DNA from: Candidatus Velthaea sp.
GTDB lineage: Bacteria; Vulcanimicrobiota; Vulcanimicrobiia; Vulcanimicrobiales; Vulcanimicrobiaceae
Direction of reading: 5' to 3'
NCBI GenBank assembly: GCA_050012475.1
Contig: JBEKHC010000039.1
Span: 1 to 64,000, forward strand
Length of the DNA: 64,000 nucleotides
A program made the position numbers and the translations under genes. The notes below the pieces were generated by a model. It saw nothing but the letters and a program-made list of their open reading frames with translations, was not told the DNA's origin and did not search any database. Positions 1 to 64,000 of the stretch are shown piece by piece (positions within the stretch are counted from its first letter, which is position 1; every line of letters starts with the position of its first letter).

Positions 1-434
1 TTACGAATGCCTGATCCGCGACATAGCGATGCCGTTTCTAACGGTTGGCGAACCCGAGAAGCCCAAGGGACTTTCTTGAGGATCACGCTCCGCCTGGCCG
101 GATTGCGACGTTGGCAGATGTCGTCAGTATATGCCTCACTCCGACGAAGGTCCATTATACTTTGGTATCGGATCCGCGCCGGCACTGACGCGCGAGGCCG
201 GCGGCCTGCCGATGCGCGTCTGCTGATGTGGTCACGTTCGATACCATCGCACAATAGACTCACCTTCAGGCTCCTGGTGTAATAGGATGTGCAGCACGCT
301 TCAAGCGCGCTTCGCTCGGCCTCCGTTTGCCGCAATGGCGGCCGATATCCGGATCTACGTGCCATTCGCCCTCAGTCGTCCCGACGACGGAGCAATCTTT
401 CTGAAAAGCTGACAAAGAAGGGGTAATCACGCCG

Positions 435-1508
435 ATGATTGGGACTAGACGTGCTGCGTTCGCGCTGCTGGCCACCGCGGTCGCTGCGTTTGCTGCCGGG
501 GGAAAAACAGCTCAACGCGCGGACTCCAAACCGAGCGCGCCATCGGGCGTCAACGACCGCTTCACGGCGGAGAACAGCCCCTGGTTCAATTCGCCTCCTT
601 TGACCGCAGCGTTGCTGAACCGAAAGGTCGTGTTGGTGAACTTCTGGACCTACTCGTGTATCAATAGCTTACGAGCTCTCCCCTACACGAAGAGCTGGGC
701 CGCAAAATATCGAGACGCGGGCTTGGTCGTGATCGGTGTGCATACCCCAGAGTTTTCATTCGAAAAAGAGCCCGCAAACGTTGACCGGGCCGTGCACGAT
801 TTGAAGCTTGCTTATCCGGTCGTAATGGACAGCGACTATGCGATTTGGCGAGCGTTCGACAACGACTATTGGCCGGCATTTTACCTCGTTGATGGAAGCG
901 GGCGTGTTCGCTATCACTACTTCGGCGAAGGCGAATATGACAAGACCGAGCGCGAGATCCAGAAGCTTCTGAAAGAAAACGGAGCGACCGACCGGAGCGC
1001 GAGCACCAATAGCATCTCCGGCACCGGAGCCGAAGCGGCACCAAACTGGGCGAGTGAAGAATCCCCCGAAACCTATGTGGGATATCGCCACGGCACCGAC
1101 TCTTTCGCATCGCCTGAACGACTGACTCAAGACGTTCCAACGAGCTACAGCGCCCCTGGCAATCCGTCTCGGAATGAGTGGGGATTGAGCGGATCGTGGA
1201 ATGTGGGTGCCGAGAGCGCCGTACTTGGGTCCGCGCCCGGGAAGATCGTCTTCCGGTTTCATAGCCGGGACCTGCATTTGGTGCTTGGTCCGACGCAGAG
1301 CGGTCAGCCCGTTCGCTTCAAGGTGCAATTGGATGGCGCCACTCCGAACGACGATCACGGAACAGATGCAGCTCCGGACGGCACCGGCGAGGTGCGAGCG
1401 CCGCGTCTCTATCAGCTCATTCGGCAAAAGGGTCAGGTCAGAGACCGAACGTTTGAGATCGAATTCCTTGATCCCGACGTTCACGCGTACGTTTTCACAT
1501 TTGGTTAG
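435..1508 (+). CDS. Exported DipZ-like thioredoxin/redoxin protein (no N-terminal membrane domain)
   Basis: VVLVNFWTYSCINS, VIGVHTPEF, NDYWPAFYLVD, ESPETYVGY and C-terminal AYVFTFG resemble the DipZ soluble domains; N-terminal RR plus hydrophobic signal. Confidence 0.85.
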   Translation: MIGTRRAAFALLATAVAAFAAGGKTAQRADSKPSAPSGVNDRFTAENSPWFNSPPLTAALLNRKVVLVNFWTYSCINSLRALPYTKSWAAKYRDAGLVVIGVHTPEFSFEKEPANVDRAVHDLKLAYPVVMDSDYAIWRAFDNDYWPAFYLVDGSGRVRYHYFGEGEYDKTEREIQKLLKENGATDRSASTNSISGTGAEAAPNWASEESPETYVGYRHGTDSFASPERLTQDVPTSYSAPGNPSRNEWGLSGSWNVGAESAVLGSAPGKIVFRFHSRDLHLVLGPTQSGQPVRFKVQLDGATPNDDHGTDAAPDGTGEVRAPRLYQLIRQKGQVRDRTFEIEFLDPDVHAYVFTFG

Positions 1509-1664
1509 CTGCGCGCTTGGCCCGGCGCCGCCGGAAAAGTCGCGCCGCTCGGAGATGACATCGATTGCGCGCGAACGGCTGTGGAGTGTGGAGAACGCTC
1601 GGCGCTGTGCGACGTCGGATCGCGGCGATTGCCGGCGCGGCCGGCGGCGTTTGGGCAAGCTTGT

Positions 1665-3089
1665 TTACGGCTTGATGTTTTGATTCATTCGGAAGAGATT
1701 CGTTGGATCATACTTGCGCTTCAAATCCACCAGCCGCTGATAGCTCGCGCCATAGGCTGACGGCACACGGTTCGACTCCTCAGCGGTCATGAAGTTGACG
1801 TAGACGCCGCCGGTAGCGTACGGCGTCGCTGCATCGAAGACGGCACGGCACCAAGCCACGCCGGCTCCGTCTTCGGCCTCCGTTTCCCAGCGTCCGTGGA
1901 CGTTCATGATGAACTTCACGCTGCGATCCCGATATGCTGTGGCGTCGGACGCGACGCGGCTCGTCGCCCCTCCCATCTGGCCGATAAAGATCTCGCAGTG
2001 CGGACTGGGGAGCTTGCCGACTGCTTCGATGACGGCGTCGATCACGCCGTCCGCGAGTTCGGCGAAGTCGTGCGACTTCCAGTAGTTCCGTGCGCCCGCA
2101 CCGAGCAATGGGTCGAATGCACCTTGCCAACCGACGAACGGTTGCACGCCGATCACGTCGACGATTGGTTTCCCGATCGCTCGCAGCGGCATCAGCGCCG
2201 CCTCACCGCTTGCGATATCGCCTGCACAGCACGCAGCAAAAACCAGCACTTCCTTGCCATGCCATTCTTCGGCAAGGAACGGCAAGGGCGGCGCCTTGCG
2301 CATCACGACCCACACCGTGACCTCATCCGGCGCAGTCGCGCAAAACTCACGATAGTGGCGAAGCAATTCAGGCGCATCCGCCATCGGATGAATGATCAAG
2401 CCGGCGAGGACCTCAGGACCAACCGGATGCAGCCGGTACTTGAACTCGGACACGACCCCGAAGTTTCCGCCGCCGCCACGAATGCCCCAAAACAGGTCGG
2501 CATTTTCGTCAGCTGAAGCGTTCAGGATCTGCCCTTCGGCCGTGACGACCTGAGCAGAAAGCAGATTATCGATGGTCAAGCCGTACTTGCGGCTGATCCA
2601 TCCGAACCCACCGCCTAGGGTCAAACCCGCGAGTCCGGTCGTCGCGTTGATTCCGGTCGGCGTCGCGAGGCCATGTTCCTGACACGCCTTATCGAACTCT
2701 CCGAGCGTTAGACCGGGCTCGACCGTCGCGATGCGGCCCTGCGGGTCGATGTCGATACGCTTCATCCGTGAGAGGTCGATGACGAGACCTCCGTCGCACA
2801 CCGCATTCCCGGCAATGTTATGCCCTCCACCACGAACCGAGGTGAGCAAGCCGCGCGACCTCGCAAGCTGCACGGCTGCGCGGATGTCGTCACTCGTCAC
2901 GCACCGCGCGATGACTTCCGGCCGCCGATCGATCATTGCGTTCCAAACGGCGCGGGCCGCGTCGTAATCGGGCGAGCTCGCGGTAATCACCTCGCCGCCG
3001 ACGAGACTCTTGATAACGGCCACGTCGAGCTGAGTACGGCTGCCGTCGGACGCAGTAAACGTAAGTTGAGACACAACCTTGCCCTCCAA
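1665..3089 (-). CDS. FAD-binding oxidoreductase, berberine-bridge-enzyme family
   Basis: RGGGHN FAD motif, LFWGIRGGGGNFGVV, C-terminal YVNF...KRKYDPTNLFRMNQNI. Confidence 0.9.
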   Translation of the reverse strand: MEGKVVSQLTFTASDGSRTQLDVAVIKSLVGGEVITASSPDYDAARAVWNAMIDRRPEVIARCVTSDDIRAAVQLARSRGLLTSVRGGGHNIAGNAVCDGGLVIDLSRMKRIDIDPQGRIATVEPGLTLGEFDKACQEHGLATPTGINATTGLAGLTLGGGFGWISRKYGLTIDNLLSAQVVTAEGQILNASADENADLFWGIRGGGGNFGVVSEFKYRLHPVGPEVLAGLIIHPMADAPELLRHYREFCATAPDEVTVWVVMRKAPPLPFLAEEWHGKEVLVFAACCAGDIASGEAALMPLRAIGKPIVDVIGVQPFVGWQGAFDPLLGAGARNYWKSHDFAELADGVIDAVIEAVGKLPSPHCEIFIGQMGGATSRVASDATAYRDRSVKFIMNVHGRWETEAEDGAGVAWCRAVFDAATPYATGGVYVNFMTAEESNRVPSAYGASYQRLVDLKRKYDPTNLFRMNQNIKP

Positions 3090-3736
3090 TCAGCTGAGCT
3101 AACGATCCCGAGAATCGACTAGACGCCGTCAAATCGCCGGCTTGACCCATCGTTGGACAACCGCCGCGAACGTGACGACTATGAGATCAAGGCCAATCGT
3201 GTTCCGCCGTACGAACGCAACATAATTGATTCAAGTCCGCGTTGCGAACGTCGCTCCCGAGTTGCGCTTCGAAGTACATCGGCAGTCGCCCCGACGCTCA
3301 GCCGAAGCGCTCGATTGCAACGTTTTCGGCCGCAGCATTTGGTGCGCCCGACCAACGGCATCGCCACGCTGGCGACATAAATGGCGTCGCCGGCGAACGA
3401 TGCATCACGACGCCGGAGCAATGTTGCATTGGACACGCAGAACCTCGACAAATCTGCTACGTCACAGCAGCCAGGGGAGAAGCGTGGCCTGAGCTCTCAA
3501 ATTGTACTGCGGCCGTTTTGCTCCGGCAACGGAATAGAGGCCGTTCGCTTGCTTCAGTCGGCATTTGGCGCCGCTGGAATGTATTCCGCCGCGTTAGGCC
3601 GCGCGTCGTCTCTCGAGCCTGCGAAGGAAACAGTGTTGCCCACGACTTCGCCCACGCCGCGATCGAATGGTGGAATTGCCCGGGTTGGCTCCGTTGCACG
3701 CTTCCGTGCAGCGCGGCCTGTGCGGCAAGTGATGCG

Positions 3737-4102
3737 TTACGCCCTTTGCAGGCCCTCCGATTTCTGCCGTCGGGGAAGCAGGCGATAGAATTCCACTCGT
3801 TCGAGTGTCATCGTACCCTCACCGACCATCTCGTCGATCCGCGGAATCACCTGAGCAATCTTTTCTTCCGTGTCGACGACTTCGATGAGGATCGGGAGAT
3901 CGCCGCGAAACTGGAAGATCTTTGCCACGTGAACCTCATGCATCGATCCGCCAAAGCCCTCGATGCCCCGGAACACTGACGCGCCGGCGACTCCTTCGTG
4001 CCGTAACACCTGTACGATCGCGGTGTAAAGCGGGCGGCCGTGCCACGTATCGCTCTCGCCGACAAAGATACGCAAGAGTTGCCCTACCGTAAATGCACCC
4101 AT
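3737..4102 (-). CDS. DUF190 (PII-like) protein
   Basis: LLRIFVGESDTWHGRPLY...GVAGASVFRGIEGFG...DLPILIEVVD; GGAG upstream of ATG 4102. Confidence 0.85.
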   Translation of the reverse strand: MGAFTVGQLLRIFVGESDTWHGRPLYTAIVQVLRHEGVAGASVFRGIEGFGGSMHEVHVAKIFQFRGDLPILIEVVDTEEKIAQVIPRIDEMVGEGTMTLERVEFYRLLPRRQKSEGLQRA

Positions 4103-4593
4103 GCCGTTACTCCACTGAATCGAAAGCAATCGCGGCCGGAGGATCCCGCGTTCTCTGGAATATTAGTTGGTATTTCGGATTCTTTTCTGCTTCGGTAGGC
4201 GCCGGTTTCGCAAGCATAATCGGCGTACCATCGCGGGCTAATGCCAGTATACCCCCGCGAAAGCAAAGCGTACACCTGCCCTCGCAAGTCGGTGATCTTC
4301 GCTCTTCGGGAACGAAGAGTCGCTGGAGAGCGATCTAGGGGTCACCGGAGATAGGGCGAAATCAGGAACTCGCGGACCGTAAGGAACTCGATGGATGTTG
4401 CGATGTTGCGGACCGGCTCAGGCCGATACAACGTCGGAAACAGCGACTGCGCTCGTGTGCGCGCCGGTCGGTGTCCCGCATAGGCACGGTGCGCGCTGCG
4501 CCCCTCGACTGTTCCTGAGGCGTACTGTCGAGTATCGTTTTCAACAAGCCGATTCGCCGGCAACACCCACGGAGTCCGGAGCGGGACGAACGA

Positions 4594-4938
4594 ATGAAAA
4601 TCGAGCATAACGGGACGCTCATGCGAATCTACGTCGCACAGAGTCAGCACCGTAACCATGCGGATGTCCACCGGTTGATCATCGAAGCACTGGCTCAGGC
4701 GAAGATATCCGGTGCCGTTGCTTTTCTCGGCATCCAGGGCTACGGTAGACATAACTATATCTCCAGTGCGAATACGGTTGATGCCTTCGTAGATTTACCG
4801 ATCCTCATCGAGGCTGTCGACGATGACGACAAGATTCGAGCATTCATACCGAAGCTCGAATCAATCCTCGAGGACGGACTGGTGACGCTCGAGCGACTGC
4901 AAACGATCTTCTATCGTGTTGGCGACGTCGCCGACTGA
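4594..4938 (+). CDS. DUF190 (PII-like) protein, second copy
   Basis: LMRIYV...ISGAVAFLGIQGYG...DLPILIEAVD...GLVTLE. Confidence 0.85.
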   Translation: MKIEHNGTLMRIYVAQSQHRNHADVHRLIIEALAQAKISGAVAFLGIQGYGRHNYISSANTVDAFVDLPILIEAVDDDDKIRAFIPKLESILEDGLVTLERLQTIFYRVGDVAD

Positions 4939-5016
4939 ATGCAGCGATCTTGCGCCCGCTGCCCGAGCTATGATGGCGGAGGTGATTTAGCGACGATAGA
5001 TAAACGTTGCGTTCAA

Positions 5017-5080
5017 CGGGGATGGGGCCCACCCGAAACCGCCCAGTTTGGGCTGATGGCTCCTGCGTAATAGCGGGAGC
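5017..5080 (+). ncRNA. Fluoride riboswitch (crcB motif) with expression-platform hairpin
   Basis: GGGGATGGGGCCCACCC-GA-AACCGCCCAGTTTGGGCTGATGGCTCCTGC fits the GGNGATGG..CRCC..AACCGC..GCTGATGRCNCCT consensus; GCTCCTGC/GCGGGAGC hairpin covers GGGAG; next to DUF190 genes. Confidence 0.85.
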
Positions 5081-5089
5081 ATGGCCAAT

Positions 5090-5185
5090 ATGCAGGCGCA
5101 CCGGACGCAGGAACAGCAGGGCGGCAGGGGTCGTTCACGCGGCGTCTTGCGGGACGAGCAGATTCCTGATTTGGCCGCCGCATGA
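5090..5185 (+). CDS. Putative 31-aa leader ORF coupled to hyfC-like gene
   Basis: MQAHRTQEQQGGRGRSRGVLRDEQIPDLAAA*; GGGAG 10 nt upstream; stop overlaps next start (ATGA 5182-5185). Confidence 0.4.
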   Translation: MQAHRTQEQQGGRGRSRGVLRDEQIPDLAAA

Positions 5186-6135
5186 GGCTCTCGCCGTTCG
5201 CCATCCAGACCGCCCAAATCTTCACCGTCGTTTTCGTGTCACCATTGTTGACGGGTCTCATCGCTCGGGCGGAGGCGGTCGTCGCCGGTAAACGCGGGCC
5301 GTCCATTTTTCAGCCCTACCGCGACATCGTCAAATATCTTCACAAGCAACGCGTGAAGCCCAGCCCGTCGTCGTCGATCTTTTCTATTGCGCCTTACGTC
5401 GCGTGCGGGTGCTACGTCACGGTCGCGACGCTCATTCCGGTCTTGACGACCTTTCCGCTGCCCGGCGCAACCTACGGCGATATTCTGGGAGGAGCGTTCG
5501 TGCTCGCGCTCGCCGGGTTTGCAACCGCCGTTGCCGGCCTCGATTCAGGATCGCAGTACACGAACATCGGCGCGAGTCGGGCGACGATGGTTGGAGTCTT
5601 CGTCGAGCCAACGCTTATATTCGTTTTTTTCTCGGTTGCCTATATTACCGGAACCGATCTTCCTTACGCGATGAACGCGGCGCTGAGAAGTTCTGCCGTT
5701 GACGTACTGCGTCCGGTCCATGTACTTGGTTTGGCTGCATTCTTCATGATGCTGCTGGTCGACACGGGCCGGATCCCGATTGAAAGCAGCTCGGCAACCA
5801 TCGAATTCGGAATGATCGACGATGCGCGGTTATTCGAGCATAGCGGACCCGAGATGGGCTTGTTCAAATGGGGCTCGTCGATGAAGCAGTTCTTGCTGTA
5901 CACGATCTTTGTCAACGTGCTGTTTCTGCCCATGGGCCTCTCCTCCGACGGCGAGCTCGCCTCGGTCATTCTCGCGATTGTGCTTTTGTTCTTGAAAATG
6001 CTGATCGTCGCAGCGGTTGTCGTCACCATCGAGGTAACGTATGCGAAGTTACGTCTTTACAAGATCACCGAGTTCATAGCGACCGGCTTGCTCGTAGCGA
6101 TACTGGCGACGTTTGTCTACGTTATCGGAGTGTGA
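5182..6135 (+). CDS. hyfC: Hyf/Ehr complex membrane subunit (HyfC/HycD, NuoH-like)
   Basis: GKRGPSIFQPYRDIVK, GRIPI, EHSGP, AKLRL; multi-TM. Confidence 0.85.
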   Translation: MRLSPFAIQTAQIFTVVFVSPLLTGLIARAEAVVAGKRGPSIFQPYRDIVKYLHKQRVKPSPSSSIFSIAPYVACGCYVTVATLIPVLTTFPLPGATYGDILGGAFVLALAGFATAVAGLDSGSQYTNIGASRATMVGVFVEPTLIFVFFSVAYITGTDLPYAMNAALRSSAVDVLRPVHVLGLAAFFMMLLVDTGRIPIESSSATIEFGMIDDARLFEHSGPEMGLFKWGSSMKQFLLYTIFVNVLFLPMGLSSDGELASVILAIVLLFLKMLIVAAVVVTIEVTYAKLRLYKITEFIATGLLVAILATFVYVIGV

Positions 6136-6141
6136 CGCCGT

Positions 6142-6807
6142 ATGCACCACTTAACCGTGCCCGAAGCCATCGCTGGAACGATCTCAGCAGCGCTCCTGCT
6201 CGTACAGCTTGCGCTGTTGCGCTCGCTCGTGCTCGCCGAACTGATCGGCCTTTACTCCGTCCAATCGCTTTTTGTCGCGTTCATCTCGTTCGCTGTCGGA
6301 ATCACCGAACGAGACGGGGCGTTGATCGTATTGGCGGTCCTCACCCTCGTCGCCAAAGCGATCGTCCTGCCCTTCTACATGCGCCGGCTCAGTCGAGACA
6401 TATCAACGCGGGTGGAGATTCCCGAGAGCATCAATGTCACGCTTTCGCTGATCATCGCGGCCGCCATCATGGGGACGGCGATCCTGACAGCGGGCGCGCT
6501 GCCGCTCAAGACCGGCGAGTTCTTGCCTCAGGCCGATCTCGCGACGACGCTTGCCATTGTTTTCGTCGGCTTTCTCGTTGCGATTCTACGCCCTAATGCA
6601 CTCGCGCAAGTAATCGCGTTTCTGACCATTGAAAACGGGCTGTACTTCGGGACGGTCACGCTCGCTCCGGGCTTGCCGTTCGTGGTCGGCATCTTGCTGC
6701 TCATCGACGTTCTGATCGCCGTGGTGGTGTTTGCCGTGCTCGTTCGCGTTCTGGTCTCTCAGGAAGCCTCAGCTTCGGTTGACGTGCTGCAGCAGCTCAA
6801 GGGATGA
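6142..6807 (+). CDS. hyfE: Hyf/Ehr complex subunit E (HyfE-like)
   Basis: Multi-TM, QVIAFLTIENG motif, operon position. Confidence 0.8.
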   Translation: MHHLTVPEAIAGTISAALLLVQLALLRSLVLAELIGLYSVQSLFVAFISFAVGITERDGALIVLAVLTLVAKAIVLPFYMRRLSRDISTRVEIPESINVTLSLIIAAAIMGTAILTAGALPLKTGEFLPQADLATTLAIVFVGFLVAILRPNALAQVIAFLTIENGLYFGTVTLAPGLPFVVGILLLIDVLIAVVVFAVLVRVLVSQEASASVDVLQQLKG

Positions 6808-8249
6808 ACGTCATCGACGGCTTCATCGTCGGACTCCCCGCAGCGGCGGCGATCGCCTCGCTCGTCCTTCCCTCGCGGCTCTCTCGCTCCGTGACCGCGT
6901 GCGCAGGTCTGGCAACTGCCGCGTGCATCGTCGTTGCCGTTCTTCAGACCAGCGGGCATCGCGGGGAGCACGACGCGCTCAGCGCGGTATTTCTGCTCCC
7001 CGTTGCCATCGTCTACGGTGCGGTCGGACTCTACGCGCACTGGTACGTCGCCGAAGAAAGCCCCGACGGCGGCCCGGGCGAAGCGTTTCGGCGCGAGTTT
7101 CTCGCCCTGACGAACGCGTTTGCTTTCGTCGAAGTCATCGTTCCGCTCGTGACGAACATCCCGGGCATGTGGGTCGCCTTGGAGGCGACGACGATCGTCG
7201 CGGCGCTCCTCGTGCGGCTGCAGGGCACGCCGGCTGCGCTCGAAGCAGCCTGGAAGTATATTCTGATCGCATCTTGCGGCCTAGCGCTCGGACTCGTCGC
7301 CGTGATCATCCTCTACGCGGCGGGGGCGCGGGCACTCGGAACGCACTATGCACCGGAGTGGAGCTCTTACGTCCATTTCGCTCGCCAACTCGATCCCGAC
7401 GGAGTTCGCTTAGCGTTCATCTTCGCACTCATCGGCTTCGGAACGAAAATGGGACTGGCTCCGATGCATACCTGGCTGCCCGATGCGCATGGCGCCGGCC
7501 CAACGCCGACGAGCGCGATGCTGTCGGGGGTCGTTCTCTCCGATGCTGCGTATGTGATTCTCCGCTTCGCCGCCATCGCCAATGCCGCACTGGGCTCGAC
7601 CGTCGTTAGCCGCATGTTCATCGGCGTCGGCTTGCTCTCGCTGTTCGTTGCGGCATTTTTCTTGCTGCAGCAGCGCGATATCAAACGCATGCTGGCGTAT
7701 TCGAGCATCGAACATATGGGCATCGCTGCGATTGGGTTTGGATTTGGTGCTCCGCTGGCCGTTGCCGGGGCACTGCTGCACGTCGTCAATCACTCGGCGT
7801 CTAAATCCGTTGCCTTCTTCGCAGCAGGACGAATGGCGGCGCGCTACCAGACGCGCGAAATTGCCGGCATTGCCGGGAGCGTCGACACGCTTCCGATTTC
7901 CGGAACGCTGTTCGCCGCGGCCGCCTTGTCATTGGCCGGCTTACCGCCGTTCGGAATATTTCGCAGTGAACTCATGATTCTCACGGCGGGGTTCGGCTCG
8001 CCGTTCTGGATCGTCGCGGCGTTTGTCCTGGCGTTGTTGCTGGTTGCCTTCGCGGGCATAACCCGCTGGGTAACGGCGACGACGGTCGGCGACGCCCCCG
8101 CCACGGTCGAGCGCGGCGAGCATGCCCTGCTGCCCATCGTCGGAATGGGGCTGGGTTTTTGCGTGATCCTGGGCCTGGGTATCGGCGTTCCGCTGGTGCT
8201 GCAAACGCTTCTTGCCGACGCTTCGGCCCTGATCGGGACAACCTCATGA
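6804..8249 (+). CDS. hyfF: Proton-conducting antiporter-like subunit (HyfF-like)
   Basis: WVALEATT, EAAWKY, GFGTKMGLAPMHTWLPDAH, KRMLAYSSIEHMG. Confidence 0.85.
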   Translation: MNVIDGFIVGLPAAAAIASLVLPSRLSRSVTACAGLATAACIVVAVLQTSGHRGEHDALSAVFLLPVAIVYGAVGLYAHWYVAEESPDGGPGEAFRREFLALTNAFAFVEVIVPLVTNIPGMWVALEATTIVAALLVRLQGTPAALEAAWKYILIASCGLALGLVAVIILYAAGARALGTHYAPEWSSYVHFARQLDPDGVRLAFIFALIGFGTKMGLAPMHTWLPDAHGAGPTPTSAMLSGVVLSDAAYVILRFAAIANAALGSTVVSRMFIGVGLLSLFVAAFFLLQQRDIKRMLAYSSIEHMGIAAIGFGFGAPLAVAGALLHVVNHSASKSVAFFAAGRMAARYQTREIAGIAGSVDTLPISGTLFAAAALSLAGLPPFGIFRSELMILTAGFGSPFWIVAAFVLALLLVAFAGITRWVTATTVGDAPATVERGEHALLPIVGMGLGFCVILGLGIGVPLVLQTLLADASALIGTTS

Positions 8250-9646
8250 TCGAGGCACGGCGAACTCCGGCGCGCGCGGCGGTCGAGAGCGTTCGGGCGG
8301 CGATCGCCGCCGGCGCGCGATTCGTCGCCGCGTTCTATGACGAAGAGGGCGGCGTACGCCAGATTCGCTACGTTCTCGCCGGAAAAACGGGACTCAGTCA
8401 GACGATCGGCGTCGTTTCTGATGATCCCGTGCCGGCGTTGGCGGCCGATATCCCCGCTGCCGATTGGGCGGAACGAGAGATTCGCGATCGATTCGGCGTG
8501 GAGTTCGTCGGCATTCCCGAAGGCCGGAGACTCCTGCCGCCCGGCGATCCCGGTTCGTACCGGCGCAGCGTGGCCTCCGAAGTGTCGACGGTGCTTTATG
8601 GACCGGTACGGTCAGGAATCGTCGAGTCCGCGCGCTGGGTCATCGAAACGGCCGGGGAAGATTTCATCGCGGTCTACCCGTCGATGTTTTTCAAGCATCG
8701 CGGACTGGAGCATCTTTTCACTACCGTCGATCTCCAGCGTGCCACGTATGTCGCCGAGCACGTCTCGGGCGCAACTGCCGCAAGCCACGCGATCTGCTTT
8801 GCGCTTGCCGTCGAGCGCGCGCTGGGCATCCACCTTGCCGCGGCCGATCGGGCTGCGCGTCTCGTGCTCATCGAGTTCGAGCGGATTCACCAGCACCTCG
8901 ACGCGCTGGCAAAGTTGGCCGACGATGGCTCGCTGGCCGTCGGAGCGGCCCAAACCTTCGCGGCCAAAGAGCGCGTCCATCGACTGCTTGGCGAGGCGAC
9001 CGGAAATCGGTTCGCACGCGGCGCGATTCGGATCGGCGGTGTCTACGGTGATCTGCTGACAGCGCTGCGTGACGTTTGCGGCCGGCATCTCGATGAAGTG
9101 GAACACGAAGCGACGAGTGTCCTGGACGGGCTGTTCGGAACGCAGTCACTGCTCGACCGCCTCATCGGCACGGGTAAATTATCGCGAGAACTCGCGATGC
9201 AGTTTGGCTCGGTCGGGCCGGTAGCACGCGGCAGCGGCGCCTCGACCGATGTGCGCATGACTGCTGACGTGCTTTTTTCGATCGGAGAAGGCGATGAGGC
9301 GCTCGAAGAAGACGGCGATGCGTTCGCGCGAGCGCGCATTCGCGCAAGCGAGATTCGGCGTTCGTTCTTCATCGTGCGGGACGCGCTGGGCGCCGATGTC
9401 TCGACCGCCGCGCCGTCGTATGCCGCGCAGCAAAATGGAAGCGGACTCGCGCGCGTCGAGTCGCCGCAAGGCGAACTGGTCTATTTCGTTCGCGTCGTTG
9501 ACGGTCGTCTCGCTCGCGTAGCCATCCGGTCGGCTTCGTTCGCGAATTGGCCGCTTTTCGTTCACACGCTCCCGGGCAATATCTTTACGGACTTCTCCTT
9601 CATCGAGCATTCGTTCGGATTGATTCAAGCGGAGACCGATCGATGA
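8246..9646 (+). CDS. HyfG/HycE-like (NuoCD-like) large subunit without NiFe cysteines (Ehr type)
   Basis: WAEREIRDRFG, GPVRSGIVES, HRGLE, GPVARGSG, VESPQGE, SFANW; no CxxC pair at either end; start ATG 8246 overlaps hyfF stop. Confidence 0.85.
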   Translation: MIEARRTPARAAVESVRAAIAAGARFVAAFYDEEGGVRQIRYVLAGKTGLSQTIGVVSDDPVPALAADIPAADWAEREIRDRFGVEFVGIPEGRRLLPPGDPGSYRRSVASEVSTVLYGPVRSGIVESARWVIETAGEDFIAVYPSMFFKHRGLEHLFTTVDLQRATYVAEHVSGATAASHAICFALAVERALGIHLAAADRAARLVLIEFERIHQHLDALAKLADDGSLAVGAAQTFAAKERVHRLLGEATGNRFARGAIRIGGVYGDLLTALRDVCGRHLDEVEHEATSVLDGLFGTQSLLDRLIGTGKLSRELAMQFGSVGPVARGSGASTDVRMTADVLFSIGEGDEALEEDGDAFARARIRASEIRRSFFIVRDALGADVSTAAPSYAAQQNGSGLARVESPQGELVYFVRVVDGRLARVAIRSASFANWPLFVHTLPGNIFTDFSFIEHSFGLIQAETDR

Positions 9647-10398
9647 GCAACTGGCTTGGGCGCGGCCTGCGGCGTGGCGTCTTGACGACCCGCTACCCGT
9701 TTGACGAAGCCGAGATGCCCGAGCGCTATCGCGGTCGCGTCCGCCTCGTCGAAGGAGCGCCGGCGCAAGCGGTTCTGCGCGCGGGAAGCGTCTGTCTTTC
9801 GAACGCGATCGAGCTGCAAAACGAGTCCGGGCACGTCCGCATGTCGCGCTGCTTCCAATGCGGCGCCTGTGAGCGCGAGGCGCCCGAGGCCGTGCACCTC
9901 TCGAATGATTTCGAGGTCGCCATCTCGGACGGTGAAGCGGATGAAGCGCGCCATCGCCTTCGCGCACGGATGCGGCCGCTGGGCCGGTCGTTCATGGTGC
10001 GGCACGTCGACGCGGGCAGCGATGCGTCGTGCGAGCAAGAAATTCAAGCGCTGTTCAATCCGTTTTACGATATCAATCGTCTGGGGTTCTTCTTGACGGC
10101 CACACCGCGTCACGCCGACATCCTGCTCGTGACCGGAGTCGTCACGACGGCCATGGCCGGTCCCCTGCGCGAAACATACGACGCCATGCCCGATCCGCGG
10201 GTTGTCGTCGCCATTGGAACGGCCGCCTGTTCCGGCAGTATTTTCGTGACCGGCGAAGAGGTGATCGGCCCGGTCCACGAGGTGCTGCCCGTTGACGTCC
10301 GGATTCCGGGTGCGCCGCCGTCGCCGTTATCGATCATCAACGGCTTGTGGGTCGCTGTGGGCCGCGCAACGGCTCATCTCGCGGCACCGAGGCGCTGA
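9643..10398 (+). CDS. Fused ferredoxin-like (HyfH/NuoI) and NuoB/HyfI-like small subunit
   Basis: TTRYP, CFQCGAC, then VDAGSDASCEQE, PRHADILLVTG, GTAACSG, IPGAPP. Confidence 0.85.
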   Translation: MSNWLGRGLRRGVLTTRYPFDEAEMPERYRGRVRLVEGAPAQAVLRAGSVCLSNAIELQNESGHVRMSRCFQCGACEREAPEAVHLSNDFEVAISDGEADEARHRLRARMRPLGRSFMVRHVDAGSDASCEQEIQALFNPFYDINRLGFFLTATPRHADILLVTGVVTTAMAGPLRETYDAMPDPRVVVAIGTAACSGSIFVTGEEVIGPVHEVLPVDVRIPGAPPSPLSIINGLWVAVGRATAHLAAPRR

Positions 10399-10400
10399 TC

Positions 10401-12416
10401 GTGTCCGCGCAACTCGTCGCCGTCGCCCTTCTCGTCGCCAGCGCAGGCTTGCTCTGCGCGCTCTGCATTCCCGCAAATATCTCACGCTGGCTCGGATACG
10501 GCGCACTGGCGCTGGCCTCGCTCGCTGCGCTGGGCGGCGCCCTTCACGAATTGAGCGCCGGCAGTTCAACGTCCGTATGGGTGGCGTTAGCGCTCGCCCA
10601 TGCGGTGGTCCGGATCGATGCGACCTCCGCTGCCTTTGTTGCGATCGTCAGCGTCGTTGCGCTCGCCGCGAGCGTCTACGCTTTGGGCGGCAAGGCACGC
10701 GACGAGCGGCATCAAGGCCGCGCCGGTGCCGCTGCGGCGAACCTGATTTGGATCGGCTCGATCATTGTTTGCAGCTCCGGCGACGTGTGGTTCTTGCTCT
10801 TTGGATGGGAACTGGTGGCGCTGGGATTTTATGCTGCCATCGCGTACTCGGGCAACGACGAGTTTGCCGGGGTCGCCGCCTACTATACGCTGGTGATAAC
10901 GCACGTCGCCGGCGCCGGAATCGTCGCCGGACTGCTCGTCTTAGCCAATGCGGCCCATAGCTTGGGGGTCGTGGAGGTTGCTGCGGCGGGCTCCGCGCTC
11001 GAACCGGCGGCCCGGACCGCCATCTTCTTTCTCTTGTTGGCCGGATTTGGAGCGAAGATCGGGCTCTTGCCGCTGCAAGGCTGGCTCCCCTATGGCTATC
11101 CGGCGGCACCCACGGCAATCGCCGCGCTCATGGCCGGCGGTGCGCTCAACGTCGGCTTCTATGGAATCATTCGCTTTCTCATCGGCTTTGGCGGCACCAT
11201 GCCGCTGACGTGGGGACTCGTCGTCGTCATCCTCGGCGCGCTTGGGGCGTTCTTTGGGATCGCTTGGGCTCAAGCGCAGCGCGATGTTCGCCTGCTGGCG
11301 GCCTTCTCGAGCGTCGAGAACGCCGGGCTGATCGTTGTCGTGCTGGGGATCGCACTGGTCGGCCGAAGTGTTGGCCTCCCGCTCTTGGTTGGGCTCGGGC
11401 TTGCCGCGGCGTACGTCCAGATCGCAGCTCATGCATTGGCAAAATCGCTGCTGTTTCTGTGCGCTTCGGGCATCCGCAACGCCGTGGGCACGCTCTCGTT
11501 CGAATCGCTCGGTGGACTCGTGCATCGGCTGCCGCTTCACGCAACCGCGGGGCTCGTCGCCGCGATGTCGCTGGCGGCCCTGCCGCCATTGGGCGGCTTC
11601 ACCGGCGAGTGGCTCGTCCTCGAGTCGTGCATGCAGGGATTCCGAACGGCGAACGCGCCGGCCGAAGTTACGCTGGCTCTCGCCGGCGCGGTGGTCGGCC
11701 TTTCAGCCGGGGTCGCGATTGTCGCATTTGTAAAATTCGTCGGCATCGCTTTGCTCGGAGCCCCGCGCAACGCCGCAGCCGCAACGGCCATTGAGCCTCG
11801 TTCGCCCTTCCAAACGATCGCTCTCGCCGGGCTATCGCTTTCGATCCTCGGCCTCGGGATAGCGACGCCCTGGTATCTGCGAGCACTCACTGCGGCCATC
11901 GACGGCATCGCCCATGCGGATGTCGTCGCTCGGATGACGGCATCGCTGCCGCTCATCCAGCCCACGTTTCCGGGCTTCTCCTCAGCCTCCGGTCTTGGCT
12001 TGGGCGTAACGATCGTGATTGCCGCCTGCGCTTTTGGAATCATCGTCCGCCTGATTCCAAGACCCGCAACCAAAACCGAACAGCCTTGGACGAGCGGCGC
12101 TGCGTACGCCCCCTGGACCCAATACACCGGTACCGGATTTGCAAATCCGACCCGCGTCATCTTGCACGCCGCGGTGCGCACCGTGCGCACAACCTCGGGC
12201 GACGTCTTCGATCCGCACAGCGTGGCAAGTGAATATGACAGCGTCAGCCGTCAATTCTTCGATTTACCCAATGCAATCGCGATCGGAAACGCGTTTTTAA
12301 GTATCGCAGCAATCGTTCGCCGAACGCAGTCGGGCATTATCGCGGCCTATCTCTCATATATCCTGGCATTTGCGCTCGCCGTACTCGTTCTCTATCCCTC
12401 GATTCGGCACTGGTAA
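10401..12416 (+). CDS. hyfB: Proton-conducting antiporter-like subunit (HyfB/HycC-like)
   Basis: FLLFGWEL, GFGAKIGLLPLQGWLP, AFSSVEN, HALAKSLLF, ALPPLGGFTGEW; GTG start 10401 assumed. Confidence 0.85.
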   Translation: MSAQLVAVALLVASAGLLCALCIPANISRWLGYGALALASLAALGGALHELSAGSSTSVWVALALAHAVVRIDATSAAFVAIVSVVALAASVYALGGKARDERHQGRAGAAAANLIWIGSIIVCSSGDVWFLLFGWELVALGFYAAIAYSGNDEFAGVAAYYTLVITHVAGAGIVAGLLVLANAAHSLGVVEVAAAGSALEPAARTAIFFLLLAGFGAKIGLLPLQGWLPYGYPAAPTAIAALMAGGALNVGFYGIIRFLIGFGGTMPLTWGLVVVILGALGAFFGIAWAQAQRDVRLLAAFSSVENAGLIVVVLGIALVGRSVGLPLLVGLGLAAAYVQIAAHALAKSLLFLCASGIRNAVGTLSFESLGGLVHRLPLHATAGLVAAMSLAALPPLGGFTGEWLVLESCMQGFRTANAPAEVTLALAGAVVGLSAGVAIVAFVKFVGIALLGAPRNAAAATAIEPRSPFQTIALAGLSLSILGLGIATPWYLRALTAAIDGIAHADVVARMTASLPLIQPTFPGFSSASGLGLGVTIVIAACAFGIIVRLIPRPATKTEQPWTSGAAYAPWTQYTGTGFANPTRVILHAAVRTVRTTSGDVFDPHSVASEYDSVSRQFFDLPNAIAIGNAFLSIAAIVRRTQSGIIAAYLSYILAFALAVLVLYPSIRHW

Positions 12417-12438
12417 CGGGCGGCGGCAGAACCACGCC

Positions 12439-12560
12439 GTGCCCGCCCGAGGCTATGAGATCACCAAATGCCATCCGCGCGAGTTCATCGCGTCCGGCGA
12501 CTATGTCGTGGCCCTGGTGACCATCGCCGGGCATCCGCGCGAAACGCCGACCGTCGCTCA
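12439..12560 (+). pseudogene. Possible remnant of a SnoaL/NTF2-like gene
   Basis: YEITKCHPREFIASGDYVVALVTIAG resembles the EPREFIAxGDxVVVL segment; no N-terminus. Confidence 0.35.
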
Positions 12561-12606
12561 GAGAACGGTTGACAGGCCGGCTGACATGCTGGTACGGTAA
12601 ACTCCC

Positions 12607-12681
12607 ATGAAAGGTCAGATGATGTGCGCGGTGGTTTGTTGTTGCCCAACTGGGCTCCGGCGACGTTTCGCATTGGACTGA
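12607..12681 (+). CDS. Cys-rich attenuator leader peptide L1 (ssuACB)
   Basis: MKGQMMCAVVCCCPTGLRRRFALD*; TTGACA 12569-12574, TACGGT 12593-12598, ATG 8 nt later. Confidence 0.8.
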   Translation: MKGQMMCAVVCCCPTGLRRRFALD

Positions 12682-12704
12682 CGCCGAGCGTCAACCCGCC
12701 TGTG

Positions 12705-12740
12705 AAGCCCTCGCCCCAGCCGGCCGAGGGCTTTTTTCTT
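12705..12740 (+). terminator. Attenuator terminator L1
   Basis: AAGCCCTCG...CGAGGGCTT followed by TTTTCTT. Confidence 0.8.
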
Positions 12741-12777
12741 TCCCGTCTTTTCGTATGTAATCAAGGAGAATCTCCCA

Positions 12778-13761
12778 ATGAGCCTGGATCGACGCTCCTT
12801 CATCATCGCGGGCGCCGCGGGAACAGCGACGGTGCTGGTGCCGCGAATCGCGCGCGCTGCCGCTCCCGACCGCATCGCGCTCGACTATGCGTATTACAAT
12901 CCCGTCAGCCTCATCCTCAAGCAGAGCGGGTGGCTCGAAGGCGAGCTTGCGAAGCGCAAGACCGGCGTCGATTGGGTACTTTCGCTGGGCTCGAACAAGG
13001 CAAATCAGTTTTTGCAAGCCGGCGCCGTCCAATTCGCCTCGACGGCAGGCAGCGCCGCGTTTCTCGCGCGAGTCAACGGCACGCCGCTGCATACCGTCTT
13101 CCTTTACTCGCAGCCCGAATGGACGGCATTGGTCGTAAGCAAGGACAGCCCCATGGCAACGGTGCGCGATCTCAAGGGCAAAAGAGTCGCTGCGACGCGC
13201 GGAACGGACCCGTGGTTCTTCCTTTTGCGCTCGCTGCGCGAATTCGGGCTGGATGTCGCCGACATTCAACTCGTCGATTTACAACATCCCGATGGCCGCA
13301 TCGCACTCGAACGCGGCCAGGTCGATGCTTGGGCCGGACTCGACCCGCACATGGCGGCCTCGCAACTCGACGCCGGCTCCAAGCTGATCTACCGCAACGT
13401 CGCGTTCAACACGTTCGGTGCGCTCAACGTGCGCGAAGACTTCCTGCAAGCGCAGCCCGGGATCGTCGATGTCGTCCTGCGGGGTTACGACCGCGCTCGC
13501 CAGGCCGCACTCGCGAATCCCGATGCGACCGCGCAAACACTCGCGACCGCATCGAACGTCGAACCGCAAGTCGCGCAACTGGTGATTCGCGAGCGCACGA
13601 AATTCCCTGATCCGACACCCGGCCGCGCATTCGCCGATGCCATCGCCGGCGTCGTCCCGATCGTGCGCGCGGAGCATCTGACCGCCGCCGGCGCCGACCT
13701 CGACGGCGCGGCCGCGACGCTCGCCGAAGCTCGCTACGCCCAGGCAGCCGCAAAAGCGTGA
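12778..13761 (+). CDS. ssuA: Aliphatic sulfonate ABC substrate-binding protein (Tat signal)
   Basis: DRRSF signal, DYAYYNPVSL, GSNKA, DLKGKRVAATRGTDP, DAWAGLDP. Confidence 0.85.
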   Translation: MSLDRRSFIIAGAAGTATVLVPRIARAAAPDRIALDYAYYNPVSLILKQSGWLEGELAKRKTGVDWVLSLGSNKANQFLQAGAVQFASTAGSAAFLARVNGTPLHTVFLYSQPEWTALVVSKDSPMATVRDLKGKRVAATRGTDPWFFLLRSLREFGLDVADIQLVDLQHPDGRIALERGQVDAWAGLDPHMAASQLDAGSKLIYRNVAFNTFGALNVREDFLQAQPGIVDVVLRGYDRARQAALANPDATAQTLATASNVEPQVAQLVIRERTKFPDPTPGRAFADAIAGVVPIVRAEHLTAAGADLDGAAATLAEARYAQAAAKA

Positions 13762-14501
13762 AGTTCGTCGTCCCGATCGCGCTGGTGGTCGCGTGGTTCG
13801 CCGCGACTTCGACGGGCGCGATCAAATCGTACCAACTCGCCTCACCGCAAGCCGTGCTCGTCGAGCTGAACGATCTGGCCTCGCGCGGTCTGCTCTGGAC
13901 GGACCTCGGCGCGAGCCTCGAGCGCGTCGCGACCGGCTTCGCGCTTGCCGCGATGCTCGCGATCGTCCTCGGATCGCTGGTCGGCGCTTCAAGGATCGCG
14001 GAAAAGCTTCTCGATCCGACTTTACAGGCAATACGTTCGGTGCCGTCGCTCGCTTGGGTGCCGTTGTTGCTGTTGTGGCTTGGAATCGGAGAGACGGCGA
14101 AGATTGCGCTGGTCGCAATCGGTGCGTTCTTCCCGATATACGTTGCGCTGGCATCGGCAATCCGCAACGTCGATCGAAAGCTGGTCGAAGTCGCGCGCGT
14201 GCTCGGCGTGCGCGGGTTGCCGTTCATCGCGCGCGTGCTTCTGCCGGCGGCGCTGCCGCAACTGCTGGTCGGCTTGCGGATCGGCTTGACGCAAGCGTGG
14301 CTTTTTCTCGTCGCCGCGGAATTACTCGGCGCCTCGCGCGGTCTGGGATTTTTGCTCACTGACGGCCAGCAAATTGCGCGCACGGATGAGATTCTCGTCG
14401 CGATCCTTGCTTTTGCGATCTGCGGCAAACTCTCGGAGTCCGCAATGCGATTGCTCGAGCGGCGTCTGGTGGGCTGGACCGATACGGTGGTCGCACGTTG
14501 A
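13758..14501 (+). CDS. ssuC: Sulfonate ABC permease
   Basis: SVPSLAWVPL, EAA-like loop, LVAAELLGASRGLG. Confidence 0.85.
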   Translation: MKFVVPIALVVAWFAATSTGAIKSYQLASPQAVLVELNDLASRGLLWTDLGASLERVATGFALAAMLAIVLGSLVGASRIAEKLLDPTLQAIRSVPSLAWVPLLLLWLGIGETAKIALVAIGAFFPIYVALASAIRNVDRKLVEVARVLGVRGLPFIARVLLPAALPQLLVGLRIGLTQAWLFLVAAELLGASRGLGFLLTDGQQIARTDEILVAILAFAICGKLSESAMRLLERRLVGWTDTVVAR

Positions 14502-15169
14502 ACGCGATTACGATTCGCGGCTTAGTGAAGCGCTACGGCGCGCATATCATTTTCGACGGCCTCGATCTCAACGTCGCGCACGGCGAACGGCTGGCCGTGC
14601 TCGGGGCCAGCGGGTGCGGAAAGTCAACGCTTTTGCGCTGTATCGCGGGCCTCGAATCGTGGGAGGGTGGTGAGATCAGCGTCGCCGGCGAGATCGGCTA
14701 CGTTTTCCAGGAGCCCCGGCTGTTCGGTTGGCTCGACGTGGAGCGTAACGTCGCATTCGCGGCCCGGAATGCCGAAGAGAAAGCGCGCGTACCGGAGGTG
14801 CTGGCCCTCGTCGGTTTGACCTCCGCACGGTCCAAGCTGCCCAAGCACCTTTCCGGCGGGATGGCGCAGCGAGCGGCTCTTGCTCGCGCGCTGATCCGCA
14901 AGCCCGAGATATTGCTCTTCGACGAGCCCTTGGCGGCGCTCGACGCGCTCACGCGGCTCGAACTGCGGGCTTCGTTGCGCGAAATCCTGATCCAAGCGCG
15001 CGCTTCTGCCGTGTGGGTAACGCACGACGTCGACGATGCCCTGAGCCTCGCGACCCGCACGATCGTGCTCCAGCGGTCCTCCAATTACGTGCTGGCGGTC
15101 GAACCGGCGCTCGGCGTCGACGTTGGAGTCCGGCGAGCCTTGCTCGCTGCGCTGGGCGTTAGCGCCTAA
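14498..15169 (+). CDS. ssuB: Sulfonate ABC ATP-binding protein
   Basis: GASGCGKST, FQEPRL, LSGGMAQR, DEPLAALD. Confidence 0.85.
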   Translation: MNAITIRGLVKRYGAHIIFDGLDLNVAHGERLAVLGASGCGKSTLLRCIAGLESWEGGEISVAGEIGYVFQEPRLFGWLDVERNVAFAARNAEEKARVPEVLALVGLTSARSKLPKHLSGGMAQRAALARALIRKPEILLFDEPLAALDALTRLELRASLREILIQARASAVWVTHDVDDALSLATRTIVLQRSSNYVLAVEPALGVDVGVRRALLAALGVSA

Positions 15170-15397
15170 CGCGCAAGCACGCGTCCGGCACGACGTCGAC
15201 AGTCGAAGCCGGGAAGCATCATGTCGAACGGAGTGCTCGACGTCGCAACAAGTTTGTTTGTATCCGCGATCGTCGCTGGCGCGACGCTCGCGCTTTCCTC
15301 GAGACGCAAGTGGCGACGCGGCGCAACGAGTGGTGGTCAATCGACTTCGTTGACGACACGTTGTCGATGGACTACCGGTGATGATGAAAAGCCACAA

Positions 15398-15697
15398 CGC
15401 GGTGAGTTTGCTAGTGACAAGATGCTCAAATGGCCCAGCGATCATAACGTCGCGCTGCACTTCATCGATCCCGGCCGTCCTATGCATAATGCAAACGTGG
15501 AGTTTTTTTGGGGACGGCTAAGAGATGAGTTTTTGAACGAACACACCTTTCCGAAAATCTTCTACGACCGCAAGGCGATTGAAGAATGGCGGCGAGATTA
15601 TAACCACCATCGACCTCAGAGCATATTCGATGACTTGACGTCGAGTGCATTCTTGGAGGATCATTTCCGTATCAACCCACCGGAACAAGTGGCCTGA
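15398..15697 (+). mobile_element. Degenerate IS3-family transposase remnant (3' part of integrase core)
   Basis: GEFAS...HFIDPGRPMHNANVEFFWGRLRDEFLNEH...EEWRRDYNHHRPQS; 5' part missing. Confidence 0.75.
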
Positions 15698-15713
15698 GCT
15701 TTGGGGTTGTCTC

Positions 15714-15971
15714 GTGGACGTATCGAACTATCTTATCGCTCTGACATTCATCGCTTTCCCAATCGTTTTGTTGATCTGGGAAATTACTTCGCATGCTGCC
15801 GTACGCCGGCGGCCGCTAAACGCAATTCTGCTTTACTTTGGGCTGGTCTGCGTCGGCCTGGCAATTGTTGTCGACCATTAGCTCATTGCAGTCTACCTGT
15901 TGCGACTTCTCAGCATCGTTGGCTTCGTTCTCATATTATCGGGGTGGTGGCTACGGTCGCGACGTCAGTAA
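15714..15971 (+). pseudogene. Small 3-TM membrane protein interrupted by TAG at 15879-15881
   Basis: Two hydrophobic helices, TAG, then in-frame LIAVYLLRLLSIVGFVLILSGWWLRSRRQ*. Confidence 0.35.
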
Positions 15972-16209
15972 GCGTCTTCTCAAGGCCGTCTTGCGCATGA
16001 CGTCCGTCGCTCAGGATGATGGAGAAAACTGACCATCGATCGCGAGGATTTCATGGCAACAACAGCATCAAAGGCGCGTGCGCTGCATCGCTCCTGGCCG
16101 CCGGCGGAATAGCGGCGAATCGTTGAACTGACGCTGCGCGACCATCGCTCGGCCGCCGGGCGGAAGTCCGACCGGAATCACGCGAGGCTTGCTCGAAAAG
16201 GAGAGCCAC

Positions 16210-17790
16210 ATGGGGAATCGCCGTTCAAGGGTTGTCGCCGCGTGGGCACGACGAATGCTCCGCGCACTTTTCGGTGTCGCTGTTGCCTTCGCGCTCGAGC
16301 GCGGCGCGGTCGGCGCCCACGACGACTCTGTCGACGACAGCACGATGAAGATCGTTTCGCGCAACAGCGAAGCCGCGATTCGTGCCGTCTTGATAAAGTC
16401 GATCTTCGGCAGCACCGTAACGTTGCCGCGCGATATTCAACCGACGCAGACAATCGCATCCTACCACCCGGTTTCGGGTGACGCGCTTCCGCCGGTCATC
16501 GTGGGACTCGACCGTATCGAGAAAGTCATCGTCGAGATGACCGAGCCCCAGGCGAACGGTAACCCGATCACGATCACGTCGACGGCATATATCTATCACC
16601 CTCGGGCGCCAAACGGCGAAATCGTCGTCGTCCATCAAGGTCATAACTGCCACCTCAACGGCCAGGACGACAGCAACATCCCTGCCGTCATCGAAGAGCT
16701 GGTTGCCGGCCACGTTGCGGTCATCGCCATGCGCATGCCGTACTTCCAGTCGCCGTCCGACTGCGGCTCGAGTGCCGACCACAACGCGCTCATGGAACGT
16801 CGCCTAAAGGATGGACGCGGAAGTCCTATCCGTTTCTTTCTCGAGCCCGTCACGCGCGTCATCAACTTCGTGCAGTTGAAATACTCTGGCATCTATCGCA
16901 CCTTTGGCATGATGGGACTCTCGGGCGGTGGCTGGACCACCACCGTGTACGCCGCGATTGATCCCCGCATCACGCGAAGCATCCCGGTGGCTGGATCAAT
17001 ACCGCTCTACCTTCGTGGCCATAGCTACCCCGACGATCGCGAGCAATATATCCAAAGCTTTTACGCGGTGGCTGGCTATAAGGACCTGTACGTCTTAGGC
17101 GCCGATACGCCGAACCGCAGTCAGCTGCAGATCTTGAACCGCTTCGATAACTGTTGCTTTGGTCAGCCCCAAGACACCGTCGGTCCACCGCCATATCTCA
17201 CGGCCGTGAGGCTCTATGCCGACGATGTCCAGGCTGCGCTCAGGCGATTTTCTGGTGGCACCTACAGCCTCTTGGTTAGCGAGACAGCACACTCGCACAA
17301 GATTCCGATCGAGGCCTTTCAGCAGGTCGCTCTTCCGATGCTCGGCGTCGCACCACCGCACGATCTCGAGGACGACGGAACCCAAATGAGCAACATGCAC
17401 GGGTGCGGTGCCGGCAACTTCATGAGGGGCGTTGAGATTGCCGAGAATACGTTTCTCTGCATGAAGGCGGGTCAAACCGAGGCCGGAGTCGTGGACACCG
17501 GGACCGAGCAGACGTTCTCATACGGCGGGCACCCGCATAAGGTCCACGTCTGCCCTGATGGATTGGCGATGCAAGGCTTGCAGGTGGCGCGGAATCAGCT
17601 CTTGTGCACGAAACCGACTCGTCCACTCGTTGCGGCGCCCTTCATCGACCAGCATAGTCAGGCATCCATTCCAACGAGCATCAGCGGTAAGTCCATGCAC
17701 GTGTGTTCGGGACCCGCACGAGACGCGTTGATGATCGGGATTCAGGCAGCGAATAACGTCCTCGTCTGCAAGTCGCTCGTAGGAGCTTGA
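16210..17790 (+). CDS. Putative secreted alpha/beta-hydrolase with three C-terminal Cys repeats
   Basis: AAGGAG RBS, signal-like N-terminus, HQGH, GLSGGG nucleophile elbow, FDNCCF; three HxC...MxG...NxxxC units. Confidence 0.6.
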   Translation: MGNRRSRVVAAWARRMLRALFGVAVAFALERGAVGAHDDSVDDSTMKIVSRNSEAAIRAVLIKSIFGSTVTLPRDIQPTQTIASYHPVSGDALPPVIVGLDRIEKVIVEMTEPQANGNPITITSTAYIYHPRAPNGEIVVVHQGHNCHLNGQDDSNIPAVIEELVAGHVAVIAMRMPYFQSPSDCGSSADHNALMERRLKDGRGSPIRFFLEPVTRVINFVQLKYSGIYRTFGMMGLSGGGWTTTVYAAIDPRITRSIPVAGSIPLYLRGHSYPDDREQYIQSFYAVAGYKDLYVLGADTPNRSQLQILNRFDNCCFGQPQDTVGPPPYLTAVRLYADDVQAALRRFSGGTYSLLVSETAHSHKIPIEAFQQVALPMLGVAPPHDLEDDGTQMSNMHGCGAGNFMRGVEIAENTFLCMKAGQTEAGVVDTGTEQTFSYGGHPHKVHVCPDGLAMQGLQVARNQLLCTKPTRPLVAAPFIDQHSQASIPTSISGKSMHVCSGPARDALMIGIQAANNVLVCKSLVGA

Positions 17791-18291
17791 CGGCCAGAGC
17801 TTCAGCGTGATGGGCCACGGCGCCGCGGCCGCGCAGCGCGGAGAGGAAGAGCGCCTCGCTGACGCGCTCGGTGTGCGCGATGAGTGGCTCCGGCTGCTCC
17901 TGACCTCATGGAGATCGAGCTGCGGTGCTTTTAATGTCTGCCACGATTAGTGCCGTGTTGTCCTTTGGCATCGACTGCAATTGGCGGACGCAGGCGTTTA
18001 CACAATGCAGCGATCAACGCGCGATTCGGGATCGGGATACCTTTCGTTTCAGAAGCCGATATCGAAATGAGCGCGTTGCCGGCGCCGGTGCTGCAAGCGA
18101 CGGAGTGTTGTTTCCCTGCCGTCAACGGCAGTATCGGGAACCGATCGATCGCAAACGCCCGCGGCTTATAGGTGAGGAACGAATGCTCGCAGCGGACGAC
18201 GACGACAACGCTGCGATTGGGAGCAGGTTCCGCTTGCACTGGTCGTGGCGTCGTAGGTTAAGCACGGCGCGCACAGAACTTTCGGGTTCGT

Positions 18292-19692
18292 ATGATTCGT
18301 AAGCGCGTCGTTCTTATCGTTGGCGGCGGTGCGAGCGGAACGCTCCTGGGAAGGGCGCTCGTTGCCGCAGCCGACGACATTGACGTAGCAATCATCGAAC
18401 CACGGGAACGTCTAGGGGCAGGGATGGCGTACTCGACCACCTGCCCCCTGCACTTGCTCAATGTGCCGGCCGCGAAGATGTCCGCTCTGCCCAACGAACC
18501 AACGCACTTCATCGCATGGCTCGCCGCGAACGGCTACGAAAGCTATGACGGTCGGACGTTTGCCCCGCGGCAACTTTACGGAGAGTATCTTGCCGGTCTA
18601 GGCGCGGACGTCCAAGGGCAAGATCCACAGCGGTTTCGCCACGTTCGTGAAACCGCGGTGGCGGCCTCGATAGAACGCTCCGGCGTGGAGGTCGAGTGCA
18701 CCTCAGGCCGGCTCTTGCGGGGCGACTTCCTTGTGCTCGCGTTTGGTAACTCTGCTCCGGCGGCATGGCCGAATGTCTCCGACGAGGCGCGCCATTCGGG
18801 TCGTTTCTTTGCCTCAGCCTGGGAGCCGAACGCTCTGGCCCCAGCCGATCCCGCTGAGGTCGTGCTGCTCTTGGGAACGGGATTAACGGCCGTGGACGCC
18901 GTTCTCGGATTGCGTCACAACGGGCATCGTGGAACCATTTACATGGTCTCCAGGCGAGGGCTTCTTCCGCACGAGCACCGGCTGTTCGATACTCCTCCGG
19001 CGGCCTGCCCCAACGCAAAGAGCGTGGGCGAGCTTTTGACCAAGGTACGGGGTTCGGCACGCGAAGCGAACGATGCGTTCGACAACTGGCGCATTGCGAT
19101 CGACGGAGTTCGACCGAAGACCAATGAGCTTTGGCAGGCATTCTCGCTTGCCGACCAGCGCCGTTTCGCCCGCCACGTCATGCCGTACTGGAACGTGCAT
19201 CGGCACCGGATGGCACCCGAAGCGGCGAAGGCGCTCGCCGATCTCATGGCCGCCGGTTCGCTGCAGATGCTTGCGGGAAGAACCGAGAGCGTGGCGGACG
19301 AGGGACAGGTCCTCAGTGTCTCGATTCGCAGGCGTGGAAGTGATGTGCGGACCCTGATCCAAGCCGCTCGCGTCATCAATTGCAGCGGCCCCGAACACGA
19401 CTTTCAGAAGCTTCCGAACCCGCTCGTTGGCTGCTTGTTCTCCAATGGCTGCATCAGTGCCCATCCACTGGGAATCGGCCTTCGCGTCGCACCCAGCGGA
19501 GCAATGGTCGCGAACGATGGGACGATATCGGCTCGCTTGTTCGCGATCGGTCCCGTCCGCTATGGAACTCTGATCGAGACGACCGCGATTCCGGAGATAC
19601 GGATACAGGCCCAAGAGCTTAGCGAACTTCTAGCTCGCACGGCTCCGGATGCTACGCAGCAAGACACGAAGACGACGCAAATTTGCGGATAA
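18292..19692 (+). CDS. FAD/NAD(P)-binding oxidoreductase (YdhS-like)
   Basis: IVGGGASG, GMAYST, LLNVPAAKMS, GTGLTAVD, SRRGLLP, HRHRMAP, ETTAIPEIR. Confidence 0.8.
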   Translation: MIRKRVVLIVGGGASGTLLGRALVAAADDIDVAIIEPRERLGAGMAYSTTCPLHLLNVPAAKMSALPNEPTHFIAWLAANGYESYDGRTFAPRQLYGEYLAGLGADVQGQDPQRFRHVRETAVAASIERSGVEVECTSGRLLRGDFLVLAFGNSAPAAWPNVSDEARHSGRFFASAWEPNALAPADPAEVVLLLGTGLTAVDAVLGLRHNGHRGTIYMVSRRGLLPHEHRLFDTPPAACPNAKSVGELLTKVRGSAREANDAFDNWRIAIDGVRPKTNELWQAFSLADQRRFARHVMPYWNVHRHRMAPEAAKALADLMAAGSLQMLAGRTESVADEGQVLSVSIRRRGSDVRTLIQAARVINCSGPEHDFQKLPNPLVGCLFSNGCISAHPLGIGLRVAPSGAMVANDGTISARLFAIGPVRYGTLIETTAIPEIRIQAQELSELLARTAPDATQQDTKTTQICG

Positions 19693-19779
19693 GCGCGTCC
19701 AGTCGGACCGTTCCATGCCGCGGCGGTTCGAGCGAGGCGGTATTTGACACGCCTTAGCCGTGAATGGTATAAGCAACTC

Positions 19780-19851
19780 ATGCGTTTAATGGGGCTGTCC
19801 GCTGGCTGGTGTACGAGCTGCGCACGACAGGTTGACAGCGATCGCTTCTAG
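19780..19851 (+). CDS. Cys-containing attenuator leader peptide L2 (cbs)
   Basis: MRLMGLSAGWCTSCARQVDSDRF*; TTGACA 19744-19749, TATAAG 19768-19773, ATG 6 nt later. Confidence 0.7.
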   Translation: MRLMGLSAGWCTSCARQVDSDRF

Positions 19852-19885
19852 TCCGGCGTGGCGGACCCGACGGGTCCGTGTTCCC

Positions 19886-19922
19886 AGAAAGCCTCTCGCT
19901 GCGCCGAGAGGCTTTCTGTTTT
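19886..19922 (+). terminator. Attenuator terminator L2
   Basis: Perfect 13-bp stem AGAAAGCCTCTCG/CGAGAGGCTTTCT then GTTTT. Confidence 0.8.
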
Positions 19923-20059
19923 CTACAGTTGGGAGTTACCAGCGTGCCGCTTCAATCGATCACGAGCCGAACGCTTCAGGAGAAGCGCCTACGATCGGCA
20001 CGGCTTGTACAACGCTCAGCGCGGTCGGCATTTCGCCGGCTCGAAGGCGCGCAATATCA

Positions 20060-21445
20060 ATGACAACAACGCGCCTTCCAGCCACCCATCCGATCTACTT
20101 CCGAGATGCTCTTGACGCAGTCGGCCACACGCCGCTCATACGATTGAACAAAGTCGTCGACAACGCACAGTGCCTGGTGCTGGCGAAAGTCGAGTACGTC
20201 AATCCCGGCGGCAGCGTCAAGGACCGGCCGGCCGTCGAGATGATCCGCGACGCGGAGACGCGCGGCGTGCTCAGGCCCGGCGCGACGATCATCGAGGCTA
20301 CGAGCGGCAACACGGGGACGGGGCTGGCAATGGCCGCCGCGATCCGCGGCTATCGCTGCATCCTCGTGATGCCGGATAAAATGTCGAAAGAAAAAATCGA
20401 CCTTCTCAAAGCGTACGGCGCCGAGGTCGTCGTCACACCGACGAACGTCGCGAACGAATCGCCCGATTCCTATAACAACGTCGCCAACCGGCTCACGGCC
20501 GAGATCCCCGGCGCATTTCAACCCGATCAATGGCACAACACCAACAACCCCGATGCGCACTACCGCACGACCGGGCCGGAGATCTGGGAACAAACCGGCG
20601 GCACGATCACGCACTTCGTCACCGGGATGGGAACAGGCGGAACGATCTCGGGTACGGCCCGCTACTTGAAGGAGCAGAACCCCGCGATTCACGTCGCGGG
20701 CGCCGACCCCGAGGGCTCGATCTACTCGGGCGATACGCCCAAGTCGTACAAGGTCGAAGGCATCGGCATGAGCTATCTGCCGCAGACCGTCAACATGCGC
20801 GTGATCGACCAGATCCTGCGCATCTCCGACAAAGAGAGCTTCCTTATGGCGCGGCGCGTCGCGCGTGAGGAAGGCTTGCTCGTCGGCGGCTCGTCCGGGA
20901 CCGCGGTGGCTGCGGCGACGCGCATCGCGCGTACACTGCCGCCGACGGCGGTGCTCGTCGTCATCATGCCGGATTCGGGCCGCGGCTACATGTCCAAAAT
21001 CTTCAACGATGAGTGGATGACGGCCAACGGCTTCATCGGTGACGATCGGCGCAAGGACACCGTCGGCGACGTGCTGCGGTCCAAACAGCCGTTGCCGTCG
21101 ATGATCACCGTGACTGAAACGGCGGTCGTGCGCGAGGCGCTCGATCTGCTGCGCCGGTTCGAGATATCTCAACTGCCGGTCATGCGCGGCAACGACGTCG
21201 TCGGTTCGATCAACGAGGTGGGCGTGATGCAGGCCGTCTTCGACCACGCCGATCTGCTGCACAAACCGGTGGCTGAGGTGATGGGCCGCCCCTTCCCCAT
21301 GCTCGAAACCGCTGTTGAAGTCGATCGCGCCTACAAGCTGCTCACGCTGTCGAACGCGGCCATCGTCGCAACCGAACTGGGTAAACCGGTGGGCGTGCTG
21401 ACTCGCCAAGACATCATCAGCTTCCTCTCGACATCGAGCCCTTAA
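20060..21445 (+). CDS. cbs: Cystathionine beta-synthase with C-terminal CBS domains
   Basis: NPGGSVKDR PLP lysine, TSGNTG, GMGTGGT, PDSGRGYMSKIFNDEWM, tandem CBS pair. Confidence 0.9.
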   Translation: MTTTRLPATHPIYFRDALDAVGHTPLIRLNKVVDNAQCLVLAKVEYVNPGGSVKDRPAVEMIRDAETRGVLRPGATIIEATSGNTGTGLAMAAAIRGYRCILVMPDKMSKEKIDLLKAYGAEVVVTPTNVANESPDSYNNVANRLTAEIPGAFQPDQWHNTNNPDAHYRTTGPEIWEQTGGTITHFVTGMGTGGTISGTARYLKEQNPAIHVAGADPEGSIYSGDTPKSYKVEGIGMSYLPQTVNMRVIDQILRISDKESFLMARRVAREEGLLVGGSSGTAVAAATRIARTLPPTAVLVVIMPDSGRGYMSKIFNDEWMTANGFIGDDRRKDTVGDVLRSKQPLPSMITVTETAVVREALDLLRRFEISQLPVMRGNDVVGSINEVGVMQAVFDHADLLHKPVAEVMGRPFPMLETAVEVDRAYKLLTLSNAAIVATELGKPVGVLTRQDIISFLSTSSP

Positions 21446-21570
21446 GTTCAAACACGCTTTCGCCCACCGTCCTAGCTGACGGCCTGTGGCAAAGCCGCAA
21501 AGGCGACCGCGGCTTGGCGCGAAGCGCCAAACGCCATGGATTTGCGGCGCGTTCAGCGCCGCGAATCCTG

Positions 21571-22152
21571 TTAGCCCCGGTTCGCGCGAGCTGCGAGCGG
21601 CTCCGGCCCGAAGTGTCCGTTCGACACCTCGCGCGTTATCCTCAGCAGCGTATCCGCGAGCTCGTCGAGCTGCCCCCGTGCCCCGGGAGTCGGTCGTTTC
21701 GCATCGTCGAAATCCGAGCTCGTCAGGTAGACGCTGGTCGGAAGGGCGAGTGCGCCGAACCAGGCGAGGACCGATCGCAGCCCCGTATCGACGCCCAGAT
21801 AGTGGTGAAACGAAGCGCCGACGACAGCGACGCCGACCGGCTTGTCGCGCAAAGCATCGACCGGCAGGATGTCGAGGAAATTTTTCAAGATGCCGGTGTA
21901 CGTCGCGCGATAAACCGGTGAAGCGATCACGACGCCGGCGGCAGCTTCGATCTTTGCGACTGCCTGACGAACCGTGCGATCATACGCTTCTAGGGCACGG
22001 CCGTCGGCTGGTTCGTAGCTGACCTGAGCGAGGTCGAGAATGTCAAGCTGGAGGGTTGCATCGCGCGCGCGAAGCGAGTTGCCGACCTGTGCAGCGATTG
22101 TATGAGTGCGCCCCGGTGTCGTTGCAGAACCAACTAAGATGACGATGCTCAC
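21571..22152 (-). CDS. NAD(P)H-dependent FMN reductase (SsuE/MsuE-like)
   Basis: GSATTPGRT, SPVYRATYTGILKNFLD; AAGGAA before GTG 22152. Confidence 0.85.
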   Translation of the reverse strand: MSIVILVGSATTPGRTHTIAAQVGNSLRARDATLQLDILDLAQVSYEPADGRALEAYDRTVRQAVAKIEAAAGVVIASPVYRATYTGILKNFLDILPVDALRDKPVGVAVVGASFHHYLGVDTGLRSVLAWFGALALPTSVYLTSSDFDDAKRPTPGARGQLDELADTLLRITREVSNGHFGPEPLAARANRG

Positions 22153-22242
22153 GGTTTTTCGTTCCTTGGTGAAAAGTGAAAGAGATGAAAATCTTCGATT
22201 CTCGCTTGACGACCGCCGGAGTCCTCCGCTACACTGACCACG

Positions 22243-22332
22243 ATGTTGGTTAGCAGTCGATCGATAGCTGCGAGTTGTCCGCCTTGTCACGATTCTTCGT
22301 TGACCGGCTTTGAAGTGTTCTCGATCGCTTAA
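22243..22332 (+). CDS. Cys-containing attenuator leader peptide L3 (sfnG-1)
   Basis: MLVSSRSIAASCPPCHDSSLTGFEVFSIA*; TTGACG 22206-22211, TACACT 22230-22235, ATG 7 nt later. Confidence 0.7.
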   Translation: MLVSSRSIAASCPPCHDSSLTGFEVFSIA

Positions 22333-22357
22333 TTTTCGAACGAAGCGACCAACAGAC

Positions 22358-22388
22358 GCCTTTCGCCGGCCGGTGGGAGGCTTTTTTA
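22358..22388 (+). terminator. Attenuator terminator L3
   Basis: GCCTTTCGCC/GGTGGGAGGC stem with GU pairs then T6. Confidence 0.75.
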
Positions 22389-22429
22389 TTTGCAGTCCGG
22401 GCCATCTGCCCGAGTGGAATGGAATATTG

Positions 22430-23527
22430 ATGGAGATTAAATTTGCCTATTGGGTGCCCAATGTCAGCGGTGGGCTCGTCACCTCGAACATCGCGCAACG
22501 CACGGACTGGTCCTTTGAGTACAACCACCGGCTCGCGTTGACGGCAGAAGCTGCAGGCTTCGACTTTGCGCTCGCGCAGGCGCGCTTCTTCGCCAGCTAC
22601 GGCGCCGACAAACAACTCGAAGCCGTGACGACCGCGACGGCCCTGGCCGCCGTGACCACCAAACTGAACGTCATTGCCGCCGTGCATCCGGGTTTGTGGA
22701 ATCCGGCGGTCATCGCGAACGTCATCGCGTCGGCAAATCATATATCGAACGGCCGGGTAAGCCTCAACGTCGTCAGCGGTTGGTTCAAAGACGAGTATAT
22801 CGGGTTCGGCGAAACCTGGCTGGAGCACGACGAACGTTACGTTCGCTCCGAAGAGTTCATTCGGGTGCTCAAGGGGATGTGGACGCAAGAGCGCTTTTCG
22901 CTGCACGGCAAGTATTACGACATCACCGACGTGCCGCTCGAGCCCAAACCCAAATCCAAACCGCATCCGACGATCTTCCAGGGTGGGAATTCCGCCGCTG
23001 CGCGTGAGATGGCGGCACGCGTCACCGACGTTCTGTTCATCAACGGCGGCAGTGTCGAGCATATAGCGGCGCTCATTGCCGACGTCCGCCGGCGAGCCGC
23101 GCGGTACGGTCGCGAGAACCACATTCGCTTTGCGATGAACGCGTTCGTGATCGCTCGCGATACCCAAGCAGAGGCCGAGCAGACGCTGCGCGAGATCATC
23201 AAGCAGGCCAACGTCGAAGCCGTACAGGGTTTTGGAGAAGCGGTCAAGGAAGCCGGCCAAGCATCGCCGGAAGGCGAGGGCATGTGGTCCAACTCGACCT
23301 TCGAGGACCTCGTCCAATATAACGACGGCTTCAAACCGCAGCTCATCGGCACGCCGGAGTTCATTGCGGAACGCATCCAACAGTACGAAGCCGTCGGCAT
23401 CGACATCCTTCTCACCGGCTATCTCCATTTCATCGAAGAAGTTGACTACTTCGGCTGGGCCGTTCGTCCGCTCGTGCGGCAATTGCCGAGCTTGCGGGGC
23501 CGACGTCTCGAGCAAGTCGCGGTCTGA
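22430..23527 (+). CDS. sfnG: SfnG-family luciferase-like monooxygenase, paralog 1
   Basis: KFAYWVPNVSGGLV, NVVSGWF, HDERY, FQGGNS, DLVQYNDGFK. Confidence 0.8.
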   Translation: MEIKFAYWVPNVSGGLVTSNIAQRTDWSFEYNHRLALTAEAAGFDFALAQARFFASYGADKQLEAVTTATALAAVTTKLNVIAAVHPGLWNPAVIANVIASANHISNGRVSLNVVSGWFKDEYIGFGETWLEHDERYVRSEEFIRVLKGMWTQERFSLHGKYYDITDVPLEPKPKSKPHPTIFQGGNSAAAREMAARVTDVLFINGGSVEHIAALIADVRRRAARYGRENHIRFAMNAFVIARDTQAEAEQTLREIIKQANVEAVQGFGEAVKEAGQASPEGEGMWSNSTFEDLVQYNDGFKPQLIGTPEFIAERIQQYEAVGIDILLTGYLHFIEEVDYFGWAVRPLVRQLPSLRGRRLEQVAV

Positions 23528-23662
23528 GCGCCGGATCTTCGTTCGCAGCACACGAAATCACCGTGGCAAGGCGAAGCCGGAGCCGCGCCTCGCCACGGTG
23601 GCCCGTCGCGCAAGTTCGGGGGGAGAGACCCAAAACGCGACGGGTCGTGCGCACCGTGCCTG

Positions 23663-24763
23663 CTACGCCAGGACCGGTTCGCGCAACCGCTTGGCTTCGA
23701 GCTCGCGAACCAGCGGGATGACGTGCTTGCCGAAATACTCGACTTCTTCCTGAAAGTGCAGAAAACCCAACAGGATCAGATCGACGCCGATATCCTTGTA
23801 GGCCAGAATCCGTTCGGCGATCTGTTGTGGAGTTCCGATCAGATTCGTCTTGAAACCGTCGTTGTACTGAACGAGATCTTCAAGCGTTGATTTGGCCCAA
23901 TTCCCTTCACGCTCGGGAGATGCGTTGCCCGCGTTTTGCACTTCGTAGTGGAAGCCCTTGACCGCTTCCGGATCGGCCTTATCGAGAATGTCCGCAAGCA
24001 CGTGGCGCGCTTCGGCTTCGGTGCCGCGAGCGATCGCGAACGCGTTGACGCCGACCTTCGCTCGGCGACCGCTTCCGGCTTCCTTCGCGCGGATGTCGTC
24101 GACCTGCGCCTTGATGCCGTCCACGGTATTGCCGTTGGTGAAGTACCAGTCCGACACGCGGGACGCCAAGTCGCGGGCCGCGCGTGAACTTCCGCCTTGG
24201 AAAATCTGCGGCAGCGGCTGCAGCGGCTTGGGCTTGAGGCGGTAGTCGTGGAACCGGTAGAAGTCGCCGCTAAAGCTGAATGCTTCTTCGGTCCAGATCC
24301 CGCGCAGCGCCCGGATGAATTCTTCCGATCGGCGGTAGCGTTCGTCATGGTCCAGCCAGGGCTCACCGATGGCGTGAAATTCGCCCCGGAACCAACCGCT
24401 GACGATGTTGACGTGGATGCGGCCGCCGATCAGATGGCTGATGGTCGCGATTTGCTTTGCGACGAGCGCCGGGTGCCACGGACCCGGCAGGATCGCCGCG
24501 ATGACGTTGAGGTTATCCGTTGCTTCGAGCAGCGCGTGCGAGAACGATACCGACTCATGCTGGTTGTCGGCGCCGTAACCGGCAGTGAAGCGGATCTGCG
24601 TGAGCGCGAATTCGAACCCAGCCTGTTCGGCGATCTTCGCCAACGCACGGTTGTACTCGATATCCCAGCTGGTTCGCTGTTCGATCTTGCTGATGACCAG
24701 CCCGCCCGAGACGTTCGGGACCCAGTAGGCAAACTTGATTGGCTGGCTTTGTGTATCGGACAT
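23663..24763 (-). CDS. sfnG: Dimethylsulfone monooxygenase SfnG, paralog 2
   Basis: KFAYWVPNVSGGLVISKIEQRT, QIRFTAGYGA, DLVQYNDGFKTNLIGT. Confidence 0.9.
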   Translation of the reverse strand: MSDTQSQPIKFAYWVPNVSGGLVISKIEQRTSWDIEYNRALAKIAEQAGFEFALTQIRFTAGYGADNQHESVSFSHALLEATDNLNVIAAILPGPWHPALVAKQIATISHLIGGRIHVNIVSGWFRGEFHAIGEPWLDHDERYRRSEEFIRALRGIWTEEAFSFSGDFYRFHDYRLKPKPLQPLPQIFQGGSSRAARDLASRVSDWYFTNGNTVDGIKAQVDDIRAKEAGSGRRAKVGVNAFAIARGTEAEARHVLADILDKADPEAVKGFHYEVQNAGNASPEREGNWAKSTLEDLVQYNDGFKTNLIGTPQQIAERILAYKDIGVDLILLGFLHFQEEVEYFGKHVIPLVRELEAKRLREPVLA

Positions 24764-24830
24764 GGTTCAATCTCCATTTGTGAAAGTGGCACAGAAGGTG
24801 TCGGGGAGTGAGCGACGGCAGCGATTGGAG

Positions 24831-25394
24831 TCAGGCGGCCGATCCGGCCAGGACTTTCCGCCGCAAGGCGGCAAGCGCCACGGCTTCTTCCGCCGCTCGC
24901 CGCGCCCGCTCGGCAATCGCTGCTCGAATCAAACGGTAATCCTCGAAGTCCGAGTCGAGCGCGAAGATGCCGGTCGGCACGGTGTAAGCGTTGAAAAAGC
25001 TAAACAGCGGCCGCAGGTGATGCTCGATCACAGCCGCGTGACGATCCGTGCCGCCGGTCGCCGTCAGCACAACCGGCACGCCCACGAGCGCATTGGGAGC
25101 CACGAAGTCAATCAAATGCTTGAAGAGGCCGGTATACGAGCCTTTGTACACCGGCGAGCCCACGACGAGGATATCCGCGCTGCCGATCGCAGCCAAGGCA
25201 ACGGCGACGCGCTGTGGGATTGCCACCGCGCTCGTCAGGAGACCCAGGTCCGCAGCTAGTGCGCCGACCTCGATCGAGGTCGTTTCGATGGCCAGGCGAT
25301 CCTCGATTGCTCGAACGACCTCGTCGACCAAGGCGCGGCTGCGCGAGCGCTCACCCAGATTGCCCGAAACGGCAACGACGTTGATCTTGCCCAC
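24831..25394 (-). CDS. msuE: FMN reductase (MsuE/SfnF-like)
   Basis: SPVYKGSYTGLFKHLID, ATGGTDRHA, LRPLFSFF. Confidence 0.85.
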   Translation of the reverse strand: MGKINVVAVSGNLGERSRSRALVDEVVRAIEDRLAIETTSIEVGALAADLGLLTSAVAIPQRVAVALAAIGSADILVVGSPVYKGSYTGLFKHLIDFVAPNALVGVPVVLTATGGTDRHAAVIEHHLRPLFSFFNAYTVPTGIFALDSDFEDYRLIRAAIAERARRAAEEAVALAALRRKVLAGSAA

Positions 25395-25398
25395 GACT

Positions 25399-26607
25399 TC
25401 AGATCCAGGCGTGCCGCGGCGGTTTGACGCCGTTGAGGTAGTAGTTGCCGACGGCGTGATATTTCCAGCGCACCGGATCGTGGAGCGTGTGCGTGCGCGC
25501 ATTGCGCCAGTGCCGGTCGAGATTGTACTTGCCCAGAGTCGACCGCGTCCCGGCGAGCTCGAACAGCTTGTTGGCTGCGAGCACCGCGATCTCGGTCGTC
25601 AGTGCCTTCGCCTCTGCTACCGCGATCGATGCCACTGCCACCGTGTTTTCGTTCGGTTCGCGTACGGCCGCATCGACGACGCGCCCGGCGTGCTCGAGCA
25701 GCGCTTCGGCGGCATGCAGCCGAATGCGCAGATCGCCGACCGCAGCGATCGTGTAGTGGTCTTCGTACCCGTGCTCCTGCCCGCTGTCGGGCCACGGACG
25801 GGTGTAGGTGCGCACGAAGTTCTCGGTCTCTTCGATTGCCGCGCGAGCGATGCCGGCGTCGATTGCGGCATGGATGATTTGTTCGATGGGACCGTTGGCG
25901 GTGGGTTCGTCGAACACCAGGTAGGCCTTGATCACCCGGCTTGCGGGCACCACGACGTTATCGATCACGACCGTGCCGCTCGCCGTCGTGCGCTGCCCGA
26001 AGCTGTCCCAGTCGTCGACGATTGACAAACCCGGAGCATGCCGGTCCGCAATCGCTAGGTGGGCTCGCCCGTTTTCGTCAGCCGCGACGATGGGGACGAA
26101 CTGGGCCAGCAGCGCCCCCGTCGAATAGAACTTGCGCCCGTTGACCGCAAAAGCGTCGCCTTGCGGCGTGATACGGGTCAGAAACTCGGAGACGTTCTTG
26201 CTGTGCTGCTCGGAGAACGCATTACCGAACCGGACGCCGCCGAGCACTTGGGCGAAGAGCTCTCGCTTCTGCTCTTCCGATCCCGCCGACCGGATGATAT
26301 CGACGATCGCCAGATGATTCTGCGGAATCTGCCCGAGCGACGGGTCCGCCACGGCGATGATTCGCGTCACCTCTGCAACCGTCGCGTACGAAACCTCGGC
26401 GCCGCCGTAGGCTCGCGGTACGGTAATGCCCCAGAGCCCGCTCTGCGAGTATTCATCGAGTTCGCGCAGCGGCAGACGGCGTTCTCGATCGCGGGCCGAT
26501 GCCTCCACGCTGAAACGTTCCGCCAAGCTTTTAGCTATCGCGACGGCTTCGGCGTCGTCACGGATGACGTGCGCGGCCGGCCTTTCGGTTGAAACGGACA
26601 AAGTCAT
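25399..26607 (-). CDS. sfnB: SfnB-family sulfur-acquisition oxidoreductase (acyl-CoA dehydrogenase fold, DszC/MsuC-like)
   Basis: DPSLGQIPQNH, KFYSTGAL, DDWDSFGQRTTASG, LDRHWRNARTHTLHDPVRWK; GGAGG RBS. Confidence 0.9.
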   Translation of the reverse strand: MTLSVSTERPAAHVIRDDAEAVAIAKSLAERFSVEASARDRERRLPLRELDEYSQSGLWGITVPRAYGGAEVSYATVAEVTRIIAVADPSLGQIPQNHLAIVDIIRSAGSEEQKRELFAQVLGGVRFGNAFSEQHSKNVSEFLTRITPQGDAFAVNGRKFYSTGALLAQFVPIVAADENGRAHLAIADRHAPGLSIVDDWDSFGQRTTASGTVVIDNVVVPASRVIKAYLVFDEPTANGPIEQIIHAAIDAGIARAAIEETENFVRTYTRPWPDSGQEHGYEDHYTIAAVGDLRIRLHAAEALLEHAGRVVDAAVREPNENTVAVASIAVAEAKALTTEIAVLAANKLFELAGTRSTLGKYNLDRHWRNARTHTLHDPVRWKYHAVGNYYLNGVKPPRHAWI

Positions 26608-26705
26608 AAGGACCTCCTGCAAAGAGAGTTAGCGCGGGGAGATCGGCGCGATGCCGTCCGGCGCGCAAGGAACGCGGCGGCGGCCGCAGGGCGGACGCGC
26701 CGACG

Positions 26706-26748
26706 AAAAAAAGCGAAAACGAGCCGCTCTTGAGCGACTCGTGTTTCG
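26706..26748 (-). terminator. Attenuator terminator L4
   Basis: Minus strand CGAAACACGAGTCGCTC-AA-GAGCGGCTCGTTTTCG then C and T7. Confidence 0.75.
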
Positions 26749-26778
26749 GGAAACTATCGACCTTCGGAGATCGCTACG

Positions 26779-26892
26779 TCACGGGCGTGAAGACGCCTCC
26801 GACGACGTGCGAGTCGAGCGACAGATCCCGAACGCAACGCAACAACAGTTTGCGGCGGAGGCGTGGCGTTGAACGGCGAGTCTGCTTTTCAT
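26779..26892 (-). CDS. Cys-rich attenuator leader peptide L4 (sfnB-msuE-sfnG)
   Basis: MKSRLAVQRHASAANCCCVAFGICRSTRTSSEASSRP*; minus TTGACA 26953-26948, TAGTGT 26930-26925; GGGGA just before ATG. Confidence 0.75.
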   Translation of the reverse strand: MKSRLAVQRHASAANCCCVAFGICRSTRTSSEASSRP

Positions 26893-27091
26893 ATCCCCGA
26901 CAGCAAGCAACGAAAGTTGATGAAACACTAAATGCTGCAGACGTGGATGTCAACCCCATTGACCGAAGTGTGCAGCTACAGCTGTTCGCGGCATGTCGCA
27001 TCAGATGCCCGCCGGCGAAATTTACTTTCGGCTGCCTGTGATGGCCGGGCGCTTGACGGCGGCTGCGCCGCTCGCCTACAATGCGCCCAGC

Positions 27092-27187
27092 ATGTTTGCA
27101 CGTTCCATCTCCAGTTCGCACGCTTGCCCTGCTTGTTGTTGTCGGGAGTCTTTCGCTCCGCGGTGCAGGTGCGTCGTTTTCGCGTAG
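27092..27187 (+). CDS. Cys-rich attenuator leader peptide L5 (Liv-type ABC operon)
   Basis: MFARSISSSHACPACCCRESFAPRCRCVVFA*; TTGACG 27053-27058, TACAAT 27077-27082. Confidence 0.8.
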   Translation: MFARSISSSHACPACCCRESFAPRCRCVVFA

Positions 27188-27205
27188 TCTCGTAAGAGCT
27201 GCGTT

Positions 27206-27246
27206 GAGCGCCTCTCGCCGTGAGCCGAGGGGCGCTTTTCTTTTTT
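27206..27246 (+). terminator. Attenuator terminator L5
   Basis: GAGCGCCTCTCG/CGAGGGGCGCTT then TTCTTTTTT. Confidence 0.8.
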
Positions 27247-27330
27247 GCGGTCGCCGCGGCGTTTCTCGCCCTGGCCGGCCTTGGATTTCCTATTCGTTGC
27301 CCGTCCTCATAGGAGAGTTTGCGAAAGCCC

Positions 27331-28149
27331 ATGACCGCAACCCTCATCAGTCCCGCACCGCTGCTCGCGCTCGAGGGCATCAACTTGTCCTTCGGGGGAG
27401 TCGTCGCGCTCTCGGGCGTCGACCTCGCGGTTGCCGAGGGCGAGATTTGCGCGATCATCGGTCCGAACGGTGCCGGCAAAACCTCGTTACTCAATATTAT
27501 CAGCGGACTGTATCGCCCACGAGCGGGAAGCATCACCTTCGCCGGACGTCGTTACAGTGAACTGCGCTCCGGCGCGCTGGCGCGCTTGGGCATCGGGCGC
27601 ACATTTCAAAACCTCGCGCTCTTCAATGGCATGAGCGTGTTCGACAATATCGTCATGGGCCGCGTGGCGGTCGCGCGTTCGAGCGCGGCCGAACAGGTGC
27701 TGGGACTGCCGCGCGCACGCCGCGAAGAACGTGACGGCCACGAACGCGCCGAGCGCATCGTCGAGTTTCTGGAACTGCAACGTGTGCGGCGCCAAATCGT
27801 CAGCACGCTGCCGTACGGGCTGCAAAAGCGCGTCGAACTCGGACGCGCCCTCGTCGCGGCTCCGCGGCTGCTCCTGCTCGATGAACCGCTCGCGGGGATG
27901 ACGATCGTCGAAAAGCGCGAGATGGCGGCTTTCATCCTGGCCATCAACGAACGGTTCGGGACGACGATCGTGCTGATCGAACACGACGTGGGCATCGTGA
28001 TGAACCTCTCCGATCACATAGCCGTGCTGGACTATGGGCGCAAGATCGCCGACGGGCCGCCGGATCGCGTCCGCGACGACCAACTCGTGATCGACGCCTA
28101 TTTGGGCGTGGACCACGATGCTGCCCTTGCCGAGGTGTCCTCCACATGA
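27331..28149 (+). CDS. Branched-chain-type ABC ATP-binding protein (LivG-like)
   Basis: GPNGAGKT, RTFQN, LPYGLQKRVE, IEHD, AYLG. Confidence 0.9.
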   Translation: MTATLISPAPLLALEGINLSFGGVVALSGVDLAVAEGEICAIIGPNGAGKTSLLNIISGLYRPRAGSITFAGRRYSELRSGALARLGIGRTFQNLALFNGMSVFDNIVMGRVAVARSSAAEQVLGLPRARREERDGHERAERIVEFLELQRVRRQIVSTLPYGLQKRVELGRALVAAPRLLLLDEPLAGMTIVEKREMAAFILAINERFGTTIVLIEHDVGIVMNLSDHIAVLDYGRKIADGPPDRVRDDQLVIDAYLGVDHDAALAEVSST

Positions 28150-29002
28150 GTTTCTTCATCGAGGTGCTTGTCGGCGGATTGCTCGCGGGCATCATGTATT
28201 CGCTGGTCGCGCTGGGCTTCGTGCTCATCTACCAGCCGTCCGGCGTGCTCAATGTCGCGCCGGGCGCGATGGTGCTCTTCGCGGCGCTGACGTTCGTGAG
28301 GCCGCCGCGCTCGTGCTGACGCTGGCCGCGATGGTGCTGCTCGGGTGGCTCATCGAACGTTTCGTGCTGGGACCGCTCGTCAACCAACCGGCGATCACGC
28401 TCTTTATGGCGACCTTAGGAATCAGCTACCTCATCGAGGGCGCCGCGCAGTTGCTGTTCGGCACAGCGACGCACGAACTCGATCTGGGCATTCCCGATGA
28501 GCCGCTGCATCTTGCGGGTGTCTCGGTGAGCGAGTTCGATCTCGCGGCCGCGCTCATCGCCGGCGCGCTCGTCGCGGCGCTGACCGTCTTCTTCCGCACG
28601 ACCCGGACGGGGCTCTCGTTTCGCGCGGTGGCCGACGATCAGCTTGCGGCGATCGCGGTCGGGTTGCGCTTACCCCGCATCTGGACCATCGTCTGGACCT
28701 TAGCGGGTGCGGTCGCGCTCGTCGCCGGTCTCCTCTGGGGAGCTCGGCTCGGCGTTCAATTCTCGCTCTCGCTCATCGTCCTCAAAGCGTTGCCCGTGCT
28801 CGTGTTGGGCGGCTTCGACTCGATTCCCGGAGCGATCGTCGGCGGTCTGCTCATCGGCGCGATCGAGAAACTCGCCGAAGTCTACGTCGGCCCGTTCGTC
28901 GGCGGTGGCATCGAAGGCTGGATCGCCTACGTCGCTGCGCTGGGCTTTCTGTTGATCCGGCCCGCCGGTCTGTTCGGCCAGCGAATGGTGGAACGGGCAT
29001 GA
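28146..29002 (+). pseudogene. LivH-like permease, frameshifted near 28299
   Basis: MSFFIEVLVGGLLAGIMYSLVALGFVLIY...AALTFV in one frame; LTLAAMVLLGWLIERF...RPAGLFG in another. Confidence 0.8.
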
Positions 29003-30003
29003 AGCGCTGGGCTACGGTCGCGCTACTGCTCGTTGCCTTCGTCGCGGTTCCGCGCTTGGGGGACAGCTATCTCTTCGACGCGATTCTGTTGCCGTTTCTC
29101 GCCTTGAGCCTCGCGGGGGTCGGGCTGAATCTGCTCACCGGATATGCCGGTCAGATCTCAGTCGGGTCGGCCGCTTTCATGGCGGTCGGCGCATTCGCGG
29201 CCTACAACTTTAACCTGCGCGTACCGCACCTGCCGCTGCCGGTGACCCTGGTTCTCGCCGGCTTGACCGCAGCGGGCGTCGGCGTCTTCTTCGGTCTGCC
29301 CAGCCTGCGCTTGCGCGGATTCTATCTGCTCGTCTCGACCCTGGCTGCGCAGTTCTTCGTGCAGTGGGTTCTGACGAATTTCCACTGGTTCGCAAACGAC
29401 GATTCATCGGGGGTGATCACCGCGCCGCCGCTGCACATCGCCGGAATCGATTTCAGCTCGTCGGCGGGACGGTACGTGTTCTCGCTCGCGGTGGTTGTTG
29501 CGTTGACGCTGTGCGCGCAGCGGCTGGTACGGGCCCAGACCGGCCTCAACTGGATCGCCGTACGGGACCGCGAGCTTGCCGCCACGGTGATCGGCGTTCC
29601 GGTCTTTCGCGCCAAGCTGCTCGCCTTTGCGATCAGCTCGTTCTACTGCGGGGTCGCCGGCGTGCTGTGGGCGTTCGCGTATCTGCGCACCGTCGAGTCC
29701 GACGGGTTCAGTCTCGACCTCTCGTTCAAAATTCTGTTTATCATCATCATCGGCGGCTTGGCCAGCATCCGCGGCGCTTTTTTCGGCGCGGCATTCATCG
29801 TCATCTTTCCGCTGTTGCTCAGCCGCGTGGGCGCCAGCGTCTTCGGCAGCACGGATTCTGGAGTCGTCGAGTTGGTCGAGACGATGATCGTCGGGCTACT
29901 GATCATCGTCACCCTCATCGCGGAGCCCAAAGGGTTGACGGCCCTGTGGGATCGCCGCTTCTCACTTCACTCGCTCACCACAAAGAAAGTGCCCTCAGCA
30001 TGA
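28999..30003 (+). CDS. LivM-like permease
   Basis: GLNLLTGYAGQIS, LRLRGFYL, AFAISSFYCGVAG, IIGGL. Confidence 0.85.
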   Translation: MKRWATVALLLVAFVAVPRLGDSYLFDAILLPFLALSLAGVGLNLLTGYAGQISVGSAAFMAVGAFAAYNFNLRVPHLPLPVTLVLAGLTAAGVGVFFGLPSLRLRGFYLLVSTLAAQFFVQWVLTNFHWFANDDSSGVITAPPLHIAGIDFSSSAGRYVFSLAVVVALTLCAQRLVRAQTGLNWIAVRDRELAATVIGVPVFRAKLLAFAISSFYCGVAGVLWAFAYLRTVESDGFSLDLSFKILFIIIIGGLASIRGAFFGAAFIVIFPLLLSRVGASVFGSTDSGVVELVETMIVGLLIIVTLIAEPKGLTALWDRRFSLHSLTTKKVPSA

Positions 30004-31379
30004 ATCGTTTCATCACCAGGCTGCGCCGGCGCACGCCGACGTTGCTGGCCGTCGCGCTGCTCGCGACGACGGCGAGTTTCGCGAGCGAAGCACGCGCCGA
30101 CAACAAACAAGTGGCCGCGGCGCCCAAGTCGCAGCAACAGGAATATTTCCCCCTGCAAAGCTATCGTGTCGGCCCGTATGCCGCCGGCGGCACCGGATTC
30201 TTCGGCGGTTTTATCGATTACATGAACCTGGTCAACATTCGCGACGGCGGCGTCAACGGCGTCAAGCTCTGGTGGAACGAGTGCGAAACCGAGTACGAAG
30301 TCGAACGCGGCGTCGAATGCTACGAGCGCGAGAAAACGCAAGGCAACCCGGGGCCGGCCGCGTTCAATCCGCTCTCGGTAGGGATCGCTTACGCCCTCAT
30401 CGATCGCGCCACCGCCGACAAGTTCCCGCTCATCACGATCAATCACGGACGCACCGACACCACCGACGGCGCCGTCTTCCCCTACGTGTTTCCGCTGCTG
30501 CTCAATCCCTGGAGCGAAGCGTCCGCGATGGTGAACTACATCGGATTGCGCGACGGCGGCCTCGACAAACTCAAGGGCAAGCAGATCGTCGTGCTCTATC
30601 ATGGCTCGCCGTACGGCAAAGAGACGATCCCGGTCTTCAAACTGCTCGCGGACAAGTACGGCTTCACCGTCACCGAGATCGAAGTGCCGCATCCGGGCAA
30701 CGAACAGGAATCGCAGTGGCTGCAGATCCAACGCATCCATCCCGAGTGGGTGTTCCTGCGCGGCTGGGGCGTGATGAATCCGGTCGCGCTCAAGACGGCC
30801 CAAAAAGTCGGCTATGCGGCCGACCACATCGTCGGCAACATCTGGAGCAACTCGGAGGAAGACGTGCGGCCAGCCGGCTCCGCCGCTGTCGGCTACATCG
30901 CGCTCACCGATCATCCGTCGGGGACGGATTTCCCGGTCGTCCAAGACATCATCAAACTCGTCTATGGCGCGGGCAAAGGAAATTTACAAGACACCGGCCG
31001 CATCGGCAGCGGCTATCACACCCTGGGCATCATCAACGGGATATTGAACGTCGAAGCGTTTCGTATCGCCCAGAAGCATTTCGGCAACGGCGCGCTCAGC
31101 GGCGAACAAGTGCAGTGGGGCTTTGAGCATCTCGACCTCAACGAGAAACGAATCGCCGAGCTGGGCGCCACCGGTTTGCTGCCGCCGATCAACGTGACGT
31201 GCGCCGACCACGAAGGCGCCGGCGCCGTGAAGTTCCAGCAATGGGACGGTCAGAAGTGGGTCGTCAAGACGCCTTGGATTCAGGCGGATCGGAAACTCTT
31301 GCGCCCGCTCATCGAAGAATCGGCCAACAAGTACGCCGCCGAGCACGGCATCAAACCGCGCGACTGCTCGAAGGTCTGA
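30000..31379 (+). CDS. Liv-type ABC substrate-binding protein
   Basis: Signal peptide, YRVGPYAAGG, ECETEY...GVECYER, SPYGKE, GWGVMN. Confidence 0.85.
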   Translation: MNRFITRLRRRTPTLLAVALLATTASFASEARADNKQVAAAPKSQQQEYFPLQSYRVGPYAAGGTGFFGGFIDYMNLVNIRDGGVNGVKLWWNECETEYEVERGVECYEREKTQGNPGPAAFNPLSVGIAYALIDRATADKFPLITINHGRTDTTDGAVFPYVFPLLLNPWSEASAMVNYIGLRDGGLDKLKGKQIVVLYHGSPYGKETIPVFKLLADKYGFTVTEIEVPHPGNEQESQWLQIQRIHPEWVFLRGWGVMNPVALKTAQKVGYAADHIVGNIWSNSEEDVRPAGSAAVGYIALTDHPSGTDFPVVQDIIKLVYGAGKGNLQDTGRIGSGYHTLGIINGILNVEAFRIAQKHFGNGALSGEQVQWGFEHLDLNEKRIAELGATGLLPPINVTCADHEGAGAVKFQQWDGQKWVVKTPWIQADRKLLRPLIEESANKYAAEHGIKPRDCSKV

Positions 31380-31384
31380 TCGAC

Positions 31385-32182
31385 GTGGCTGCACCGCTCC
31401 TGGACGTTCGTGACCTCGAAATCCTGTACGACAAAGCGATCCTCGCCGTGCGTGACGTCACGCTGTCGGTTTCGGCCGGCGAGATCGTCGCGCTCTTGGG
31501 AGCGAACGGTGCGGGCAAGAGCACGACGCTCAAGGCGATCTCGGGCGTGCTCGTCGCCGAGCGCGGCGAACGTACGCACGGGACGATCGCTTTCGACGGC
31601 GTTTCGACGGCCAAAGCCGGTGCGGCCGACCTCGTCGAACGCGGTGTCGTGCACGTGCTCGAAGGACGGCATTGCTTTCCGCATCTCACGGTTGAAGAAA
31701 ACCTGGTGACCGGCGCGATCGCGCGTCGGTCGAAGCGGAGCGAGCTTCGCAACGATCTCGACCGAATCTACACGTATTTTCCCAAGCTGCGCGATAAACG
31801 CGCCCTGACAGCGGCGCTGGCATCGGGCGGCGAACAGCAGATGACGGCGATCGGGCGCGCGCTCATGGCGCGCCCGCGATTGCTGCTGCTCGACGAACCC
31901 ACGATGGGCATCGCTCCGATCGTGGCACGCGAGATCTTCGCGTTCCTCGCGCGGCTCAATGCGGAGGCTGGTCTGAGCATTCTCGTCGCCGAGCAAAGCT
32001 CTGCGCTTGCCTTGCGCTATGCGCACCGCGCGTACGTCCTGGAAACAGGCCGCGTCGTCCTCACCGGGACGGCAGCCGAACTACGCGAACGCGACGACAT
32101 CCAGCACTTCTATCTCGGATCCGGAGCCGACGACCCAGGCACCCGCCGTAAGCGTCCGTTGCCGGTCGGTAACCCGGTATAA
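31385..32182 (+). CDS. LivF-like ABC ATP-binding protein
   Basis: GANGAGKST, SGGEQQM, DEPTMG, FYLG. Confidence 0.9.
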   Translation: MAAPLLDVRDLEILYDKAILAVRDVTLSVSAGEIVALLGANGAGKSTTLKAISGVLVAERGERTHGTIAFDGVSTAKAGAADLVERGVVHVLEGRHCFPHLTVEENLVTGAIARRSKRSELRNDLDRIYTYFPKLRDKRALTAALASGGEQQMTAIGRALMARPRLLLLDEPTMGIAPIVAREIFAFLARLNAEAGLSILVAEQSSALALRYAHRAYVLETGRVVLTGTAAELRERDDIQHFYLGSGADDPGTRRKRPLPVGNPV

Positions 32183-32305
32183 ACTCCGGTTCGATAGCTC
32201 TTGCGCGGCATTCGGATCGGCGTCCGATCTTCATCCCGGCGTTGAAGATTTGTCGCCTGACATTTGCTGCTGGACAACCGTGCCGACGTCACGTATAGTA
32301 GACGG

Positions 32306-32386
32306 ATGTTACGGATTGCCGTCTCCAACCTGCAATTGAATTCGACCCAATGGTGTCGGGTCCAGGCGTGGTTCATCATGCGCTGA
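32306..32386 (+). CDS. Single-Cys attenuator leader peptide L6 (sbp-xsc-HOT)
   Basis: MLRIAVSNLQLNSTQWCRVQAWFIMR*; TGGACA 32271-32276, TATAGT 32294-32299, ATG 6 nt later. Confidence 0.6.
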   Translation: MLRIAVSNLQLNSTQWCRVQAWFIMR

Positions 32387-32440
32387 CGTGCAGTCCGCGC
32401 GGACTTTCGAGCCGCGCTGCCAACAAATCTCTCGCTGATG

Positions 32441-32471
32441 ATCCCCGCGCCAGTATGGTGCGGGGATTTTT
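32441..32471 (+). terminator. Attenuator terminator L6
   Basis: ATCCCCGCGCCA/TGGTGCGGGGAT then TTTT. Confidence 0.75.
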
Positions 32472-32533
32472 CATTTTCGGGCCCCTCCCTGATTCCGGCT
32501 TGCGTCCCTGATGTGATACGAAACACGGAGCAT

Positions 32534-33655
32534 ATGATCGTTAAAGCCAAACCCGGTAACACCTGGACAAATATTGCTGCACTGGCCCTAGTCGTCGTGG
32601 CGTGTGGTTTGTTGCTGTCCAAAAACTATCAAGGGCACACGCAGTTTGAACTGCTAAATGTCTCCTACGGCCCCACGCGTGAGGTCTACCAAGAACTCGA
32701 CCGCAACTTTATCGCCAAATTCCGGAAAGACACCGGCAAGCTGATGCGCGTCGACGAGTCGCACGGCGGCTCCTCGAGCCAGGCGCGAGCCGTAGCCGAC
32801 GGCTTGGCGGCAGATGTCGTAACCTTGGCACTTCCTTCGGATATCGACAGCCTGCGCAGGAGCGGTCTCGTCGCCGAAAATTGGGAAAGACGGTTCCCGA
32901 ATGCTTCACAGCCCTACTATTCCACAATCGTCTTTGTCGTGCGCAAGGGCAATCCGAAAAGCATCCATGATTGGTCCGACTTGACGACTCCCGGAGTCGA
33001 AGTGGTGACGCCCGATCCAAAAACTTCAGGCAACGGCAGGCTGAGCTTTCTCGCCGCGTGGGGATCGGTGATCCGGCGGGGCGGGACCACGGACCAAGCG
33101 CGCGATTTGGTAACCAGACTCTACCGGAACGTATCGGTTCCAGGAGCCGGCGCGCGCGATTCGTCCAATTCATTCGAGCCGGGAGGGGAGGGCGACGTCC
33201 AGCTAACGTGGGAGAATGAGGCGATTCGCGAAGTTGGCGAATCGCACGGCGAACTGGAAATCGTCTATCCTCCCGCAAGCATCCGTGCCGAGCCAAGTGT
33301 CGCCCTGGTGGACGCCGACACAGCCAAGCACCACTCGGAAAAACTCGCAACGGCCTACCTGACGTATCTGTTCAGCGACGAAGCTCAGGAAGTCTTCGCC
33401 AGGAATGGCTATCGGCCAAGCAATCCGGCAATTCTCAACAAGTACAAAGATCGACTACCCCAAATTGGTGACGACGGACTTCATTTCCAAGCGAAGCCAA
33501 CGGTGCAGAGGACAACGGTGCCGAGGAAGCGGGTACTCACCGCCTCGGATAGAAATCCGAACCGAACACAAATGGAGGAATGTCGATCGTGGTGCAAACG
33601 AAACCGAACGGTGCCGCGCAAGCAGAGACGGGACGCAGCGGACCCGTCCGGATGA
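32534..33655 (+). pseudogene. sbp: Sulfate/thiosulfate-binding protein, apparently 3'-truncated near 33466 with read-through tail
   Basis: LLNVSY, SHGGS, ADVVTL, STIVFVVRKGNPK, PKTSG, WENEA; similarity ends at DRLPQI and ORF runs into xsc. Confidence 0.7.
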
Positions 33656-35351
33656 CACCGAGCGAAGCCTTTGTGGAAACGCTCCGCGCCGAGGGCGTCA
33701 CGCTCGTCCCCGGGATCGTCGGCTCCGCCTACATGGACGCGCTCGACTTGTTTCCCGCGGCCGGAATCCGGTTTGTTTCGGTAGCCCACGAACAAAACGC
33801 CGTGCACATGGCCGACGGTTTAGGCCGCGTCAGCGGCAAGCCCAGTGTCGTTATCGCGCAAAACGGCCCCGGAACTACGCATTTCGTTACCGGCGTGGCC
33901 GCTGCGTACTGGGCGCACACGCCGATGGTGGTGGTCACGCCCGCGGTCGGATCGCTCGGTGTCGGTCTGGGGGGATTTCAGGAAACCGAACAGCTGCCGA
34001 TCTTCTCGAAAATCACCAAATGGCAAGTCGCGGTCAATCGCCCGGAGCGCATGGCGGAACTCCTGCGGCGTGCGTTTTACATCGCCAAAGCAGAGCTGGG
34101 ACCCGTTCAAGTTGACATTCCGCGCGACTATTTTTAGGCGACTTCTTCACCGAAATCTATCCGTCGCTGACGCTCGAACGCGGCTCCGGAAACCCCGCTC
34201 AAATCGCGGCCGCCGCCGAAGCGCTCGCCAACGCACGGTATCCGGTGATCCTTGCCGGCGGCGGCGTCGTTGCAGGCGACGCGCTCGCGGAGACGCGCGA
34301 ACTTGCCGAATTCCTCAGCGCTCCCGTCGCATCTTCGTATCTGCACAACGATGCGTTTCCGTACGACCACGAGCTCGCCGTCGGCCCGCTTGGATATCAA
34401 GGTTCGAAGGCCGCGATGGAAACGATCGCGCAAGCCGACGTGGTTCTCGCACTCGGTTCCCGGCTGGGCCCGTTCGGCACGCTTCCCCAGTACGGTCTGG
34501 AGTACTGGCCGCCGAACGCGCGTGTCATTCAAGTCGATGCCGATCACCGCGTCTTGGGCTTGACCAAACGCCTCGAGCTGGGCATCTGCGGCGATGCGAA
34601 GCAAACCGCGCGCGCCATCCTCGAGCGACTGCGCACGGTCGCTCCCGGCCGCGTGCGCAACGGCGATACCGTCCGCGGCATCACGCAACGCCGCGAGGCG
34701 TGGCGCGCCGAACTCGCCGGGCTGTCGTCCAAGACCGGCACGCCGATCAGCCCGCGGCACGCGCTCAAAACGGTCGCCGAAGCGCTGCCCGACAATGCGG
34801 TCGTCACCACCGACATCGGCAACATCTCGTCGGTCGCCAATAGCTATCTGCGCTTCAAAGATCCCCGCCGCTTTCTAGCCGCGATGAGTTTCGGCAATTG
34901 CGGCTACTCCTACCCGACGGCGCTCGGTGCGAAGCTCGGCCGGCCGGACCTCCCGGTCGTCGCCTTTATCGGGGACGGCGCGTGGGGGATGAGTCTAGCC
35001 GAAGTGATGACGGCGGTTCGCGAGAACATTCCCGTCGTGGCGATCGTTTGGAACAACAACCAGTGGGGAGCGGAAAAAAAGAACCAGATCGATTTCTACG
35101 ACAATCGCTTCCTGGGCGCAAACCTGCAAAACCCAGATTTTGCCGGGATCGCGCGCGAAATGGGCGCGAACGGCTATACGATCGAGCACGCATCCGAAAT
35201 CGCCGGAACGTTGCGCGAAGCCATTGCGTCGGGCCGCCCGTCGGTGATCAACCTGCTGGTCGACTCTGAGGAGCTGGGCGATCCGTTCCGGCGCGACGCG
35301 CTCAAGAAGCCGCAGCGGTTCCTCGAGCGTTACGCACATCTCAATGCCTGA
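33580..35351 (+). pseudogene. xsc: Sulfoacetaldehyde acetyltransferase (TPP), frameshifted at about 34136
   Basis: MTPSEAFVETL, GSAYMDALDLF, GPLGYQGSKAAM, MSFGNCGY, GDGAWGMS, WGAEKKNQIDFY, LGDPFRRDAL; one base missing at TATTTTTAGGC. Confidence 0.85.
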
Positions 35352-35357
35352 GTCGGC

Positions 35358-36668
35358 ATGAGCTGTTGTCACCATCACTACGCCGCGTCGGTCGACGGCG
35401 ACCGCGGCTTCGAGGTCGACGCGACGCGCGTGCGCTTCGGTCGTGGGCTGCTCGACGAGTGCGGCGACGCGGCGCGCGAGCTCGGCATGACGCGCGTCGC
35501 ACTCATCACCGATAAGGTCGTCGGCAAGCTGCCATTTGTGGCGACGGTCCGCGAGTCGCTACACGCGGCCGGAATCGACGTCGTGACGTACGACGAGGCG
35601 AGCGTCGAACCGACCGATGCATCATTCAAAGCCGCGGCGCGCTTCGCCGTTGAAGGAAAGTTCGACGGGTACGTTTCGGTCGGCGGCGGTTCGGCGATCG
35701 ACACGGCCAAGGCGGCGAATCTGTACGCCACCTATCCCGCCGACTTCATGACGTATGTCAACGCGCCGATCGGGGACGGACGGCCCGTGCCGGGTCCGCT
35801 CCGGCCGCACATTGCCTGCCCGACGACGAGCGGGACCGGCAGCGAGTGCACGGGGATCGCGATCTTCGACTTGATCGCCATGAGGGCCAAAGCCGGAATC
35901 GTATCGCGCCGGCTCAAACCGTCACTGGGCATCGCGGATCCGGACACGACGCGCACGCTTCCCGCGCAGGTCGTCGCATCGAGCGGGTTCGACGTGCTCA
36001 GTCACGCGCTCGAATCGTACACCGCCCTGCCCTTCACGCGCCGTAAGCGGCCAGCCAACGGAAGCGCGCGGCCGCTCTCGCAGGGCGCGAATCCATTCAG
36101 CGACATCGCTTGTCTCGAGGCGCTCAGATTGCTCGGCCGCCATATCGAGCGGGCGGTATGCGATGCGAACGATGATGAGGCGCGCGAACAAATGATGTTC
36201 GCCGCGGTGCTCGCCGGCATCGGTTTCGGCAACGCGGGCTGCCACGCGCCGCACGGCATGTCGTATGCCGTGTCGGGGCAAGTTCGAGATTTTCGACCCG
36301 CCGCCTACCCGCAGGACGAGGCCATCGTTCCGCACGGCATGTCGGTCATCGTCAGCGCGCCGGCGGTCTTTCGATTTACGGCCGAGGCCTGCCCAGGCCG
36401 GCATCGCGAAGCGGCGCGCGCGCTTGGCGCCGACGTTAGCGGCGTTGACGATCGGGACGCGGGAGTCGCGCTGGCCGAACGCATCATCGGACTGATGCGC
36501 GGGACGCAGATTCCCAACGGATTGGCCGCCCTGGGGTACACGCCCGCCGACGTCGACGCGTTGACGGCAGCCGCGTTTCCGCAACGGCGCTTATTTGAAA
36601 ACAGCCCGCGTGAAGTTTCACGCGGCGATCTTCATCATTTATTCGATACGGCGATGGCCTACTGGTAA
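35358..36668 (+). CDS. Hydroxyacid-oxoacid transhydrogenase-like iron-containing alcohol dehydrogenase
   Basis: [61 protein letters not shown]. Confidence 0.85.
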
Positions 36669-36726
36669 CGCAGCCTGCCGGACGGTGACAGTTGACATCG
36701 GGGACGACGGGATGCTAACCTGGCCC

Positions 36727-36804
36727 ATGGTCTTGTGCCTCCATCTTGCCCCGTGTCGTTGTCGTGCTTGGGTGTCGGTACGGAAGAGTGTTGTGCGCGG
36801 ATAG
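36727..36804 (+). CDS. Cys-rich attenuator leader peptide L7 (tauC pair)
   Basis: MVLCLHLAPCRCRAWVSVRKSVVRG*; TTGACA 36692-36697, TAACCT 36716-36721, ATG 5 nt later. Confidence 0.75.
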   Translation: MVLCLHLAPCRCRAWVSVRKSVVRG

Positions 36805-36829
36805 TTTCTGCGTTTTCTCCCTGCTGCGT

Positions 36830-36860
36830 AACCCTCTGCCAAGTCCGGCGGGGGGTTTTT
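36830..36860 (+). terminator. Attenuator terminator L7
   Basis: AACCCTCTGCC/GGCGGGGGGTT then TTT. Confidence 0.75.
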
Positions 36861-36889
36861 CCTTTCGCAGGTCCTGAAAGGCAGTCGTA

Positions 36890-37717
36890 TTGGATATTGC
36901 GTCGACGCAAGCGTCACCGTCGACCCGGACGAAAAGGCGGTTCCGCGCACGGGATTACTCGAATCAACTCTTGAGCATCGCCTCCGTTTGCTTGGGGTTT
37001 CTTGCGTGGCAGTTGCTGCACGCATCGGCGATCATCTCGCCCGAACTGCTGCCGGGGCCGGGTGACGTTTTCAATGCGTTCCTTCAGATCGTGCATGAAG
37101 GTTACCGCGGAACGACGCTTGGGCAAAACATCTTGTCGACGCTGGGCCGTTGTGCGAGCGGGTTTCTGTTGGCCTGCATCAGCGGCATTCCGCTGGGCCT
37201 CTGGATGGGGATGAGCCGGCCGGTCGCCGCAGCGGTCGATTACATCGTGCAGTTCATGCGGCCGCTGCCGCCGCTCTCGTATCTGATCCTGCTCATTCTC
37301 TGGTTCGGAACGGGAAATACATCGAAGATCGGGCTGTTGTATTTGACCGCTTTTCCGATCGTGGTGAGCAGCGCGATGGCCGGCGTTCGCAGCGTGAAGA
37401 CGCAAAAACTTCAGGCTGCCTATTCCCTTGGTGCGTCACGTTGGCAAGTCTTTCGTTACGTCGTGTTCCCGTCGGCGTTGCCGACGATTTTCACCGGTAC
37501 GCGAATTGCTCTCGCCGCCGCCTTCTCAACCGTGGTTGCAGCGGAACTCATGGCCGCAACGGATGGGCTGGGCTGGATGATCGTCTCGGCGAGTCAGTTT
37601 TTGCGCAATGACGTCATCATTCTGGGCATCATCATCCTCGGTGTCCTCGGGTTGTCGCTGAACCGGCTCGTGCTCGCGCTCGAGCAAGCCACCGTGCACT
37701 GGCGAAGCGTCGAATGA
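36890..37717 (+). CDS. tauC: Taurine/sulfonate ABC permease 1
   Basis: RPLPPLSYLILLILWFG, VAAELMAATDGLG, HW at C-terminus. Confidence 0.8.
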   Translation: MDIASTQASPSTRTKRRFRARDYSNQLLSIASVCLGFLAWQLLHASAIISPELLPGPGDVFNAFLQIVHEGYRGTTLGQNILSTLGRCASGFLLACISGIPLGLWMGMSRPVAAAVDYIVQFMRPLPPLSYLILLILWFGTGNTSKIGLLYLTAFPIVVSSAMAGVRSVKTQKLQAAYSLGASRWQVFRYVVFPSALPTIFTGTRIALAAAFSTVVAAELMAATDGLGWMIVSASQFLRNDVIILGIIILGVLGLSLNRLVLALEQATVHWRSVE

Positions 37718-38502
37718 GTCGCGTTGCTGCTCGTATCTTCTCCGGCGGCGAATGGCGTTTCACGCTCTTGAGCGTCGCGATTTTGGCGGCGGCGTGGGTG
37801 GCCGTTACCTCCAGCGGCCTCGTGCGCGATCTGTTCCTCCCGGGGCCGGCGCTGCTGTGGTCGGGGTTGGTCGATCTGGTCGAAAACGGCTACAAGAGCC
37901 GTCCGCTCTGGATGCACTTCGCCTTCAGCATCGAGCGAGTGCTGCTGGGCTTCGGAACCGGAGCGGTCTTCGGCATCGTGCTCGGTCTCGCGATGGGATA
38001 CTATCGCAGAGTCGACGCCATCTTCAGCCCGTACGTCGAGTTCTTGCGGCCGCTGCCGCAGCTTGCGTACCTGCTGCTGCTGATCGTTTGGTTCGGCATC
38101 GGCGAAACGCCGAAAATCGTCCTGCTCTTCCTTACGGCGTTCCCCGTCGCCGCGGTCGCAGCACGTGATGGGGTGCGCAACACGTCGCAGCTCCGCATCA
38201 AAGCGGCCCGCTCACTGGGCGCGAACGAATTCCAGATCTTTCGCTATGTGATCTTTCCATCGGCGCTCAGCGACATTTTCACCGGTGCGCGGCTGGCGAT
38301 CGGCATTGTCTATGCGACTTTGATCGCGGCCGAGATCATCGCGGGGAGCACCGGGATCGGCTGGATGGTGTTCGACGCAGGCCGCTACCTGCGATCCGAC
38401 TACGTTTTTGTCGGTATCGGCCTGATCGGACTTACGGGCTTAGCTCTCGATCGCCTGATTTTGTCGATCGAGAAGCGCACCGTCCACTGGGCCGGGAAGT
38501 GA
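37714..38502 (+). CDS. tauC: Taurine/sulfonate ABC permease 2
   Basis: RPLPQLAYL, WFGIGETPK, HWAGK. Confidence 0.8.
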   Translation: MSRVAARIFSGGEWRFTLLSVAILAAAWVAVTSSGLVRDLFLPGPALLWSGLVDLVENGYKSRPLWMHFAFSIERVLLGFGTGAVFGIVLGLAMGYYRRVDAIFSPYVEFLRPLPQLAYLLLLIVWFGIGETPKIVLLFLTAFPVAAVAARDGVRNTSQLRIKAARSLGANEFQIFRYVIFPSALSDIFTGARLAIGIVYATLIAAEIIAGSTGIGWMVFDAGRYLRSDYVFVGIGLIGLTGLALDRLILSIEKRTVHWAGK

Positions 38503-38537
38503 TTGACATGGCGTCCAACCGAGTGCTAATCTGGCTC

Positions 38538-38618
38538 ATGTACTCGCGCCCATGTCTCTGCCGGTGCTGCTGTTGCCTTTCGTTTCCGCGAACCCGGGAG
38601 AGTTTTGTGCGCACGTAA
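38538..38618 (+). CDS. Poly-Cys attenuator leader peptide L8 (tauAB)
   Basis: MYSRPCLCRCCCCLSFPRTRESFVRT*; TTGACA 38503-38508, TAATCT 38527-38532, ATG 5 nt later. Confidence 0.85.
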   Translation: MYSRPCLCRCCCCLSFPRTRESFVRT

Positions 38619-38645
38619 TTTTCAACGATTCATCTTCGTTGCGTG

Positions 38646-38677
38646 AACCCTCTGCCGAGTTCGGCGGAGGGTTTTTT
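38646..38677 (+). terminator. Attenuator terminator L8
   Basis: AACCCTCTGCCG/CGGCGGAGGGTT then TTTT. Confidence 0.85.
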
Positions 38678-38729
38678 GTTTCGCCGTTTTGTGAAGTTCA
38701 CACTTGAACGTCACGCTGAAAGGAAACTC

Positions 38730-39791
38730 GTGAGCGCATCTTTGTCAGAGCCGAGTCACCCATTCGACCGCCGCACGTTTTTGCGAGCCGCCGGGCTCGG
38801 CGTCGGAGCGGCCGCACTCGGCTTTCCGCTTTCGCTGCCGGCATCGGCCGCTGTCCCCGACACGACCAACATCGCCTTCTTCACGGAAACGAAGCCGACG
38901 GAGATCGCCAAGGGTCAGGGCTGGTTTGCCGAGGGGACGAAGGGCAAGATCAACTGGAGCGAGGTCGGCAGCGGCGCCGAAATAAACACGGCAATCGCAG
39001 CCGGCTCCGTCGACATCGGTCTGGGCATCGGCTCCGCACCCACGGCAGCCGGCATCAGTCAGGGCATTCCCTACCAGCTCGTCGGGATCATCGACAACAT
39101 CGGTCCGGCCGAAGAATTAACGGTGCGCAAGACGGCGAACATCAAGACACCGGCCGATCTCAAGGGGAAGAAAATCGGCGTCCCGTTCGGGTCGACCTCG
39201 CACTTTCGTTTGTTGGGTTTTCTCAAAGAGAACGGCTTGACGGAGAGCGACGTCACCGTCCTGGATTTGCGGCCGGACGCACTGGTCGCGGCCTGGCTTC
39301 GCGGCGACATCGACGGCGGATACGTCTGGAGCCCGGCAAAATCGAAGCTGCTGGCCAACGGCGGCGTGCCCTTCCGCACCTACGACAAGCTCGACGCTGC
39401 CGGATATGTCATCGCGGACCTCATCGTCGCGCGCACCGCCTACGTGCAGCAGTATCCCGAGGCGGTCAGCGGCGTCCTGCATGCGTACGGCCGCGCGCTT
39501 GCGTTGTGGAAAACCAAACCTTCGGACGCGGCCGAGATCGTCGGCAAACAGGCCGGTGTGAGCGCCGAGGTCGCGCGTCACGATCTCGACGAATACGATT
39601 TCGTGCCGCTTCGCGAGCAGCTGACGCCGACATGGTTGGGCGACCCTGGACACCCGGGTCAGTTCGCCGCGGTGCTCAAACGCACGGCAGATTTCCTGGT
39701 CGAACTCAAGAGCATCCGCTCCGCGCCCGACCTGACGGCGTTTCAGACCGCAGTCAACACCAGCCCGTTGGCGCAGGCCGCACGTGCTTGA
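38730..39791 (+). CDS. tauA: Taurine/sulfonate ABC substrate-binding protein (Tat signal)
   Basis: DRRTFL signal, DLKGKKIGVPFGSTSHF, AAWLRGDIDGGYVW. Confidence 0.8.
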   Translation: MSASLSEPSHPFDRRTFLRAAGLGVGAAALGFPLSLPASAAVPDTTNIAFFTETKPTEIAKGQGWFAEGTKGKINWSEVGSGAEINTAIAAGSVDIGLGIGSAPTAAGISQGIPYQLVGIIDNIGPAEELTVRKTANIKTPADLKGKKIGVPFGSTSHFRLLGFLKENGLTESDVTVLDLRPDALVAAWLRGDIDGGYVWSPAKSKLLANGGVPFRTYDKLDAAGYVIADLIVARTAYVQQYPEAVSGVLHAYGRALALWKTKPSDAAEIVGKQAGVSAEVARHDLDEYDFVPLREQLTPTWLGDPGHPGQFAAVLKRTADFLVELKSIRSAPDLTAFQTAVNTSPLAQAARA

Positions 39792-39797
39792 GCGAAC

Positions 39798-40586
39798 GTG
39801 ACGAGTTCGCCCTTCGTCGAATTCGACGATCTGTCGATCGAATTCGCATCGAGTGACGGACCCGTCTTAGCGCTCGACCACGCTTCGCTGCACTTCGAGG
39901 AAGGCGCGTTCGTCTGTATCGTCGGACCCTCGGGCTGCGGCAAGACGACCTTGCTCCAAACGCTCGCGGGATTTCTCAAGCCGACAAGCGGCACCGTTCG
40001 GCTCGACGGCCGGGTCATCGACGGACCCGGCGCCGACCGCGGCGTCGTCTTCCAGCAGCCGGCGCTTTTTCCGTGGATGACCGTGGCAAAAAACGCCGGT
40101 TTCGGTCTCATGGTGCGCGGCACCGCCGACAGCGAACAACAAGCCGCAGTCGAATCATACCTGCGGTTCGTGGGTTTATGGGATTTTCGCAACCGTTATC
40201 CGTACGAGCTCTCCGGCGGGATGCAGCAACGGCTGGCGATCGTGCGCGCACTGGTCAACGATCCCAAGGTCCTGCTCATGGACGAGCCATTCGGCGCTCT
40301 CGACGCCTTGACGCGCGAGAAAATGCAGGAAGAGCTGCACACGGTCTGGCGGCGCACGAAGAAAACGATCGTGTTCATCACGCACGGTGTCGAGGAGGCG
40401 GTCTACCTCGGCACCGAGGTCGTCGTGATGTCGCCGCGACCCGGCCGAATCCTCGAACGCCTGCCCCTGCCGTTCGCTCGCAACGGTGAAGACCGTGACA
40501 TTCGCGCCGTCAAGTCGAGTCCGGAGTTCGTCGCGCTGCGCGAACACGTGTTGTCGCTGATCTGGAAAACAGCCGACGCATTCTAA
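39798..40586 (+). CDS. tauB: Taurine/sulfonate ABC ATP-binding protein
   Basis: GPSGCGKTT, GPGADRGVVFQ, LSGGMQQR, KSSPEFV. Confidence 0.85.
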   Translation: MTSSPFVEFDDLSIEFASSDGPVLALDHASLHFEEGAFVCIVGPSGCGKTTLLQTLAGFLKPTSGTVRLDGRVIDGPGADRGVVFQQPALFPWMTVAKNAGFGLMVRGTADSEQQAAVESYLRFVGLWDFRNRYPYELSGGMQQRLAIVRALVNDPKVLLMDEPFGALDALTREKMQEELHTVWRRTKKTIVFITHGVEEAVYLGTEVVVMSPRPGRILERLPLPFARNGEDRDIRAVKSSPEFVALREHVLSLIWKTADAF

Positions 40587-40587
40587 G

Positions 40588-42291
40588 CTACACCCCGATC
40601 GCCATGCTTTGCATCGACTGGGCCGGCGGAAATGCCATCGCAGCGACAAAGACCTTGGTAAACCCTGGATCGGTCGCGAGCTCGATCGACTCGACCGCAC
40701 GGGTTACGGCGAGCAGCGCGCCGCGGGCATCCGCGTTGACCAGCAGCGCTTCGGCGCCCGTGCGCGCGGTGTTGCCGACAAACGTGACTCTGCCTTCAAG
40801 TTGGGGCGGAAACAGACCAATGTCGATGAGGCTGCGCGTCGTGAGGTGGTAGCCGAACGAGCCCGCGACCAGCACCCGGTCCAGATCCGCAGGCACGAGT
40901 CCGTTATGTGCGAGCATCGTATCGATGCCGGCCCGGACGGCTGCTTTTGCCAGTTGCACTTGCCGGATATCGCCTTGGCTGAGATACACGTCGCCGGACA
41001 AATGAAAAACCGTTTTTCCGTCGCGCGGGCGCAAGCGATCGCGTAACGCCGGCGACAGCTGCGTCACCTTGCGCGTGAACCGCCCCGAGCTTTCGACGAC
41101 GCCGGTAACGACCATCGCGGCGAGCGCTTCGATCAAGCCGCTGCCGCAAATCCCGACGGCATCCGCACCGTCGATGGTCGCCACCCGGATGTCGTCGCCG
41201 TCGACTGCAACGCGTTCCACGGCGCCGCGCGCGGCACGCATACCGCAGGCGATGTTCATGCCCTCAAAGGCCGGCCCCGCAGCGGTCGATGTCGCTTGCA
41301 GCCGGCCGTCGCGCGCCAATACCATCTCGCCGTTGGTGCCGATGTCGACGAATAGCGTCACGCCGCCGGCGTTCGGCAGATCGGTCGAGAGCACGCCGGC
41401 GGCGATATCCGCGCCCACGAATCCCGAAATAAGGGGTGGAAAATAGATCTCGGCGCACGCGGCGACACGCAAACCCAGGGACCCGGCGGCGCGCGACTCA
41501 TCGCCCGCGAGCGCCGGCGTGTACGGAAAACGTCCGAGCGGTTCGGGGCTGACGTTGGCGGCAAGGTGCATCATGCACGTATTTCCGGCAACGACCACTT
41601 CGTAGATGCGCCGGCGCGGAATGCGGGCTTCCGCGGCGAGCAATCCGATCATGCGGTCGATCTCGGCCATCAGCTCGTCGTGCAACAGCGCCAAACCGTC
41701 CGCTTGCGATGCAATCTGCACGCGCGACAATACGTCCTGGGCGTGGGCGACCTGTGGATTGAGCGCGGCAACGGAACCGACGCGCGCTCCAGTCCCCAGA
41801 TCGAGTAAAGAGGCAACGAGCGTCGTCGTTCCGATGTCGACTGCGACCCCGTAGAGGCGGGTCGTCGTGTCGCCGTTTTCTTCGGCCAGCTGCCGTTCAC
41901 CCGAACTCACAATGGTGCACCGGCGCTCGTCATCGTAGCTTTTTCGAATGGCCGGGCGCACCGGCAGATCCAGCCGAAGACCGTCTTCGAGGATTCGCAG
42001 GCCGCGCTCGCCCGAACCCGGCAAGGTAACGTCCAGATCCCCCTCGACGAGCGTACTGCACAAGAGCACGCCGCCTTCCGCGACTTGCTCGCTCGAAAGC
42101 CCGCGGGTCGAAACGATGCGCGCTCGCGTCTGCCCTACCGCGTCCAGACGCACGCGGCACTTGCCGCAGGTGCCGACGCCGTTGCACGGTGCTTCCAAGC
42201 GGACGCGAGCCAGTCGCGCGGCGTCGAGCAGCGAGCTGCCGACGGGAACCTCCGCGCTCGCACCGGTGGGGAGAAACGTGACGATCGGCAT
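40588..42291 (-). CDS. ASKHA-family reductive activator of corrinoid proteins with N-terminal 2Fe-2S domain
   Basis: CNGVGTCGKC...C, DIGTTT, DIGTNGE, AAGPAFEG, GICGSG, QLAKAA. Confidence 0.9.
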   Translation of the reverse strand: MPIVTFLPTGASAEVPVGSSLLDAARLARVRLEAPCNGVGTCGKCRVRLDAVGQTRARIVSTRGLSSEQVAEGGVLLCSTLVEGDLDVTLPGSGERGLRILEDGLRLDLPVRPAIRKSYDDERRCTIVSSGERQLAEENGDTTTRLYGVAVDIGTTTLVASLLDLGTGARVGSVAALNPQVAHAQDVLSRVQIASQADGLALLHDELMAEIDRMIGLLAAEARIPRRRIYEVVVAGNTCMMHLAANVSPEPLGRFPYTPALAGDESRAAGSLGLRVAACAEIYFPPLISGFVGADIAAGVLSTDLPNAGGVTLFVDIGTNGEMVLARDGRLQATSTAAGPAFEGMNIACGMRAARGAVERVAVDGDDIRVATIDGADAVGICGSGLIEALAAMVVTGVVESSGRFTRKVTQLSPALRDRLRPRDGKTVFHLSGDVYLSQGDIRQVQLAKAAVRAGIDTMLAHNGLVPADLDRVLVAGSFGYHLTTRSLIDIGLFPPQLEGRVTFVGNTARTGAEALLVNADARGALLAVTRAVESIELATDPGFTKVFVAAMAFPPAQSMQSMAIGV

Positions 42292-42294
42292 TGG

Positions 42295-43329
42295 TCAGGC
42301 CCGGTGCCCGGTCTTCACCGCGCCGGTCAGGGCTCGAATATTGTCGAGACCCGTCGATGTGCTGAGTCCGCAGGCCGGGGCGATAATGTCGACACCATCA
42401 TGCACGAGCCGCTCGGCGCTGCGCTGGACCTTGTTCGCGTCAGCGAATTCCAGCAGCGCGGTACTGAGGTTTCCCATCGTCGTGATTTGCGGATAGTCTG
42501 CTTTGAGCCGCACCAGGCTGACTTTCGCGTCGACGCTGATCGCATCGGCGTGCAGATCGGCGAGGTAGTGGCGACTGCGGCTCATATCACCGCAAATATG
42601 AACGATGACGGGCTTGCCCGCCGCATGCACCGCATCGCACAGCAGGTTGAGGTAACGCACCGCAAACGAGCTGAAAATCGCCGGCCCCAAGATCTCGCCG
42701 GTCGCCGTAGGATCGCCGATCGCGATCACGTCGGCGCCGTTGCGAGCAACTTCCTGCGCGTAAGCGACGAGCAGCCGGGTGATGTAATCGAGCACGCGAT
42801 GCGCGTCGCGCGGTTTGGTGCGCAATTCCTTGAGAAAGCTGAGCGGGTCGACGACCGAAGCAGCCGTGCTGATCGGCCCGGAAAGCGTCGCAATCACCGG
42901 CACGTCGGGGTTGCGCGTTTTGAGCTGATAAGCGGCTTGAATGACCGTCCCGATGCGCCCGCTGCGCACGAGTTGCTCAACGTCGTGAATCTCCACGTCG
43001 CTCGACGAAGCATAGGCCTCCGCCGCGATTTTCGGCTCGCACGAAAGCGAGCCCGAGTCGATGCGGCTGCCGAGCACCTCCGGCTCGACGGTCATGCAGA
43101 ACGGAACCCCGAGATTTTCGAATCCCGTCTTCGCGCGCACGCGTTCGGCAAGTTTGGTCATGCTCTCCGATGAGTAGTGCGCTTGCGGCAGTTTGGGCGA
43201 GTCATCCTCGTCCATCACGCCGACGACCGCCGCGTTGAGCATGCCACCGGTGCAGATGACGGGAGGCCGGTCGACTTGCTCGTTGGCGAGCACGCGCACC
43301 AGGCGTTCGCGCGGAGCAAGCTCAAGCAC
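42295..43329 (-). CDS. UroD-fold methyltransferase (MtaA/CmuA family)
   Basis: PFCMTVE, DPTATGEILG, HICG, APACG. Confidence 0.85.
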   Translation of the reverse strand: MLELAPRERLVRVLANEQVDRPPVICTGGMLNAAVVGVMDEDDSPKLPQAHYSSESMTKLAERVRAKTGFENLGVPFCMTVEPEVLGSRIDSGSLSCEPKIAAEAYASSSDVEIHDVEQLVRSGRIGTVIQAAYQLKTRNPDVPVIATLSGPISTAASVVDPLSFLKELRTKPRDAHRVLDYITRLLVAYAQEVARNGADVIAIGDPTATGEILGPAIFSSFAVRYLNLLCDAVHAAGKPVIVHICGDMSRSRHYLADLHADAISVDAKVSLVRLKADYPQITTMGNLSTALLEFADANKVQRSAERLVHDGVDIIAPACGLSTSTGLDNIRALTGAVKTGHRA

Positions 43330-44386
43330 GAGCGGTTCTCTCCGGCGCGAAAACCGCCGGCAGACCGGTCACGGCAGCGGTCAGTGCGGCGATGTTGGCC
43401 AGGCTGGTGGCGCTTGCCAAACCGCAAGCCGGCGAGACAACGTCGACGCCGCCGCGCACAAGACGGGCACCGACGTTTGCAATTTGGCCAGGCTCTCCCT
43501 GATGCAACAGAAACGTGCTGACGTTGCCTACCACGGCCAACTGCGGAAAGGCTTGGGCGAAGTACTGCAGCGACACCGCGGCATCGGGAATGAAACCATC
43601 GCAGCGCAACGTGCGAAGCTGCGCATCGACGCGGTCGAGGTGACCGCACATGTGCACGAGCACGCGCGCCCCGGTCTGCGCAACCGCGTCGATGAGCCGC
43701 TGCAAATGCGGCAGAACGCTGCGCTCGAAGACCGCCGGACCGGCGAGTGCGGGAGTGACCGTATCTTCGTGAATGACGATGACGTCGGCACCGGCCGCGA
43801 CCAGCTCGCGCGCAAAACCGATCTCGAAGTCCGTGACGTGCTCGACGAGCGAGCGCACATCATCGGGACTTTTGCGCAGCTCGCGAAAGAACGCATCCGG
43901 GCGCACGGCCGCAGCCGCGACGCTGACGGGCCCGATTAGATTCCCGATGATCGGTAAATCTTCCGCGGTCTCGGTCAACCGGCGCACCGCCGCCACCGAG
44001 ATCCCGATGCGCCCGCGCTGCAAACGCTCGTCCACGGGGACGCGCGGCACGTCCGCACACCGCTCGTAGGGTTCGCGCACGACCCGTGCTTCCGTGGCCT
44101 CGTCACCGAGATCGACGATCGCGCCGAATGCTTCCGCCTCGACCGTCGTGCAGAGCGGAACCCCGACCGATTCGAACCCGGTGAGACGCGCAGCCGCCAG
44201 CGCCAGACCGGCCATCGCCGCCGCGTCCGAATGCGCGTCGGGCAACCGGTAGCCCGAACGAATCACGACTTCCGCCGGGACGCCGCTCATGCTGCCGCCG
44301 CTGCAAATGACCGGGGGACGATCGACGGGGAGGCGCGCGAGCGCCTGCAGCAAACGGGCGCGACGATCCAATGCGGCGCTCACCAT
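43322..44386 (-). CDS. UroD-fold methyltransferase (MtaA/CmuA family)
   Basis: PLCTTVEAEAFG, HMCG, SPACG. Confidence 0.85.
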   Translation of the reverse strand: MVSAALDRRARLLQALARLPVDRPPVICSGGSMSGVPAEVVIRSGYRLPDAHSDAAAMAGLALAAARLTGFESVGVPLCTTVEAEAFGAIVDLGDEATEARVVREPYERCADVPRVPVDERLQRGRIGISVAAVRRLTETAEDLPIIGNLIGPVSVAAAAVRPDAFFRELRKSPDDVRSLVEHVTDFEIGFARELVAAGADVIVIHEDTVTPALAGPAVFERSVLPHLQRLIDAVAQTGARVLVHMCGHLDRVDAQLRTLRCDGFIPDAAVSLQYFAQAFPQLAVVGNVSTFLLHQGEPGQIANVGARLVRGGVDVVSPACGLASATSLANIAALTAAVTGLPAVFAPERTARA

Positions 44387-44391
44387 TGCAA

Positions 44392-45474
44392 CTAATAGTG
44401 CCCGTAGAGCCGGGCGGCCTTGACCATGGTCGCGGCGCTGAGCAGGTTGCCGTTGGGCGGAAACTCGCAGCCGCTCGAGAGGATGAACCCGCCCTCGGCA
44501 ACGCGGAAGGTTTCGATTTGCTGACGGCATTCTTCGAGCAGATCCGCTTGGCTGAACTCGTGACCGGCCTTCGCGGGGTCGATGACGCCGATGGTCACGA
44601 CCTTCTTCCCCCAGTTCTGCGCGTGCGCCGTGAGGTCGGCCGAGCCGTAGGCCGGATACGCGTGCGAGATCGCAATCGGTTCGATGTGCTCGATTACCGC
44701 GTCGAAATACACGCCGTTACCGCAATTGTGCACGATCACGGGTACGCCGGCGGCGCGAACTGCGTCAGCGATCGGATGCATGAACACGCCCTCGAAATCG
44801 ACCCAGGTCTGTTTCTTGAGAATCGACGCCGAGGAATACAGCGGATCGAGGACGATGGCGTGCGCTCCCGCCTCCACTTGGGCGACAGCGTACTCGACGA
44901 GCACGCCGGTAATCGTGTTCACCGCTTCGAGCACGCGATCGGGATGGCGGATCAAATCTTTAAACAATTCGGCATGACCGCGAATCTGCGACAACACGCC
45001 CAACGGGCCATACACGAAACCCATCACCGCGACGTCCTTGCCGCGCGCTTCAGCGAGACCGCGCACGATCTCGATGACGCCGCTGGTGCGGCGCGATTTG
45101 CGCGGATCGAAAGCGCGCACTTTCCCGTACTCCTGCGCCGTTGCAATAAACGGATTGTCGAAGTTCGGGAGCGCCGTGCTCCAATCGGGGAAGAGCACTT
45201 CTTGGCCGAAGTCTTCGGCTTCGACCGACAGGTCGACCAGGGTGAGCCAGCCGTCGAACCCGATCAGTTCTTGCGCCGCGAGCAGGCTGGCCGTCGCGGC
45301 CTTCGCATCCTGCGACCAGCGGCCGTACGAGATGCCCAAGACGCGGCCCGAGGCGCCGCAGACGAGCGGCGCCGCCGGTACCCGGTCGGGCTTTTTGTAT
45401 TGCAGCGCCAGTCCGACCCGTTCGAGCGACGTCAGTTGGTCGCGCTGGGCCGTGGCGGTTCCGTTGGTGCTCAT
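44392..45474 (-). CDS. UroD-fold methyltransferase (MtaA/CmuA family)
   Basis: PDRVP, DLSVEAEDFG, HNCG, FILSSGCE. Confidence 0.85.
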   Translation of the reverse strand: MSTNGTATAQRDQLTSLERVGLALQYKKPDRVPAAPLVCGASGRVLGISYGRWSQDAKAATASLLAAQELIGFDGWLTLVDLSVEAEDFGQEVLFPDWSTALPNFDNPFIATAQEYGKVRAFDPRKSRRTSGVIEIVRGLAEARGKDVAVMGFVYGPLGVLSQIRGHAELFKDLIRHPDRVLEAVNTITGVLVEYAVAQVEAGAHAIVLDPLYSSASILKKQTWVDFEGVFMHPIADAVRAAGVPVIVHNCGNGVYFDAVIEHIEPIAISHAYPAYGSADLTAHAQNWGKKVVTIGVIDPAKAGHEFSQADLLEECRQQIETFRVAEGGFILSSGCEFPPNGNLLSAATMVKAARLYGHY

Positions 45475-46133
45475 GCCGCGTGCACGACTTCAGTCAGGCG
45501 TTTTGCCAGTTGCACGGCGAGCGTCGCCTTCGCCGCGTAGCCGTCGGCTCCGATGCGGTCGGCGAATTGCTGCGAGAGCGGAGCGCCGCCGACGATCACT
45601 TTGAAGCGCTCGCGGATGTCCTCGGCTCGGAGTATTCGGACGACTTGCGCCATCTGATCCATCGTCGTCGTCATGAGCGTCGAAAGTGCGATCACGTCGG
45701 CATTCACTTCCAACGCGCGATCGACGAACGTTCGGGCCGGCACGTCGCGGCCCAGATCGAAGACCTCGAAACCGGCAACTTCGAGCATGATCCGCACCAA
45801 ATTCTTGCCGATGTCGTGCGTGTCGCCGGCAACCACGCCGATGACGACCCGGCGACCGCGCACGGACGATTCCTGACGAATATGGGGCTGCAGGATCGCG
45901 AGGCCGGCATACATCGCATCGGCCGCAATCAAGAGTTCGGGAACGAAGTACTCCTCTTCGTCAAAGAGTTTTCCCGCCGCATTCATGCCGGCAATCAACC
46001 CATGTTCGACCGCCGCCCAAGCGTCGAGGCCCTGCGTGACTACCTCCTGCGACAGCTCGGCCGTCAACGGCTCGTCAAGCTCGAGAACCGCGTTGGCTAG
46101 AGCGGCATGCAGCTCATCAGGATCTTCGGACAT
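45471..46133 (-). CDS. Corrinoid (B12-binding) methyl-carrier protein
   Basis: YFVPELL, GDTHDIGKN, DLGRDVP, STLMTTT, VGGAP. Confidence 0.9.
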   Translation of the reverse strand: MSEDPDELHAALANAVLELDEPLTAELSQEVVTQGLDAWAAVEHGLIAGMNAAGKLFDEEEYFVPELLIAADAMYAGLAILQPHIRQESSVRGRRVVIGVVAGDTHDIGKNLVRIMLEVAGFEVFDLGRDVPARTFVDRALEVNADVIALSTLMTTTMDQMAQVVRILRAEDIRERFKVIVGGAPLSQQFADRIGADGYAAKATLAVQLAKRLTEVVHAA

Positions 46134-46180
46134 AACATCTCCTTCTGTCGAAAGCGGCGCGTCCGGACGGCCGCGCAGAG

Positions 46181-46426
46181 TCAGTCATCATCGAGCTGCG
46201 CGACACCATTCACGAGCTCGATCCTTTCGTGGCTGCAGGCACCGGCGCACGCCCCGCATCCCGCACAGCGTCCGCTATCGATACTGATGCCTTCGTCGAC
46301 GCGCGTAACCGCGTCGTTGAAACACACTTCCGTGCAAGGCGCTTCACAAACGCGACAGACCCCGTCGGACGGTCCGCGATCCGAAGCTGGTTGACCCACA
46401 CCCGATGACGCCACGAAGATCGACAT
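46181..46426 (-). CDS. 4Fe-4S ferredoxin; start uncertain, may be the 3' part of a frameshifted gene starting near 46574
   Basis: CRVCEAPCTEVC and CAGCGACAGAC. Confidence 0.7.
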   Translation of the reverse strand: MSIFVASSGVGQPASDRGPSDGVCRVCEAPCTEVCFNDAVTRVDEGISIDSGRCAGCGACAGACSHERIELVNGVAQLDDD

Positions 46427-46595
46427 TCAACAAGCGGTCTTTCTGATCGAGAGAACCGGCGCTCAGATGGTCGAGCATCGCGTCGAGCGCTTTTAAGTCA
46501 GTACCGACATCGACGTTCAAGCCGGCGATTCGACCGCGTAGGCCGTGCCCGCTGGTCCGGTACCTTCGAGCCACACCGCAATGTCGCGTTTGGAA

Positions 46596-46636
46596 GAAAA
46601 ATGACGAAGCCCCTCACCGAACCGGCGAAGGGCTTC
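46596..46636 (-). terminator. Attenuator terminator L9
   Basis: Minus GAAGCCCTTCGCCG/CGGTGAGGGGCTTC then GTCATTTTTC (imperfect U tract). Confidence 0.6.
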
Positions 46637-46674
46637 TTCGCAGAATAGCGCGGTGCGCTAACCCGCGGTGAAAC

Positions 46675-46734
46675 TCACCGGCCCATTCGAAGGGGCCGGG
46701 TACACCACTGCGCTAACGCACGAGAGAGAAGCAT
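46675..46734 (-). CDS. Single-Cys attenuator leader peptide L9 (corrinoid operon)
   Basis: MLLSRALAQWCTRPLRMGR*; minus TTGACA 46773-46768, TACTAT 46749-46744, ATG 9 nt later. Confidence 0.6.
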   Translation of the reverse strand: MLLSRALAQWCTRPLRMGR

Positions 46735-47048
46735 TGCTTAATGATAGTAGCTGTTTGACGGTTCATGTGTCAAGCAGATGAATGCAGTTCTCAAACACAT
46801 GTGCTAAAGCAATTGCTATGCTTTATTGGAATTAAATCGTTTGCTCCGCATGTTGCCGGTTTGCTCGCTGCGCGCTTTCGACAGGGATGCCGCGCTGCAA
46901 CGAGCATTCGACGCTAACTTAGGGTCAACTATAATTTAACGTAGGGCCGACAAAATGCAAAATGCCGGCACCCATTATGCAATCGCTGCTTAACTACTTC
47001 ACGACGGAAGCGAACTTCCGGACGCGACGTACGAGCAGCTCCGCCTCT

Positions 47049-47708
47049 TCACTTCGCGCGATGATCGATTTGCTGCGTGACCCGATCGCCGCCGGCCTGA
47101 ACCGCGCACACGAACGCGATCAGCACCAGGACGACGGCGATCATCACGGTCGTCTCAAAGCGCTGATACCCGTAGCGGATCGCGAGGTCGCCCAAACCGC
47201 CCGCGCCCACCGCACCCGCAACGGCCGACTCGCCGATGAGCGAGATCAACGTCACCGTAAAGCCCGCCGACAGCCCGGGGAGCGCCTCGGGAACGAGCAC
47301 TTCCCAGACGATCGTGGCGCGGTTCGCTCCCATCGCGCGCGCCGCTTCGATCAGGCCTCCGTCGACTTCGCGCAGCGAGACTTCGGCGATGCGGGCAAAG
47401 TATGGGATCGCCGCGATCGACAGCGGGACGATCGCCGCCAACGTGCCGATCGACGTGCCCGCGATCAGCCGCGTAAACGGAATGAGCGCAACCATCAAGA
47501 TGATGAACGGGACCGAACGAAACGAATTGACGACCGCGCCAAGGATCCGGTTGACCGTCGGTTGTTCGACGATTCCGCCGCGATCGGTGCATACCAGAAC
47601 GAGGCCGATCGGCAACCCGATAAGGAGTGCGATAAGGCCCGAAGCGCCGACCATCAGCAGCGTTTCGAGCAGGGCCTCAACCGTGAGGTTAACGATCTGA
47701 GTTGAGAT
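47049..47708 (-). CDS. metI: Methionine-type ABC permease (probable ATC start at 47708)
   Basis: RSVPFIILM, EVDGGLIEAA, GAGGLGDLAIRYGYQRF; GGAGGT 8 nt before in-frame ATC. Confidence 0.85.
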   Translation of the reverse strand: MSTQIVNLTVEALLETLLMVGASGLIALLIGLPIGLVLVCTDRGGIVEQPTVNRILGAVVNSFRSVPFIILMVALIPFTRLIAGTSIGTLAAIVPLSIAAIPYFARIAEVSLREVDGGLIEAARAMGANRATIVWEVLVPEALPGLSAGFTVTLISLIGESAVAGAVGAGGLGDLAIRYGYQRFETTVMIAVVLVLIAFVCAVQAGGDRVTQQIDHRAK

Positions 47709-48783
47709 AGCCGAGCACCTCCACGGAAGAAACGCGGTCTTCGACGAACGCGCGGAAGCGCGAAGCCACGTCCGGCCCAGTATTTTTCACGCTCACGAAC
47801 AGGGTTCCGATCGGCTCGCCCTGCACGTGCTCGACTCCGCCCTCGAGCAGCGTCGCCGCGCCAAAGACTTGCGAAAGGTTGGCAAGGAGCGGCGAGCGCG
47901 CCTGATCCCCTTGCACGTCGAGGCGCACGACGAGAGCATCGCCCGTCACTTCGTGCAGCCGTGCAGCGATAAACTCCGGCAGCTCCGGCCGCAACGCGCC
48001 GAGCAGCCTGCGCGTGCCCGGCGCCTCGGGCGCGGCGAACACCGCAGACACGGGGCCCGTCTCGATGACCCGGCTATTTTCGAGCACGACGACCCGGTCG
48101 GCGATCGCACGGATCACGCTCATCTCATGGGTAATCAGCACGATCGTGAGCCGCAAGCGGCGGTTGATCTCGCGCAGCAGTTCGAGAATCGAAAGCGTCG
48201 TCTCCGGATCGAGCGCCGACGTGCCTTCGTCGGAGAGCAACAGCAGCGGTTCGGCGGCGAGCGCACGCGCGATGCCCACGCGCTGTTTCTGGCCGCCGGA
48301 AAGCTGCGCCGGATAGGCGTCGCCGCGCCCGGAGAGATCGGCGAGGTCGAGCAGTTCGTTCACGCGCCGGCGACGCTGGGCAGCAGCGATTCCGGCGATC
48401 TTCAGCGGCAAGGCAATGTTCTGCGCCACCGTCTTCGATGAGAGCAGATTGAAGTGCTGAAAAATCATTCCGATCCGGCGTCGCATCGGCTGCAGTTCGC
48501 TCTCCGAGAGGCGGGCGATATCCACGCCCTCGATCTCGACCATCCCGGTGTCGGGACGCTCGAGACCGTTGAGGCAGCGAATGAGCGTCGTCTTTCCCGC
48601 GCCGCTGCGGCCGATGATCCCGAGGATCTCGCCCGGCTGCACCGCGAGCGAGATCGCATCGAGCGCAACGTATTCGCCGAATCGCTTACCGACGTTGCTC
48701 AGCCGCAGCAGCGCACGCGAATCGGTTTGGTCGTCGACGGGCTGATCCCGGATAGCGAACGGCGACGCAGAAACCTGGCTCAC
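47689..48783 (-). CDS. metN: Methionine-type ABC ATP-binding protein with C-terminal NIL-like domain
   Basis: GRSGAGKTT, FQHFNLL, LSGGQKQRVGIARAL, TSALDPETT. Confidence 0.9.
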   Translation of the reverse strand: MSQVSASPFAIRDQPVDDQTDSRALLRLSNVGKRFGEYVALDAISLAVQPGEILGIIGRSGAGKTTLIRCLNGLERPDTGMVEIEGVDIARLSESELQPMRRRIGMIFQHFNLLSSKTVAQNIALPLKIAGIAAAQRRRRVNELLDLADLSGRGDAYPAQLSGGQKQRVGIARALAAEPLLLLSDEGTSALDPETTLSILELLREINRRLRLTIVLITHEMSVIRAIADRVVVLENSRVIETGPVSAVFAAPEAPGTRRLLGALRPELPEFIAARLHEVTGDALVVRLDVQGDQARSPLLANLSQVFGAATLLEGGVEHVQGEPIGTLFVSVKNTGPDVASRFRAFVEDRVSSVEVLGYLNSDR

Positions 48784-49592
48784 CAGCCCGGAAGCGCCGT
48801 TCCGTGGTAGACCTTGACCAAGGCGCTCTTGATATCGTTGTTCTCGTACGACGCCACGAGCGTGCGCACCCAGGTTTCGTTCTCCTCACCCGTTTTCACC
48901 GCGATGAAGTTGCGGTACGGGTTGTCCTTGGCGGGCTCGGTCGCGATGCGGTCTTTCTGCGTGAGCTTCGACTTGGCGGCCCAGTCGGTGTTGACGACGG
49001 CGGCATCCACGTCGTCGATCGAGCGGCCCACGATGCCGGCGTCGAGTTCGCGCACGACGATGTTTTTCGGATTGCTGACGATATCGGTCTGCGTCGCCGT
49101 TATGCCGGAGCCTTCGCGCAGCTTGATCAGGCCGACGTCCTCGAGCAGCACCAGCGCGCGGCCTTCATTGCTTGGATCGTTCGGCACGCCGATCTTTGCG
49201 CCGGCCGGCAGATCGGCGACGCTGCGATGCTTGTGCGAATACAGTCCGATCGGCCAAATCGCCGTGTAACCGGCGATCGCGATATGATAGCCGCGCGTCT
49301 TGATCTGATTGTCGAGATACGGCTTGTGTTGGAATGCATTCGCATCCAGTTCGCCGTGTTCGAGTGCTTCATTGGGTTGCGTGTAGTCGTTGAACGTCAC
49401 GACCTTCACGTTGAGACCGCGCTTCTTGGCCTCTTGCACGACGAGGGCCCAGAGGTCCTCATCCTCACCGCTTTCGATGCCGACGCGGACGGGATTCGGG
49501 GCGCTGTCCGCGTGCGCGAGGAGCGGCAGCGAACCGCCGAACAGAACGCTGGCTGCGAGGACGGCGACAGCCCAGCGGCGATAAATCTTCAC
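48780..49592 (-). CDS. metQ: MetQ/NlpA-family substrate-binding protein
   Basis: FNDYTQPN, DANAFQHKPYL, PNDPSNEGRAL; AAGGAG before GTG 49592. Confidence 0.9.
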   Translation of the reverse strand: MKIYRRWAVAVLAASVLFGGSLPLLAHADSAPNPVRVGIESGEDEDLWALVVQEAKKRGLNVKVVTFNDYTQPNEALEHGELDANAFQHKPYLDNQIKTRGYHIAIAGYTAIWPIGLYSHKHRSVADLPAGAKIGVPNDPSNEGRALVLLEDVGLIKLREGSGITATQTDIVSNPKNIVVRELDAGIVGRSIDDVDAAVVNTDWAAKSKLTQKDRIATEPAKDNPYRNFIAVKTGEENETWVRTLVASYENNDIKSALVKVYHGTALPGW

Positions 49593-49638
49593 GACGAGAA
49601 AACTCCTTGCATGAGTGCGGGGTGAAATGACATGAAAT

Positions 49639-49668
49639 AAAAAAGCCCTCGACCGATCGGTAGAGGGC
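49639..49668 (-). terminator. Attenuator terminator L10
   Basis: Minus GCCCTCTACCG/CGGTCGAGGGC then T6. Confidence 0.8.
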
Positions 49669-49690
49669 AAAATCTTGCGCTCCCGCGTCT

Positions 49691-49768
49691 TTAGACGCGC
49701 GCAAACCTCTTCCGACCTATTATGGGCGCCGACGAACACCGACACATCGCGCTGGCGGAAGAACTCAT
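49691..49768 (-). CDS. Cys-containing attenuator leader peptide L10 (metQNI-1)
   Basis: MSSSASAMCRCSSAPIIGRKRFARV*; minus TTGACA 49804-49799, TAGCGT 49780-49775, ATG 6 nt later. Confidence 0.75.
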   Translation of the reverse strand: MSSSASAMCRCSSAPIIGRKRFARV

Positions 49769-50126
49769 GGCGCTACGCTACCATCCCGTTGCGCGGCGTG
49801 TCAACCATCGCCCACGCCAACGTTGCCTTTCCGCTCCAACTCGCCGGACCGCCGCGCAGCGAGATCGCAGCGCGCGGTGGTCTTTGCAGGCGCCACGTCA
49901 TTTCCGTGGGCGCAACATCGCGCTCGAATCCCAACCGCGCGAAATCGTGCGTAGCGACCAGGCCGCGCAGGACGAGCCTCCCATCGTTCGCGCGCTCAAG
50001 CGTGTCGGATTGACCGCGTTTGCGCGCCCGCGCGGGGACGGCCGAACGCTGTTCGAGATAAACGTTCGCCGGATGGGCGATCCGGCAGGCGGGTCCTCGC
50101 ACAGCCGCGTAAGTTGTCGCTCTGCA

Positions 50127-50207
50127 ATGTACCCATCCACTTTCTGTTGTGCTTGTCGGTGTTCGACTGCTCCATTGGGCACGCCGGTGAGGTATATGCG
50201 CGCTTAA
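50127..50207 (+). CDS. Cys-rich attenuator leader peptide L11 (FadL-DUF4395-cysK)
   Basis: MYPSTFCCACRCSTAPLGTPVRYMRA*; promoter not clearly seen. Confidence 0.75.
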   Translation: MYPSTFCCACRCSTAPLGTPVRYMRA

Positions 50208-50232
50208 GCGATCGTCGCAATTCAGCCCGTAC

Positions 50233-50268
50233 AAGCCCTCTACCGACCGTAGCGGGCTTTTTCTTTTT
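50233..50268 (+). terminator. Attenuator terminator L11
   Basis: AAGCCCTCTAC/GTAGCGGGCTT then TTTCTTTTT. Confidence 0.75.
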
Positions 50269-50312
50269 GCTTTCGAGCCATCAACTGAGGACACAATGTC
50301 AGGGGTCACACG

Positions 50313-51605
50313 ATGAAATCTTATTTCGCGATCGCTCTTTGCGCGATCGTCGCCGGCCTGCCGTCTGCCGCGCTGGCAACTGACGGGTATTTCACTCTCG
50401 GGACGGGCCCGATCCAAGACGGGCTGGCTGGGGCGGGCGTCGCACTTCCGCAAGATAGCGCGGTTGCGGCCGTCAACCCCGCAGGCCTCGTTCGCGTCGG
50501 CAACACCTGGGAGTTCGGCGCCGCACTTTTCGCACCGTATCGGCAATATTCGGTGGACGGAACGCCGTCCGGTGCGACCGGGACGTTCGGGCTCGCGCGC
50601 GGCACCGTGAAAAGCTTGGACGATAACTTTCTGCTTCCGCACGCATCGTTGAGCCGTCGAATCGACACGAAATCCGCCTGGGGCCTGGCCTTTTACGGCA
50701 ACGGCGGCCTGAATACAACCTACCCGGGGGCAGGTCCCGGGACGGGTACCTTCTTCGCGGGCCCGACCGGCGTCAATCTCGTGCAGATCTTTCTCGCGCC
50801 CACCTATTCCCGCGCGATCGGCGACAAACTCGCGGTCGGGGTCTCGCTGACCGGATCGTACCAGGCGTTTCGTGCGACGGGGTTGGCGAACTTCGGACCG
50901 TTCGTAAGCGACGGCCATCCTGGCAATCTTGCCAATCGCGGCGCGGAAGGCTCATGGGGAGTCGGCGGCCGTGTTGGGGTGCTCTACGACGCGACGCCGG
51001 CCTTGACGCTCGGCGCGGCATATCAGAGCGTTACGTCACAGTCGTCGTTCGCGAAGTACGCGGACCTTTTCGCGCAGCAAGGTAGCTTCAACATTCCGGC
51101 GACGGCCACGGCCGGTCTCGCCTGGAAATTCGCGCCGTCCGTGGTCGCGCTCGACGTCGAGCACATCTGGTACGGCCGCATCGCGGCGGTGGCGAATCCA
51201 TTTTCCAATCTCAACATCGGCCTGGCCACGGGCAACCCGTCGTACTTGCTCGGGGGCACGAACGGTCCGGGATTCGGCTGGCACGACACCACGTTCTACA
51301 AGGCCGGATACCAAATCGCGTTGTCGCAGCGCCTGACGTTGCGCGCCGGTGCCGCCTATGGACGGCAACCAATTCCGTCGTCCGACGTGTTGTTCAACAT
51401 ACTCGCACCGGCGGTTACCGAATGGCACTTCGCGCTTGGAGGAACGGTGAAGACGACCAACCATGGCGAAGTGAGTGCGGCCGTCGTCGACGTGCCAACG
51501 GGCTCGGTGAGCGGACCAAACCCGCTCGAGGTGCCCGGACGCCAGCAGATCATGCTCGCGATGCATCAATTCGAGATCGAAGTCGGCTACGGCCGCAAAT
51601 ATTGA
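50313..51605 (+). CDS. OmpP1/FadL-family outer-membrane transporter
   Basis: Signal peptide, ATDGYF, GLAGAGVA, NPAGL hatch motif, GNGGLNT, GFGW, NILAPAV. Confidence 0.85.
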   Translation: MKSYFAIALCAIVAGLPSAALATDGYFTLGTGPIQDGLAGAGVALPQDSAVAAVNPAGLVRVGNTWEFGAALFAPYRQYSVDGTPSGATGTFGLARGTVKSLDDNFLLPHASLSRRIDTKSAWGLAFYGNGGLNTTYPGAGPGTGTFFAGPTGVNLVQIFLAPTYSRAIGDKLAVGVSLTGSYQAFRATGLANFGPFVSDGHPGNLANRGAEGSWGVGGRVGVLYDATPALTLGAAYQSVTSQSSFAKYADLFAQQGSFNIPATATAGLAWKFAPSVVALDVEHIWYGRIAAVANPFSNLNIGLATGNPSYLLGGTNGPGFGWHDTTFYKAGYQIALSQRLTLRAGAAYGRQPIPSSDVLFNILAPAVTEWHFALGGTVKTTNHGEVSAAVVDVPTGSVSGPNPLEVPGRQQIMLAMHQFEIEVGYGRKY

Positions 51606-51612
51606 TGGAACG

Positions 51613-52074
51613 ATGATAATACACCCCGCACCTGCGCAATCCGATTGCATCACGCTCATCCCGCTATCGATCGTCCGGCTCAACCGGTTGACGATTTTGT
51701 GCAGCGTGATCCTCGCTTACGTGCTGCACGCACCGCTCATTACGACCGCGTTGTTCGTCATCGTGACGCTCGCCGCCGGTTTCGGGCGCCGCGCCAGCCT
51801 CATCTATGCCGTCGGCCGGCTCGTTCTGCGACCGGCCAAGCCGGCAACCGACGGTGAAGACCCGCGCTTGATGCGCTTCAACAACACGCTCGCCGCGATC
51901 ATCCTCGGTCTCGCGCAAGTCGCTTTCGTTCTGCACGCACCGCTCGTTGGTTGGATTTTCGCCGGCCTGGCCGCGCTCGCCGCGGCGGTCGCGCTTGCCG
52001 GCTTCTGCTTCGGCTGTTTCTTGTTCTACCAGTTTAAACTCAACCGCGCCCGGCTCTTTGGTTCGACGAAGTGA
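51613..52074 (+). CDS. DUF4395-like membrane protein
   Basis: VRLN, EDPRLMRF, GFCFGCFLF. Confidence 0.7.
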   Translation: MIIHPAPAQSDCITLIPLSIVRLNRLTILCSVILAYVLHAPLITTALFVIVTLAAGFGRRASLIYAVGRLVLRPAKPATDGEDPRLMRFNNTLAAIILGLAQVAFVLHAPLVGWIFAGLAALAAAVALAGFCFGCFLFYQFKLNRARLFGSTK

Positions 52075-52202
52075 TCGAGTCTGGTCGCCGGTTCTCGGCA
52101 AAGTAATTCCCGAATCCTTAGCGCCCGCTCGCACGGCGCCGGCCGGATCATCGAGGCACTTGTGCGCAGGCGCCAATTCAGCGTTGCCCGTAGATTACGA
52201 CC

Positions 52203-53219
52203 ATGAACGCGAATGCAAACACCGGCGCAACGCACGGCTTTGTCGGTACGATCGGGAACACGCCGTTGATCGAACTGCCGAAACTATCGGCCGCGCTCGG
52301 ACGAACGATTCTCGGGAAGGCCGAATTCTTGAATCCCGGCGGGTCGGTAAAAGATCGCGCGGCGCGCGGCATTATCGAGGATTTCGAGCGCCGCGGTCTC
52401 CTCGTACCGGGCGGCACGGTCGTCGAAGGCACCGCCGGCAATACGGGCATTGGCCTGGCCCTGGTCGGCAACGCGCGCGGCTATCGCACGGTCATCGTCA
52501 TGCCCGACGATCAGGCCGAAGAGAAGTACGCACTGCTGCGAGCATATGGAGCGGATCTACACGTCGTCGAAGCCGCGCCGTTCACCAATGAAACGAAGAA
52601 CTACTACCACGTTGCTCGGCGACTGGCCGAATCGATCCCGGGCGCCGTGTGGGCGAATCAATTCGAGAACACCGCGAACTACGACGCCCACGAACGGACG
52701 ACCGGGCCGGAAATCTACGCGCAAGCTGGGGGCAACCTCACCGCCTTCGTCGCCGCCGCGGGAACCGGCGGGACCATCGCCGGCGTCGGCCGCGCCCTGC
52801 GCGAGCGAGATCCGCGCATCAAGATCGTACTCGCCGACCCATACGGCTCGGCGCTCTTCAACTACATCAAACACGGCAAGCTCGAAGCCGAAGGCGATTC
52901 GAATGCCGAAGGGATTGGAATCAAGCGGATCACCGCCAATTTCAGCGCCGCACCGATCGACGACGCTGTGCGCATCGACGATCGAACCATGGTCGAGATG
53001 GCGCACTGGCTCTTGCGGGAAGAAGGACTGTTTCTCGGTGGGTCAGCGGGTCTCAATGTCGCCGCCGCCGCCCGTTTTGCCGCGACACTGCCGGCCGGCA
53101 GCCGCATCGCCACGATCCTGTGCGACGGAGGCGACCGTTACCGTTCGCGCCTGTACGATAGCGCATGGTTAGCTGAAAACGGCGTCACTCCAACCGCGCA
53201 TGATCTCTCATTCCTCTGA
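52203..53219 (+). CDS. cysK: Cysteine synthase (O-acetylserine sulfhydrylase family)
   Basis: NPGGSVKDR, EGTAGNTG, WANQFEN, GTGGT, EEGLFLGGS, TILCD. Confidence 0.85.
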   Translation: MNANANTGATHGFVGTIGNTPLIELPKLSAALGRTILGKAEFLNPGGSVKDRAARGIIEDFERRGLLVPGGTVVEGTAGNTGIGLALVGNARGYRTVIVMPDDQAEEKYALLRAYGADLHVVEAAPFTNETKNYYHVARRLAESIPGAVWANQFENTANYDAHERTTGPEIYAQAGGNLTAFVAAAGTGGTIAGVGRALRERDPRIKIVLADPYGSALFNYIKHGKLEAEGDSNAEGIGIKRITANFSAAPIDDAVRIDDRTMVEMAHWLLREEGLFLGGSAGLNVAAAARFAATLPAGSRIATILCDGGDRYRSRLYDSAWLAENGVTPTAHDLSFL

Positions 53220-53561
53220 AAGTCCCGTTTCAAGCGTCCTGATGAAGATCATTGACCAGTCGTGTACGCTAGGCTCCCGTTGCGCGGCGCCTCAACGTTT
53301 GTGCATTTGCTGAAATCGCCGGGCACGAGCGTTCCAGGGCAGTGCGTTATCCGCTATATTGGACAAGCGGGAGGTTAAAGCGGAACCGAGCCCTTCTTCA
53401 TCACCCAAAATTCCGTTGTAGTGGACAGGATGGTATCGATGTCCCATTTGTAGCATTGTCTGCCCCTTACAAGCGCGTTACGATTGAATCACCAGCACGG
53501 CCAAGGTTGATGGTCGAGCAAACGAGACTATCGCTTTCCACAGCAAAAGGATGCTAAAACG

Positions 53562-53978
53562 ATGATGCCCGCGATGCAGATGCCGACGAACGGAATGATG
53601 AACCCCATGATGAGCATGCCGATGAACCCAATGATGAGCATGCCGATGAACCCGATGATGAACCCCATGATGATGAACGGCATGATGGGCATGCCGATGA
53701 ATCCGATGATGATGAACATGATGGGCATGCCGATGAATCCCATGATGATGAACGGCATGATGGGCATGCCAATGCCAATGCCGATGATGATGTGTACAAT
53801 GACCTGCGAGATGACGCCCGAAGGCATGGTCTGTACCATGAAGCCGATGGACGGCATGTCGATGGATATGATGAAAGACTGTTGCGAACGCATGAACGCA
53901 GCAATGTCGATGGGAATGCCCGCGATGATGATGTGTTCCAATATGCCCATGATGATGTGCATGCCCGCGAAGAAATAG
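53562..53978 (+). CDS. Extremely methionine-rich small protein with internal MPMNPMM repeats
   Basis: 138 aa, about 62 Met and 7 Cys by hand count; AAGGA RBS; own terminator. Confidence 0.75.
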   Translation: MMPAMQMPTNGMMNPMMSMPMNPMMSMPMNPMMNPMMMNGMMGMPMNPMMMNMMGMPMNPMMMNGMMGMPMPMPMMMCTMTCEMTPEGMVCTMKPMDGMSMDMMKDCCERMNAAMSMGMPAMMMCSNMPMMMCMPAKK

Positions 53979-54005
53979 CTGCCCGACGCACCTGGCGGCT
54001 TTTTT
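53977..54005 (+). terminator. Probable terminator of the Met-rich gene
   Basis: AGCTGCC/GGCGGCT then T5. Confidence 0.5.
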
Positions 54006-54364
54006 ATCCGAAAACAGGGGCGCTTCGATCAGGCCGACGTTTCGATGACGCTGCGGAACGTCGGCCTCGAAGTGAATTGCATTCCCGCTTCAAACAAGCG
54101 CGATGGGGGTGGGTCTCACCGATAACTACGTTGCTGGATTCGTAACGCCGCCGTTGTTCCATCGTCGTCGATCACTTCGGCTTCGCTCTCGCCTGGCGTT
54201 TACTCGCACTCTTATTGACCGGCGCGGCGCTGATCGTGCTGTTCGGCGGCGACCATGTTCGACGAGGAATATCGTGAAGGCCCAAGGCCCTCACTTTTGC
54301 GCAGCGCCCGACCGAGTTCATTTGCCAGCACAATGCCATGGCTCAGCCGTGCACAAAAGGTTTT

Positions 54365-54940
54365 CTATCCGATCGGGTCGACGTATGTCATTACCAAAAA
54401 CATGAGCGCTTCGATTTGGCCGACATTTCGATAATGATGGGGAACGTCGGCATCGAAGAGAATCGCATCGCCGACTTCGAGAACGTGGAGTTGCGCCTCG
54501 ACCGCAATTTCCACAGTTCCCTTGCTGACCACTAAGTTCTCGACGGTTCCCGTCGCATGGGCTTCGGCTTTTTCCAGACCCTTCGAACTCAGGCGCAATT
54601 CGTAGAATTCGACTCTGCGTTGACTATCGAAAGGGAACAACGCTCGCGACGTAAACTCCCGCGAACTCGATATCAGGACTTTCGAGTCGGCTGCTTTTAA
54701 TACCGTGGGACCGTGGCTGTGCGGTCCGCCGGTGAGGGCAGATAGCGGAATCTCCAGCGCTCTTGCGACTTTCCAAAGCAGGTTGATCGTCGGAGCACTG
54801 CGTCCCAGTTCAATTTGGCCGAGCATCGCCCGGCTGACGCCGGAGATTTGCGCGAGACGCTCGAGCGAGTATCCGCGGCGGGATCGCAGCAGCCGCAAAT
54901 TATGGCCGACGACTGCCGAAAGATCCTCTTCATCGGCCAA
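54365..54940 (-). CDS. XRE-cupin transcriptional regulator (SutR/YdcN-like)
   Basis: SGVSRAMLGQIELGRSAPTINLLWKVA HTH; AHATGTVE...GDAILFDADVPHHYRN cupin. Confidence 0.85.
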   Translation of the reverse strand: MADEEDLSAVVGHNLRLLRSRRGYSLERLAQISGVSRAMLGQIELGRSAPTINLLWKVARALEIPLSALTGGPHSHGPTVLKAADSKVLISSSREFTSRALFPFDSQRRVEFYELRLSSKGLEKAEAHATGTVENLVVSKGTVEIAVEAQLHVLEVGDAILFDADVPHHYRNVGQIEALMFLVMTYVDPIG

Positions 54941-54952
54941 CGTGACGACTAA

Positions 54953-55120
54953 CTAAAAGGGCCGATTGAACGCGAACGCGTACGGCAGCGGCATCCAGAC
55001 ATAGCACCACATGACCGGCATGACGGCTGTGCGCGGCTGAGCTGCGGCAAGCTTCGCTTCTTCCCGGCGGCGCCGATATGCTTCGAGGTCGTGAACCACT
55101 GCCAGGGTGGCGGATGCCAT
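54953..55120 (-). CDS. 55-aa hypothetical protein upstream of the XRE regulator
   Basis: MASATLAVVHDLEAYRRRREE...VMPVMWCYVWMPLPYAFAFNRPF; GGAGA RBS; directly after terminator L12. Confidence 0.6.
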   Translation of the reverse strand: MASATLAVVHDLEAYRRRREEAKLAAAQPRTAVMPVMWCYVWMPLPYAFAFNRPF

Positions 55121-55166
55121 TTCATTCTCTCCGAGGGTGCAACGTGAAGTGCGGCGGCGGATCCGC

Positions 55167-55202
55167 AAAAAAGAACCTCTCGCCGACGGACGAGAGGTTC
55201 TT
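55167..55202 (-). terminator. Attenuator terminator L12
   Basis: Minus AAGAACCTCTCG/CGAGAGGTTCTT then TTTT. Confidence 0.85.
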
Positions 55203-55234
55203 GGAACTCGCTGCTTGACGCTACGAGAGCACGC

Positions 55235-55297
55235 CTAGTCCAAACGGCTCGCTATGAGCTTCCCAGGGCGACAGCGTCGACACAACATGCTTTCCAT
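55235..55297 (-). CDS. Cys-containing attenuator leader peptide L12 (small ORF and XRE)
   Basis: MESMLCRRCRPGKLIASRLD*; minus TTGACG 55333-55328, TAGATT 55310-55305, ATG 7 nt later. Confidence 0.75.
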   Translation of the reverse strand: MESMLCRRCRPGKLIASRLD

Positions 55298-55651
55298 CCA
55301 GCGTAATCTATCATGTGCCCCAACCAACGTCAATCGCTTTGGACGTAAAGCCTTACCCGAGACGCGGCTCCCCATGTCCAGTCAGATGATAGCTCCATCT
55401 CGATAGCCAGCCGGGCGGCAAGATGAGCGCGCGCCCGGAAACCCAACGGCGCCGAGACCCCGTCGGCGTTGCGGGACGGAGCGCTCAAGCCGGTAAGACT
55501 CTCGGTAGCAACCTTCCCGGGGCCGCCGTTCACGGTTCACGCTGCCGGCGGCCGGCGGCCGGTGCGGCCAGCCCCGGGTTCCGGCATCTTACTGCCGGCA
55601 GCTTGCCCGTCAACCTTGACGTCCGGAACCGGCGATGGTACTATGCCCTGC

Positions 55652-55717
55652 ATGAACGTTGCGAGCGCATCGTCGTGTTGCCGTTGTCTCGGTCCCTCAC
55701 CCGGCGTAGCGGCATGA
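55652..55717 (+). CDS. Cys-rich attenuator leader peptide L13 (metNIQ-2)
   Basis: MNVASASSCCRCLGPSPGVAA*; TTGACG 55616-55621, TACTAT 55639-55644, ATG 7 nt later. Confidence 0.8.
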   Translation: MNVASASSCCRCLGPSPGVAA

Positions 55718-55747
55718 CTTGATCGCAGCAGCGTGCGACTCTTGAGC

Positions 55748-55777
55748 GCCCTCGCCAAAACGGTTGAGGGCTTTTTT
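55748..55777 (+). terminator. Attenuator terminator L13
   Basis: GCCCTCGCC/GGTTGAGGGC then T6. Confidence 0.75.
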
Positions 55778-55845
55778 AATTCCGAACGCGTCTCATTTCC
55801 CGGGCAGTGGACGGCGCCGAAATCGTTTCTCGCTCGTCTTCACCC

Positions 55846-56607
55846 ATGATCGAACTCGACGGGGTCGGCAAGACATACGCAAGTGGTGAGTCGACGGCCG
55901 TCGCGTTAGCGGACGTGCATCTTCGCATCCGTGCTGGCGAGATTTTTGGTGTCATCGGTCGCAGCGGCGCTGGCAAATCAACGCTCGTGCGGTGTATGAA
56001 CCTCCTGGTGCGGCCCACTCTCGGCACGGTTCGCATCGACGGCGTGGAATTGACCGCCCTGCGCGAGCGCGAACTGCGCCGCGAACGCCGCGAGATCGGC
56101 ATGGTCTTCCAGCACTTCAGCTTGCTGGCGTCGCGAACCGTGTATGCCAACGTCGCCTTTCCGCTCGAACTCGCCGGAACGCCGCGCCGCGAGATCGACA
56201 GCGCGGTGACGTCGCTGCTGTCATTCGTCGGTCTGTCAGAACTGCGCGACCGCTATCCGGCGCAAATCAGCGGCGGACAGGCGCAGCGCGTGGGGATCGC
56301 CCGCGCGCTGGCCACCCGGCCGAAGGTGCTGCTCTGCGATGAAGCGACATCCGCTCTCGATCCGCAAACCACCGAGTCGATTCTGGCGCTGCTTCGCCAA
56401 ACGAACCGTGCGTTCGGCGTCACGATCGTCATCATCACGCATGAGATGCGCGTCGTTCGAGCGATCTGCGATCGCGTCGCTGTTATCGAGGCGGGCCGGA
56501 TCGTCGAAATTGCGACACCGGAGGAGATCGCACAGGCGCCTCGTTCCGCGACCGCGCGCGCGTTCTTTTCCGGCGACGTTGCCGAAATAACGGTGGCCGG
56601 ATCGTGA
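55846..56607 (+). CDS. metN: Methionine-type ABC ATP-binding protein, short form without NIL domain
   Basis: GRSGAGKST, FQHFSLL, CDEATSALDPQTT; start could be 55807. Confidence 0.85.
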   Translation: MIELDGVGKTYASGESTAVALADVHLRIRAGEIFGVIGRSGAGKSTLVRCMNLLVRPTLGTVRIDGVELTALRERELRRERREIGMVFQHFSLLASRTVYANVAFPLELAGTPRREIDSAVTSLLSFVGLSELRDRYPAQISGGQAQRVGIARALATRPKVLLCDEATSALDPQTTESILALLRQTNRAFGVTIVIITHEMRVVRAICDRVAVIEAGRIVEIATPEEIAQAPRSATARAFFSGDVAEITVAGS

Positions 56608-57263
56608 CGATCCCCGATAATCTCATCGCACTCATCGCCGGTGCGCTCGGCGAGACACTGCAAATGGTAAGTATCTCCGCGTTGGTCGCGGCGCTCGCCG
56701 GCGTCCCGCTGGGCGTGTTGCTCACGGTCACCGATCGCGGCGGGGTACGGGAGAATTTGCCGCTCAACCGGACGGTCGGTGCGATCGTGAACGCGACCCG
56801 CTCGACTCCGTTCATCATCTTGATGGTCGCGATCATCCCGTTTACCCGCTTTATCGTGCACACGTCGATCGGAACGAACGCTGCGATCGTGCCGCTTTCG
56901 GTCGCGGCGATTCCGTTCTTTGGCCGGCTCGTGCAAGCAAGTCTGCGTGAAGTTCCCGAGCAAGTCGTCGAAGCGGCCAGTGCGATGGGTGCCTCGCCGA
57001 TGCAGATCGCCGTCTTCGTGTTGCTCCCCGAAGCCCTGCCCTCGATCGTAGCAGCCTTTACCGTTACGTTCGTCAGCCTGATCGGCTACTCGGCGATGGC
57101 CGGCGCCGTGGGCGGCGGCGGCCTCGGCGATTTAGGCATCCGCTACGGCTACGAGCGGTTTGAGCCGGCCGTCATGCTCGCTACCGTTGCCGTTCTCATC
57201 ATCCTCGTCCAACTCGTTCAGATGCTTGGCGACCGCATTGCGCGGCGCCTTTCCCACCGTTAA
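56604..57263 (+). CDS. metI: Methionine-type ABC permease
   Basis: RSTPFIILM, YSAMAGAVGGGGLGDL. Confidence 0.9.
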   Translation: MTIPDNLIALIAGALGETLQMVSISALVAALAGVPLGVLLTVTDRGGVRENLPLNRTVGAIVNATRSTPFIILMVAIIPFTRFIVHTSIGTNAAIVPLSVAAIPFFGRLVQASLREVPEQVVEAASAMGASPMQIAVFVLLPEALPSIVAAFTVTFVSLIGYSAMAGAVGGGGLGDLGIRYGYERFEPAVMLATVAVLIILVQLVQMLGDRIARRLSHR

Positions 57264-57272
57264 GGAGTCAAC

Positions 57273-58106
57273 GTGTTCGTGTCCCGCCGCCGCCGTCGAG
57301 CCGGTTCGCACCTGGCAGCGCTGCTCGCAATCTTCATGAGCCTGGCTACGAGTTCGGCTGTCCTCGCCGATCAAACCATCAAAGTCGGCGTGACTCCGGG
57401 GCCGCACGAAGAGATTCTCGATGAAGTCTCCCGTCTGGGCGCAAAACAAGGGCTGTCGATTCAGGTCATTCCGATCAGCGATTATGCGGTCCCGAATGCC
57501 GCGCTCGATGCCGGCGATCTCGACGCGAACAGCTTCCAGAATCCGCCGTTTCTGGCAAAGCAAATCGCTGACCGTCACTTCAACATCGTTGCCGTGGGCA
57601 AGACGATTTTCTTACCGATGGGAATTTATTCGAAGAAGATTCGTACACTCGGCGCACTGACAGACGGCGCAGTCGTGGCAATCCCCAACGATCCGACCAA
57701 CGGCGCGCGCGCCCTGCTCTTATTGCAAAGCGCAAAACTCATCCGGCTCAAAGACGGGGGCAACCGGCTTTCGTCTCCGCAGGACATTGTCGACAATCCC
57801 AAACACCTGACGATTCGCGAGCTCAACGCGGCCCAAACACCGCGCTCCCTCGACGATCTCGACGCCGCCGCCATCAATGGCAACTATGCCGCAACGGCCG
57901 GACTGGCGCCGAGCCGGGACGCGCTTTTTTCCGAAGGCGGCGGCGTCGGCGAAGCACTCCAATCGGTGTACAGCAACATCATCGCCGTGCGCACCGTCGA
58001 CCAAGGGAAGCCGTGGGTGGCGCAACTGGTCGCCGTCTACCATTCGAGCGCGATCCGGGGCTTCATCATCCGCCATTTCGGCGGCACGATCTATCCGGCA
58101 TTTTGA
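57273..58106 (+). CDS. metQ: MetQ/NlpA-family substrate-binding protein
   Basis: VGVTPGPH, DANSFQ, PNDPTNGARAL, AAQTPRSLDD. Confidence 0.9.
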   Translation: MFVSRRRRRAGSHLAALLAIFMSLATSSAVLADQTIKVGVTPGPHEEILDEVSRLGAKQGLSIQVIPISDYAVPNAALDAGDLDANSFQNPPFLAKQIADRHFNIVAVGKTIFLPMGIYSKKIRTLGALTDGAVVAIPNDPTNGARALLLLQSAKLIRLKDGGNRLSSPQDIVDNPKHLTIRELNAAQTPRSLDDLDAAAINGNYAATAGLAPSRDALFSEGGGVGEALQSVYSNIIAVRTVDQGKPWVAQLVAVYHSSAIRGFIIRHFGGTIYPAF

Positions 58107-58157
58107 TCCGGATCAGCCCGTTTTCAATCGAAGCTCGAACGATCGTTCCTTTCGAGC

Positions 58158-58475
58158 TTACGCTGTTTCGGCAAGGCGTTGGCGAGCTTGCGCGGCGGAA
58201 ACGTCGGGGTCGTCTTGCGTGCTGACGGGCGTTTGCTCACGATCGAGCCGAACGTCGGGAGAACCGTACGGAGTTGAGCGAACGGTCACGACGGCGTGAT
58301 CAGCGCTTAACCAACGCAGGAGCAGCCCCCGGCCGTCAACCGTTCCAACCATCTCGAGGAGTGTCGTTCCGTCTTGGAACGCATCGAAACGGAGGGTTGA
58401 TTGTCCTGCGTCCGGCTTGAGCGCGATCCAGAATCTTCGAGTCCAGCTTCTATATTCCATCATGATCTTTCCCAT
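58158..58475 (-). CDS. Hypothetical protein
   Basis: 105-aa ORF with GAGG upstream; no recognised motif. Confidence 0.35.
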   Translation of the reverse strand: MGKIMMEYRSWTRRFWIALKPDAGQSTLRFDAFQDGTTLLEMVGTVDGRGLLLRWLSADHAVVTVRSTPYGSPDVRLDREQTPVSTQDDPDVSAAQARQRLAETA

Positions 58476-58595
58476 GAGCGCGCCGCCTCTGCTGCCTGCG
58501 CTGCCAACGCGCTTTCAAGCAACGCCGACGGAACACCAATGTATGCGGCACTGACTGCTGCGGGCCATCAGCTACCTGGTGCATCATGGAACCGC

Positions 58596-59084
58596 CTATT
58601 CGTTCGTGACCGGCACGGGATGGGCTGATTTCTTCCGCTGTTTGAGGCCGTTGAACGTCACTTCCGCTGACGCATCTTCAACGTGTTCGACGGTTGAAAC
58701 GCCTTCGAGCGACGGTTCCACGCGCGCATCTTTGACTTGGTCGACCGTCGAAACAGTCGCCTTGAGAGAATCGCGACAAGTCTCGATAACCGCATCCTGC
58801 AGTTTACCGACCTGAACAGCAAACTTTTCAGAGAAATCAGCCGTGATTTGAACGCGCGAGCAGAACTCGCCGGCGGTCAGGTTCGCGAGCTCACTAGCGC
58901 GCTCGATGTTTTCGCCTATGGCCGATGTCACTCCCGGCGACGAGTAGGGCCGCGAGGCGATCTCCCAGACCGACGTCCAATAGCCCAGCCTGCTCCGCGC
59001 GGCGGAGTCGAGCGTGTCGACGATCAGGGTGTAGACCCGATTGGAAAGGGCGACGTATTTCGCCGTGCTGCCTTGAGTATTCAA
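58596..59084 (-). CDS. Hypothetical helical protein, possibly phasin-like
   Basis: 162-aa amphipathic-looking ORF, AGGA upstream, divergent from Crp gene. Confidence 0.5.
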   Translation of the reverse strand: MNTQGSTAKYVALSNRVYTLIVDTLDSAARSRLGYWTSVWEIASRPYSSPGVTSAIGENIERASELANLTAGEFCSRVQITADFSEKFAVQVGKLQDAVIETCRDSLKATVSTVDQVKDARVEPSLEGVSTVEHVEDASAEVTFNGLKQRKKSAHPVPVTNE

Positions 59085-59434
59085 TTCAATTCAGTTCCTG
59101 TTTGACAATAATTGTGAACAGAGATTTGCTCGTCAACCGCGGGAGCGCTTTGCAGCGACAAATGCCGTTTTGGGCAGCGATCGGCAACGGCACATCTCCG
59201 ACCGGGCTATCCTATAGCTGTCGAGGCGGCGAAATCGGTTCGTTGTCGGACGAAACCGGCCTGACTTTTATCGAACCAATAATCCGCTTCGCGGGCTCCG
59301 ACAAAAGGTGAAGAGCATCAGGCCGAGAAGGACTTCCTGCTGAAATGTCAGCCGTTGCTCGCTGACCTTCGCGGATAGGCTCCCTCATAGACCGGGCTGT
59401 CCGCGACTACAATCTCTCATTTTTCCGGTTTTCT

Positions 59435-60241
59435 ATGCGCCGGTGGTCAGGTACTCAGGCTATGCTGGCATCAGCAGCGGTCAATGCGGGCCTTTCAGGA
59501 AACCTTTTTCTCGACCATTTGGCGCCTGAATCTGCCAAAGTTTTGCTCCCCAGACTTATGCGCGTCAACGCCGCGAGCGGGAAGACGATCTCCGATCCGG
59601 GCATGCCGCTCAAGCACGTCATGTTTCCCATCAACAGCATCATCTCGGCGGTAACCCGCATGCAGGATGGGACAGACGTCGAAGTGACGATCATCGGCCG
59701 CGAAGGACTGTACGGCTTTCAGCTTGCTCTCGGCCATGATACGAGCGCAACGGCAGCAATGGTGCAAATCCCCGGCTCAATGTTGCGGATCACGGGCGAC
59801 GACTTCCGTACTTGTTTGCGGGCCGACCCGCAGTTGAGTCAACGCGTCCTAAACTACGCAATGGTGAACCTCGAGACCATCGCACAATTTTCCGGTTGTA
59901 ATCGGCTGCATCCCATCAACGAACGCCTAGCGCGCTGGCTGCTCATGGCTCACGATCGCGTTGTCGGTGACGAGCTGATGCTCACGCACGATTTCCTTGC
60001 AACGATGCTGGGAGTTCGTCGGCCGGCCGTGAGTCTCGCTGCGGCTGCTTTGGATCAAGCGGGCGTGATCCAGTACCGTTATGGGCGGATTTCGATCATC
60101 AATCGCGGCGGGCTCGAGCTCGCTGCCTGTGAATGCTATCTGGTTGCCAACAACGCAATCGAGTGTCTCCTCGGCTACACCATTCGCAAAGGCACACAGA
60201 ACGGTGAAGCGGAGAAGCCCAACCTTCACGCCGTCATTTGA
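59435..60241 (+). CDS. Crp/Fnr-family transcriptional regulator
   Basis: IIGREG, CNRLH..ERLARWLL, LTHDFLATMLGVRR, ACECY. Confidence 0.9.
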   Translation: MRRWSGTQAMLASAAVNAGLSGNLFLDHLAPESAKVLLPRLMRVNAASGKTISDPGMPLKHVMFPINSIISAVTRMQDGTDVEVTIIGREGLYGFQLALGHDTSATAAMVQIPGSMLRITGDDFRTCLRADPQLSQRVLNYAMVNLETIAQFSGCNRLHPINERLARWLLMAHDRVVGDELMLTHDFLATMLGVRRPAVSLAAAALDQAGVIQYRYGRISIINRGGLELAACECYLVANNAIECLLGYTIRKGTQNGEAEKPNLHAVI

Positions 60242-60338
60242 AATGCTGCCGGCGATCTGCGCGGGATCGCGCCGCGGTCCAAGACGGTCCTGCCCGTTGA
60301 CGGACGTTCACTTGCCGCGGCGCTGCAGGCCGATTAGC

Positions 60339-61031
60339 TCAGGCGGGCACCTCGAAGCTGCCGGGACTGCGCTGCGAACCGCTCCAGTCGGGCGTGCGTT
60401 CGCGTTTCGCCTCCGAGAGCGCACGCCGCACGCCGGCCGCGTCGAAATCTTTGGTGTAAACGGGGCTGCCCGGTTGTTGACGCCAGGATTCGTCGAGTCC
60501 ACCAGCGTCGACCGGGTCGAAGCCAAGCTGATCGACCAGTTCGAGCACGACCTTTTTCGCAGCGACGTCGTCGCCGGCGACCGGCAACGCGACGCGGTCG
60601 GGGGCGCCGGCGGGCTTGCCGTTTTCAAGCAGATGCTGCGCGTAGATATTATTGAATGCCTTGATCACTGGATGTCCCAGCTGCCGCTCGACCCACCGGC
60701 TCTCGGGCAAACCGGACTCGATTGGTTCGATTCGTCCATCACGCTGGCGCGGATAGTAGTTGCCCGTGTCGACGACGACGCTCGCAGCCGCCCCCGCGAA
60801 TAGGCCCGCGGGCAATTTGGGGATGTCCTTCTCGGGGATGGTAACGACAACGAGGTCCTTGCCGCGCGCCGCCTCAGCCACCGATACCGCCGTGGCGCCG
60901 GTTTCGGCCGCCAGGGCGGCGAGGCTTTCGGGACCGCGCGAGTTGGCCACCACAACGGTGTGTCCGAGCGCCCGCAGCCGGCGGGTGAGTGTCCCGCCGA
61001 TGTTGCCGGCGCCGATGATTCCGATGTTCAT
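60339..61031 (-). CDS. NADP-dependent oxidoreductase (F420:NADP oxidoreductase-like family)
   Basis: IGAGNIG, ANSRGP, DTGNYYP, KAFNN, SWRQQPG. Confidence 0.85.
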   Translation of the reverse strand: MNIGIIGAGNIGGTLTRRLRALGHTVVVANSRGPESLAALAAETGATAVSVAEAARGKDLVVVTIPEKDIPKLPAGLFAGAAASVVVDTGNYYPRQRDGRIEPIESGLPESRWVERQLGHPVIKAFNNIYAQHLLENGKPAGAPDRVALPVAGDDVAAKKVVLELVDQLGFDPVDAGGLDESWRQQPGSPVYTKDFDAAGVRRALSEAKRERTPDWSGSQRSPGSFEVPA

Positions 61032-62124
61032 GCGTGCTCCTTTTGGTTGTATGCGTCAACTCGTGGCTACCCGTGACGAGACCCGGCTCCGCACCGGCGA
61101 TAACGCAGCTCGGCTGCCGGCCGCAACTCGACCGTGAGTTGATCGTAGCAGCCGAGTGTGCCAGCTGGCCCCCGCTGAAACCCGCAGGGACGTGCAATAT
61201 GCAAGAAAAGTTCAGTCGTCTCGAATGCGCACGCAACGATGCCGGTCCCGCCGACGGTCGATCTGACCGTAGTGCAAGTCGTGCTACTGTATCAATGCGC
61301 TTATCGGTTCGACCGCGCCGGCGGCGCCGACGCTTCCGAAGCGCGTGAAGCCGATCGGTCGGGCTCGAGTGGTAAAGCGAGGGTGCCGGTCGTTGTCCGC
61401 GAGTAACAAGGTTTATCCGTCGGTCTCCTCGGATCGCTCCGGAACTCGTGCGCTGTGTCAATTGAGCTCACGAGTTGGGGGCGACACGCGCCGCGCCGGT
61501 GGTTGGTTGCATCACCCCGGCGCGGCCCACGATTGCTCAGCGCGAGCGCCGCGAACTTTCGGACATTGGCTCCGGATCTTCAAGTGCCCGCTCTAGCGCC
61601 GGTACGGTTCCCGCGTCGCCGATCTCGCCGAGAGCGAAAGCGGCTTCCTTCCGGAGAATGCAATTACGTGGTACACGTGGGCGCATCTGCTCACAGTAAA
61701 TGACACGTTACTCGAATCATGTGATCAGCGCTCGACGTCGAAGGCGTCTGATCACAATTGGTGACACCAGCCTTCATCGCGCGGAGATTACAAGCGACCG
61801 AGGGCCAGGGGGTCGCCAGCCGCTTTCGATTTTCATCGCGAACGCGACCCGCGGTTTTCGGTGGAGGAGTCGATCGCTGCGCTAATGGGAGTGGAGCGCG
61901 CGAGAAACGCGTTCGTCGCCGCCTAAGCTGACAGCTCGCCGACCGATGCGCGTGCCGCCTGTCAGGCCGGCCGTAACGGTCAAAAAAAGCCGCACCGAAT
62001 GTGATCCGAATCACAATCACCGACAGCGCGGTGGTTGGGCCGGACTGCAACCCGATACCCAAGATATGACGGATGTGCCCCGGACTCAGCCCATCCATTC
62101 TTTTGCCTAAGGAGCCGCTTCTAC

Positions 62125-64000
62125 ATGGGCGCCGGCACGGCTCGCACGCTCGTCCGTCGTGATCTTCGGCTCGCAACGCAACTGATCGCGTATGCGGCGG
62201 CCGGCTGCATCGTGCTCACCGTCGCCTTATGCGCGGTCATTGGCACCAGCGTCCGCAACTCCACGCTTGCACAACTTGAAGCGCGGACGACCGCGATCGG
62301 AAGTGTCCTCCACGCATCCATCGCGCAAATCGGGCCCGCGAGCGTCGACCGGGGAATTCTGCGTTTCGGAAGCTGGGTCGCAAATAATCGCAACGCCCTC
62401 CTCGATGACGTTCACTCGCACTTCGGCGTAAATGCCTCGATCTATGCGGTCGTGAACGGGCGGCCCATTCGGGTCGCCACCTCGAACAAAAAGGGGGATG
62501 GAACACGGGCGATTGGCGTCGAGTTGACTGGAGCGGCGCGCGCGGCGCTTGACCGAGGTGTCGGCTATGACGGCCTCACGACGACGCCCGAAGGCAGCCG
62601 GCACATCAGCCACTTCGAGCTCGTTCGCGACGCGCGCGGCCGCACGATCGGTCTCGTCGGCGTCGGCTCCTCACTCGACGGTATCGGTGCTGCAGAGTGG
62701 GCCGCAGTGCTCCCATGTCTTATCGCCCTCGCGGCCGCGAGTGCGCTGACGATGATATGCATCGTCCTCATCGTCCACCCGATCGGCTTGCACTCCGCCC
62801 TGCACGATCAGCTGACCGGACTCCCCAATCGTTTGAACTTCGTCCAACGCGTAGAGCGTGCACTCGCCCGCACTCATCAGCCCGGCGCCAGACCGGCAGC
62901 AATCCTCTTGCTGGATTGCGACCGCTTCAATGTCGTCAACGATGCCTTCGGCCACGCCGCGGGCGACGCGCTCATCGTTATGCTCGCCCGACGGCTGGAG
63001 CGCGGAATGCGCGGCCAGACGTTGGCCAGGCTAGGCGGCGACGAGTTCGCGATCCTGCTCGAGGGGGTCGACGACGAGCACGAAGCCGTCGCGTTCGCCG
63101 ATCGCATTCTTACGAGCCTGTCCGAGATGTTCTCGCTCCAGGGCACGGAGCTGAATCTCAGCGCGAGCATCGGCATCACGCTGAGCTCGATCGGCTATGA
63201 GACTCCTGACGATATGCTTCGCGACGCCGACATCGCGATGTTCCGCGCCAAGTCGCGCGGCCGCCATCGCCACGAAGTCTTCCATACCGGACTGCGGGAT
63301 CAGATCACCCACGTGCTCCAACTCGAAATGGCGCTTCGGCACGCCATCGACCGTGACGAGCTGACGTTGTGCTTTCAGCCCATCGTGGCGCTCGAGGCCC
63401 AACGCATCACCGGGTTTGAAGCTCTTCTGCGCTGGCATAGCTCCGAGTTCGGCGCCGTTTCGCCGGCCGAGTTCGTGCCGGTTGCGGAAGACAGCGGCCT
63501 GATTTTGAAGATCGGCGACTGGGTCATGCGCGAAGCTTGCAGGCAAATGCGGCGGTGGCAAACCGCCGTTCCGGAATACGACCGGCTGACGGTCTCCGTC
63601 AACGCTTCGATGGTACAACTTCGCGAGGTCGACTTTATTGAGCGCGTCGACAGCGCGCTGCAGGAAAGCGGACTCGACCCCGGCTCGCTGCACGTTGAGA
63701 TCACCGAGACGCTCCTTATGGACGATCTCCCGACATTCAAGGCGGTTCTCGAACAGCTCCACGAGCGCGGAGTCAAGATCCACGTCGATGACTTCGGAAC
63801 CGGATACTCGTCGCTGGCGTATCTCGGCCAACTCTCGGTCGACGCCCTCAAGATTGATAAGTCGTTCGTCAGCGGATCGGGCTACGGGCTGACGAATCCC
63901 GAGATCATCGAGACGATCGTCACCCTGGCGCGGCAGCTCGGCGTGACCGTCATCGCCGAAGGCATCGAGACGCCCGAGCAAGAGCGAGAACTTCGCGCGC
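62125..64000 (+). CDS. Membrane Cache-sensor diguanylate cyclase/phosphodiesterase, truncated by window end
   Basis: AAGGAG then ATG 62125; TM, RVATS..GTRAIG, TM, HDQLTGLPNR, GGDEF near 63034, EAL at 63418, DDFGTGYSSL in one frame. Confidence 0.85.
   Translation, partial: MGAGTARTLVRRDLRLATQLIAYAAAGCIVLTVALCAVIGTSVRNSTLAQLEARTTAIGSVLHASIAQIGPASVDRGILRFGSWVANNRNALLDDVHSHFGVNASIYAVVNGRPIRVATSNKKGDGTRAIGVELTGAARAALDRGVGYDGLTTTPEGSRHISHFELVRDARGRTIGLVGVGSSLDGIGAAEWAAVLPCLIALAAASALTMICIVLIVHPIGLHSALHDQLTGLPNRLNFVQRVERALARTHQPGARPAAILLLDCDRFNVVNDAFGHAAGDALIVMLARRLERGMRGQTLARLGGDEFAILLEGVDDEHEAVAFADRILTSLSEMFSLQGTELNLSASIGITLSSIGYETPDDMLRDADIAMFRAKSRGRHRHEVFHTGLRDQITHVLQLEMALRHAIDRDELTLCFQPIVALEAQRITGFEALLRWHSSEFGAVSPAEFVPVAEDSGLILKIGDWVMREACRQMRRWQTAVPEYDRLTVSVNASMVQLREVDFIERVDSALQESGLDPGSLHVEITETLLMDDLPTFKAVLEQLHERGVKIHVDDFGTGYSSLAYLGQLSVDALKIDKSFVSGSGYGLTNPEIIETIVTLARQLGVTVIAEGIETPEQERELRA

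What the first reader, a model, noticed from the sequence alone, without database searches (positions are those of the whole stretch)
12569..55777. Island-wide cysteine-sensing attenuation regulon: 13 Cys-containing short ORFs with intrinsic terminators
Seen: 13 leaders in front of sulfur-related operons share one layout: a 19-37 codon ORF with 1-6 Cys codons, then within about 20-55 nt a GC hairpin (often GCCCTC..GAGGGC-like) and a U-rich tail before the first gene. Twelve have a clear -35/-10 pair at 17-18 nt spacing; in 11 the ATG lies only 5-9 nt after the -10, i.e. leaderless or nearly so. None is called as its own ORF in the supplied track. Known: poly-Cys leaderless short ORFs attenuate cysteine genes in mycobacteria, and trp/his-type attenuators use leader plus terminator. 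Inference: here attenuation takes over the role of a CysB/Cbl/SfnR/CymR-type regulator across a whole organosulfur-scavenging regulon, which I do not know as a described system.
Basis: partly seen in the sequence, partly recalled or inferred. Interest (0 to 1): 0.95.

Follow-up and report, generated by a model that had tools for sequence, protein, structure and literature searches.

The report
Cysteine-sensing leader-peptide attenuators on sulfur operons
Thirteen sulfur-uptake and sulfur-scavenging operons in this soil bacterium each begin with a tiny cysteine-codon reading frame and a transcription stop signal, most likely a ribosome-based switch that turns the genes on when cysteine runs short; the principle is known, but not at this scale or in this phylum.

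Summary
In detail: all 13 cassettes are there. Each has a 19-37-codon ORF with 1-6 Cys codons, then, 18-53 nt later, a 9-17-bp GC hairpin with a T-run. 12 of 13 have a TTGACN/TAnnnT promoter; in 11 the ATG lies 5-9 nt after the -10.

This is not chance.
- TGY triplets lie in the sORF frame (82 vs 25 and 17).
- Cys is 14% of residues against 1.15% in long ORFs.
- The rare codon TGT makes up 58 of 82 Cys codons against 17% genome-wide.

Folding gives a classical switch. The terminator's 5' arm pairs with the 3' end of the sORF when a ribosome is parked on the Cys codons. It does not when the ribosome sits at the stop. The same holds in 38 leaders of relatives.

The set is genome-wide, not island-wide: 12 more Cys leaders precede cysH, sulfite reductase, cysE, tcyJLN, sulP and others. 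The same cassette with Leu, branched-chain or Phe codons precedes leuA, ilvC, ilvB and pheA.

The organism belongs to Eremiobacterota; related genomes carry 1-12 such leaders.

Verdict: ribosome-mediated transcription attenuation, a new variant of a known kind. No expression data. This scan noted Cys leaders before in other phyla.

The parts
12565..12742 (+). Leader W1. -35 TTGACA at 12569, -10 TACGGT, ATG at 12607. sORF MKGQMMCAVVCCCPTGLRRRFALD (12607-12681). Terminator 12704-12734 plus T-run. Controls an SsuA-family binding protein, permease and ATPase (12778-15169).
   Evidence: gene names; antiterminator z -4.3
19738..19926 (+). Leader W2. TTGACA-18-TATAAG. sORF MRLMGLSAGWCTSCARQVDSDRF (19780-19851). 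Terminator 19885-19918. Controls cystathionine beta-synthase (20060-21445).
   Evidence: The orthologues in G001-G003 and the second own copy on C81 lack the leader.
22201..22393 (+). Leader W3. TTGACG-18-TACACT. sORF MLVSSRSIAASCPPCHDSSLTGFEVFSIA (22243-22332). Terminator 22354-22385. Controls SfnG-type dimethylsulfone monooxygenase (22430-23527).
26708..26953 (-). Leader W4. TTGACA-17-TAGTGT, then about 30 nt of 5' UTR. sORF MKSRLAVQRHASAANCCCVAFGICRSTRTSSEASSRP (26892-26779). Terminator 26745-26716. Controls SfnB, an MsuE-type FMN reductase and SfnG (26622-23663).
   Evidence: Not leaderless; antiterminator not better than shuffles (z 0.2).
27050..27245 (+). Leader W5. TTGACG-18-TACAAT. sORF MFARSISSSHACPACCCRESFAPRCRCVVFA (27092-27187). 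Terminator 27206-27237. Controls a five-gene Liv-type ABC transporter (27319-32182) of unknown substrate.
   Evidence: z -3.6
32264..32476 (+). Leader W6. TGGACA-17-TATAGT. sORF MLRIAVSNLQLNSTQWCRVQAWFIMR (32306-32386; 1 Cys). Terminator 32440-32468. Controls the sulfate-binding protein (32534-33655), a split Xsc gene and an Fe-ADH (to 36668).
   Evidence: Only one Cys codon and a weak antiterminator (4 of 13).
36685..36865 (+). Leader W7. TTGACA-18-TAACCT. sORF MVLCLHLAPCRCRAWVSVRKSVVRG (36727-36804). Terminator 36830-36857. Controls two ABC permeases (36890-38502).
   Evidence: Clearly a paralogue of W8.
38496..38682 (+). Leader W8. TTGACA-18-TAATCT. sORF MYSRPCLCRCCCCLSFPRTRESFVRT (38538-38618). 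Terminator 38645-38674. Controls a TauA-like binding protein and an ATPase (to 40586).
46595..46776 (-). Leader W9. TTGACA-18-TACTAT. sORF MLLSRALAQWCTRPLRMGR (46734-46675; 1 Cys). Terminator 46639-46603. Controls a small Cys-rich ferredoxin-like ORF, a corrinoid protein, three MtaA/CmuA-type methyltransferases and RACo (46133-40588).
   Evidence: z -3.9
49637..49810 (-). Leader W10. TTGACA-18-TAGCGT. sORF MSSSASAMCRCSSAPIIGRKRFARV (49768-49691). Terminator 49668-49645. Controls metQ, metN and metI (49640-47049).
   Evidence: Orthologous leaders stand before MetQ in G155 and G144.
50085..50267 (+). Leader W11. No clear promoter. sORF MYPSTFCCACRCSTAPLGTPVRYMRA (50127-50207). Terminator 50233-50259. 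Controls a FadL-like outer-membrane protein, DUF4395 and cysteine synthase A (50313-53219).
   Evidence: z -0.1
55164..55339 (-). Leader W12. TTGACG-17-TAGATT. sORF MESMLCRRCRPGKLIASRLD (55297-55235). Terminator 55201-55172. Controls an HTH_3/cupin regulator (54940-54365).
55610..55779 (+). Leader W13. TTGACG-17-TACTAT. sORF MNVASASSCCRCLGPSPGVAA (55652-55717). Terminator 55748-55771. Controls metN, metI and metQ (55807-58106).
   Evidence: Paralogue of leader O2 at C39:71163.

Best explanation
Each cassette is a ribosome-mediated transcription attenuator that senses charged tRNA-Cys.

How it works:
1. Transcription starts at, or within about 3 nt of, the sORF's AUG, so the leader peptide is translated from a leaderless or nearly leaderless mRNA.
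2. When Cys-tRNA is plentiful, the ribosome runs to the stop codon. There it covers the last 10-25 nt of the sORF. The GC hairpin plus U-run 18-53 nt downstream forms, and RNA polymerase terminates before the operon.
3. When Cys-tRNA is scarce, the ribosome stalls on the Cys codons, 18-57 nt before the stop. These codons are mostly the rare, wobble-read UGU.
4. The freed 3' end of the sORF then pairs with the 5' arm of the terminator as an antiterminator, and transcription reads through.

About 25 operons share this sensor and so form one regulon. They cover:
- sulfate uptake and reduction;
- cysE and cysK;
- cystine and methionine import;
- sulfonate, taurine and dimethylsulfone scavenging;
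- a corrinoid methyltransferase system;
- an encapsulin with a cysteine desulfurase cargo;
- two extra tRNA-Cys genes.

What is shown: the cassette anatomy, the codon statistics, the predicted alternative pairings, the conservation, and the matching of regulatory codons to downstream genes. What is inferred: the transcription start sites, translation of the sORFs, termination, and any response to cysteine.
For: 1. Anatomy. 13 of 13 cassettes are in the window and 12 more lie elsewhere in the genome.

2. Codon-level selection.
- TGY by frame is 82/25/17 in the 25 sORFs, and Cys is 14% of 584 residues.
- Cys is 1.15% of codons in ORFs over 400 aa. TGT is 58 of 82 leader Cys codons, against 2,533 of 14,814 (17%) in long ORFs (binomial p about 1e-26).
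- Relatives show the same pattern: 122/51/14 by frame, and TGT 81 vs TGC 41.
- All three tRNA-Cys genes have anticodon GCA, so UGU is read by wobble.

3. The switch in the 25 own leaders.
- With the ribosome footprint on the Cys cluster, a mean of 8.8 nt of the terminator 5' arm pair upstream. The figure is 6.8 in 300 dinucleotide shuffles and 4.1 with the ribosome at the stop (Wilcoxon p 4e-5 and 1.5e-3).
- 214 of 219 partner bases lie where a terminating ribosome would sit.
- Energy z is below 0 in 21 of 25 and below -2 in 8; Stouffer Z is -8.1.

4. Replication in 38 Cys leaders from other genomes: z is below 0 in 37 of 38 and below -2 in 27. Pairing is 9.8 (stalled) vs 4.4 (at stop) vs 7.6 (shuffles).

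5. Cognate logic.
- In the own genome the same layout with Leu, branched-chain or Phe codons precedes leuA, ilvC, ilvB and pheA.
- Of the 29 best-per-genome hits in relatives, 20 are Cys or Met+Cys leaders. They precede MetQ x2, NMT1 binding proteins x5, CysK-type PALP x1, TauE x2, Cys/Met PLP enzymes x3, sulfite reductase, PAPS reductase, homoserine dehydrogenase, an ABC ATPase, DUF3034, and 2 genes with no family.
- The other 9 are branched-chain-rich leaders before ilvB x3 and ilvC x2, aromatic-rich leaders before PDT-DAHP x2, a Trp-rich leader before trpD, and 1 unclear.
- 40 more hits from 6 genomes show the same matching, including a Thr leader before homoserine dehydrogenase and Ile leaders before PALP enzymes.

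6. Conservation. Cys leaders stand before sir or cysH-sir in G003, G001, G007 and G016 (2 copies), and before ssuA-like genes in G003 and G001. The peptides differ apart from the Cys codons.

7. Targets. 19 of the 25 downstream operons carry a gene with a clear sulfur role by family name.

8. No Rfam family reaches gathering score in any leader; the only hit in the window is a fluoride riboswitch at 5009-5072.
Against: - No experimental support. The two RNA runs that hold parts of the stretch are kept only as short contigs and show neither starts nor ends.
- The simple three-element fold does not explain W4, W6, W7, W11, W12, O3 and O7 better than shuffles (z between -0.8 and +1.3).
- W6 and W9 have a single Cys codon. 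10 of 25 leaders lack two adjacent Cys codons.
- W11 and O12 have no recognisable promoter, and W4 is not leaderless.
- 6 of 25 downstream operons have no evident sulfur link: the Liv-type ABC transporter, the corrinoid methyltransferases, the HTH-cupin regulator, a PhnD-like binding protein, and two unknowns.
- Several sulfur genes have no leader: the FMN reductase at 21571-22290 (-), a second cysE-cysS pair on C3, and the cystathionine beta-synthase copy on C81.
- The leaders are partly paralogous (W7/W8, W13/O2), so they are not 25 independent observations.
- The long-ORF codon baseline was taken from raw ORFs over 400 aa, not from curated genes.
- The assembly is a 204-contig draft with 5.3% estimated contamination.
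Confidence: 0.85

Rival explanations
1. Translational attenuation as in mycobacteria. [quoted passage not shown] The hairpins would act mainly on translation or mRNA stability, not on termination.
For: The closest experimentally studied system (Ms5788A) works this way (10.1101/834739, abstract and discussion read). In some cassettes the hairpin lies close to the first gene; for example the long ORF at W8 begins within the hairpin region.
Against: - Every one of the 25 hairpins is followed at once by a T-run, as in intrinsic terminators.
- The first gene's start usually lies 30-230 nt beyond the T-run, with its own Shine-Dalgarno-like sequence outside the hairpin. An example is AAGGAGA before 12778.
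- The Actinobacterial Cys leaders were noted for lacking terminators (PMC1262725, passages read).
Confidence: 0.07
2. The leaders are RNA or protein-binding switches, such as an unknown riboswitch for a sulfur metabolite or an RNA-binding antiterminator protein. The short ORFs would be incidental and untranslated.
For: Sulfur operons in other phyla use SAM riboswitches and T-boxes (established knowledge). One leader-controlled gene encodes a DNA-binding regulator.
Against: - No Rfam family matches in any leader.
- The TGY in-frame excess and the TGT bias are properties of a reading frame, not of an aptamer.
- The sequence between start and terminator is not conserved among orthologous leaders apart from the Cys codons and the pairing segments.
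- The same scaffold switches its regulatory codons with the pathway it precedes.
Confidence: 0.04
3. The short ORFs encode functional cysteine-rich micropeptides, such as metal or redox peptides or precursors of modified peptides. They would be co-transcribed with sulfur genes, and the hairpins would be ordinary partial terminators.
For: Cys-rich small proteins exist and can be stable (PMC13096801, abstract).
Against: - Peptide sequences are not conserved beyond Cys.
- There are 25 different peptides in one genome.
- Each terminator's 5' arm is complementary to the sORF's own 3' end.
- The analogous Leu, Phe, Thr and Trp versions make no sense as functional peptides.
Confidence: 0.02
4. Chance: Cys-containing ORFs arising from TG-rich, GC-rich intergenic sequence next to ordinary terminators.
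For: Weak terminator-like and promoter-like sites are no more frequent than in shuffles. Random ORFs in 64% GC DNA are expected to hold about 3% Cys (my estimate from base composition).
Against: - Frame-specific TGY excess (82/25/17).
- 22 sORFs with 3 or more Cys before strong leader terminators, against 2-10 for the other two-codon residues.
- Association with sulfur genes, and conservation across genera.
Confidence: 0.01

Closest known systems
Polycysteine leaderless short ORFs of mycobacteria (Ms5788A and five further loci, the 'Cys ribulon'; Canestrari et al., 10.1101/834739; abstract and discussion read)
   Same: - Leaderless sORFs with Cys codons as the first cistron of cysteine and sulfur operons.
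- Ribosome stalling on Cys codons relieves repression.
- Several operons are coordinated without a dedicated transcription factor.
   Different: - In mycobacteria the shown mechanism is translational (unmasking of the ribosome-binding site), and no intrinsic terminator is involved. Here every cassette has a hairpin plus U-run and a competing antiterminator.
- Six responsive loci there, against about 25 here.
- Different phylum (Actinomycetota vs Eremiobacterota).
- 10 of 25 leaders here lack adjacent Cys codons.
Classical leader-peptide transcription attenuators of amino-acid operons (trpL, hisL, leuL, thrL, pheL, ilvL of Proteobacteria; established knowledge, summarised in PMC4007540 and PMC1262725)
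   Same: A short ORF with regulatory codons, an intrinsic terminator, and an alternative pairing set by ribosome position. The same family of cassettes here also serves leuA, ilvB, ilvC and pheA.
   Different: - The classical ones start with a Shine-Dalgarno-led leader and a 1:2/2:3/3:4 four-segment fold. Here the sORF starts at or next to the transcript's 5' end, and a three-segment fold suffices (sORF 3' end, terminator 5' arm, terminator 3' arm).
- No classical Cys attenuator for biosynthesis or scavenging operons was found in print in my searches.
- One amino acid controls about 25 operons.
Leaderless leader peptides of Deinococcus deserti (14 predicted, including a 10-aa peptide with two Cys before cysS; PMC4007540, passages read)
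   Same: [quoted passage not shown] The predicted mechanism is transcription attenuation, and one example has Cys codons.
   Different: There is a single Cys example there, before the tRNA synthetase gene and not before sulfur assimilation or scavenging genes. It is in a different phylum. There the TSS was mapped; here it is only inferred.
uORFC-8-2 motif of Rhodobacterales (Cys-Cys uORF plus terminator before cysS; PMC8632094, passage read)
   Same: A uORF with tandem Cys codons inside a stem, followed by an intrinsic terminator. The proposed sensing is by ribosome stalling.
   Different: That motif is restricted to cysS, is not leaderless, has a conserved structure as a single motif, and forms no regulon.
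CysB/Cbl (Proteobacteria), CymR (Bacillota) and SfnR regulons, and the S-box / T-box(Cys) RNA switches: functional analogues (established knowledge)
   Same: The same target set: sulfate uptake and reduction, cysE/cysK, cystine and methionine transport, and ssu/tau/sfn scavenging genes.
   Different: Those use DNA-binding proteins, metabolite-binding RNAs or tRNA-binding RNAs. Here the sensor is the translating ribosome. No CysB-family protein reaches the cut-off in this genome, and no riboswitch or T-box is found in the leaders.

Membership tests
Leader-peptide transcription attenuators (classical kind) | Short ORF in the 5' leader, enriched in codons of the amino acid whose pathway it controls | tested here: met
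   Cys is 14% of residues. TGY in frame is 82, against 25 and 17 in the other frames. 19 of 25 downstream operons carry sulfur genes.
Leader-peptide transcription attenuators (classical kind) | Intrinsic terminator between the leader ORF and the first structural gene | tested here: met
   25 of 25 have stems of 9-18 bp followed by T-runs, 18-53 nt after the stop. The terminator is in the minimum-free-energy fold of the full leader in 24 of 25, with at least 7 of its pairs.
Leader-peptide transcription attenuators (classical kind) | Alternative antiterminator pairing whose formation depends on where the ribosome sits | tested here: met
   In silico only. 5'-arm pairing is 8.8 (stalled) vs 4.1 (at stop) vs 6.8 (shuffles); Stouffer Z is -8.1 in 25 own leaders and -14.3 in 38 leaders of relatives. 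7 own leaders are individually no better than shuffles.
Leader-peptide transcription attenuators (classical kind) | Read-through rises when the cognate aminoacyl-tRNA is scarce | not testable with these tools
   Uncultured organism. The RNA runs are available only as contigs.
Mycobacterial polyCys leaderless sORF attenuators ('Cys ribulon') | sORF translated from a leaderless mRNA (5' AUG/GUG) | tested here: inconclusive
   In 11 of 13 window leaders and 22 of 25 genome leaders the start codon is 5-10 nt after a TAnnnT -10 box. That fits a start at or within about 3 nt of the AUG. No TSS data.
Mycobacterial polyCys leaderless sORF attenuators ('Cys ribulon') | At least two consecutive Cys codons (criterion used in 10.1101/834739) | tested here: inconclusive
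   15 of 25 leaders have CC or longer runs; 10 have only spaced Cys.
Mycobacterial polyCys leaderless sORF attenuators ('Cys ribulon') | [quoted passage not shown] | tested here: not met
   All cassettes carry a hairpin plus T-run well upstream of the next start codon. It works like this system in its sensing, but not in its output.
Known RNA families (SAM riboswitches, T-box, Rfam leader families) | Match to a curated covariance model at gathering score | tested here: not met
   The Rfam 15 scan of the whole window finds only the fluoride riboswitch at 5009-5072.

The most novel reading that the evidence does not exclude
In this Eremiobacterota lineage, ribosome-mediated attenuation has become the master regulator of sulfur metabolism and stands in for a CysB- or CymR-type protein. 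One sensor design has been copied to about 25 operons, which would be the largest single-amino-acid attenuation regulon I know of. It is tuned by rare wobble-read UGU codons. It is also wired to its own input, because two extra tRNA-Cys genes sit inside attenuated operons: one lies directly between a Cys leader's terminator and sulP. Cysteine starvation would therefore also raise the amount of the tRNA that the sensor reads. Together with polyCys sORF-plus-terminator cassettes upstream of sulfite reductase genes in at least five other phyla (21 of 80 loci), this would make Cys attenuation a widespread, largely undescribed mode of sulfur control.
Probability: 0.35. Interest if true: 0.8.

Novelty: new variant of a known kind. 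Interest (0 to 1): 0.62.

Why it matters
If true, a whole nutrient-stress regulon is coordinated with no dedicated regulatory protein. It would cover sulfate assimilation, cysteine synthesis, import of cystine, methionine, sulfonates and taurine, dimethylsulfone oxidation, an encapsulated cysteine desulfurase and extra tRNA-Cys genes. Coordination would come simply from copying a cassette of about 180 nt in front of each operon.

That extends the mycobacterial 'ribulon' idea in three ways: to transcription termination, to a mostly uncultured phylum of peat and soil, and to a roughly four-fold larger set of operons.

It also has practical uses.
- The cassettes flag genes of unknown role as parts of the sulfur-starvation response. 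Examples are the Liv-type ABC transporter, the corrinoid methyltransferase system, the FadL-like porin with DUF4395, the HTH-cupin regulator and two unknown proteins.
- They give gene callers a class of real but uncalled ORFs.
- The rare-codon bias and the tRNA-Cys genes inside attenuated operons offer testable ideas on how such sensors are tuned.

Tried and rejected
- Expression evidence. The look-up of sequencing runs found 18 DNA holders, labelled peat or soil metagenomes. It found only two metatranscriptome runs, each with 7% of the sampled words and both kept as contigs. Laying them gave short RNA contigs inside some genes (for example 38703-38894, 51523-51778, 54878-55131) but nothing on starts, ends or read-through. 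I draw no conclusion from it.
- Synteny of the island. A 20-kb DNA search in the genus matched only the cystathionine beta-synthase gene and the ssuABC-like genes. Ortholog-by-ortholog comparison of all 13 leaders was therefore not possible. The cystathionine beta-synthase orthologues turned out to lack a leader.
- Extra candidates rejected for lack of a terminator: the sORF at 53242-53313 (MKIIDQSCTLGSRCAAPQRLCIC) and the one near 18065-18170 (...ATECCFPAV...).
- My first greedy gene call and several ORF starts were wrong (cystathionine beta-synthase, sbp, metQ). They were corrected after the leaders were seen.
- The first terminator pick for O7 was wrong and was redone.
- The covariance model R1 was trained on the own leaders, so finding them again is not evidence. 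Only its new hits count.
- R1 did not recover W4, W11, O12 or the leuA leader. Under the stricter filters of the phylum search it recovered only 17 own leaders, so the per-genome counts in relatives are lower bounds.
- Regulator searches cannot show that no protein regulator exists.
- Earlier notes of this scan describe Cys leaders in Acidobacteria, Acidimicrobiia, Chitinophagales and Clostridia. I treat them as leads only.

Full report
**What is in the window.** The window is the first 64 kb of a 103-kb contig (C39) of a 5.36-Mb, 204-contig draft genome with 64% G+C.

Pfam and NCBIfam scans show that 12.7-58 kb is packed with sulfur genes:
- an SsuA-family ABC transporter;
- cystathionine beta-synthase;
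- two SfnG dimethylsulfone monooxygenases with SfnB and MsuE-type FMN reductases;
- a Liv-type ABC transporter;
- the sulfate-binding protein, followed by a split Xsc gene and an Fe-alcohol dehydrogenase;
- a TauA-type ABC transporter;
- a corrinoid protein with three MtaA/CmuA methyltransferases and RACo;
- two metNIQ sets;
- a FadL-like protein with DUF4395 and cysteine synthase A.

The best named relatives of its sulfite reductase are 'Candidatus Elarobacter' and Eremiobacteraeota MAGs, so the organism belongs to Eremiobacterota (WPS-2). Near-identical DNA is held by runs labelled peat and soil metagenomes.

Reading the intergenic regions, a promoter-plus-start scan of the genome and a terminator-anchored scan give exactly 13 cassettes between 12569 and 55779. 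Their coordinates are listed under parts.
- The sORFs have 19-37 codons and 1-6 Cys.
- The hairpins are 9-17 bp, GC-rich and followed by T-runs. They start 18-53 nt after the stop.
- 12 of 13 have TTGACN (once TGGACA), 17-18 nt, then TAnnnT (once TATAAG). W11 has no recognisable promoter.
- In 11 of 13 the ATG lies 5-9 nt after the -10, which puts the expected start site at or within about 3 nt of the AUG. W4 has about 30 nt of 5' UTR.
- The generic consensus scan finds no excess of weak promoter-like or terminator-like sites. Nearly all long stems it lists (10 or more pairs) are these leader hairpins.

**It is not chance.**
- In the 25 Cys sORFs of the genome, TGY triplets occur 82 times in the sORF frame and 25 and 17 times in the other two frames.
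- Cys makes up 14% of 584 residues, against 1.15% of codons in ORFs over 400 aa.
- 58 of the 82 Cys codons are TGT, although TGT is only 17% of Cys codons in long ORFs (2,533 of 14,814; binomial p about 1e-26).
- All three tRNA-Cys genes carry anticodon GCA. The leaders therefore prefer the rare codon that is read by wobble, as expected if slow decoding is selected.
- Of the genome's 448 strong terminators, 253 have no long ORF just upstream and a gene downstream. sORFs with 3 or more Cys occur at 22 of these. For the other two-codon residues the counts are 2-10.

**The regulon is genome-wide.** Twelve more Cys cassettes lie outside the window. Their downstream genes were named by NCBIfam.
- On the same contig: ssuCBA-tauD; an unknown 340-aa protein; an SsuA-like gene with O-acetylhomoserine sulfhydrylase and ABC genes; a PaaK-like ligase followed by a family 2A encapsulin and its cysteine desulfurase cargo; and cysE.
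- On other contigs: a divergent pair before cysH-cysC and before sulfite reductase; the cystine transporter tcyJLN; a second O-acetylhomoserine sulfhydrylase; sulP; a PhnD-like binding protein; and an unknown 179-aa protein.

By family name, 19 of the 25 operons hold a sulfur gene, and 6 are unclear.

**tRNA-Cys genes sit inside the regulon.** Two of the three tRNA-Cys genes lie inside these units. One lies about 20 nt after the terminator of the sulP leader and just before sulP. The other lies 115 nt after tauD, with no hairpin in between.

**The same device serves other amino acids.** A covariance model built from 22 own Cys leaders found three further full-length matches in the own genome:
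- MSVAGRSLSLLGLLALLTGQRAALL before ilvC;
- MNSSLVLVVSLRLAVLIGRRAAFT before ilvB;
- ...RFPFFFFADTT... before pheA.

The promoter scan had already found MKGSMRVLALRELLSGSLQE before leuA.

The model was then run over 151 Eremiobacterota genomes (strict filters).
- It hit 50 genomes: 42 of 71 in the own family, 6 of 16 in family f20, 1 of 1 in f5, and none in the other families sampled.
- There were 1-12 matches per genome, against 17 for the own genome under the same filters.

I read the best hit of each of 29 genomes and 40 more hits from six genomes and named the first downstream gene with Pfam. The regulatory codons track the pathway.
- Cys or Met+Cys leaders precede MetQ, NMT1-type binding proteins, CysK-type enzymes, TauE, Cys/Met PLP enzymes, PAPS reductase, sulfite reductase and nitrogenase-like Oxidored_nitro genes.
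- Leaders rich in branched-chain residues precede ilvB, ilvC and leuA.
- Ile-rich leaders precede a PALP enzyme.
- A Thr-rich leader (ITTTMTMTTT) precedes homoserine dehydrogenase.
- Aromatic-rich leaders precede prephenate dehydratase or EPSP synthase.
- A Trp-rich leader (WCWW) precedes trpD.

This cognate logic is the strongest argument that these are leader-peptide attenuators.

**How the switch would work.** For each leader I folded the RNA up to the loop of the terminator, with the nucleotides under a ribosome made unpairable.

With the ribosome on the last Cys codon of the main cluster:
- A mean of 8.8 nt of the terminator's 5' arm pair with upstream sequence, against 6.8 in 300 dinucleotide shuffles of the intervening segment.
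- 214 of the 219 partner bases lie no further than 14 nt past the first base of the stop codon, that is, under a ribosome that has reached the stop.

With the ribosome at the stop, only 4.1 nt pair.

Energies beat the shuffles in 21 of 25 leaders (z below -2 in 8; Stouffer Z -8.1). The Cys cluster ends 18-57 nt before the stop, far enough for the antiterminator strand to be free during a stall.

The same analysis on 38 Cys leaders of other genomes gave z below 0 in 37 and below -2 in 27 (Stouffer -14.3). It also reproduced the in-frame TGY excess (122/51/14) and the TGT preference (81 vs 41).

So the design has three segments: the sORF 3' end, the terminator 5' arm and the terminator 3' arm. 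It is simpler than the four-segment trp attenuator. Seven own leaders (W4, W6, W7, W11, W12, O3, O7) are not explained better than shuffles by this simple model.

**Conservation and turnover.**
- Orthologous sir or cysH-sir operons carry Cys leaders in two genomes of the genus and two of the family, one of them with two copies. Orthologous ssuA-like operons carry them in two genomes of the genus. The peptides are otherwise unrelated.
- The remaining three sir loci read have sir directly behind cysH, so any leader would lie further upstream and was not examined.
- Some leaders are evident paralogues (W7/W8, W13/O2).
- The island's cystathionine beta-synthase has a leader. Its orthologues in three genomes of the genus, and a second own copy, do not.
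- Most of 12.4-32.4 kb has no DNA match in the genus.

The cassette thus looks like a mobile regulatory module. It has been placed in front of newly acquired or duplicated sulfur genes and is most expanded in this genome, the largest of its family among those listed.

**Is a protein regulator replaced?**
- No CysB-family member reaches the curated cut-off (best 114.6 vs 402 bits). That best match is a LysR gene ending 50 nt before the tcy leader.
- Sigma-54-activator matches are weak and partial.
- One full-length Rrf2 protein exists.
- One Cys leader controls an HTH-cupin regulator.

Replacement is therefore plausible but not shown.

**What is known.**
- Canestrari et al. (10.1101/834739; abstract and discussion read) showed that polyCys leaderless sORFs attenuate six cysteine loci in Mycobacterium smegmatis by unmasking a ribosome-binding site. 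They coined 'ribulon', and they left open whether other loci are transcriptional.
- Seliverstov et al. (PMC1262725; passages read) had noted Cys leader peptides without terminators in Actinobacteria.
- De Groot et al. (PMC4007540; passages read) predicted 14 leaderless leader peptides for transcription attenuation in Deinococcus deserti, one with two Cys before cysS.
- Brewer et al. (PMC8632094; passage read) described a Cys-Cys uORF plus terminator before cysS in Rhodobacterales.

My full-text searches found no Cys leader-terminator regulon for sulfur assimilation or scavenging genes, and nothing on attenuation in this phylum. The search terms were: polycysteine/leaderless/attenuat; leader peptide/cysteine codons/attenuation/terminator; Eremiobacter with leader peptide, or with attenuat and cysteine; cysteine/leader peptide/transcription attenuation/sulfate assimilation; ribulon; Cys codons/attenuat/leader.

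The library lacks most subscription journals, so this is not proof of absence.

Earlier notes of this scan report Cys leaders in Acidobacteria, Acidimicrobiia, Chitinophagales and Clostridia. In my own check, 21 of 80 named sulfite reductase loci have a polyCys sORF plus terminator within 1.2 kb upstream. These loci come from Eremiobacterota, Verrucomicrobiota, Planctomycetota, Gemmatimonadota, Balneolales and Bacteroidales. The principle therefore seems widespread and under-described.

**Verdict.** It is a new variant of a known kind. The sensing is as in mycobacteria and the output is as in classical attenuators. It has a leaderless start, sits in a new phylum, and reaches an unusual scale of about 25 operons, including two tRNA-Cys genes.

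All evidence is computational. Transcript ends, translation of the sORFs and the response to cysteine remain to be shown.

Noticed in passing
window 53562-53978 (+): A 138-aa ORF of about 45% methionine plus 8 Cys, with MNPMM / GMPMNPMMM repeats. It has a Shine-Dalgarno-like AAAGGA upstream and a hairpin with T-run after the stop. No Pfam or NCBIfam family matches. ESM Atlas places it near unnamed clusters of 120-150 aa in Myxococcota and Pseudomonadota. It has the highest RNA-contig depth of the 19 kb laid. It could be a sulfur or methionine store or a metal binder. The opposite-strand ORF 53528-53962 is probably spurious.
   Followed up: partly
G000:C61:5000-5070 (+) and G000:C39:65828-65900 (-) (L001:1828-1900): Two of the genome's three tRNA-Cys(GCA) genes lie inside Cys-leader-controlled units. 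One is between the leader's terminator and sulP. The other is 115 nt after tauD. The third (C49) sits beside another tRNA gene.
   Followed up: partly
window 21480-21580: A repeat of about 65-95 nt just after the cystathionine beta-synthase gene. It recurs in more than 30 places of the own genome at 85-98% identity and weakly in G003. It looks like a MITE or REP-type element.
   Followed up: no
window 33580-34137 and 34245-35351 (+): Sulfoacetaldehyde acetyltransferase (Xsc) is split into two ORFs that match positions 1-166 and 205-588 of the family model. This is a frameshifted pseudogene or an assembly error.
   Followed up: no
window 5009-5072 (+): A fluoride riboswitch (47.3 bits; gathering score 34) ahead of an Mrp/NADH-dehydrogenase-like cluster (5182-12416) and near two DUF190 genes.
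   Followed up: no
window 15221-15697 (+): An integrase-core (rve_3) fragment right after the first leader-controlled ABC operon. Together with the lack of synteny in the genus, it suggests the island was assembled by gene gain.
   Followed up: no
L006:3974-4402 (-) = G000:C61: A VapC-family PIN toxin gene lies next to, and divergent from, the leader/tRNA-Cys/sulP locus. In M. tuberculosis VapC4 cleaves tRNA-Cys and causes stalling at Cys codons (PMC13096801, abstract). Whether there is a link here was not tested.
   Followed up: no
L001:15486-18280 and L002:154-459 (G000:C39:79486-84459): A Cys leader precedes a PaaK-like CoA ligase, which is followed by a family 2A encapsulin shell gene and its cysteine desulfurase cargo. 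This places the nanocompartment in the predicted cysteine-starvation regulon.
   Followed up: partly
L178 and L180 (G144:C2): In a related genome, two Cys leaders (…FAECCCPRR…, …PAPCCCPPV…) precede nitrogenase-like Oxidored_nitro genes. These may be sulfur-salvage reductases.
   Followed up: no

Follow-up and report, generated by a model that had tools for sequence, protein, structure and literature searches.

Thirteen operons in a 64-kb stretch of DNA are each preceded by a short ORF (sORF) with Cys codons and by an intrinsic terminator whose 5' arm is, in 12 of the 13 cases, complementary to the 3' end of the leader. We consider it probable that each of these units is a ribosome-read transcription attenuator of the classical leader-peptide type that senses charged tRNA-Cys. 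One cysteine-sensing design would then serve 13 operons within 64 kb of an uncultured soil bacterium. The window, meaning the whole stretch analysed, comprises positions 1-64,000 of the forward strand of contig JBEKHC010000039.1 from Candidatus Velthaea sp. (Vulcanimicrobiaceae, GCA_050012475.1).

Architecture and distribution of the leader units

Each unit consists of a promoter, a short Cys-codon ORF, an intrinsic terminator and a sulfur operon. The sORFs have 19-37 codons with 1-6 Cys codons each; two consecutive Cys codons occur in only six of the 13 leaders, and leaders F and I have a single one. The sORF start appears to be leaderless in 11 of the 13 units, and the AUG lies 5-9 nt downstream of the -10 hexamer without a Shine-Dalgarno site. 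A small hairpin begins at the leader stop codon, which in the model forms the tip of the antiterminator. The terminator follows 20-55 nt 3' of the stop codon, and in all 13 units a canonical GC-rich hairpin with a U-run separates the sORF from the operon. The downstream genes retain their own AGGAG-type sites 30-110 nt past the terminator. According to Pfam, they encode sulfonate, sulfate and methionine transporters, flavin monooxygenases, CBS and CysK, with more scavenging transporters and oxygenases than biosynthesis genes. No Rfam family matched the unit regions. The initial annotation had numbered its leaders L1 to L11, and two units (sORFs from 55297 on the minus and 55652 on the plus strand) lie past its end coordinate. 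The units are as follows, with antiterminator strands as predicted by folding and z for the energy gain over shuffled sequences (see below).

Unit A (L1), 12569..12739, plus: promoter TTGACA-18-TACGGT; sORF 12607-12681, encoding MKGQMMCAVVCCCPTGLRRRFALD; antiterminator 5' strand 12659-12672, inner hairpin from the stop codon; terminator 12707-12731, then a T-run; downstream (12778-15169) NMT1/SsuA-type binding protein, permease and ATPase; z=-4.7 (200 shuffles)
Unit B, 19744..19926, plus: sORF 19780-19851, encoding MRLMGLSAGWCTSCARQVDSDRF; antiterminator 5' strand 19833-19855; terminator 19885-19918 (-23.9 kcal/mol); downstream PALP+CBS enzyme of the cystathionine beta-synthase type; z=-1.84
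Unit C, 22206..22389, plus: sORF 22243-22332, encoding MLVSSRSIAASCPPCHDSSLTGFEVFSIA; antiterminator 5' strand 22304-22318; terminator 22358-22381; downstream luciferase-like monooxygenase; weak gain, z=-0.95
Unit D, 26706..26953, minus: promoter and 34-nt 5' UTR; sORF 26892-26779, encoding MKSRLAVQRHASAANCCCVAFGICRSTRTSSEASSRP; no antiterminator in the folding model (0 pairs); terminator 26740-26720; downstream acyl-CoA-dehydrogenase-type enzyme, FMN reductase and monooxygenase; z=+1.9
Unit E (L5), 27053..27243, plus: sORF 27092-27187, encoding MFARSISSSHACPACCCRESFAPRCRCVVFA; antiterminator 5' strand 27159-27172; terminator 27208-27235; downstream Liv-type ABC transporter; z=-2.8
Unit F (L6), 32271..32474, plus: sORF 32306-32386, encoding MLRIAVSNLQLNSTQWCRVQAWFIMR, a weaker candidate because of its one Cys codon; antiterminator 5' strand 32365-32378; terminator 32442-32466; downstream sulfate-binding protein, TPP-enzyme genes and Fe-ADH; weak gain, z=-1.1
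Unit G (L7), 36692..36863, plus: sORF 36727-36804, encoding MVLCLHLAPCRCRAWVSVRKSVVRG; antiterminator 5' strand 36777-36796; terminator 36832-36855; downstream two permeases; pairing present, but gain not above shuffles (z=+1.2) and low rank in the swap test
Unit H, 38503..38679, plus, a sequence paralogue of unit G: sORF 38538-38618, encoding MYSRPCLCRCCCCLSFPRTRESFVRT; antiterminator 5' strand 38591-38602; terminator 38648-38671; downstream NMT1-type binding protein and ATPase; z=-2.4
Unit I (L9), 46597..46773, minus: sORF 46734-46675, encoding MLLSRALAQWCTRPLRMGR, with one Cys; antiterminator 5' strand 46683-46670; terminator 46636-46606 (-24.7 kcal/mol); downstream (46133-40588) B12-binding protein, three URO-D-type methyltransferases and RACo; z=-2.85, top rank of all leaders in the swap test
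Unit J (L10), 49637..49804, minus: sORF 49768-49691, encoding MSSSASAMCRCSSAPIIGRKRFARV; antiterminator 5' strand 49717-49706; terminator 49668-49645; downstream metQ/metN/metI-type genes; z=-3.3
Unit K (L11), 50127..50265, plus: no consensus promoter seen upstream of the sORF; sORF 50127-50207, encoding MYPSTFCCACRCSTAPLGTPVRYMRA; antiterminator 5' strand 50185-50192; terminator 50235-50257; downstream FadL-type outer-membrane protein, DUF4395 and cysteine synthase (PALP); weak gain, z=-0.4
Unit M, 55165..55333, minus: sORF 55297-55235, encoding MESMLCRRCRPGKLIASRLD; antiterminator 5' strand 55241-55229; terminator 55200-55173; downstream HTH_3 and cupin regulator; z=0.0, not switch-like in silico
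Unit N, 55616..55779, plus: sORF 55652-55717, encoding MNVASASSCCRCLGPSPGVAA; antiterminator 5' strand 55703-55713; terminator 55748-55771; downstream second metN/metI/metQ set; z=-2.1, switch-segment test p=0.005

A genome-wide scan for a promoter, an ATG, an ORF of 8-59 codons and a terminator, in which Cys was not required, gave 14 matches; all 14 contain Cys and 13 contain at least two, compared to 50.8% and 21.2%, respectively, of all ATG sORFs. Of the 40 Cys codons in the leaders, 27 are TGT, compared with a TGT share of 15.7% in long ORFs genome-wide (p=2.6e-13), so that the leaders favor what is the rare Cys codon of this genome.

Leader-terminator pairing and the putative switch

The initial annotation had quoted seven pairings between leader 3' ends and terminator 5' arms, which are all real: the 14 oligonucleotides were found at or within the places given for them, and they form duplexes of 8-13 bp with energies of -9.9 to -18.8 kcal/mol.

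L1: 12659-12672 with 12701-12715, plus strand
L5: 27161-27172 with 27208-27220, plus strand
L6: 32365-32378 with 32436-32451, plus strand
L7: 36782-36796 with 36826-36840, plus strand
L9: 46683-46674 with 46629-46620, minus strand
L10: 49717-49706 with 49666-49655, minus strand
L11: 50185-50192 with 50237-50245, plus strand

An unguided minimum-energy fold, to which these pairs were not supplied, took in the transcript up to the terminator loop, starting 13 nt beyond the stalled Cys codon; its antiterminator 5' strands overlap the quoted strands in all seven cases. Counted from the stall codon's first base, the strand begins 13-32 nt downstream, just beyond a stalled ribosome. It ends within the span of a terminating ribosome, either 12-14 nt ahead of the stop codon or overlapping it (-14 to +8). 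A ribosome stalled at the main Cys cluster had been proposed to leave this segment free, and one at the stop codon to cover it. Masked folding agrees on both counts: with the mask at the Cys cluster, the transcript lacking the terminator 3' arm forms a long antiterminator stem, which masking at the stop codon abolishes. As a switch between stalling and termination, the proposal fits the geometry of 12 of the 13 leaders, but in silico leaders D, G and M show no switch behavior. In the model, unit D does not fit, and units G and M, also without an energetic switch, fit weakly.

We propose that transcription from a strong promoter of the sigma-70 type begins at the AUG, or beside it, of a frame in which most Cys codons are the rare UGU. 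With ample Cys-tRNA, the ribosome would reach the stop codon, cover the last leader codons and melt the small hairpin that starts there; the downstream terminator would then fold, and RNA polymerase would halt at the U-run. Under a shortage of Cys-tRNA, the ribosome would stall on the Cys cluster and leave the leader 3' end bare. This end could zip up with the 5' arm of the terminator and the flank upstream of that arm, enclosing the inner hairpin. The antiterminator would form before the 3' arm is made, and the polymerase would enter the sulfur-acquisition operon. At equilibrium the terminator is favored even in the stalled state in 12 of the 13 leaders (ddG +3.7 to +16.3 kcal/mol), the sole exception being leader J, whose two structures are about equal in energy (-0.1). 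The model therefore leans on kinetics, and the switch would have to be kinetic, as in trp. RNA contigs covered none of the leaders.

Chance controls and recurrence in relatives

Short G+C-rich arms of the GCCCTCGCC type can match any 60-80 nt of sequence with 62% G+C, and the CCTCGCCG motif is common to many terminators. The pairings might thus be by-products of composition, with terminators that just end constitutive small-ORF transcripts, which we regard as very improbable. Compared to dinucleotide shuffles, the pairing did not stand out in a strict arm-only test and did so in two fuller ones. The arm-only test, which took the best duplex between the bare 5' arm and the sequence bounded by the first Cys codon and the terminator (500 shuffles), gave a mean z of -0.50 and a Fisher p=0.105, with p<0.05 in only two of the 13 leaders, as a compositional origin would predict. 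The energy-gain test, in which the 5' arm and loop were added to the stalled-state transcript (200 shuffles per leader), gave z<-1.8 in seven of 13 leaders (Fisher p=5.5e-6). The switch-segment test asked how many arm bases are expected to pair with the segment covered by a terminating ribosome; 12 of 13 leaders exceeded the mean of their shuffles (Fisher p=9e-5).

In a further control, terminators were swapped between leaders. Those taken from other leaders also yield a gain of about -6.5 to -8 kcal/mol, as composition would allow, but own terminators outdo them: -8.5 versus -6.5±0.7 kcal/mol among the window's 13 leaders (p=0.0023), and -11.4 versus -8.0±0.5 kcal/mol among 32 leaders, where none of 20000 permutations was as low (p=5e-5). 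Leaders G, K and M do not exceed the averages of the shuffles and swaps, and leader D (26892-26779, minus strand) showed no such pairing.

The energy gain also exceeded dinucleotide shuffles in two further, separately picked leader sets. The first comprised 24 leaders, 23 from genomes of the same family and L154 from contig C61 of the same genome, chosen solely by the promoter/ATG/TGYTGY pattern and a terminator; it gave a mean z of -2.65, with z<-1.64 in 20 of 24. The second, 24 metagenome orthologues from upstream of the unit-A gene family, gave a mean z of -2.38, with z<-1.64 in 14 of 24. The sets include one wrongly called terminator (L148), and their combined p-values overstate the case because orthologues within sets are related. 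Together with the swap control, they bear out the earlier claim that leaders of differing sequence nonetheless retain the pairing. Among relatives, metY and hom follow leaders rich in both Met and Cys, and cysK, cysH and sulfite reductase follow leaders with Cys alone.

Covariation, which had been suggested as a check, was modest. Across 13 orthologues, in an alignment fitted to the model's own structure, 94% of cells are paired versus 25-48% with the partners slid. Most pairs are invariant, and both sides changed in four, a count matched by none of 500 shuffles. The outer helix shows compensatory G-C to A-U changes, which speak against a compositional by-product. So does leader A, whose 3' part is nucleotide-identical except for one base in the orthologues L185 and L186 with a diverged 5' part.

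The conservation pattern also bears on whether the sORFs encode functional Cys-rich peptides (metal-binding, redox or RiPP precursors) that are co-expressed rather than sensing. The peptides of 19-37 residues are indeed Cys-rich, and some C-terminal motifs recur (RRRF in A, KRF in J, also in C18). Nevertheless, between units only Cys and Met are conserved in the peptides, and conservation among orthologues tracks the RNA helix, including synonymous sites, instead of the peptide. Moreover, rare-codon preference and a terminator right behind each ORF would be unexpected for a product gene, and Pfam naming of the neighboring genes found no modifying enzymes adjacent. A peptide product is thus extremely improbable.

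Comparison with known attenuators and cysteine leaders

The classical leader-peptide attenuators of amino-acid operons include trpL, hisL, leuL, thrL, ilv and pheL. The present units resemble them in the short leader ORF whose regulatory codons specify the end product, the terminator before the first structural gene, and a predicted antiterminator 5' strand that would be free on stalling and covered at the stop codon, with termination as the default. Unlike in the classical systems, the amino acid sensed would be cysteine (plus methionine in some relatives), the leaders are apparently leaderless, and a small stop-codon hairpin that would become the antiterminator tip takes the place of a clear 1:2 pause hairpin. 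The units also serve 13 operons in 64 kb, with emphasis on scavenging rather than biosynthesis.

Candidate Cys leaders were described earlier for the cys operons of Mycobacterium and Propionibacterium acnes and for Bifidobacterium longum cbs (Seliverstov et al. 2005, PMC1262725). They share runs of Cys codons in short ORFs upstream of cysteine genes; the authors, however, found no terminator hairpins and proposed Rho-dependent termination, whereas terminators and candidate antiterminators are explicit here. Predicted leaderless leader peptides of Deinococcus deserti include one of 10 residues with two Cys before cysS (de Groot et al. 2014, PMC4007540). There too, transcription begins right at the leader AUG, the encoded peptide has a high content of the cognate residue and transcription attenuation was proposed; the available text gives this single Cys case, before a tRNA synthetase gene, and contains no antiterminator analysis.

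In our best reading, the closest relatives are the uORF of Rhodobacterales cysS and the mycobacterial Cys ribulon. The former, the uORFC-8-2 motif, is a predicted ribosome-mediated attenuator (Brewer et al. 2021, PMC8632094) that likewise combines a uORF containing tandem Cys codons with a terminator stem and its U-run. As far as the available part of the source goes, it is one conserved RNA family at one gene, and its first stem contains the Cys codons, whereas the present units comprise many unrelated sequences without an Rfam match, apparently leaderless, before transporters and enzymes.

The Cys ribulon consists of polycysteine leaderless sORFs (Canestrari et al. 2020, bioRxiv 10.1101/834739) that, like those here, form the first cistron before cysteine and sulfur genes, although in another lineage and with consecutive Cys codons less common here. 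Ms5788A, the sole Cys leader experimentally dissected according to the available text, acts translationally through a duplex that sequesters the Shine-Dalgarno site. The present sORFs might work likewise, by translational attenuation or Rho/NusG coupling: a stalled ribosome would make the downstream ribosome-binding site more or less accessible, or would uncouple transcription, and the hairpin with its U-run would be a leaky terminator only, without a regulated antiterminator. The stalled-state equilibrium and the lack of an energetic switch in units D, G and M are in keeping with this. Unlike the dissected case, which involves no intrinsic terminator, every unit here has the canonical hairpin and U-run before its operon, and competing helices are predicted. 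The 5'-arm complementarity exceeds that of shuffles and foreign terminators and recurs in 48 further leaders, and the AGGAG-type sites that the downstream genes retain past the terminator also argue against such a mechanism, which we judge unlikely. In the Cys ribulon as in the present units, read as attenuators, many loci share one signal, and they would therefore constitute a regulon without a transcription factor.

Cysteine-codon leaders of a sulfur-scavenging island

A terminator scan, followed by reading 350 nt around each strong intergenic hairpin, located 13 units of one design in the window (A to K, M and N), each consisting of a promoter, a short Cys-codon ORF and a terminator before an operon. 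The initial annotation had numbered 11; the two additional units are:

55297 (-), Cys-leader unit
55652 (+), Cys-leader unit

The promoter, found in 11 of the 13 units, reads TTGAC(A/G), a spacer of 17-18 nt and TAnnnT, the box in F being TGGACA. The -10 hexamer ends 5-9 nt before the ATG in 11 of the 13, too close to accommodate a ribosome-binding site; unit D combines its promoter with a 5' UTR of 34 nt, and unit K has no consensus promoter. The promoter spacing suggests a leaderless start of these 11 leaders. The leader ORFs span 19-37 codons with 1-6 Cys codons. Cys is present in all 13, at least twice in 11 and in consecutive codons in six (A, D, E, H, K and N), and accounts for 12.5% of leader residues versus 2.96% in background sORFs. 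TGT makes up 27 of the 40 leader Cys codons, compared to 15.7% in the genome's long high-GC3 ORFs (p=2.6e-13). In every unit, a terminator hairpin of -11.0 to -24.7 kcal/mol lies 20-55 nt past the stop codon and is followed by a T-run.

A genome-wide scan that required a promoter, an ATG, a short ORF and a terminator, but no Cys, returned 14 units, all of which contain Cys and 13 of which contain at least two, compared to 50.8% and 21.2%, respectively, of background sORFs. The attenuator design is specific to cysteine in this genome, and both the TGT preference and the result of the Cys-blind scan fit a stalling sensor. A Trp-Cys pair encoded by TGGTGT is common to B (19807-19815, context GWCTSC), F (32348-32356, QWCRV) and I (46710-46702, QWCTR), three leaders that hold only 1-2 Cys; the Trp codon may add to stalling, or the hexamer may be structural.

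The window, with a G+C content of 62%, is a sulfur-scavenging island. As in classical attenuators, the regulated genes belong by their Pfam names to the metabolism of the sensed amino acid. The Pfam assignments in the window include:

ABC transporters of sulfonate type (NMT1), for sulfate, and two for methionine (NlpA/NIL)
luciferase-like monooxygenases with FMN reductases (SsuD/SsuE-type), and an SfnB-type acyl-CoA-dehydrogenase
PALP+CBS enzyme (CBS) and cysteine synthase (CysK)
Liv-type ABC transporter, FadL-type porin and DUF4395
40588-46133 (-), corrinoid methyltransferase cluster: B12-binding protein, three URO-D/MtaA-type methyltransferases and RACo reductive activator

The corrinoid cluster (- strand) lies behind the single-Cys leader I; a methylated sulfur compound may thus be demethylated there to supply sulfur. 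Directly 3' of the unit-A transporter operon is a truncated integrase-core (rve_3) ORF at 15221-15697 (+), which hints that parts of the island are mobile. At gathering score, no Rfam family, SAM, T-box and amino-acid leader families included, matched the leaders, and the sole match in the window was a fluoride riboswitch:

5009-5072 (+), fluoride riboswitch RF01734 (47.3 bits, E=5.6e-10)

This riboswitch precedes an NADH-dehydrogenase/Mrp-antiporter-like membrane subunit cluster (5182-12416) rather than the usual crcB/eriC target.

The organism is uncultured, and all results were obtained in silico on a 204-contig assembly with 5.3% contamination. Cys-leader units also occur on three other contigs of the genome (C18, C20 and C61) and in genomes of the same family, and the main cysK (C20) shares 73% identity with the cysK of the family, so the island belongs to the lineage. 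The island metQ (48780-49592) is most similar to Rhizobiales genes (60-74% identity), and the Rhizobiales loci have no leaders. In a sequence-word search, two metatranscriptome runs contained 7% of the words; exact matches of their RNA contigs to the window are confined to 51409-51778, 51959-52221, 53346-53660 and 54878-55131, all outside leaders and terminators.

Predicted antiterminator pairing and ribosome position

The initial annotation had proposed that the 3' ends of seven leaders (A, E, F, G, I, J and K) pair with the 5' arms of their terminators. All 14 oligonucleotides lie where it placed them, forming duplexes of 8-13 pairs with energies of -9.9 to -18.8 kcal/mol. We then modeled the stalled ribosome, with the terminator 3' arm not yet transcribed, by folding each transcript between a point 13 nt past the first base of the main cluster's last Cys codon and the final base of the terminator loop. 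In 12 of the 13 leaders, the fold of minimum energy is a single long stem with interruptions, in which the 5' arm of the terminator, its loop and its upstream flank pair with the closing part of the leader ORF, enclosing a small hairpin that starts at or just past the stop codon. With the ribosome footprint masked in this manner, the 5' strands overlap those initially annotated in all seven leaders.

The antiterminator 5' strand starts 13-32 nt past the stall codon. Its end lies 12-14 nt short of the stop codon in eight leaders and at -2 to +8 relative to the stop in four. A ribosome covers about 15-18 nt behind and 12 nt ahead of its A-site codon. Therefore, the strand would be free under a stalled ribosome and mostly covered by a terminating one. 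Masked folding bore out the proposal that a ribosome at the stop codon blocks the antiterminator, as the stem was then unable to form. As in classical attenuators, an antiterminator that forms with the terminator 5' arm according to where the ribosome stands was thus predicted in 12 of the 13 leaders, D being the exception. The 1:2-type pairing of the Cys-codon segment with the antiterminator strand appears in some leaders only (C, H and M).

By the energies of the forced structures, equilibrium favours the terminator whatever the state, except in stalled J (-0.1 kcal/mol). The penalty of the antiterminator falls sharply on stalling in A, E, J, N, K and I, and shows no drop in G, M and D. With the terminator favoured at equilibrium, the antiterminator would have to win kinetically, by forming before the terminator, as in trp.

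Antiterminator penalty (kcal/mol), ribosome stalled versus ribosome at the stop codon
A: 3.8 versus 13.3
E: 4.8 versus 13.7
J: -0.1 versus 12.3
N: 3.7 versus 8.0
K: 7.1 versus 11.2
I: 9.4 versus 17.1

Chance complementarity was weighed against shuffled and swapped sequences. When the bare 5' arm (8-14 nt) was matched to the segment from the first Cys codon to the terminator, the best duplex did not exceed 500 dinucleotide shuffles (mean z -0.50, Fisher p=0.105). After this null result, the statistics were widened to the flank and the inner hairpin. The energy gained when the stalled transcript was extended by the arm and loop then exceeded shuffles (200 each; Fisher p=5.5e-6), clearly in A, E, I, J, H, N and B (z -1.8 to -4.7) and weakly in C, F and K; M, G and D showed no gain over their 200 shuffles. 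The arm bases expected to pair with the segment covered by the ribosome at the stop exceeded the shuffle mean in 12 of the 13 leaders (Fisher p=9e-5). Pairings no stronger than in shuffled leaders, the outcome by which the initial annotation would count its proposal refuted, were thus obtained for the narrow bare-arm statistic.

A swap control using real sequences also supported the view that pairing persists although the leaders differ. Window leaders gained -8.5 kcal/mol with their own terminators versus -6.5+-0.7 with foreign ones (13 leaders, p=0.0023). In a set of 32 leaders, from which five close orthologues had been removed beforehand, the values were -11.4 and -8.0+-0.5 kcal/mol, and none of 20000 permutations was as low. 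Foreign terminators also gain much because many arms are of the CCTCGCCG type and many leaders end in its complement.

Recurrence in relatives and association with tRNA-Cys

The pattern TTGAC-N19-TANNNT-N4-9-ATG-N9-60-TGYTGY was searched against 150 other genomes of the order. It occurred in 56 of 145 genomes of the window's family (one matching genome being flagged unpublished) and in none of five of the sister family; this tally and that of cysK identity include genomes flagged unpublished, and the sequence-level claims rest on the others. The match table holds 100 matches versus 17 for the reversed pattern. Matches of the 'MSMQRCC' kind were rejected as leaders, being the leaderless start of an ArsR-type gene of at least 100 residues. 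This gene starts with MSMQRCC or MSIQRCC, is apparently leaderless with its -10 box 6-7 nt before the ATG, has its promoter inside a TCGAT...ATCGA inverted repeat, and by the match rows fitted the pattern in 17 genomes. The loci are:

L117, L118 and L120-L123 (six loci in relatives), ArsR-type gene confirmed at 100 codons or more
C115:11711-11767 (-), a further case in the window's own genome

Removing ArsR-type starts and out-of-frame matches left 24 terminator-bearing leaders (23 in relatives, and L154 on contig C61 of this genome), the antiterminator not being a selection criterion. Their energy gain has a mean z of -2.65, with z < -1.64 in 20 of the 24, in a set that includes non-independent orthologues and one mis-called terminator (L148). 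A search of metagenome contigs with the unit-A binding protein yielded 80 loci, about 26 of which have a Met/Cys-rich sORF and a terminator. The 24 metagenome leaders evaluated gave a mean z of -2.38 (z < -1.64 in 14 of 24); three near z=0 end in ...CR* and were assigned a poor stall site.

Eight metagenome leaders of unit-A type served to build a covariance model, which found five more. Among these 13 homologous sequences, 94% of cells pair, compared to 25-48% with slid partners, and four of the 13 pairs changed on both sides, which none of 500 shuffles reached. One such change, G-C to A-U in four sequences, lies in the outer helix between the leader end and the terminator arm. Covariation, which the initial annotation had proposed as a check, thus lends modest support, since the alignment was tailored to the model's structure and most pairs do not vary. 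L185 and L186, the closest orthologues of unit A (83-84% gene identity), have a diverged 5' leader half, and only one base differs in the 3' half that forms the helix. Searching for unit A at the DNA level in 40 relatives gave only short matches, mostly in coding sequence, with no Cys leader there. The 80 loci of the closest metQ homologues (Rhizobiales, 60-74%) likewise had no Cys leader and so supplied no orthologues of leaders J and K.

In relatives, Met+Cys-rich leaders precede metY and homoserine dehydrogenase, and Cys-rich ones precede cysK, cysH and sulfite reductase; the composition of these predicted leaders follows the pathway. Internal Met amounts to 8.7-11.4% in the two outside leader sets. 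Mixed leaders, such as MSAHARMMTMAMCC, MFTTTAMMCPMCCMQMH and MTSSMMMCCLSMCC, stand before metY, homoserine dehydrogenase and an SsuA-type binding protein, a composition that suggests joint sensing of both sulfur amino acids. They are located at:

L138-L143, L147, L148 and L152 (relatives), mixed Met+Cys leaders
L185-L229 (metagenome), mixed Met+Cys leaders

Of 28 published loci examined for the region upstream of cysK, 23 yielded it, and three of these have a leader (G007, G092 and G083). The set is too small for covariation, since leaders are few and most other regions carry a palindrome of the GAACRYACGTTCGA type. In most family genomes this palindrome lies 60-110 nt upstream of cysK in place of the Cys leader and is probably a transcription factor site; leader and palindrome seem to replace each other as modes of cysK control. 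It was found at:

L158, L160, L163-L165, L171, L179, L181 and L182 (relatives), GAACRYACGTTCGA-type palindrome
contig C20 of this genome, upstream of cysK, GAACRYACGTTCGA-type palindrome

In this genome and in relatives, a unit of promoter, apparently leaderless Cys sORF and terminator is followed after 14-60 nt by a diverged second gene for tRNA-Cys(GCA):

C61:4849-5070, tRNA-Cys behind a Cys-leader unit (locus L154/L265)
C39:65828-65900, tRNA-Cys-associated locus on the window's contig, 1.8 kb past the window end
L266, L267, L268, L270, L273, L274 and L275 (relatives), tRNA-Cys behind a Cys-leader unit

The arrangement is found at seven of the 15 tRNA-Cys loci of published relatives, in six genera, L268 having no called terminator. 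An unregulated housekeeping tRNA-Cys, 93-100% identical to C49:32258-32331, is also present in four relatives (G003, G007, G092 and G083), which are those checked with the C49 query that showed both copies. Because the genes downstream of the second tRNA-Cys differ among genomes, regulation seems to be aimed at the tRNA itself. The unit at C39:69792 (-) leads an operon with a third tRNA-Cys at its distal end. A literature search found no report of a leader-peptide attenuator controlling a tRNA gene.

It is conceivable, and we put it forward only tentatively, that in this lineage the whole sulfur-starvation response is run by ribosomes stalling at rare UGU, with no dedicated transcription factor, and that the sensor may feed back on itself via tRNA-Cys. 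Such a response would take in at least 19 transcription units of this genome and units of at least 56 of 145 sampled family genomes. With such feedback, scarce charged tRNA-Cys would induce more tRNA-Cys.

Comparison with known attenuators

The full classical set of leader, antiterminator and terminator is predicted at 13 operons in 64 kb, and this set is repeated throughout a large family of uncultured bacteria from soil and peat. Being natural replicates of one switch in unrelated sequences, the units should be useful for design rules of attenuators, such as the distance from stall site to helix, the role of a hairpin at the stop codon and the choice of rare codons. They could also help to annotate sulfur regulons in genomes without CysB- or CymR-type regulators, and they mark genes of unknown role as sulfur-responsive, including the corrinoid methyltransferase cluster, the FadL-type porin and DUF4395.

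To our knowledge, textbook leader-peptide transcription attenuation has not been demonstrated for cysteine, the one tested system, that of mycobacteria, being translational. A literature search by phrase found no paper on cysteine-rich leader peptides, and nothing relevant was found on leaderless genes in Eremiobacterota. Cys leader ORFs of M. smegmatis were shown to act translationally as a 'ribulon' (10.1101/834739; cited so in PMC13236596); Cys leader ORFs were predicted in Actinobacteria without terminators (PMC1262725); within the order Rhodobacterales, Rhodobacteraceae relatives have a predicted Cys uORF with a terminator before cysS (PMC8632094); and leaderless leader peptides were predicted in D. 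deserti, one with two Cys before cysS (PMC4007540).

Similar to classical attenuators, the window units have an upstream ORF enriched in Cys codons, an intrinsic terminator between the leader and the first gene, and a predicted antiterminator (12 of 13). However, they lack a Shine-Dalgarno-led ORF (11 of 13) and a general 1:2 pause or anti-antiterminator hairpin. In the mycobacterial Cys ribulon, a duplex sequesters the downstream Shine-Dalgarno sequence and there is no terminator, whereas all 13 window units have intrinsic terminators and their downstream ribosome-binding sites lie beyond them. The mechanism modeled here is classical leader-peptide attenuation, in which the cysteine specificity and the deployment are not textbook.

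Follow-up and report, generated by a model that had tools for sequence, protein, structure and literature searches.

The 64,000-nt stretch of DNA analyzed here (the window) carries a six-gene vitamin-B12-dependent methyltransferase operon, delimited by ORF calling and domain search and running from position 46426 to position 40588 (Table 1). It encodes three URO-D proteins, one B12-binding protein, one RACo and a small ferredoxin, all on the minus strand, with junctions that overlap or are 0–47 nt apart. The first-pass annotation had listed a ferredoxin, a corrinoid protein with a DTHDIG motif, three UroD-fold enzymes with an HxC...C zinc-type motif and an activator, set between tau and metNIQ transporters. 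ORFs and domains recover all of these products where it had put them, the zinc-type motif is found in all three methyltransferases, and the gene calls agree on the flanking transporters.

Table 1. Features of the methyltransferase operon and its flanks (window coordinates)
Feature	Position	Strand	Description
metQ-metN-metI ABC importer	47049..49745	-	upstream of operon, same strand
Sigma-70-like promoter	46744..46773	-	TTGACA, 18-nt spacer, TACTAT; 10/12 consensus matches
Leader short ORF	46675..46734	-	19 codons plus stop; single Cys codon
Intrinsic-terminator-like hairpin and T-run	46596..46636	-	14 pairs, 9 G-C; hairpin 46636-46606; between leader ORF and ferredoxin gene
Ferredoxin	46181..46426	-	81 aa, 8 Cys, CxxCxxxCxxxC ... 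CxxCxxCxxxC; small 4Fe-4S type
Corrinoid (B12-binding) methyl-carrier protein	45471..46133	-	220 aa; DxHxxG motif is DTHDIG in translation
MTa, divergent UroD-fold zinc methyltransferase	44392..45474	-	360 aa; URO-D 164 bits
MTb, MtaA-like zinc methyltransferase	43322..44389	-	355 aa from in-frame ATG; URO-D 204 bits
MTc, MtaA-like zinc methyltransferase	42295..43329	-	344 aa; URO-D 232 bits
RACo/Ram-type ATP-dependent reductive activase of corrinoid proteins	40588..42291	-	567 aa; Fer2, Raco_middle, RACo_C_ter
tauC, tauC, tauA, tauB	36890-40586		convergent with operon; downstream flank

Gene products and their relatives

The ferredoxin scores 31.3 bits against LdpA_Fe-S-bd (cut-off 27.6) and marginally against Fer4 models; it is the likely electron donor for corrinoid reactivation. 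The corrinoid protein matches B12-binding (PF02310, 92 bits) and B12-binding_2 (PF02607, 64 bits), resembles MtgC/MtbC/pyl_corrinoid proteins with scores under the equivalog cut-offs, and is 60% identical to its counterpart in the second C. ljungdahlii cluster. RACo consists of an N-terminal 2Fe-2S domain and an ASKHA domain, and resembles AcsV at 373 bits, where the cut-off is 800.

Zinc motifs can be read in each methyltransferase translation: VHNCG/GCE in MTa, VHMCG/PACG in MTb and VHICG/PACG in MTc. MtaA of Methanosarcina mazei (4ay7) is the best sequence and structure match, and its zinc ligands align; it is the best hit of MTb (E 2e-43) and MTc (E 5e-43), and its H-I-C and P-G-C residues fall on the MTc motifs. 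The AlphaFold model of MTa (pLDDT 89) also finds its best structural match in 4ay7 (TM 0.81–0.86), at 20% identity in the structural alignment, and H249, C251 and C336 are invariant in 18 of 18 aligned sequences of the MTa family. [quoted passage not shown] The broad subfamily profile PRK06252 (cut-off 244) accepts MTb (298 bits) and MTc (355 bits), and MTa fails it (105 bits).

In the tree, MTa belongs to a 25-row clade of its own (support 100, stem length 1.1), sister to the group that contains ClMlp2 (support 94), to which MTa is 22% identical. MTb, 34% identical to ClMlp3 and 39% to MTc, lies on the Mlp3 side, in a subclade seen only in Proteobacteria and Verrucomicrobia. MTc is 53% identical to Cl2_U2, the Mlp3 of the second C. 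ljungdahlii cluster, and 41% to ClMlp3; it groups with the Mlp3s of Acetobacterium, Heliobacterium and that second cluster, and its clade with MTb, ClMlp3 and ClMlp1 has an SH-aLRT of 96. MTc is an orthologue of the Mlp3 of non-selenium clusters.

Genomic context and neighborhoods

The host is a peat-dwelling purple bacterium, a bacteriochlorophyll-containing, nif-carrying alphaproteobacterium with oxygen-dependent monooxygenases. Its genome is 93.8% complete (about 94%), which bounds every genome-wide absence reported here. Around the operon the window holds an organosulfur island with an ssu-like ABC transporter, cystathionine beta-synthase, two SfnG, MsuE, SfnB, an Sbp-like protein, xsc, tauCCAB, two metNIQ sets and cysK. 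A search of 150 further genomes from this family did not turn the operon up.

To look at its neighborhoods, we counted genes within 8 kb of MTa in 44 close loci (MTa at least 57% identical, window included). The corrinoid protein is present in 43 of these loci, RACo in 30 and an MTc-type methyltransferase in 28, and in 13, all from Alphaproteobacteria, the gene immediately before that of the corrinoid protein encodes a ferredoxin homologue. Cys/Met-PLP enzymes (21 loci), CysK/PALP enzymes (19; 12+7), a TauB-like ATPase (12), an Rrf2 regulator (7) and MetA (5) also occur, as do nitrogenase-like genes of the Mar kind, which neighbor the mlp-kind genes in 7 loci. In two Rhodoblastus species the order Fdx-CP-MTa-MTb-MTc-RACo is found, with MTa identity of 79–80%. 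Sulfur-enzyme and Tau-like genes recur beside MTa. A more distant MTa-like clade has cobalt and chaperone-type genes as neighbors, not sulfur genes, so the sulfur context is not transferable to the whole family.

Promoter and leader

The promoter scan found two promoter-like sites, versus 0.3 expected in shuffles. The leader ATG lies 9 nt past the -10 hexamer, so the mlp transcript would be leaderless or nearly so. The terminator-like hairpin is retained in every computed fold, and folding with a stalled ribosome formed no antiterminator for the mlp leader. Cassettes of promoter, short ORF and terminator number eight in the 5.36-Mb assembly, six of them inside the window; Cys codons are present in all six window cassettes, and in neither of the two outside. 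Within this assembly, then, the leader class occurs almost only in the sulfur island. The metQNI unit has a promoter of its own and a leader ORF that contains Cys, and a Cys-rich leader ORF upstream of tauA is retained in a same-genus genome despite diverged sequence. The region from the leader to the metI junction (46635-47225) is reproduced without differences by contigs from another study's metagenome run. The mlp leader is absent from the Rhodopila metagenome-assembled genomes, the closest carriers of the operon. Of 12 alphaproteobacterial relatives, 6 have FNR/FixK-like boxes (at most one mismatch to the consensus) upstream of the operon, which would fit its use under low oxygen. On its cis-architecture, the operon is a candidate member of a sulfur-starvation regulon.

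Relation to known systems

The operon fits the mlp gene cluster type, which is not new; such clusters were defined by Kountz and Balskus in a 2023 preprint (PMC10418091). Besides the URO-D proteins (three here), the B12-binding protein and the RACo (one each), the preprint's definition covers the compact one-strand arrangement and the lack of a tetrahydrofolate methylase homologue within 20 kb; here the tetrahydrofolate-binding profile PF00809 has no match on the whole operon contig (C39), and its matches lie only on C31, C100 and C20 (MetH). Type I clusters contain an Mlp3, represented here by MTc, and an Mlp2, for which the nearest candidate is MTa, in its separate clade; the orthologous operons of Rhodoblastus acidophilus DSM 137 and R. 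sphagnicola DSM 16996 are nonetheless listed as type I, non-selenium clade, without SelABCD, as is the orthologous cluster of Rhodovastum atsumiense (supplementary table, PMC10418091). Assignment to that clade agrees with the best SelD match of the 93.8%-complete genome, which at 94.8 bits falls short of the cut-off of 125, and with the position of MTc, since Acetobacterium, Heliobacterium and the second C. ljungdahlii cluster are listed there too (PMC10418091). MarHDK-like genes, whether inside the cluster or at another genomic site, were called invariable for this clade (Discussion, PMC10418091), whereas none was found in this incomplete genome: all eight PF00148 matches are nifD, nifK, nifE, nifN, bchN, bchB, bchY and bchZ. 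Compared with the published type I clusters, there is also an extra ferredoxin gene and a leader of Cys-containing short ORF and terminator, MTa and a second Mlp3-side enzyme, MTb, stand in place of a ClMlp2-type Mlp2, and the host has oxygen-dependent monooxygenases whereas mlp carriers were described as obligate anaerobes (PMC10418091). What is added here is the long-stem MTa clade, the MTa neighborhoods, the finding of no SelD or Mar-like genes in the 94%-complete genome, the absence of the operon from the 150 family genomes and the leader class.

Other systems resemble the operon in part. MtaA of M. mazei differs in that the window genes include no MtaB-type methanol methyltransferase partner. 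In Methanosarcina, MtsA/MtsB and MtpC/MtpA pair a UroD-fold zinc enzyme with a corrinoid protein, as here, and demethylate dimethylsulfide (DMS) or methylmercaptopropionate, MtsA carrying out both half-reactions; their acceptor is coenzyme M and their purpose energy metabolism. SdmABC of Methanococcus voltae joins a corrinoid protein to Mlp2-type enzymes and is induced by shortage of the element recovered, SdmC being linked to dimethylselenide use (PMC10418091); that element is selenium, not sulfur, and MTa is not an orthologue of SdmC or ClMlp2. MarBHDK, the nitrogenase-like methylthio-alkane reductase, does the same ecological job, in that it assimilates volatile organic sulfur under anoxia, but belongs to an unrelated family whose members break the C-S bond reductively.

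Proposed function

The first-pass annotation had wired the operon into the sulfur-starvation regulon. The island context, the neighbors in the 44 loci and a leader architecture shared with other sulfur operons of the window support a link to sulfur; the idea itself is not new, as S- or Se-methyl transfer was proposed for mlp clusters from the His-Cys-Cys site and gene context, and a methyl-sulfur or methionine-salvage role is already published as a hypothesis (PMC10418091). Its probable role is an oxygen-free metabolism of methylated sulfur compounds. On balance, we favor a non-selenium-branch mlp system that would move methyl groups between sulfur atoms independently of oxygen, with leader-linked expression.

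We infer its substrates, its loading and unloading enzymes, the part played by the ferredoxin and its regulation as follows. Ferredoxin and RACo, with ATP and a low-potential electron, would restore the oxidized Co(II) corrinoid protein to reactive Co(I). MTa would take a small methylthio compound at its zinc site, such as methanethiol, DMS or an imported S-methyl amino acid, and transfer the methyl to Co(I), releasing sulfide or a thiol from which CysK or CBS could then make cysteine. MTb and MTc would pass the methyl from methyl-Co(III) to thiols; as acceptor, homocysteine, which would yield methionine, is the most economical candidate. The phototroph would gain oxygen-independent use of reduced methyl-sulfur compounds, beside the oxygen-dependent SfnG, MsuE and SfnB of the island, and in this genome the leader may tie expression to cysteine supply.

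Several observations stand against this scheme. For every sulfur that a methylthio compound gives up, one methyl is left in need of an acceptor, with no tetrahydrofolate methylase nearby; the mlp leader has a single Cys codon, yields no antiterminator when folded with a stalled ribosome and is missing from the Rhodopila carriers; and MTa is far from the assayed ClMlp2.

Methionine salvage, as proposed by Kountz and Balskus (Discussion, PMC10418091), is an unlikely alternative. By-product methyls derived from methylthioadenosine would pass via the corrinoid protein to homocysteine, saving methyls and detoxifying the by-products rather than acquiring sulfur. The Cys/Met-PLP and MetA genes of the close loci would suit it, as would the MetH and other B12 enzymes of the genome; however, the window neighbors serve to import and desulfonate external organosulfur and are not mtn-type salvage genes, and the nif and bch identity of every PF00148 match also weighs against it. 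The flow might instead run in reverse, with MTb and MTc taking methyls from S-methyl donors imported by MetNIQ (methionine, S-methylcysteine) and MTa methylating sulfide to methanethiol for conversion to methionine by a sulfhydrylase. Thiol-to-thiol methyl transfers are expected to be near equilibrium, and metQNI lies directly upstream. The only published biochemistry points the same way: in vitro, selenide is methylated by ClMlp2 faster than sulfide is (PMC10418091), and ClMlp2 shares its side of the tree with MTa. Yet this direction would consume sulfide in sulfur shortage, and the window has no O-acetylhomoserine sulfhydrylase gene; we regard it as improbable.

Two further readings seem very improbable. 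Methyl-selenium recycling has been put forward for the majority of type I mlp clusters, about 90% of which are linked to selenium traits, and SdmC offers a dimethylselenide precedent (PMC10418091); here, the lack of a SelD above cut-off in the 93.8%-complete genome, the non-selenium affinity of the MTc-type Mlp3 and the sulfur genes nearby argue against it. Carbon and energy methylotrophy, by demethylation of methoxylated aromatics, methanol or methylamines, has a parallel in acetogen O-demethylases, which likewise consist of UroD-fold enzymes, a corrinoid protein and an activase. Against this, the His-Cys-Cys site, tied to S or Se substrates (PMC10418091), is retained in each of the three enzymes, the contig lacks a PF00809 methylase, and MttB-, MtaB- or MtgB-type partners are absent among the window genes.

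Returning to methyl transfer between sulfur atoms, we tentatively raise a more specific and rather doubtful version. MTa may found a fourth Mlp lineage, the equivalent for sulfur of what Mlp2/SdmC is for selenium specifically: a methanethiol/DMS:corrinoid methyltransferase that releases sulfide for CysK, in this genome under a cysteine-sensing switch of leaderless short ORF and terminator. To our knowledge, such a device has so far been reported only from mycobacteria. If this is true, purple bacteria of sulfate-poor peat would have an oxygen-free, B12-dependent route from volatile methyl-sulfur to cysteine.

The operon and its setting

Six genes packed tightly on the minus strand, identified from open reading frames and domain profiles, make up the mlp operon. 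Besides a ferredoxin and a corrinoid protein, they encode three zinc methyltransferases of the UroD/MtaA fold (MTa, MTb and MTc) and the corrinoid activase RACo. All three methyltransferases carry an H-x-C ... C motif, and the corresponding residues of MTc align with H-I-C and P-G-C of MtaA (4ay7). H249, C251 and C336 are present in every aligned sequence of the MTa family (18/18). The AlphaFold model of MTa (pLDDT 89) matches MtaA best (TM 0.81-0.86), followed by true uroporphyrinogen decarboxylases. Upstream, on the same strand, lies metQNI; downstream lies tauCCAB, convergent, with the stop codons of tauB and RACo 1 nt apart. The operon is real, and the first-pass annotation described it correctly in every item: gene content, motifs, leader, and metQNI and tau flanks.

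Coordinates of features in the window
Feature	Position	Strand	Remarks
mlp operon	46426-40588	-	six genes
Ferredoxin	46426-46181	-	81 aa, eight Cys, 4Fe-4S type
Corrinoid protein	46133-45471	-	220 aa, PF02310 + PF02607, DTHDIG motif
MTa	45474-44392	-	360 aa, URO-D 164 bits
MTb	44389-43322	-	355 aa, URO-D 204 bits
MTc	43329-42295	-	344 aa, URO-D 232 bits
RACo activase	42291-40588	-	567 aa, Fer2, Raco_middle, RACo_C_ter
tauB and RACo stop codons	40584-40590		convergent
Promoter-like site	46773-46744	-	upstream of mlp operon
19-codon ORF	46734-46675	-	starts 9 nt after -10 hexamer
Terminator-like hairpin	46636-46606	-	upstream of mlp operon
mlp leader	46596-46773		1 Cys
ssuA-like leader	~12570-12740		4 Cys
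cbs leader	19740-19900		2 Cys
Sbp-like gene leader	~32260-32480		probable class member
tauC leader	36690-36880		3 Cys
tauA leader	38503-38690		6 Cys, four consecutive
metQ leader	49690-49810		2 Cys
Fluoride riboswitch	5009-5072	+	47.3 bits (gathering score 34)
NADH dehydrogenase- and Mrp antiporter-like genes	5182-12416		directly downstream of riboswitch
SfnG (two), MsuE, SfnB	22310-26622		SfnG 568 and 607 bits
Sbp-like ORF	32438-33655		continues into xsc start, odd C-terminus
xsc	33580-35351		two ORFs, model positions 3-166 and 205-588
FadL/TodX-type channel and DUF4395 protein	50313-52074		divergent from metQ

The whole window forms a sulfur-scavenging island, with an Ssu-like ABC system, a cystathionine beta-synthase, two SfnG, MsuE and SfnB, a Liv-type ABC system, xsc and an Sbp-like binding protein, tauCCAB, two metNIQ sets, cysK and a FadL-like channel. 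It also encodes an iron alcohol dehydrogenase that resembles sulfoacetaldehyde reductase, with a score below the model cut-off. The two dimethylsulfone monooxygenases (SfnG), the FMN reductase MsuE and SfnB constitute a route for oxidised C1-sulfur compounds that depends on oxygen, within the island that also houses the corrinoid operon. The split of xsc (sulfoacetaldehyde acetyltransferase) and the run-on of the Sbp-like frame could reflect frameshifts, pseudogenes or assembly errors. The outer-membrane channel could admit hydrophobic sulfur compounds; one Rhodopila assembly (L046, ~4579) likewise has a FadL homologue, 40% identical, upstream of the operon.

The genome is a metagenome assembly (5.36 Mb, 204 contigs, 93.8% complete, 5.3% contamination). 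It carries bchNB, bchYZ, bchC and nifHDKEN, and the host is therefore a nitrogen-fixing anoxygenic phototroph. MetH and other B12-binding proteins are encoded; at this completeness, no SelD above cut-off was found, and no nitrogenase-like genes apart from those of nif and bch. Near-identical DNA occurs in at least 20 sequencing runs belonging to 14 studies, with the labels peat, soil or metagenome; among these runs may be the source of the assembly itself, and 0/20 are RNA runs. Low-depth contigs from four runs cover the operon, and one run contig spans the leader-metI junction without any difference.

Relationship to published mlp clusters

In a preprint by Kountz and Balskus (PMC10418091), mlp gene clusters are defined by co-directional genes, spacing of no more than 2 kb and absence of a tetrahydrofolate methylase within 20 kb, "Type I" clusters having both Mlp2 and Mlp3. 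Most type I clusters are linked there to selenium, and ClMlp2 of Clostridium ljungdahlii methylates selenide in vitro and sulfide more slowly. A "non-selenium clade" is distinguished by its Mlp3, with a proposed role in methyl-sulfur metabolism or methionine salvage. The supplementary table enters Rhodoblastus acidophilus DSM 137, R. sphagnicola DSM 16996 and Rhodovastum atsumiense as non-selenium type I carriers that lack SelABCD, and gives C. ljungdahlii ERI-2 two type I clusters, of which one has a non-selenium Mlp3. The operon in the window has the defining properties of mlp gene clusters in general, and the related loci include both Rhodoblastus species, in which the genes follow the same order and MTa is 79-80% identical. 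The cluster kind was therefore already known, as was the functional hypothesis of the first-pass annotation; the operon is a further member of a published kind whose function is still hypothetical. A full-text search returned no literature on the cluster type beyond this preprint. The statement that such clusters belong to obligate anaerobes only does not hold for clusters in the preprint's own table.

Comparison with C. ljungdahlii strain ERI-2 sets MTa apart from the characterised ClMlp2. Of the two clusters in that strain, the first (the preprint's ClMGC) encodes Mlp1, Mlp2, a corrinoid protein, Mlp3 and an activase, whereas the second encodes a corrinoid protein, U1, DUF1638, U2, RACo, U3 and an MFS transporter (U1-U3 being our names for its proteins). 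MTa is 61% identical to U1, 24% to ClMlp3 and 22% to ClMlp2, with no match to ClMlp1. MTc is 53% identical to U2 and 41% to ClMlp3; MTb is 34% identical to ClMlp3 and 39% to MTc. For a tree (IQ-TREE quick mode, LG+G4, HemE outgroup), 129 sequences were reduced to 55 proteins by removal of near-duplicates at 80% identity, from a set that did not include reference coenzyme M methyltransferases. The MTa family forms a clade of 25 entries here (SH-aLRT 100), on a stem of 1.1 changes per site and sister (support 94) to a group with ClMlp2 and U3; MTb and MTc fall on the opposite side, together with ClMlp3 and ClMlp1 (support 96). Some clusters (L023, L050, L035) encode both MTa and an Mlp2-like enzyme, so MTa is probably a further lineage and not merely the local Mlp2. 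The characterised ClMlp2 thus does not represent the clade of MTa, one of the three methyltransferases.

Distribution, origin and gene neighbours

A genome scan matched 284 stretches, 259 of them encoding a relative; the best 80 of these 259 were retained and represent 79 distinct loci. Among them, the order ferredoxin-corrinoid protein-MTa-MTb-MTc-RACo is common to Rhodopila, other alphaproteobacterial metagenome assemblies and Rhodoblastus. A Thiodictyon contig, which begins inside the corrinoid protein gene, has the same order from there to RACo. A CobW-like GTPase gene follows RACo in 9/11 alphaproteobacterial loci that extend past RACo, again among the best 80 of 259. This gene, at about 14.8 kb in loci L003-L010, is missing in the window, where the tauB-RACo junction has the appearance of a recent insertion or deletion. 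In Firmicutes the cluster frequently includes a DUF1638 protein between MTa and Mlp3 (for example at 11436-12101 of L050, the C. ljungdahlii locus), which the proteobacterial version lacks.

No MTa homologue was found in 150 other genomes of the host's family, sampled from 78 genera and including three species of the host's own genus. In a genome from that genus the TauCCAB proteins are 74-82% identical, and tauB is not followed by anything mlp-like. Because of these two observations, we consider that the mlp operon was probably acquired laterally and set beside a native tau operon.

Neighbours within 8 kb of MTa (tblastn, match of at least 50% query coverage) among the best 80 of 259 relatives. 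Close loci: MTa at least 57% identical, n=44, window included; distant loci: MTa below 57%, n=36. Counts are lower bounds, given the coverage threshold and the many loci that stop at contig ends.
Neighbour	Close	Distant
Corrinoid protein	at least 43/44	at least 11/36
RACo	at least 30/44	at least 4/36
MTc-type methyltransferase	at least 28/44	0/36 among loci counted
CobW-like GTPase	at least 26/44	at least 31/36
Cys/Met-PLP enzyme	at least 21/44	at least 1/36
DUF1638	at least 19/44	at least 3/36
CysK/PALP enzyme	at least 19/44	at least 1/36
MTb-type methyltransferase	at least 17/44	at least 2/36
TauB-like ATPase	at least 12/44	at least 1/36
Nitrogenase-like genes	at least 7/44	0/36 among loci counted
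Rrf2 regulator	at least 7/44	0/36 among loci counted
MetA	at least 5/44	0/36 among loci counted
CbbQ-like ATPase	at least 1/44	at least 28/36
782-aa protein	0/44 among loci counted	at least 17/36
DUF2284	at least 1/44	at least 17/36
CbiM	at least 1/44	at least 12/36

Neighbourhood conservation, proposed in the first-pass annotation as a check, is borne out in part: sulfur genes surround the close clade but not the distant MTa-like clade, and the sulfur link is therefore confined to the former. The distant clade (L041-L081) comes from Desulfobacterota, Thermincola and Desulfotomaculum-type Firmicutes. Its partners are CobW, a CbbQ/NorQ-type AAA+ protein, the 782-aa protein (no Pfam match), DUF2284 and CbiM/CbiQ. 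Lacking sulfur-gene neighbours, this clade may differ in function, possibly acting in cobalt or corrinoid handling.

Leader and regulation

Six operons of the window share one leader layout: TTGACA, a spacer of 16-18 nt, a -10-like hexamer, 5-10 nt, ATG, a short ORF containing Cys codons, and a terminator. With so little room before the ATG, the short ORFs would be leaderless or almost so. The Sbp-like gene has a similar leader that our cassette filter missed. Across the whole assembly there are 15 candidates with promoter and short ORF, eight of which have a terminator; six of these eight lie in the window, all with Cys, and the two elsewhere are without Cys. Upstream of tauA, a three-Cys short ORF is kept in a same-genus genome despite diverged sequence. 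Likeness in sequence is limited to the tauA and tauC leaders (67% over 182 nt). The mlp leader, with its single Cys codon, is the weakest of its class, and leaders of its type are absent from the nearest carriers of the operon. What points to membership of the mlp operon in a cysteine- or sulfur-responsive set is the leader design common to the island's sulfur operons; on this cis-architecture, its only basis, the proposal that the operon is wired into a sulfur-starvation regulon may stand.

Several other accounts of the mlp leader found no footing. There is no Rfam match at gathering score, and none at E up to 1 for 46400-47060, that would indicate a riboswitch. A 14-nt degenerate motif recurs at chance level (5 matches, 6.8 expected), and blastn of the mlp leader returned no copy in the window. 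To model classical attenuation, we masked the RNA under a ribosome stalled at the Cys codons and refolded five leaders; the terminator stayed intact in the mlp, tauA, tauC and sbp leaders and was lost in the ssuA-like leader only (1/5). Polycysteine leaderless short ORFs have been described in mycobacteria, where they are reported to free a ribosome-binding site (10.1101/834739); the ORFs in the window instead precede terminators. A full-text search for polycysteine leader ORFs returned mycobacteria only, and the leader class may be a cysteine-sensing attenuator type new for Alphaproteobacteria.

A TTGAT-N4-ATCAA box with at most one mismatch, which we take to be an FNR/FixK box, occurs in 6/12 alphaproteobacterial relatives (L004, L006, L007, L010, L011, L040), about 135-180 nt upstream of the ferredoxin match in five and 246 nt upstream in L006. 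Such boxes would fit use at low oxygen. None with 0-1 mismatch is present in the window or the Rhodopila assemblies; the best match in the window's promoter region has three mismatches, a score reached by 304/500 shuffles.

Functional implications

The pairing of a corrinoid protein with methyltransferases is textbook biochemistry. UroD-fold zinc enzymes transfer methyl groups between a thiol(ate) and cobalt, and RACo-type activases use ATP in the reduction of Co(II) corrinoid proteins. In the scheme we favour, the ferredoxin would pass electrons to RACo, and MTa would methylate the corrinoid from a small methylthio compound, freeing sulfide or a thiol for CysK or cystathionine beta-synthase. 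The MtaA-like MTb and MTc would then unload the methyl group onto thiol acceptors, for example homocysteine. The reverse assignment, with MTb and MTc loading and MTa unloading, is equally compatible with the sequences. A role in sulfur supply is suggested by the island itself, by what surrounds MTa in the close clade, by the absent selenium traits and by the presence of SfnG, SfnB and MsuE. Against certainty stand the methyl balance, as every sulfur atom released would bring with it a methyl group to be placed, and the fact that the sole biochemical datum in print concerns a 22%-identical paralogue. The idea put forward in the first-pass annotation, that the operon draws sulfur from methylthio compounds, thus agrees with the published hypothesis and has some comparative support, short of demonstration.

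Most known routes of sulfur acquisition from organosulfur compounds require oxygen, and methylated sulfur compounds are abundant in peat and other anoxic, sulfate-poor habitats. Clusters of the mlp kind are widespread, and we know of no proven function for their sulfur-type branch. The present locus gives this question a concrete setting, with culturable relatives (Rhodoblastus) that carry the same operon. Here the operon adjoins oxygen-dependent enzymes (SfnG/SfnB/MsuE) for oxidised forms of the same compounds, and the cis-elements would predict its induction by cysteine shortage in the window and by low oxygen in some relatives.
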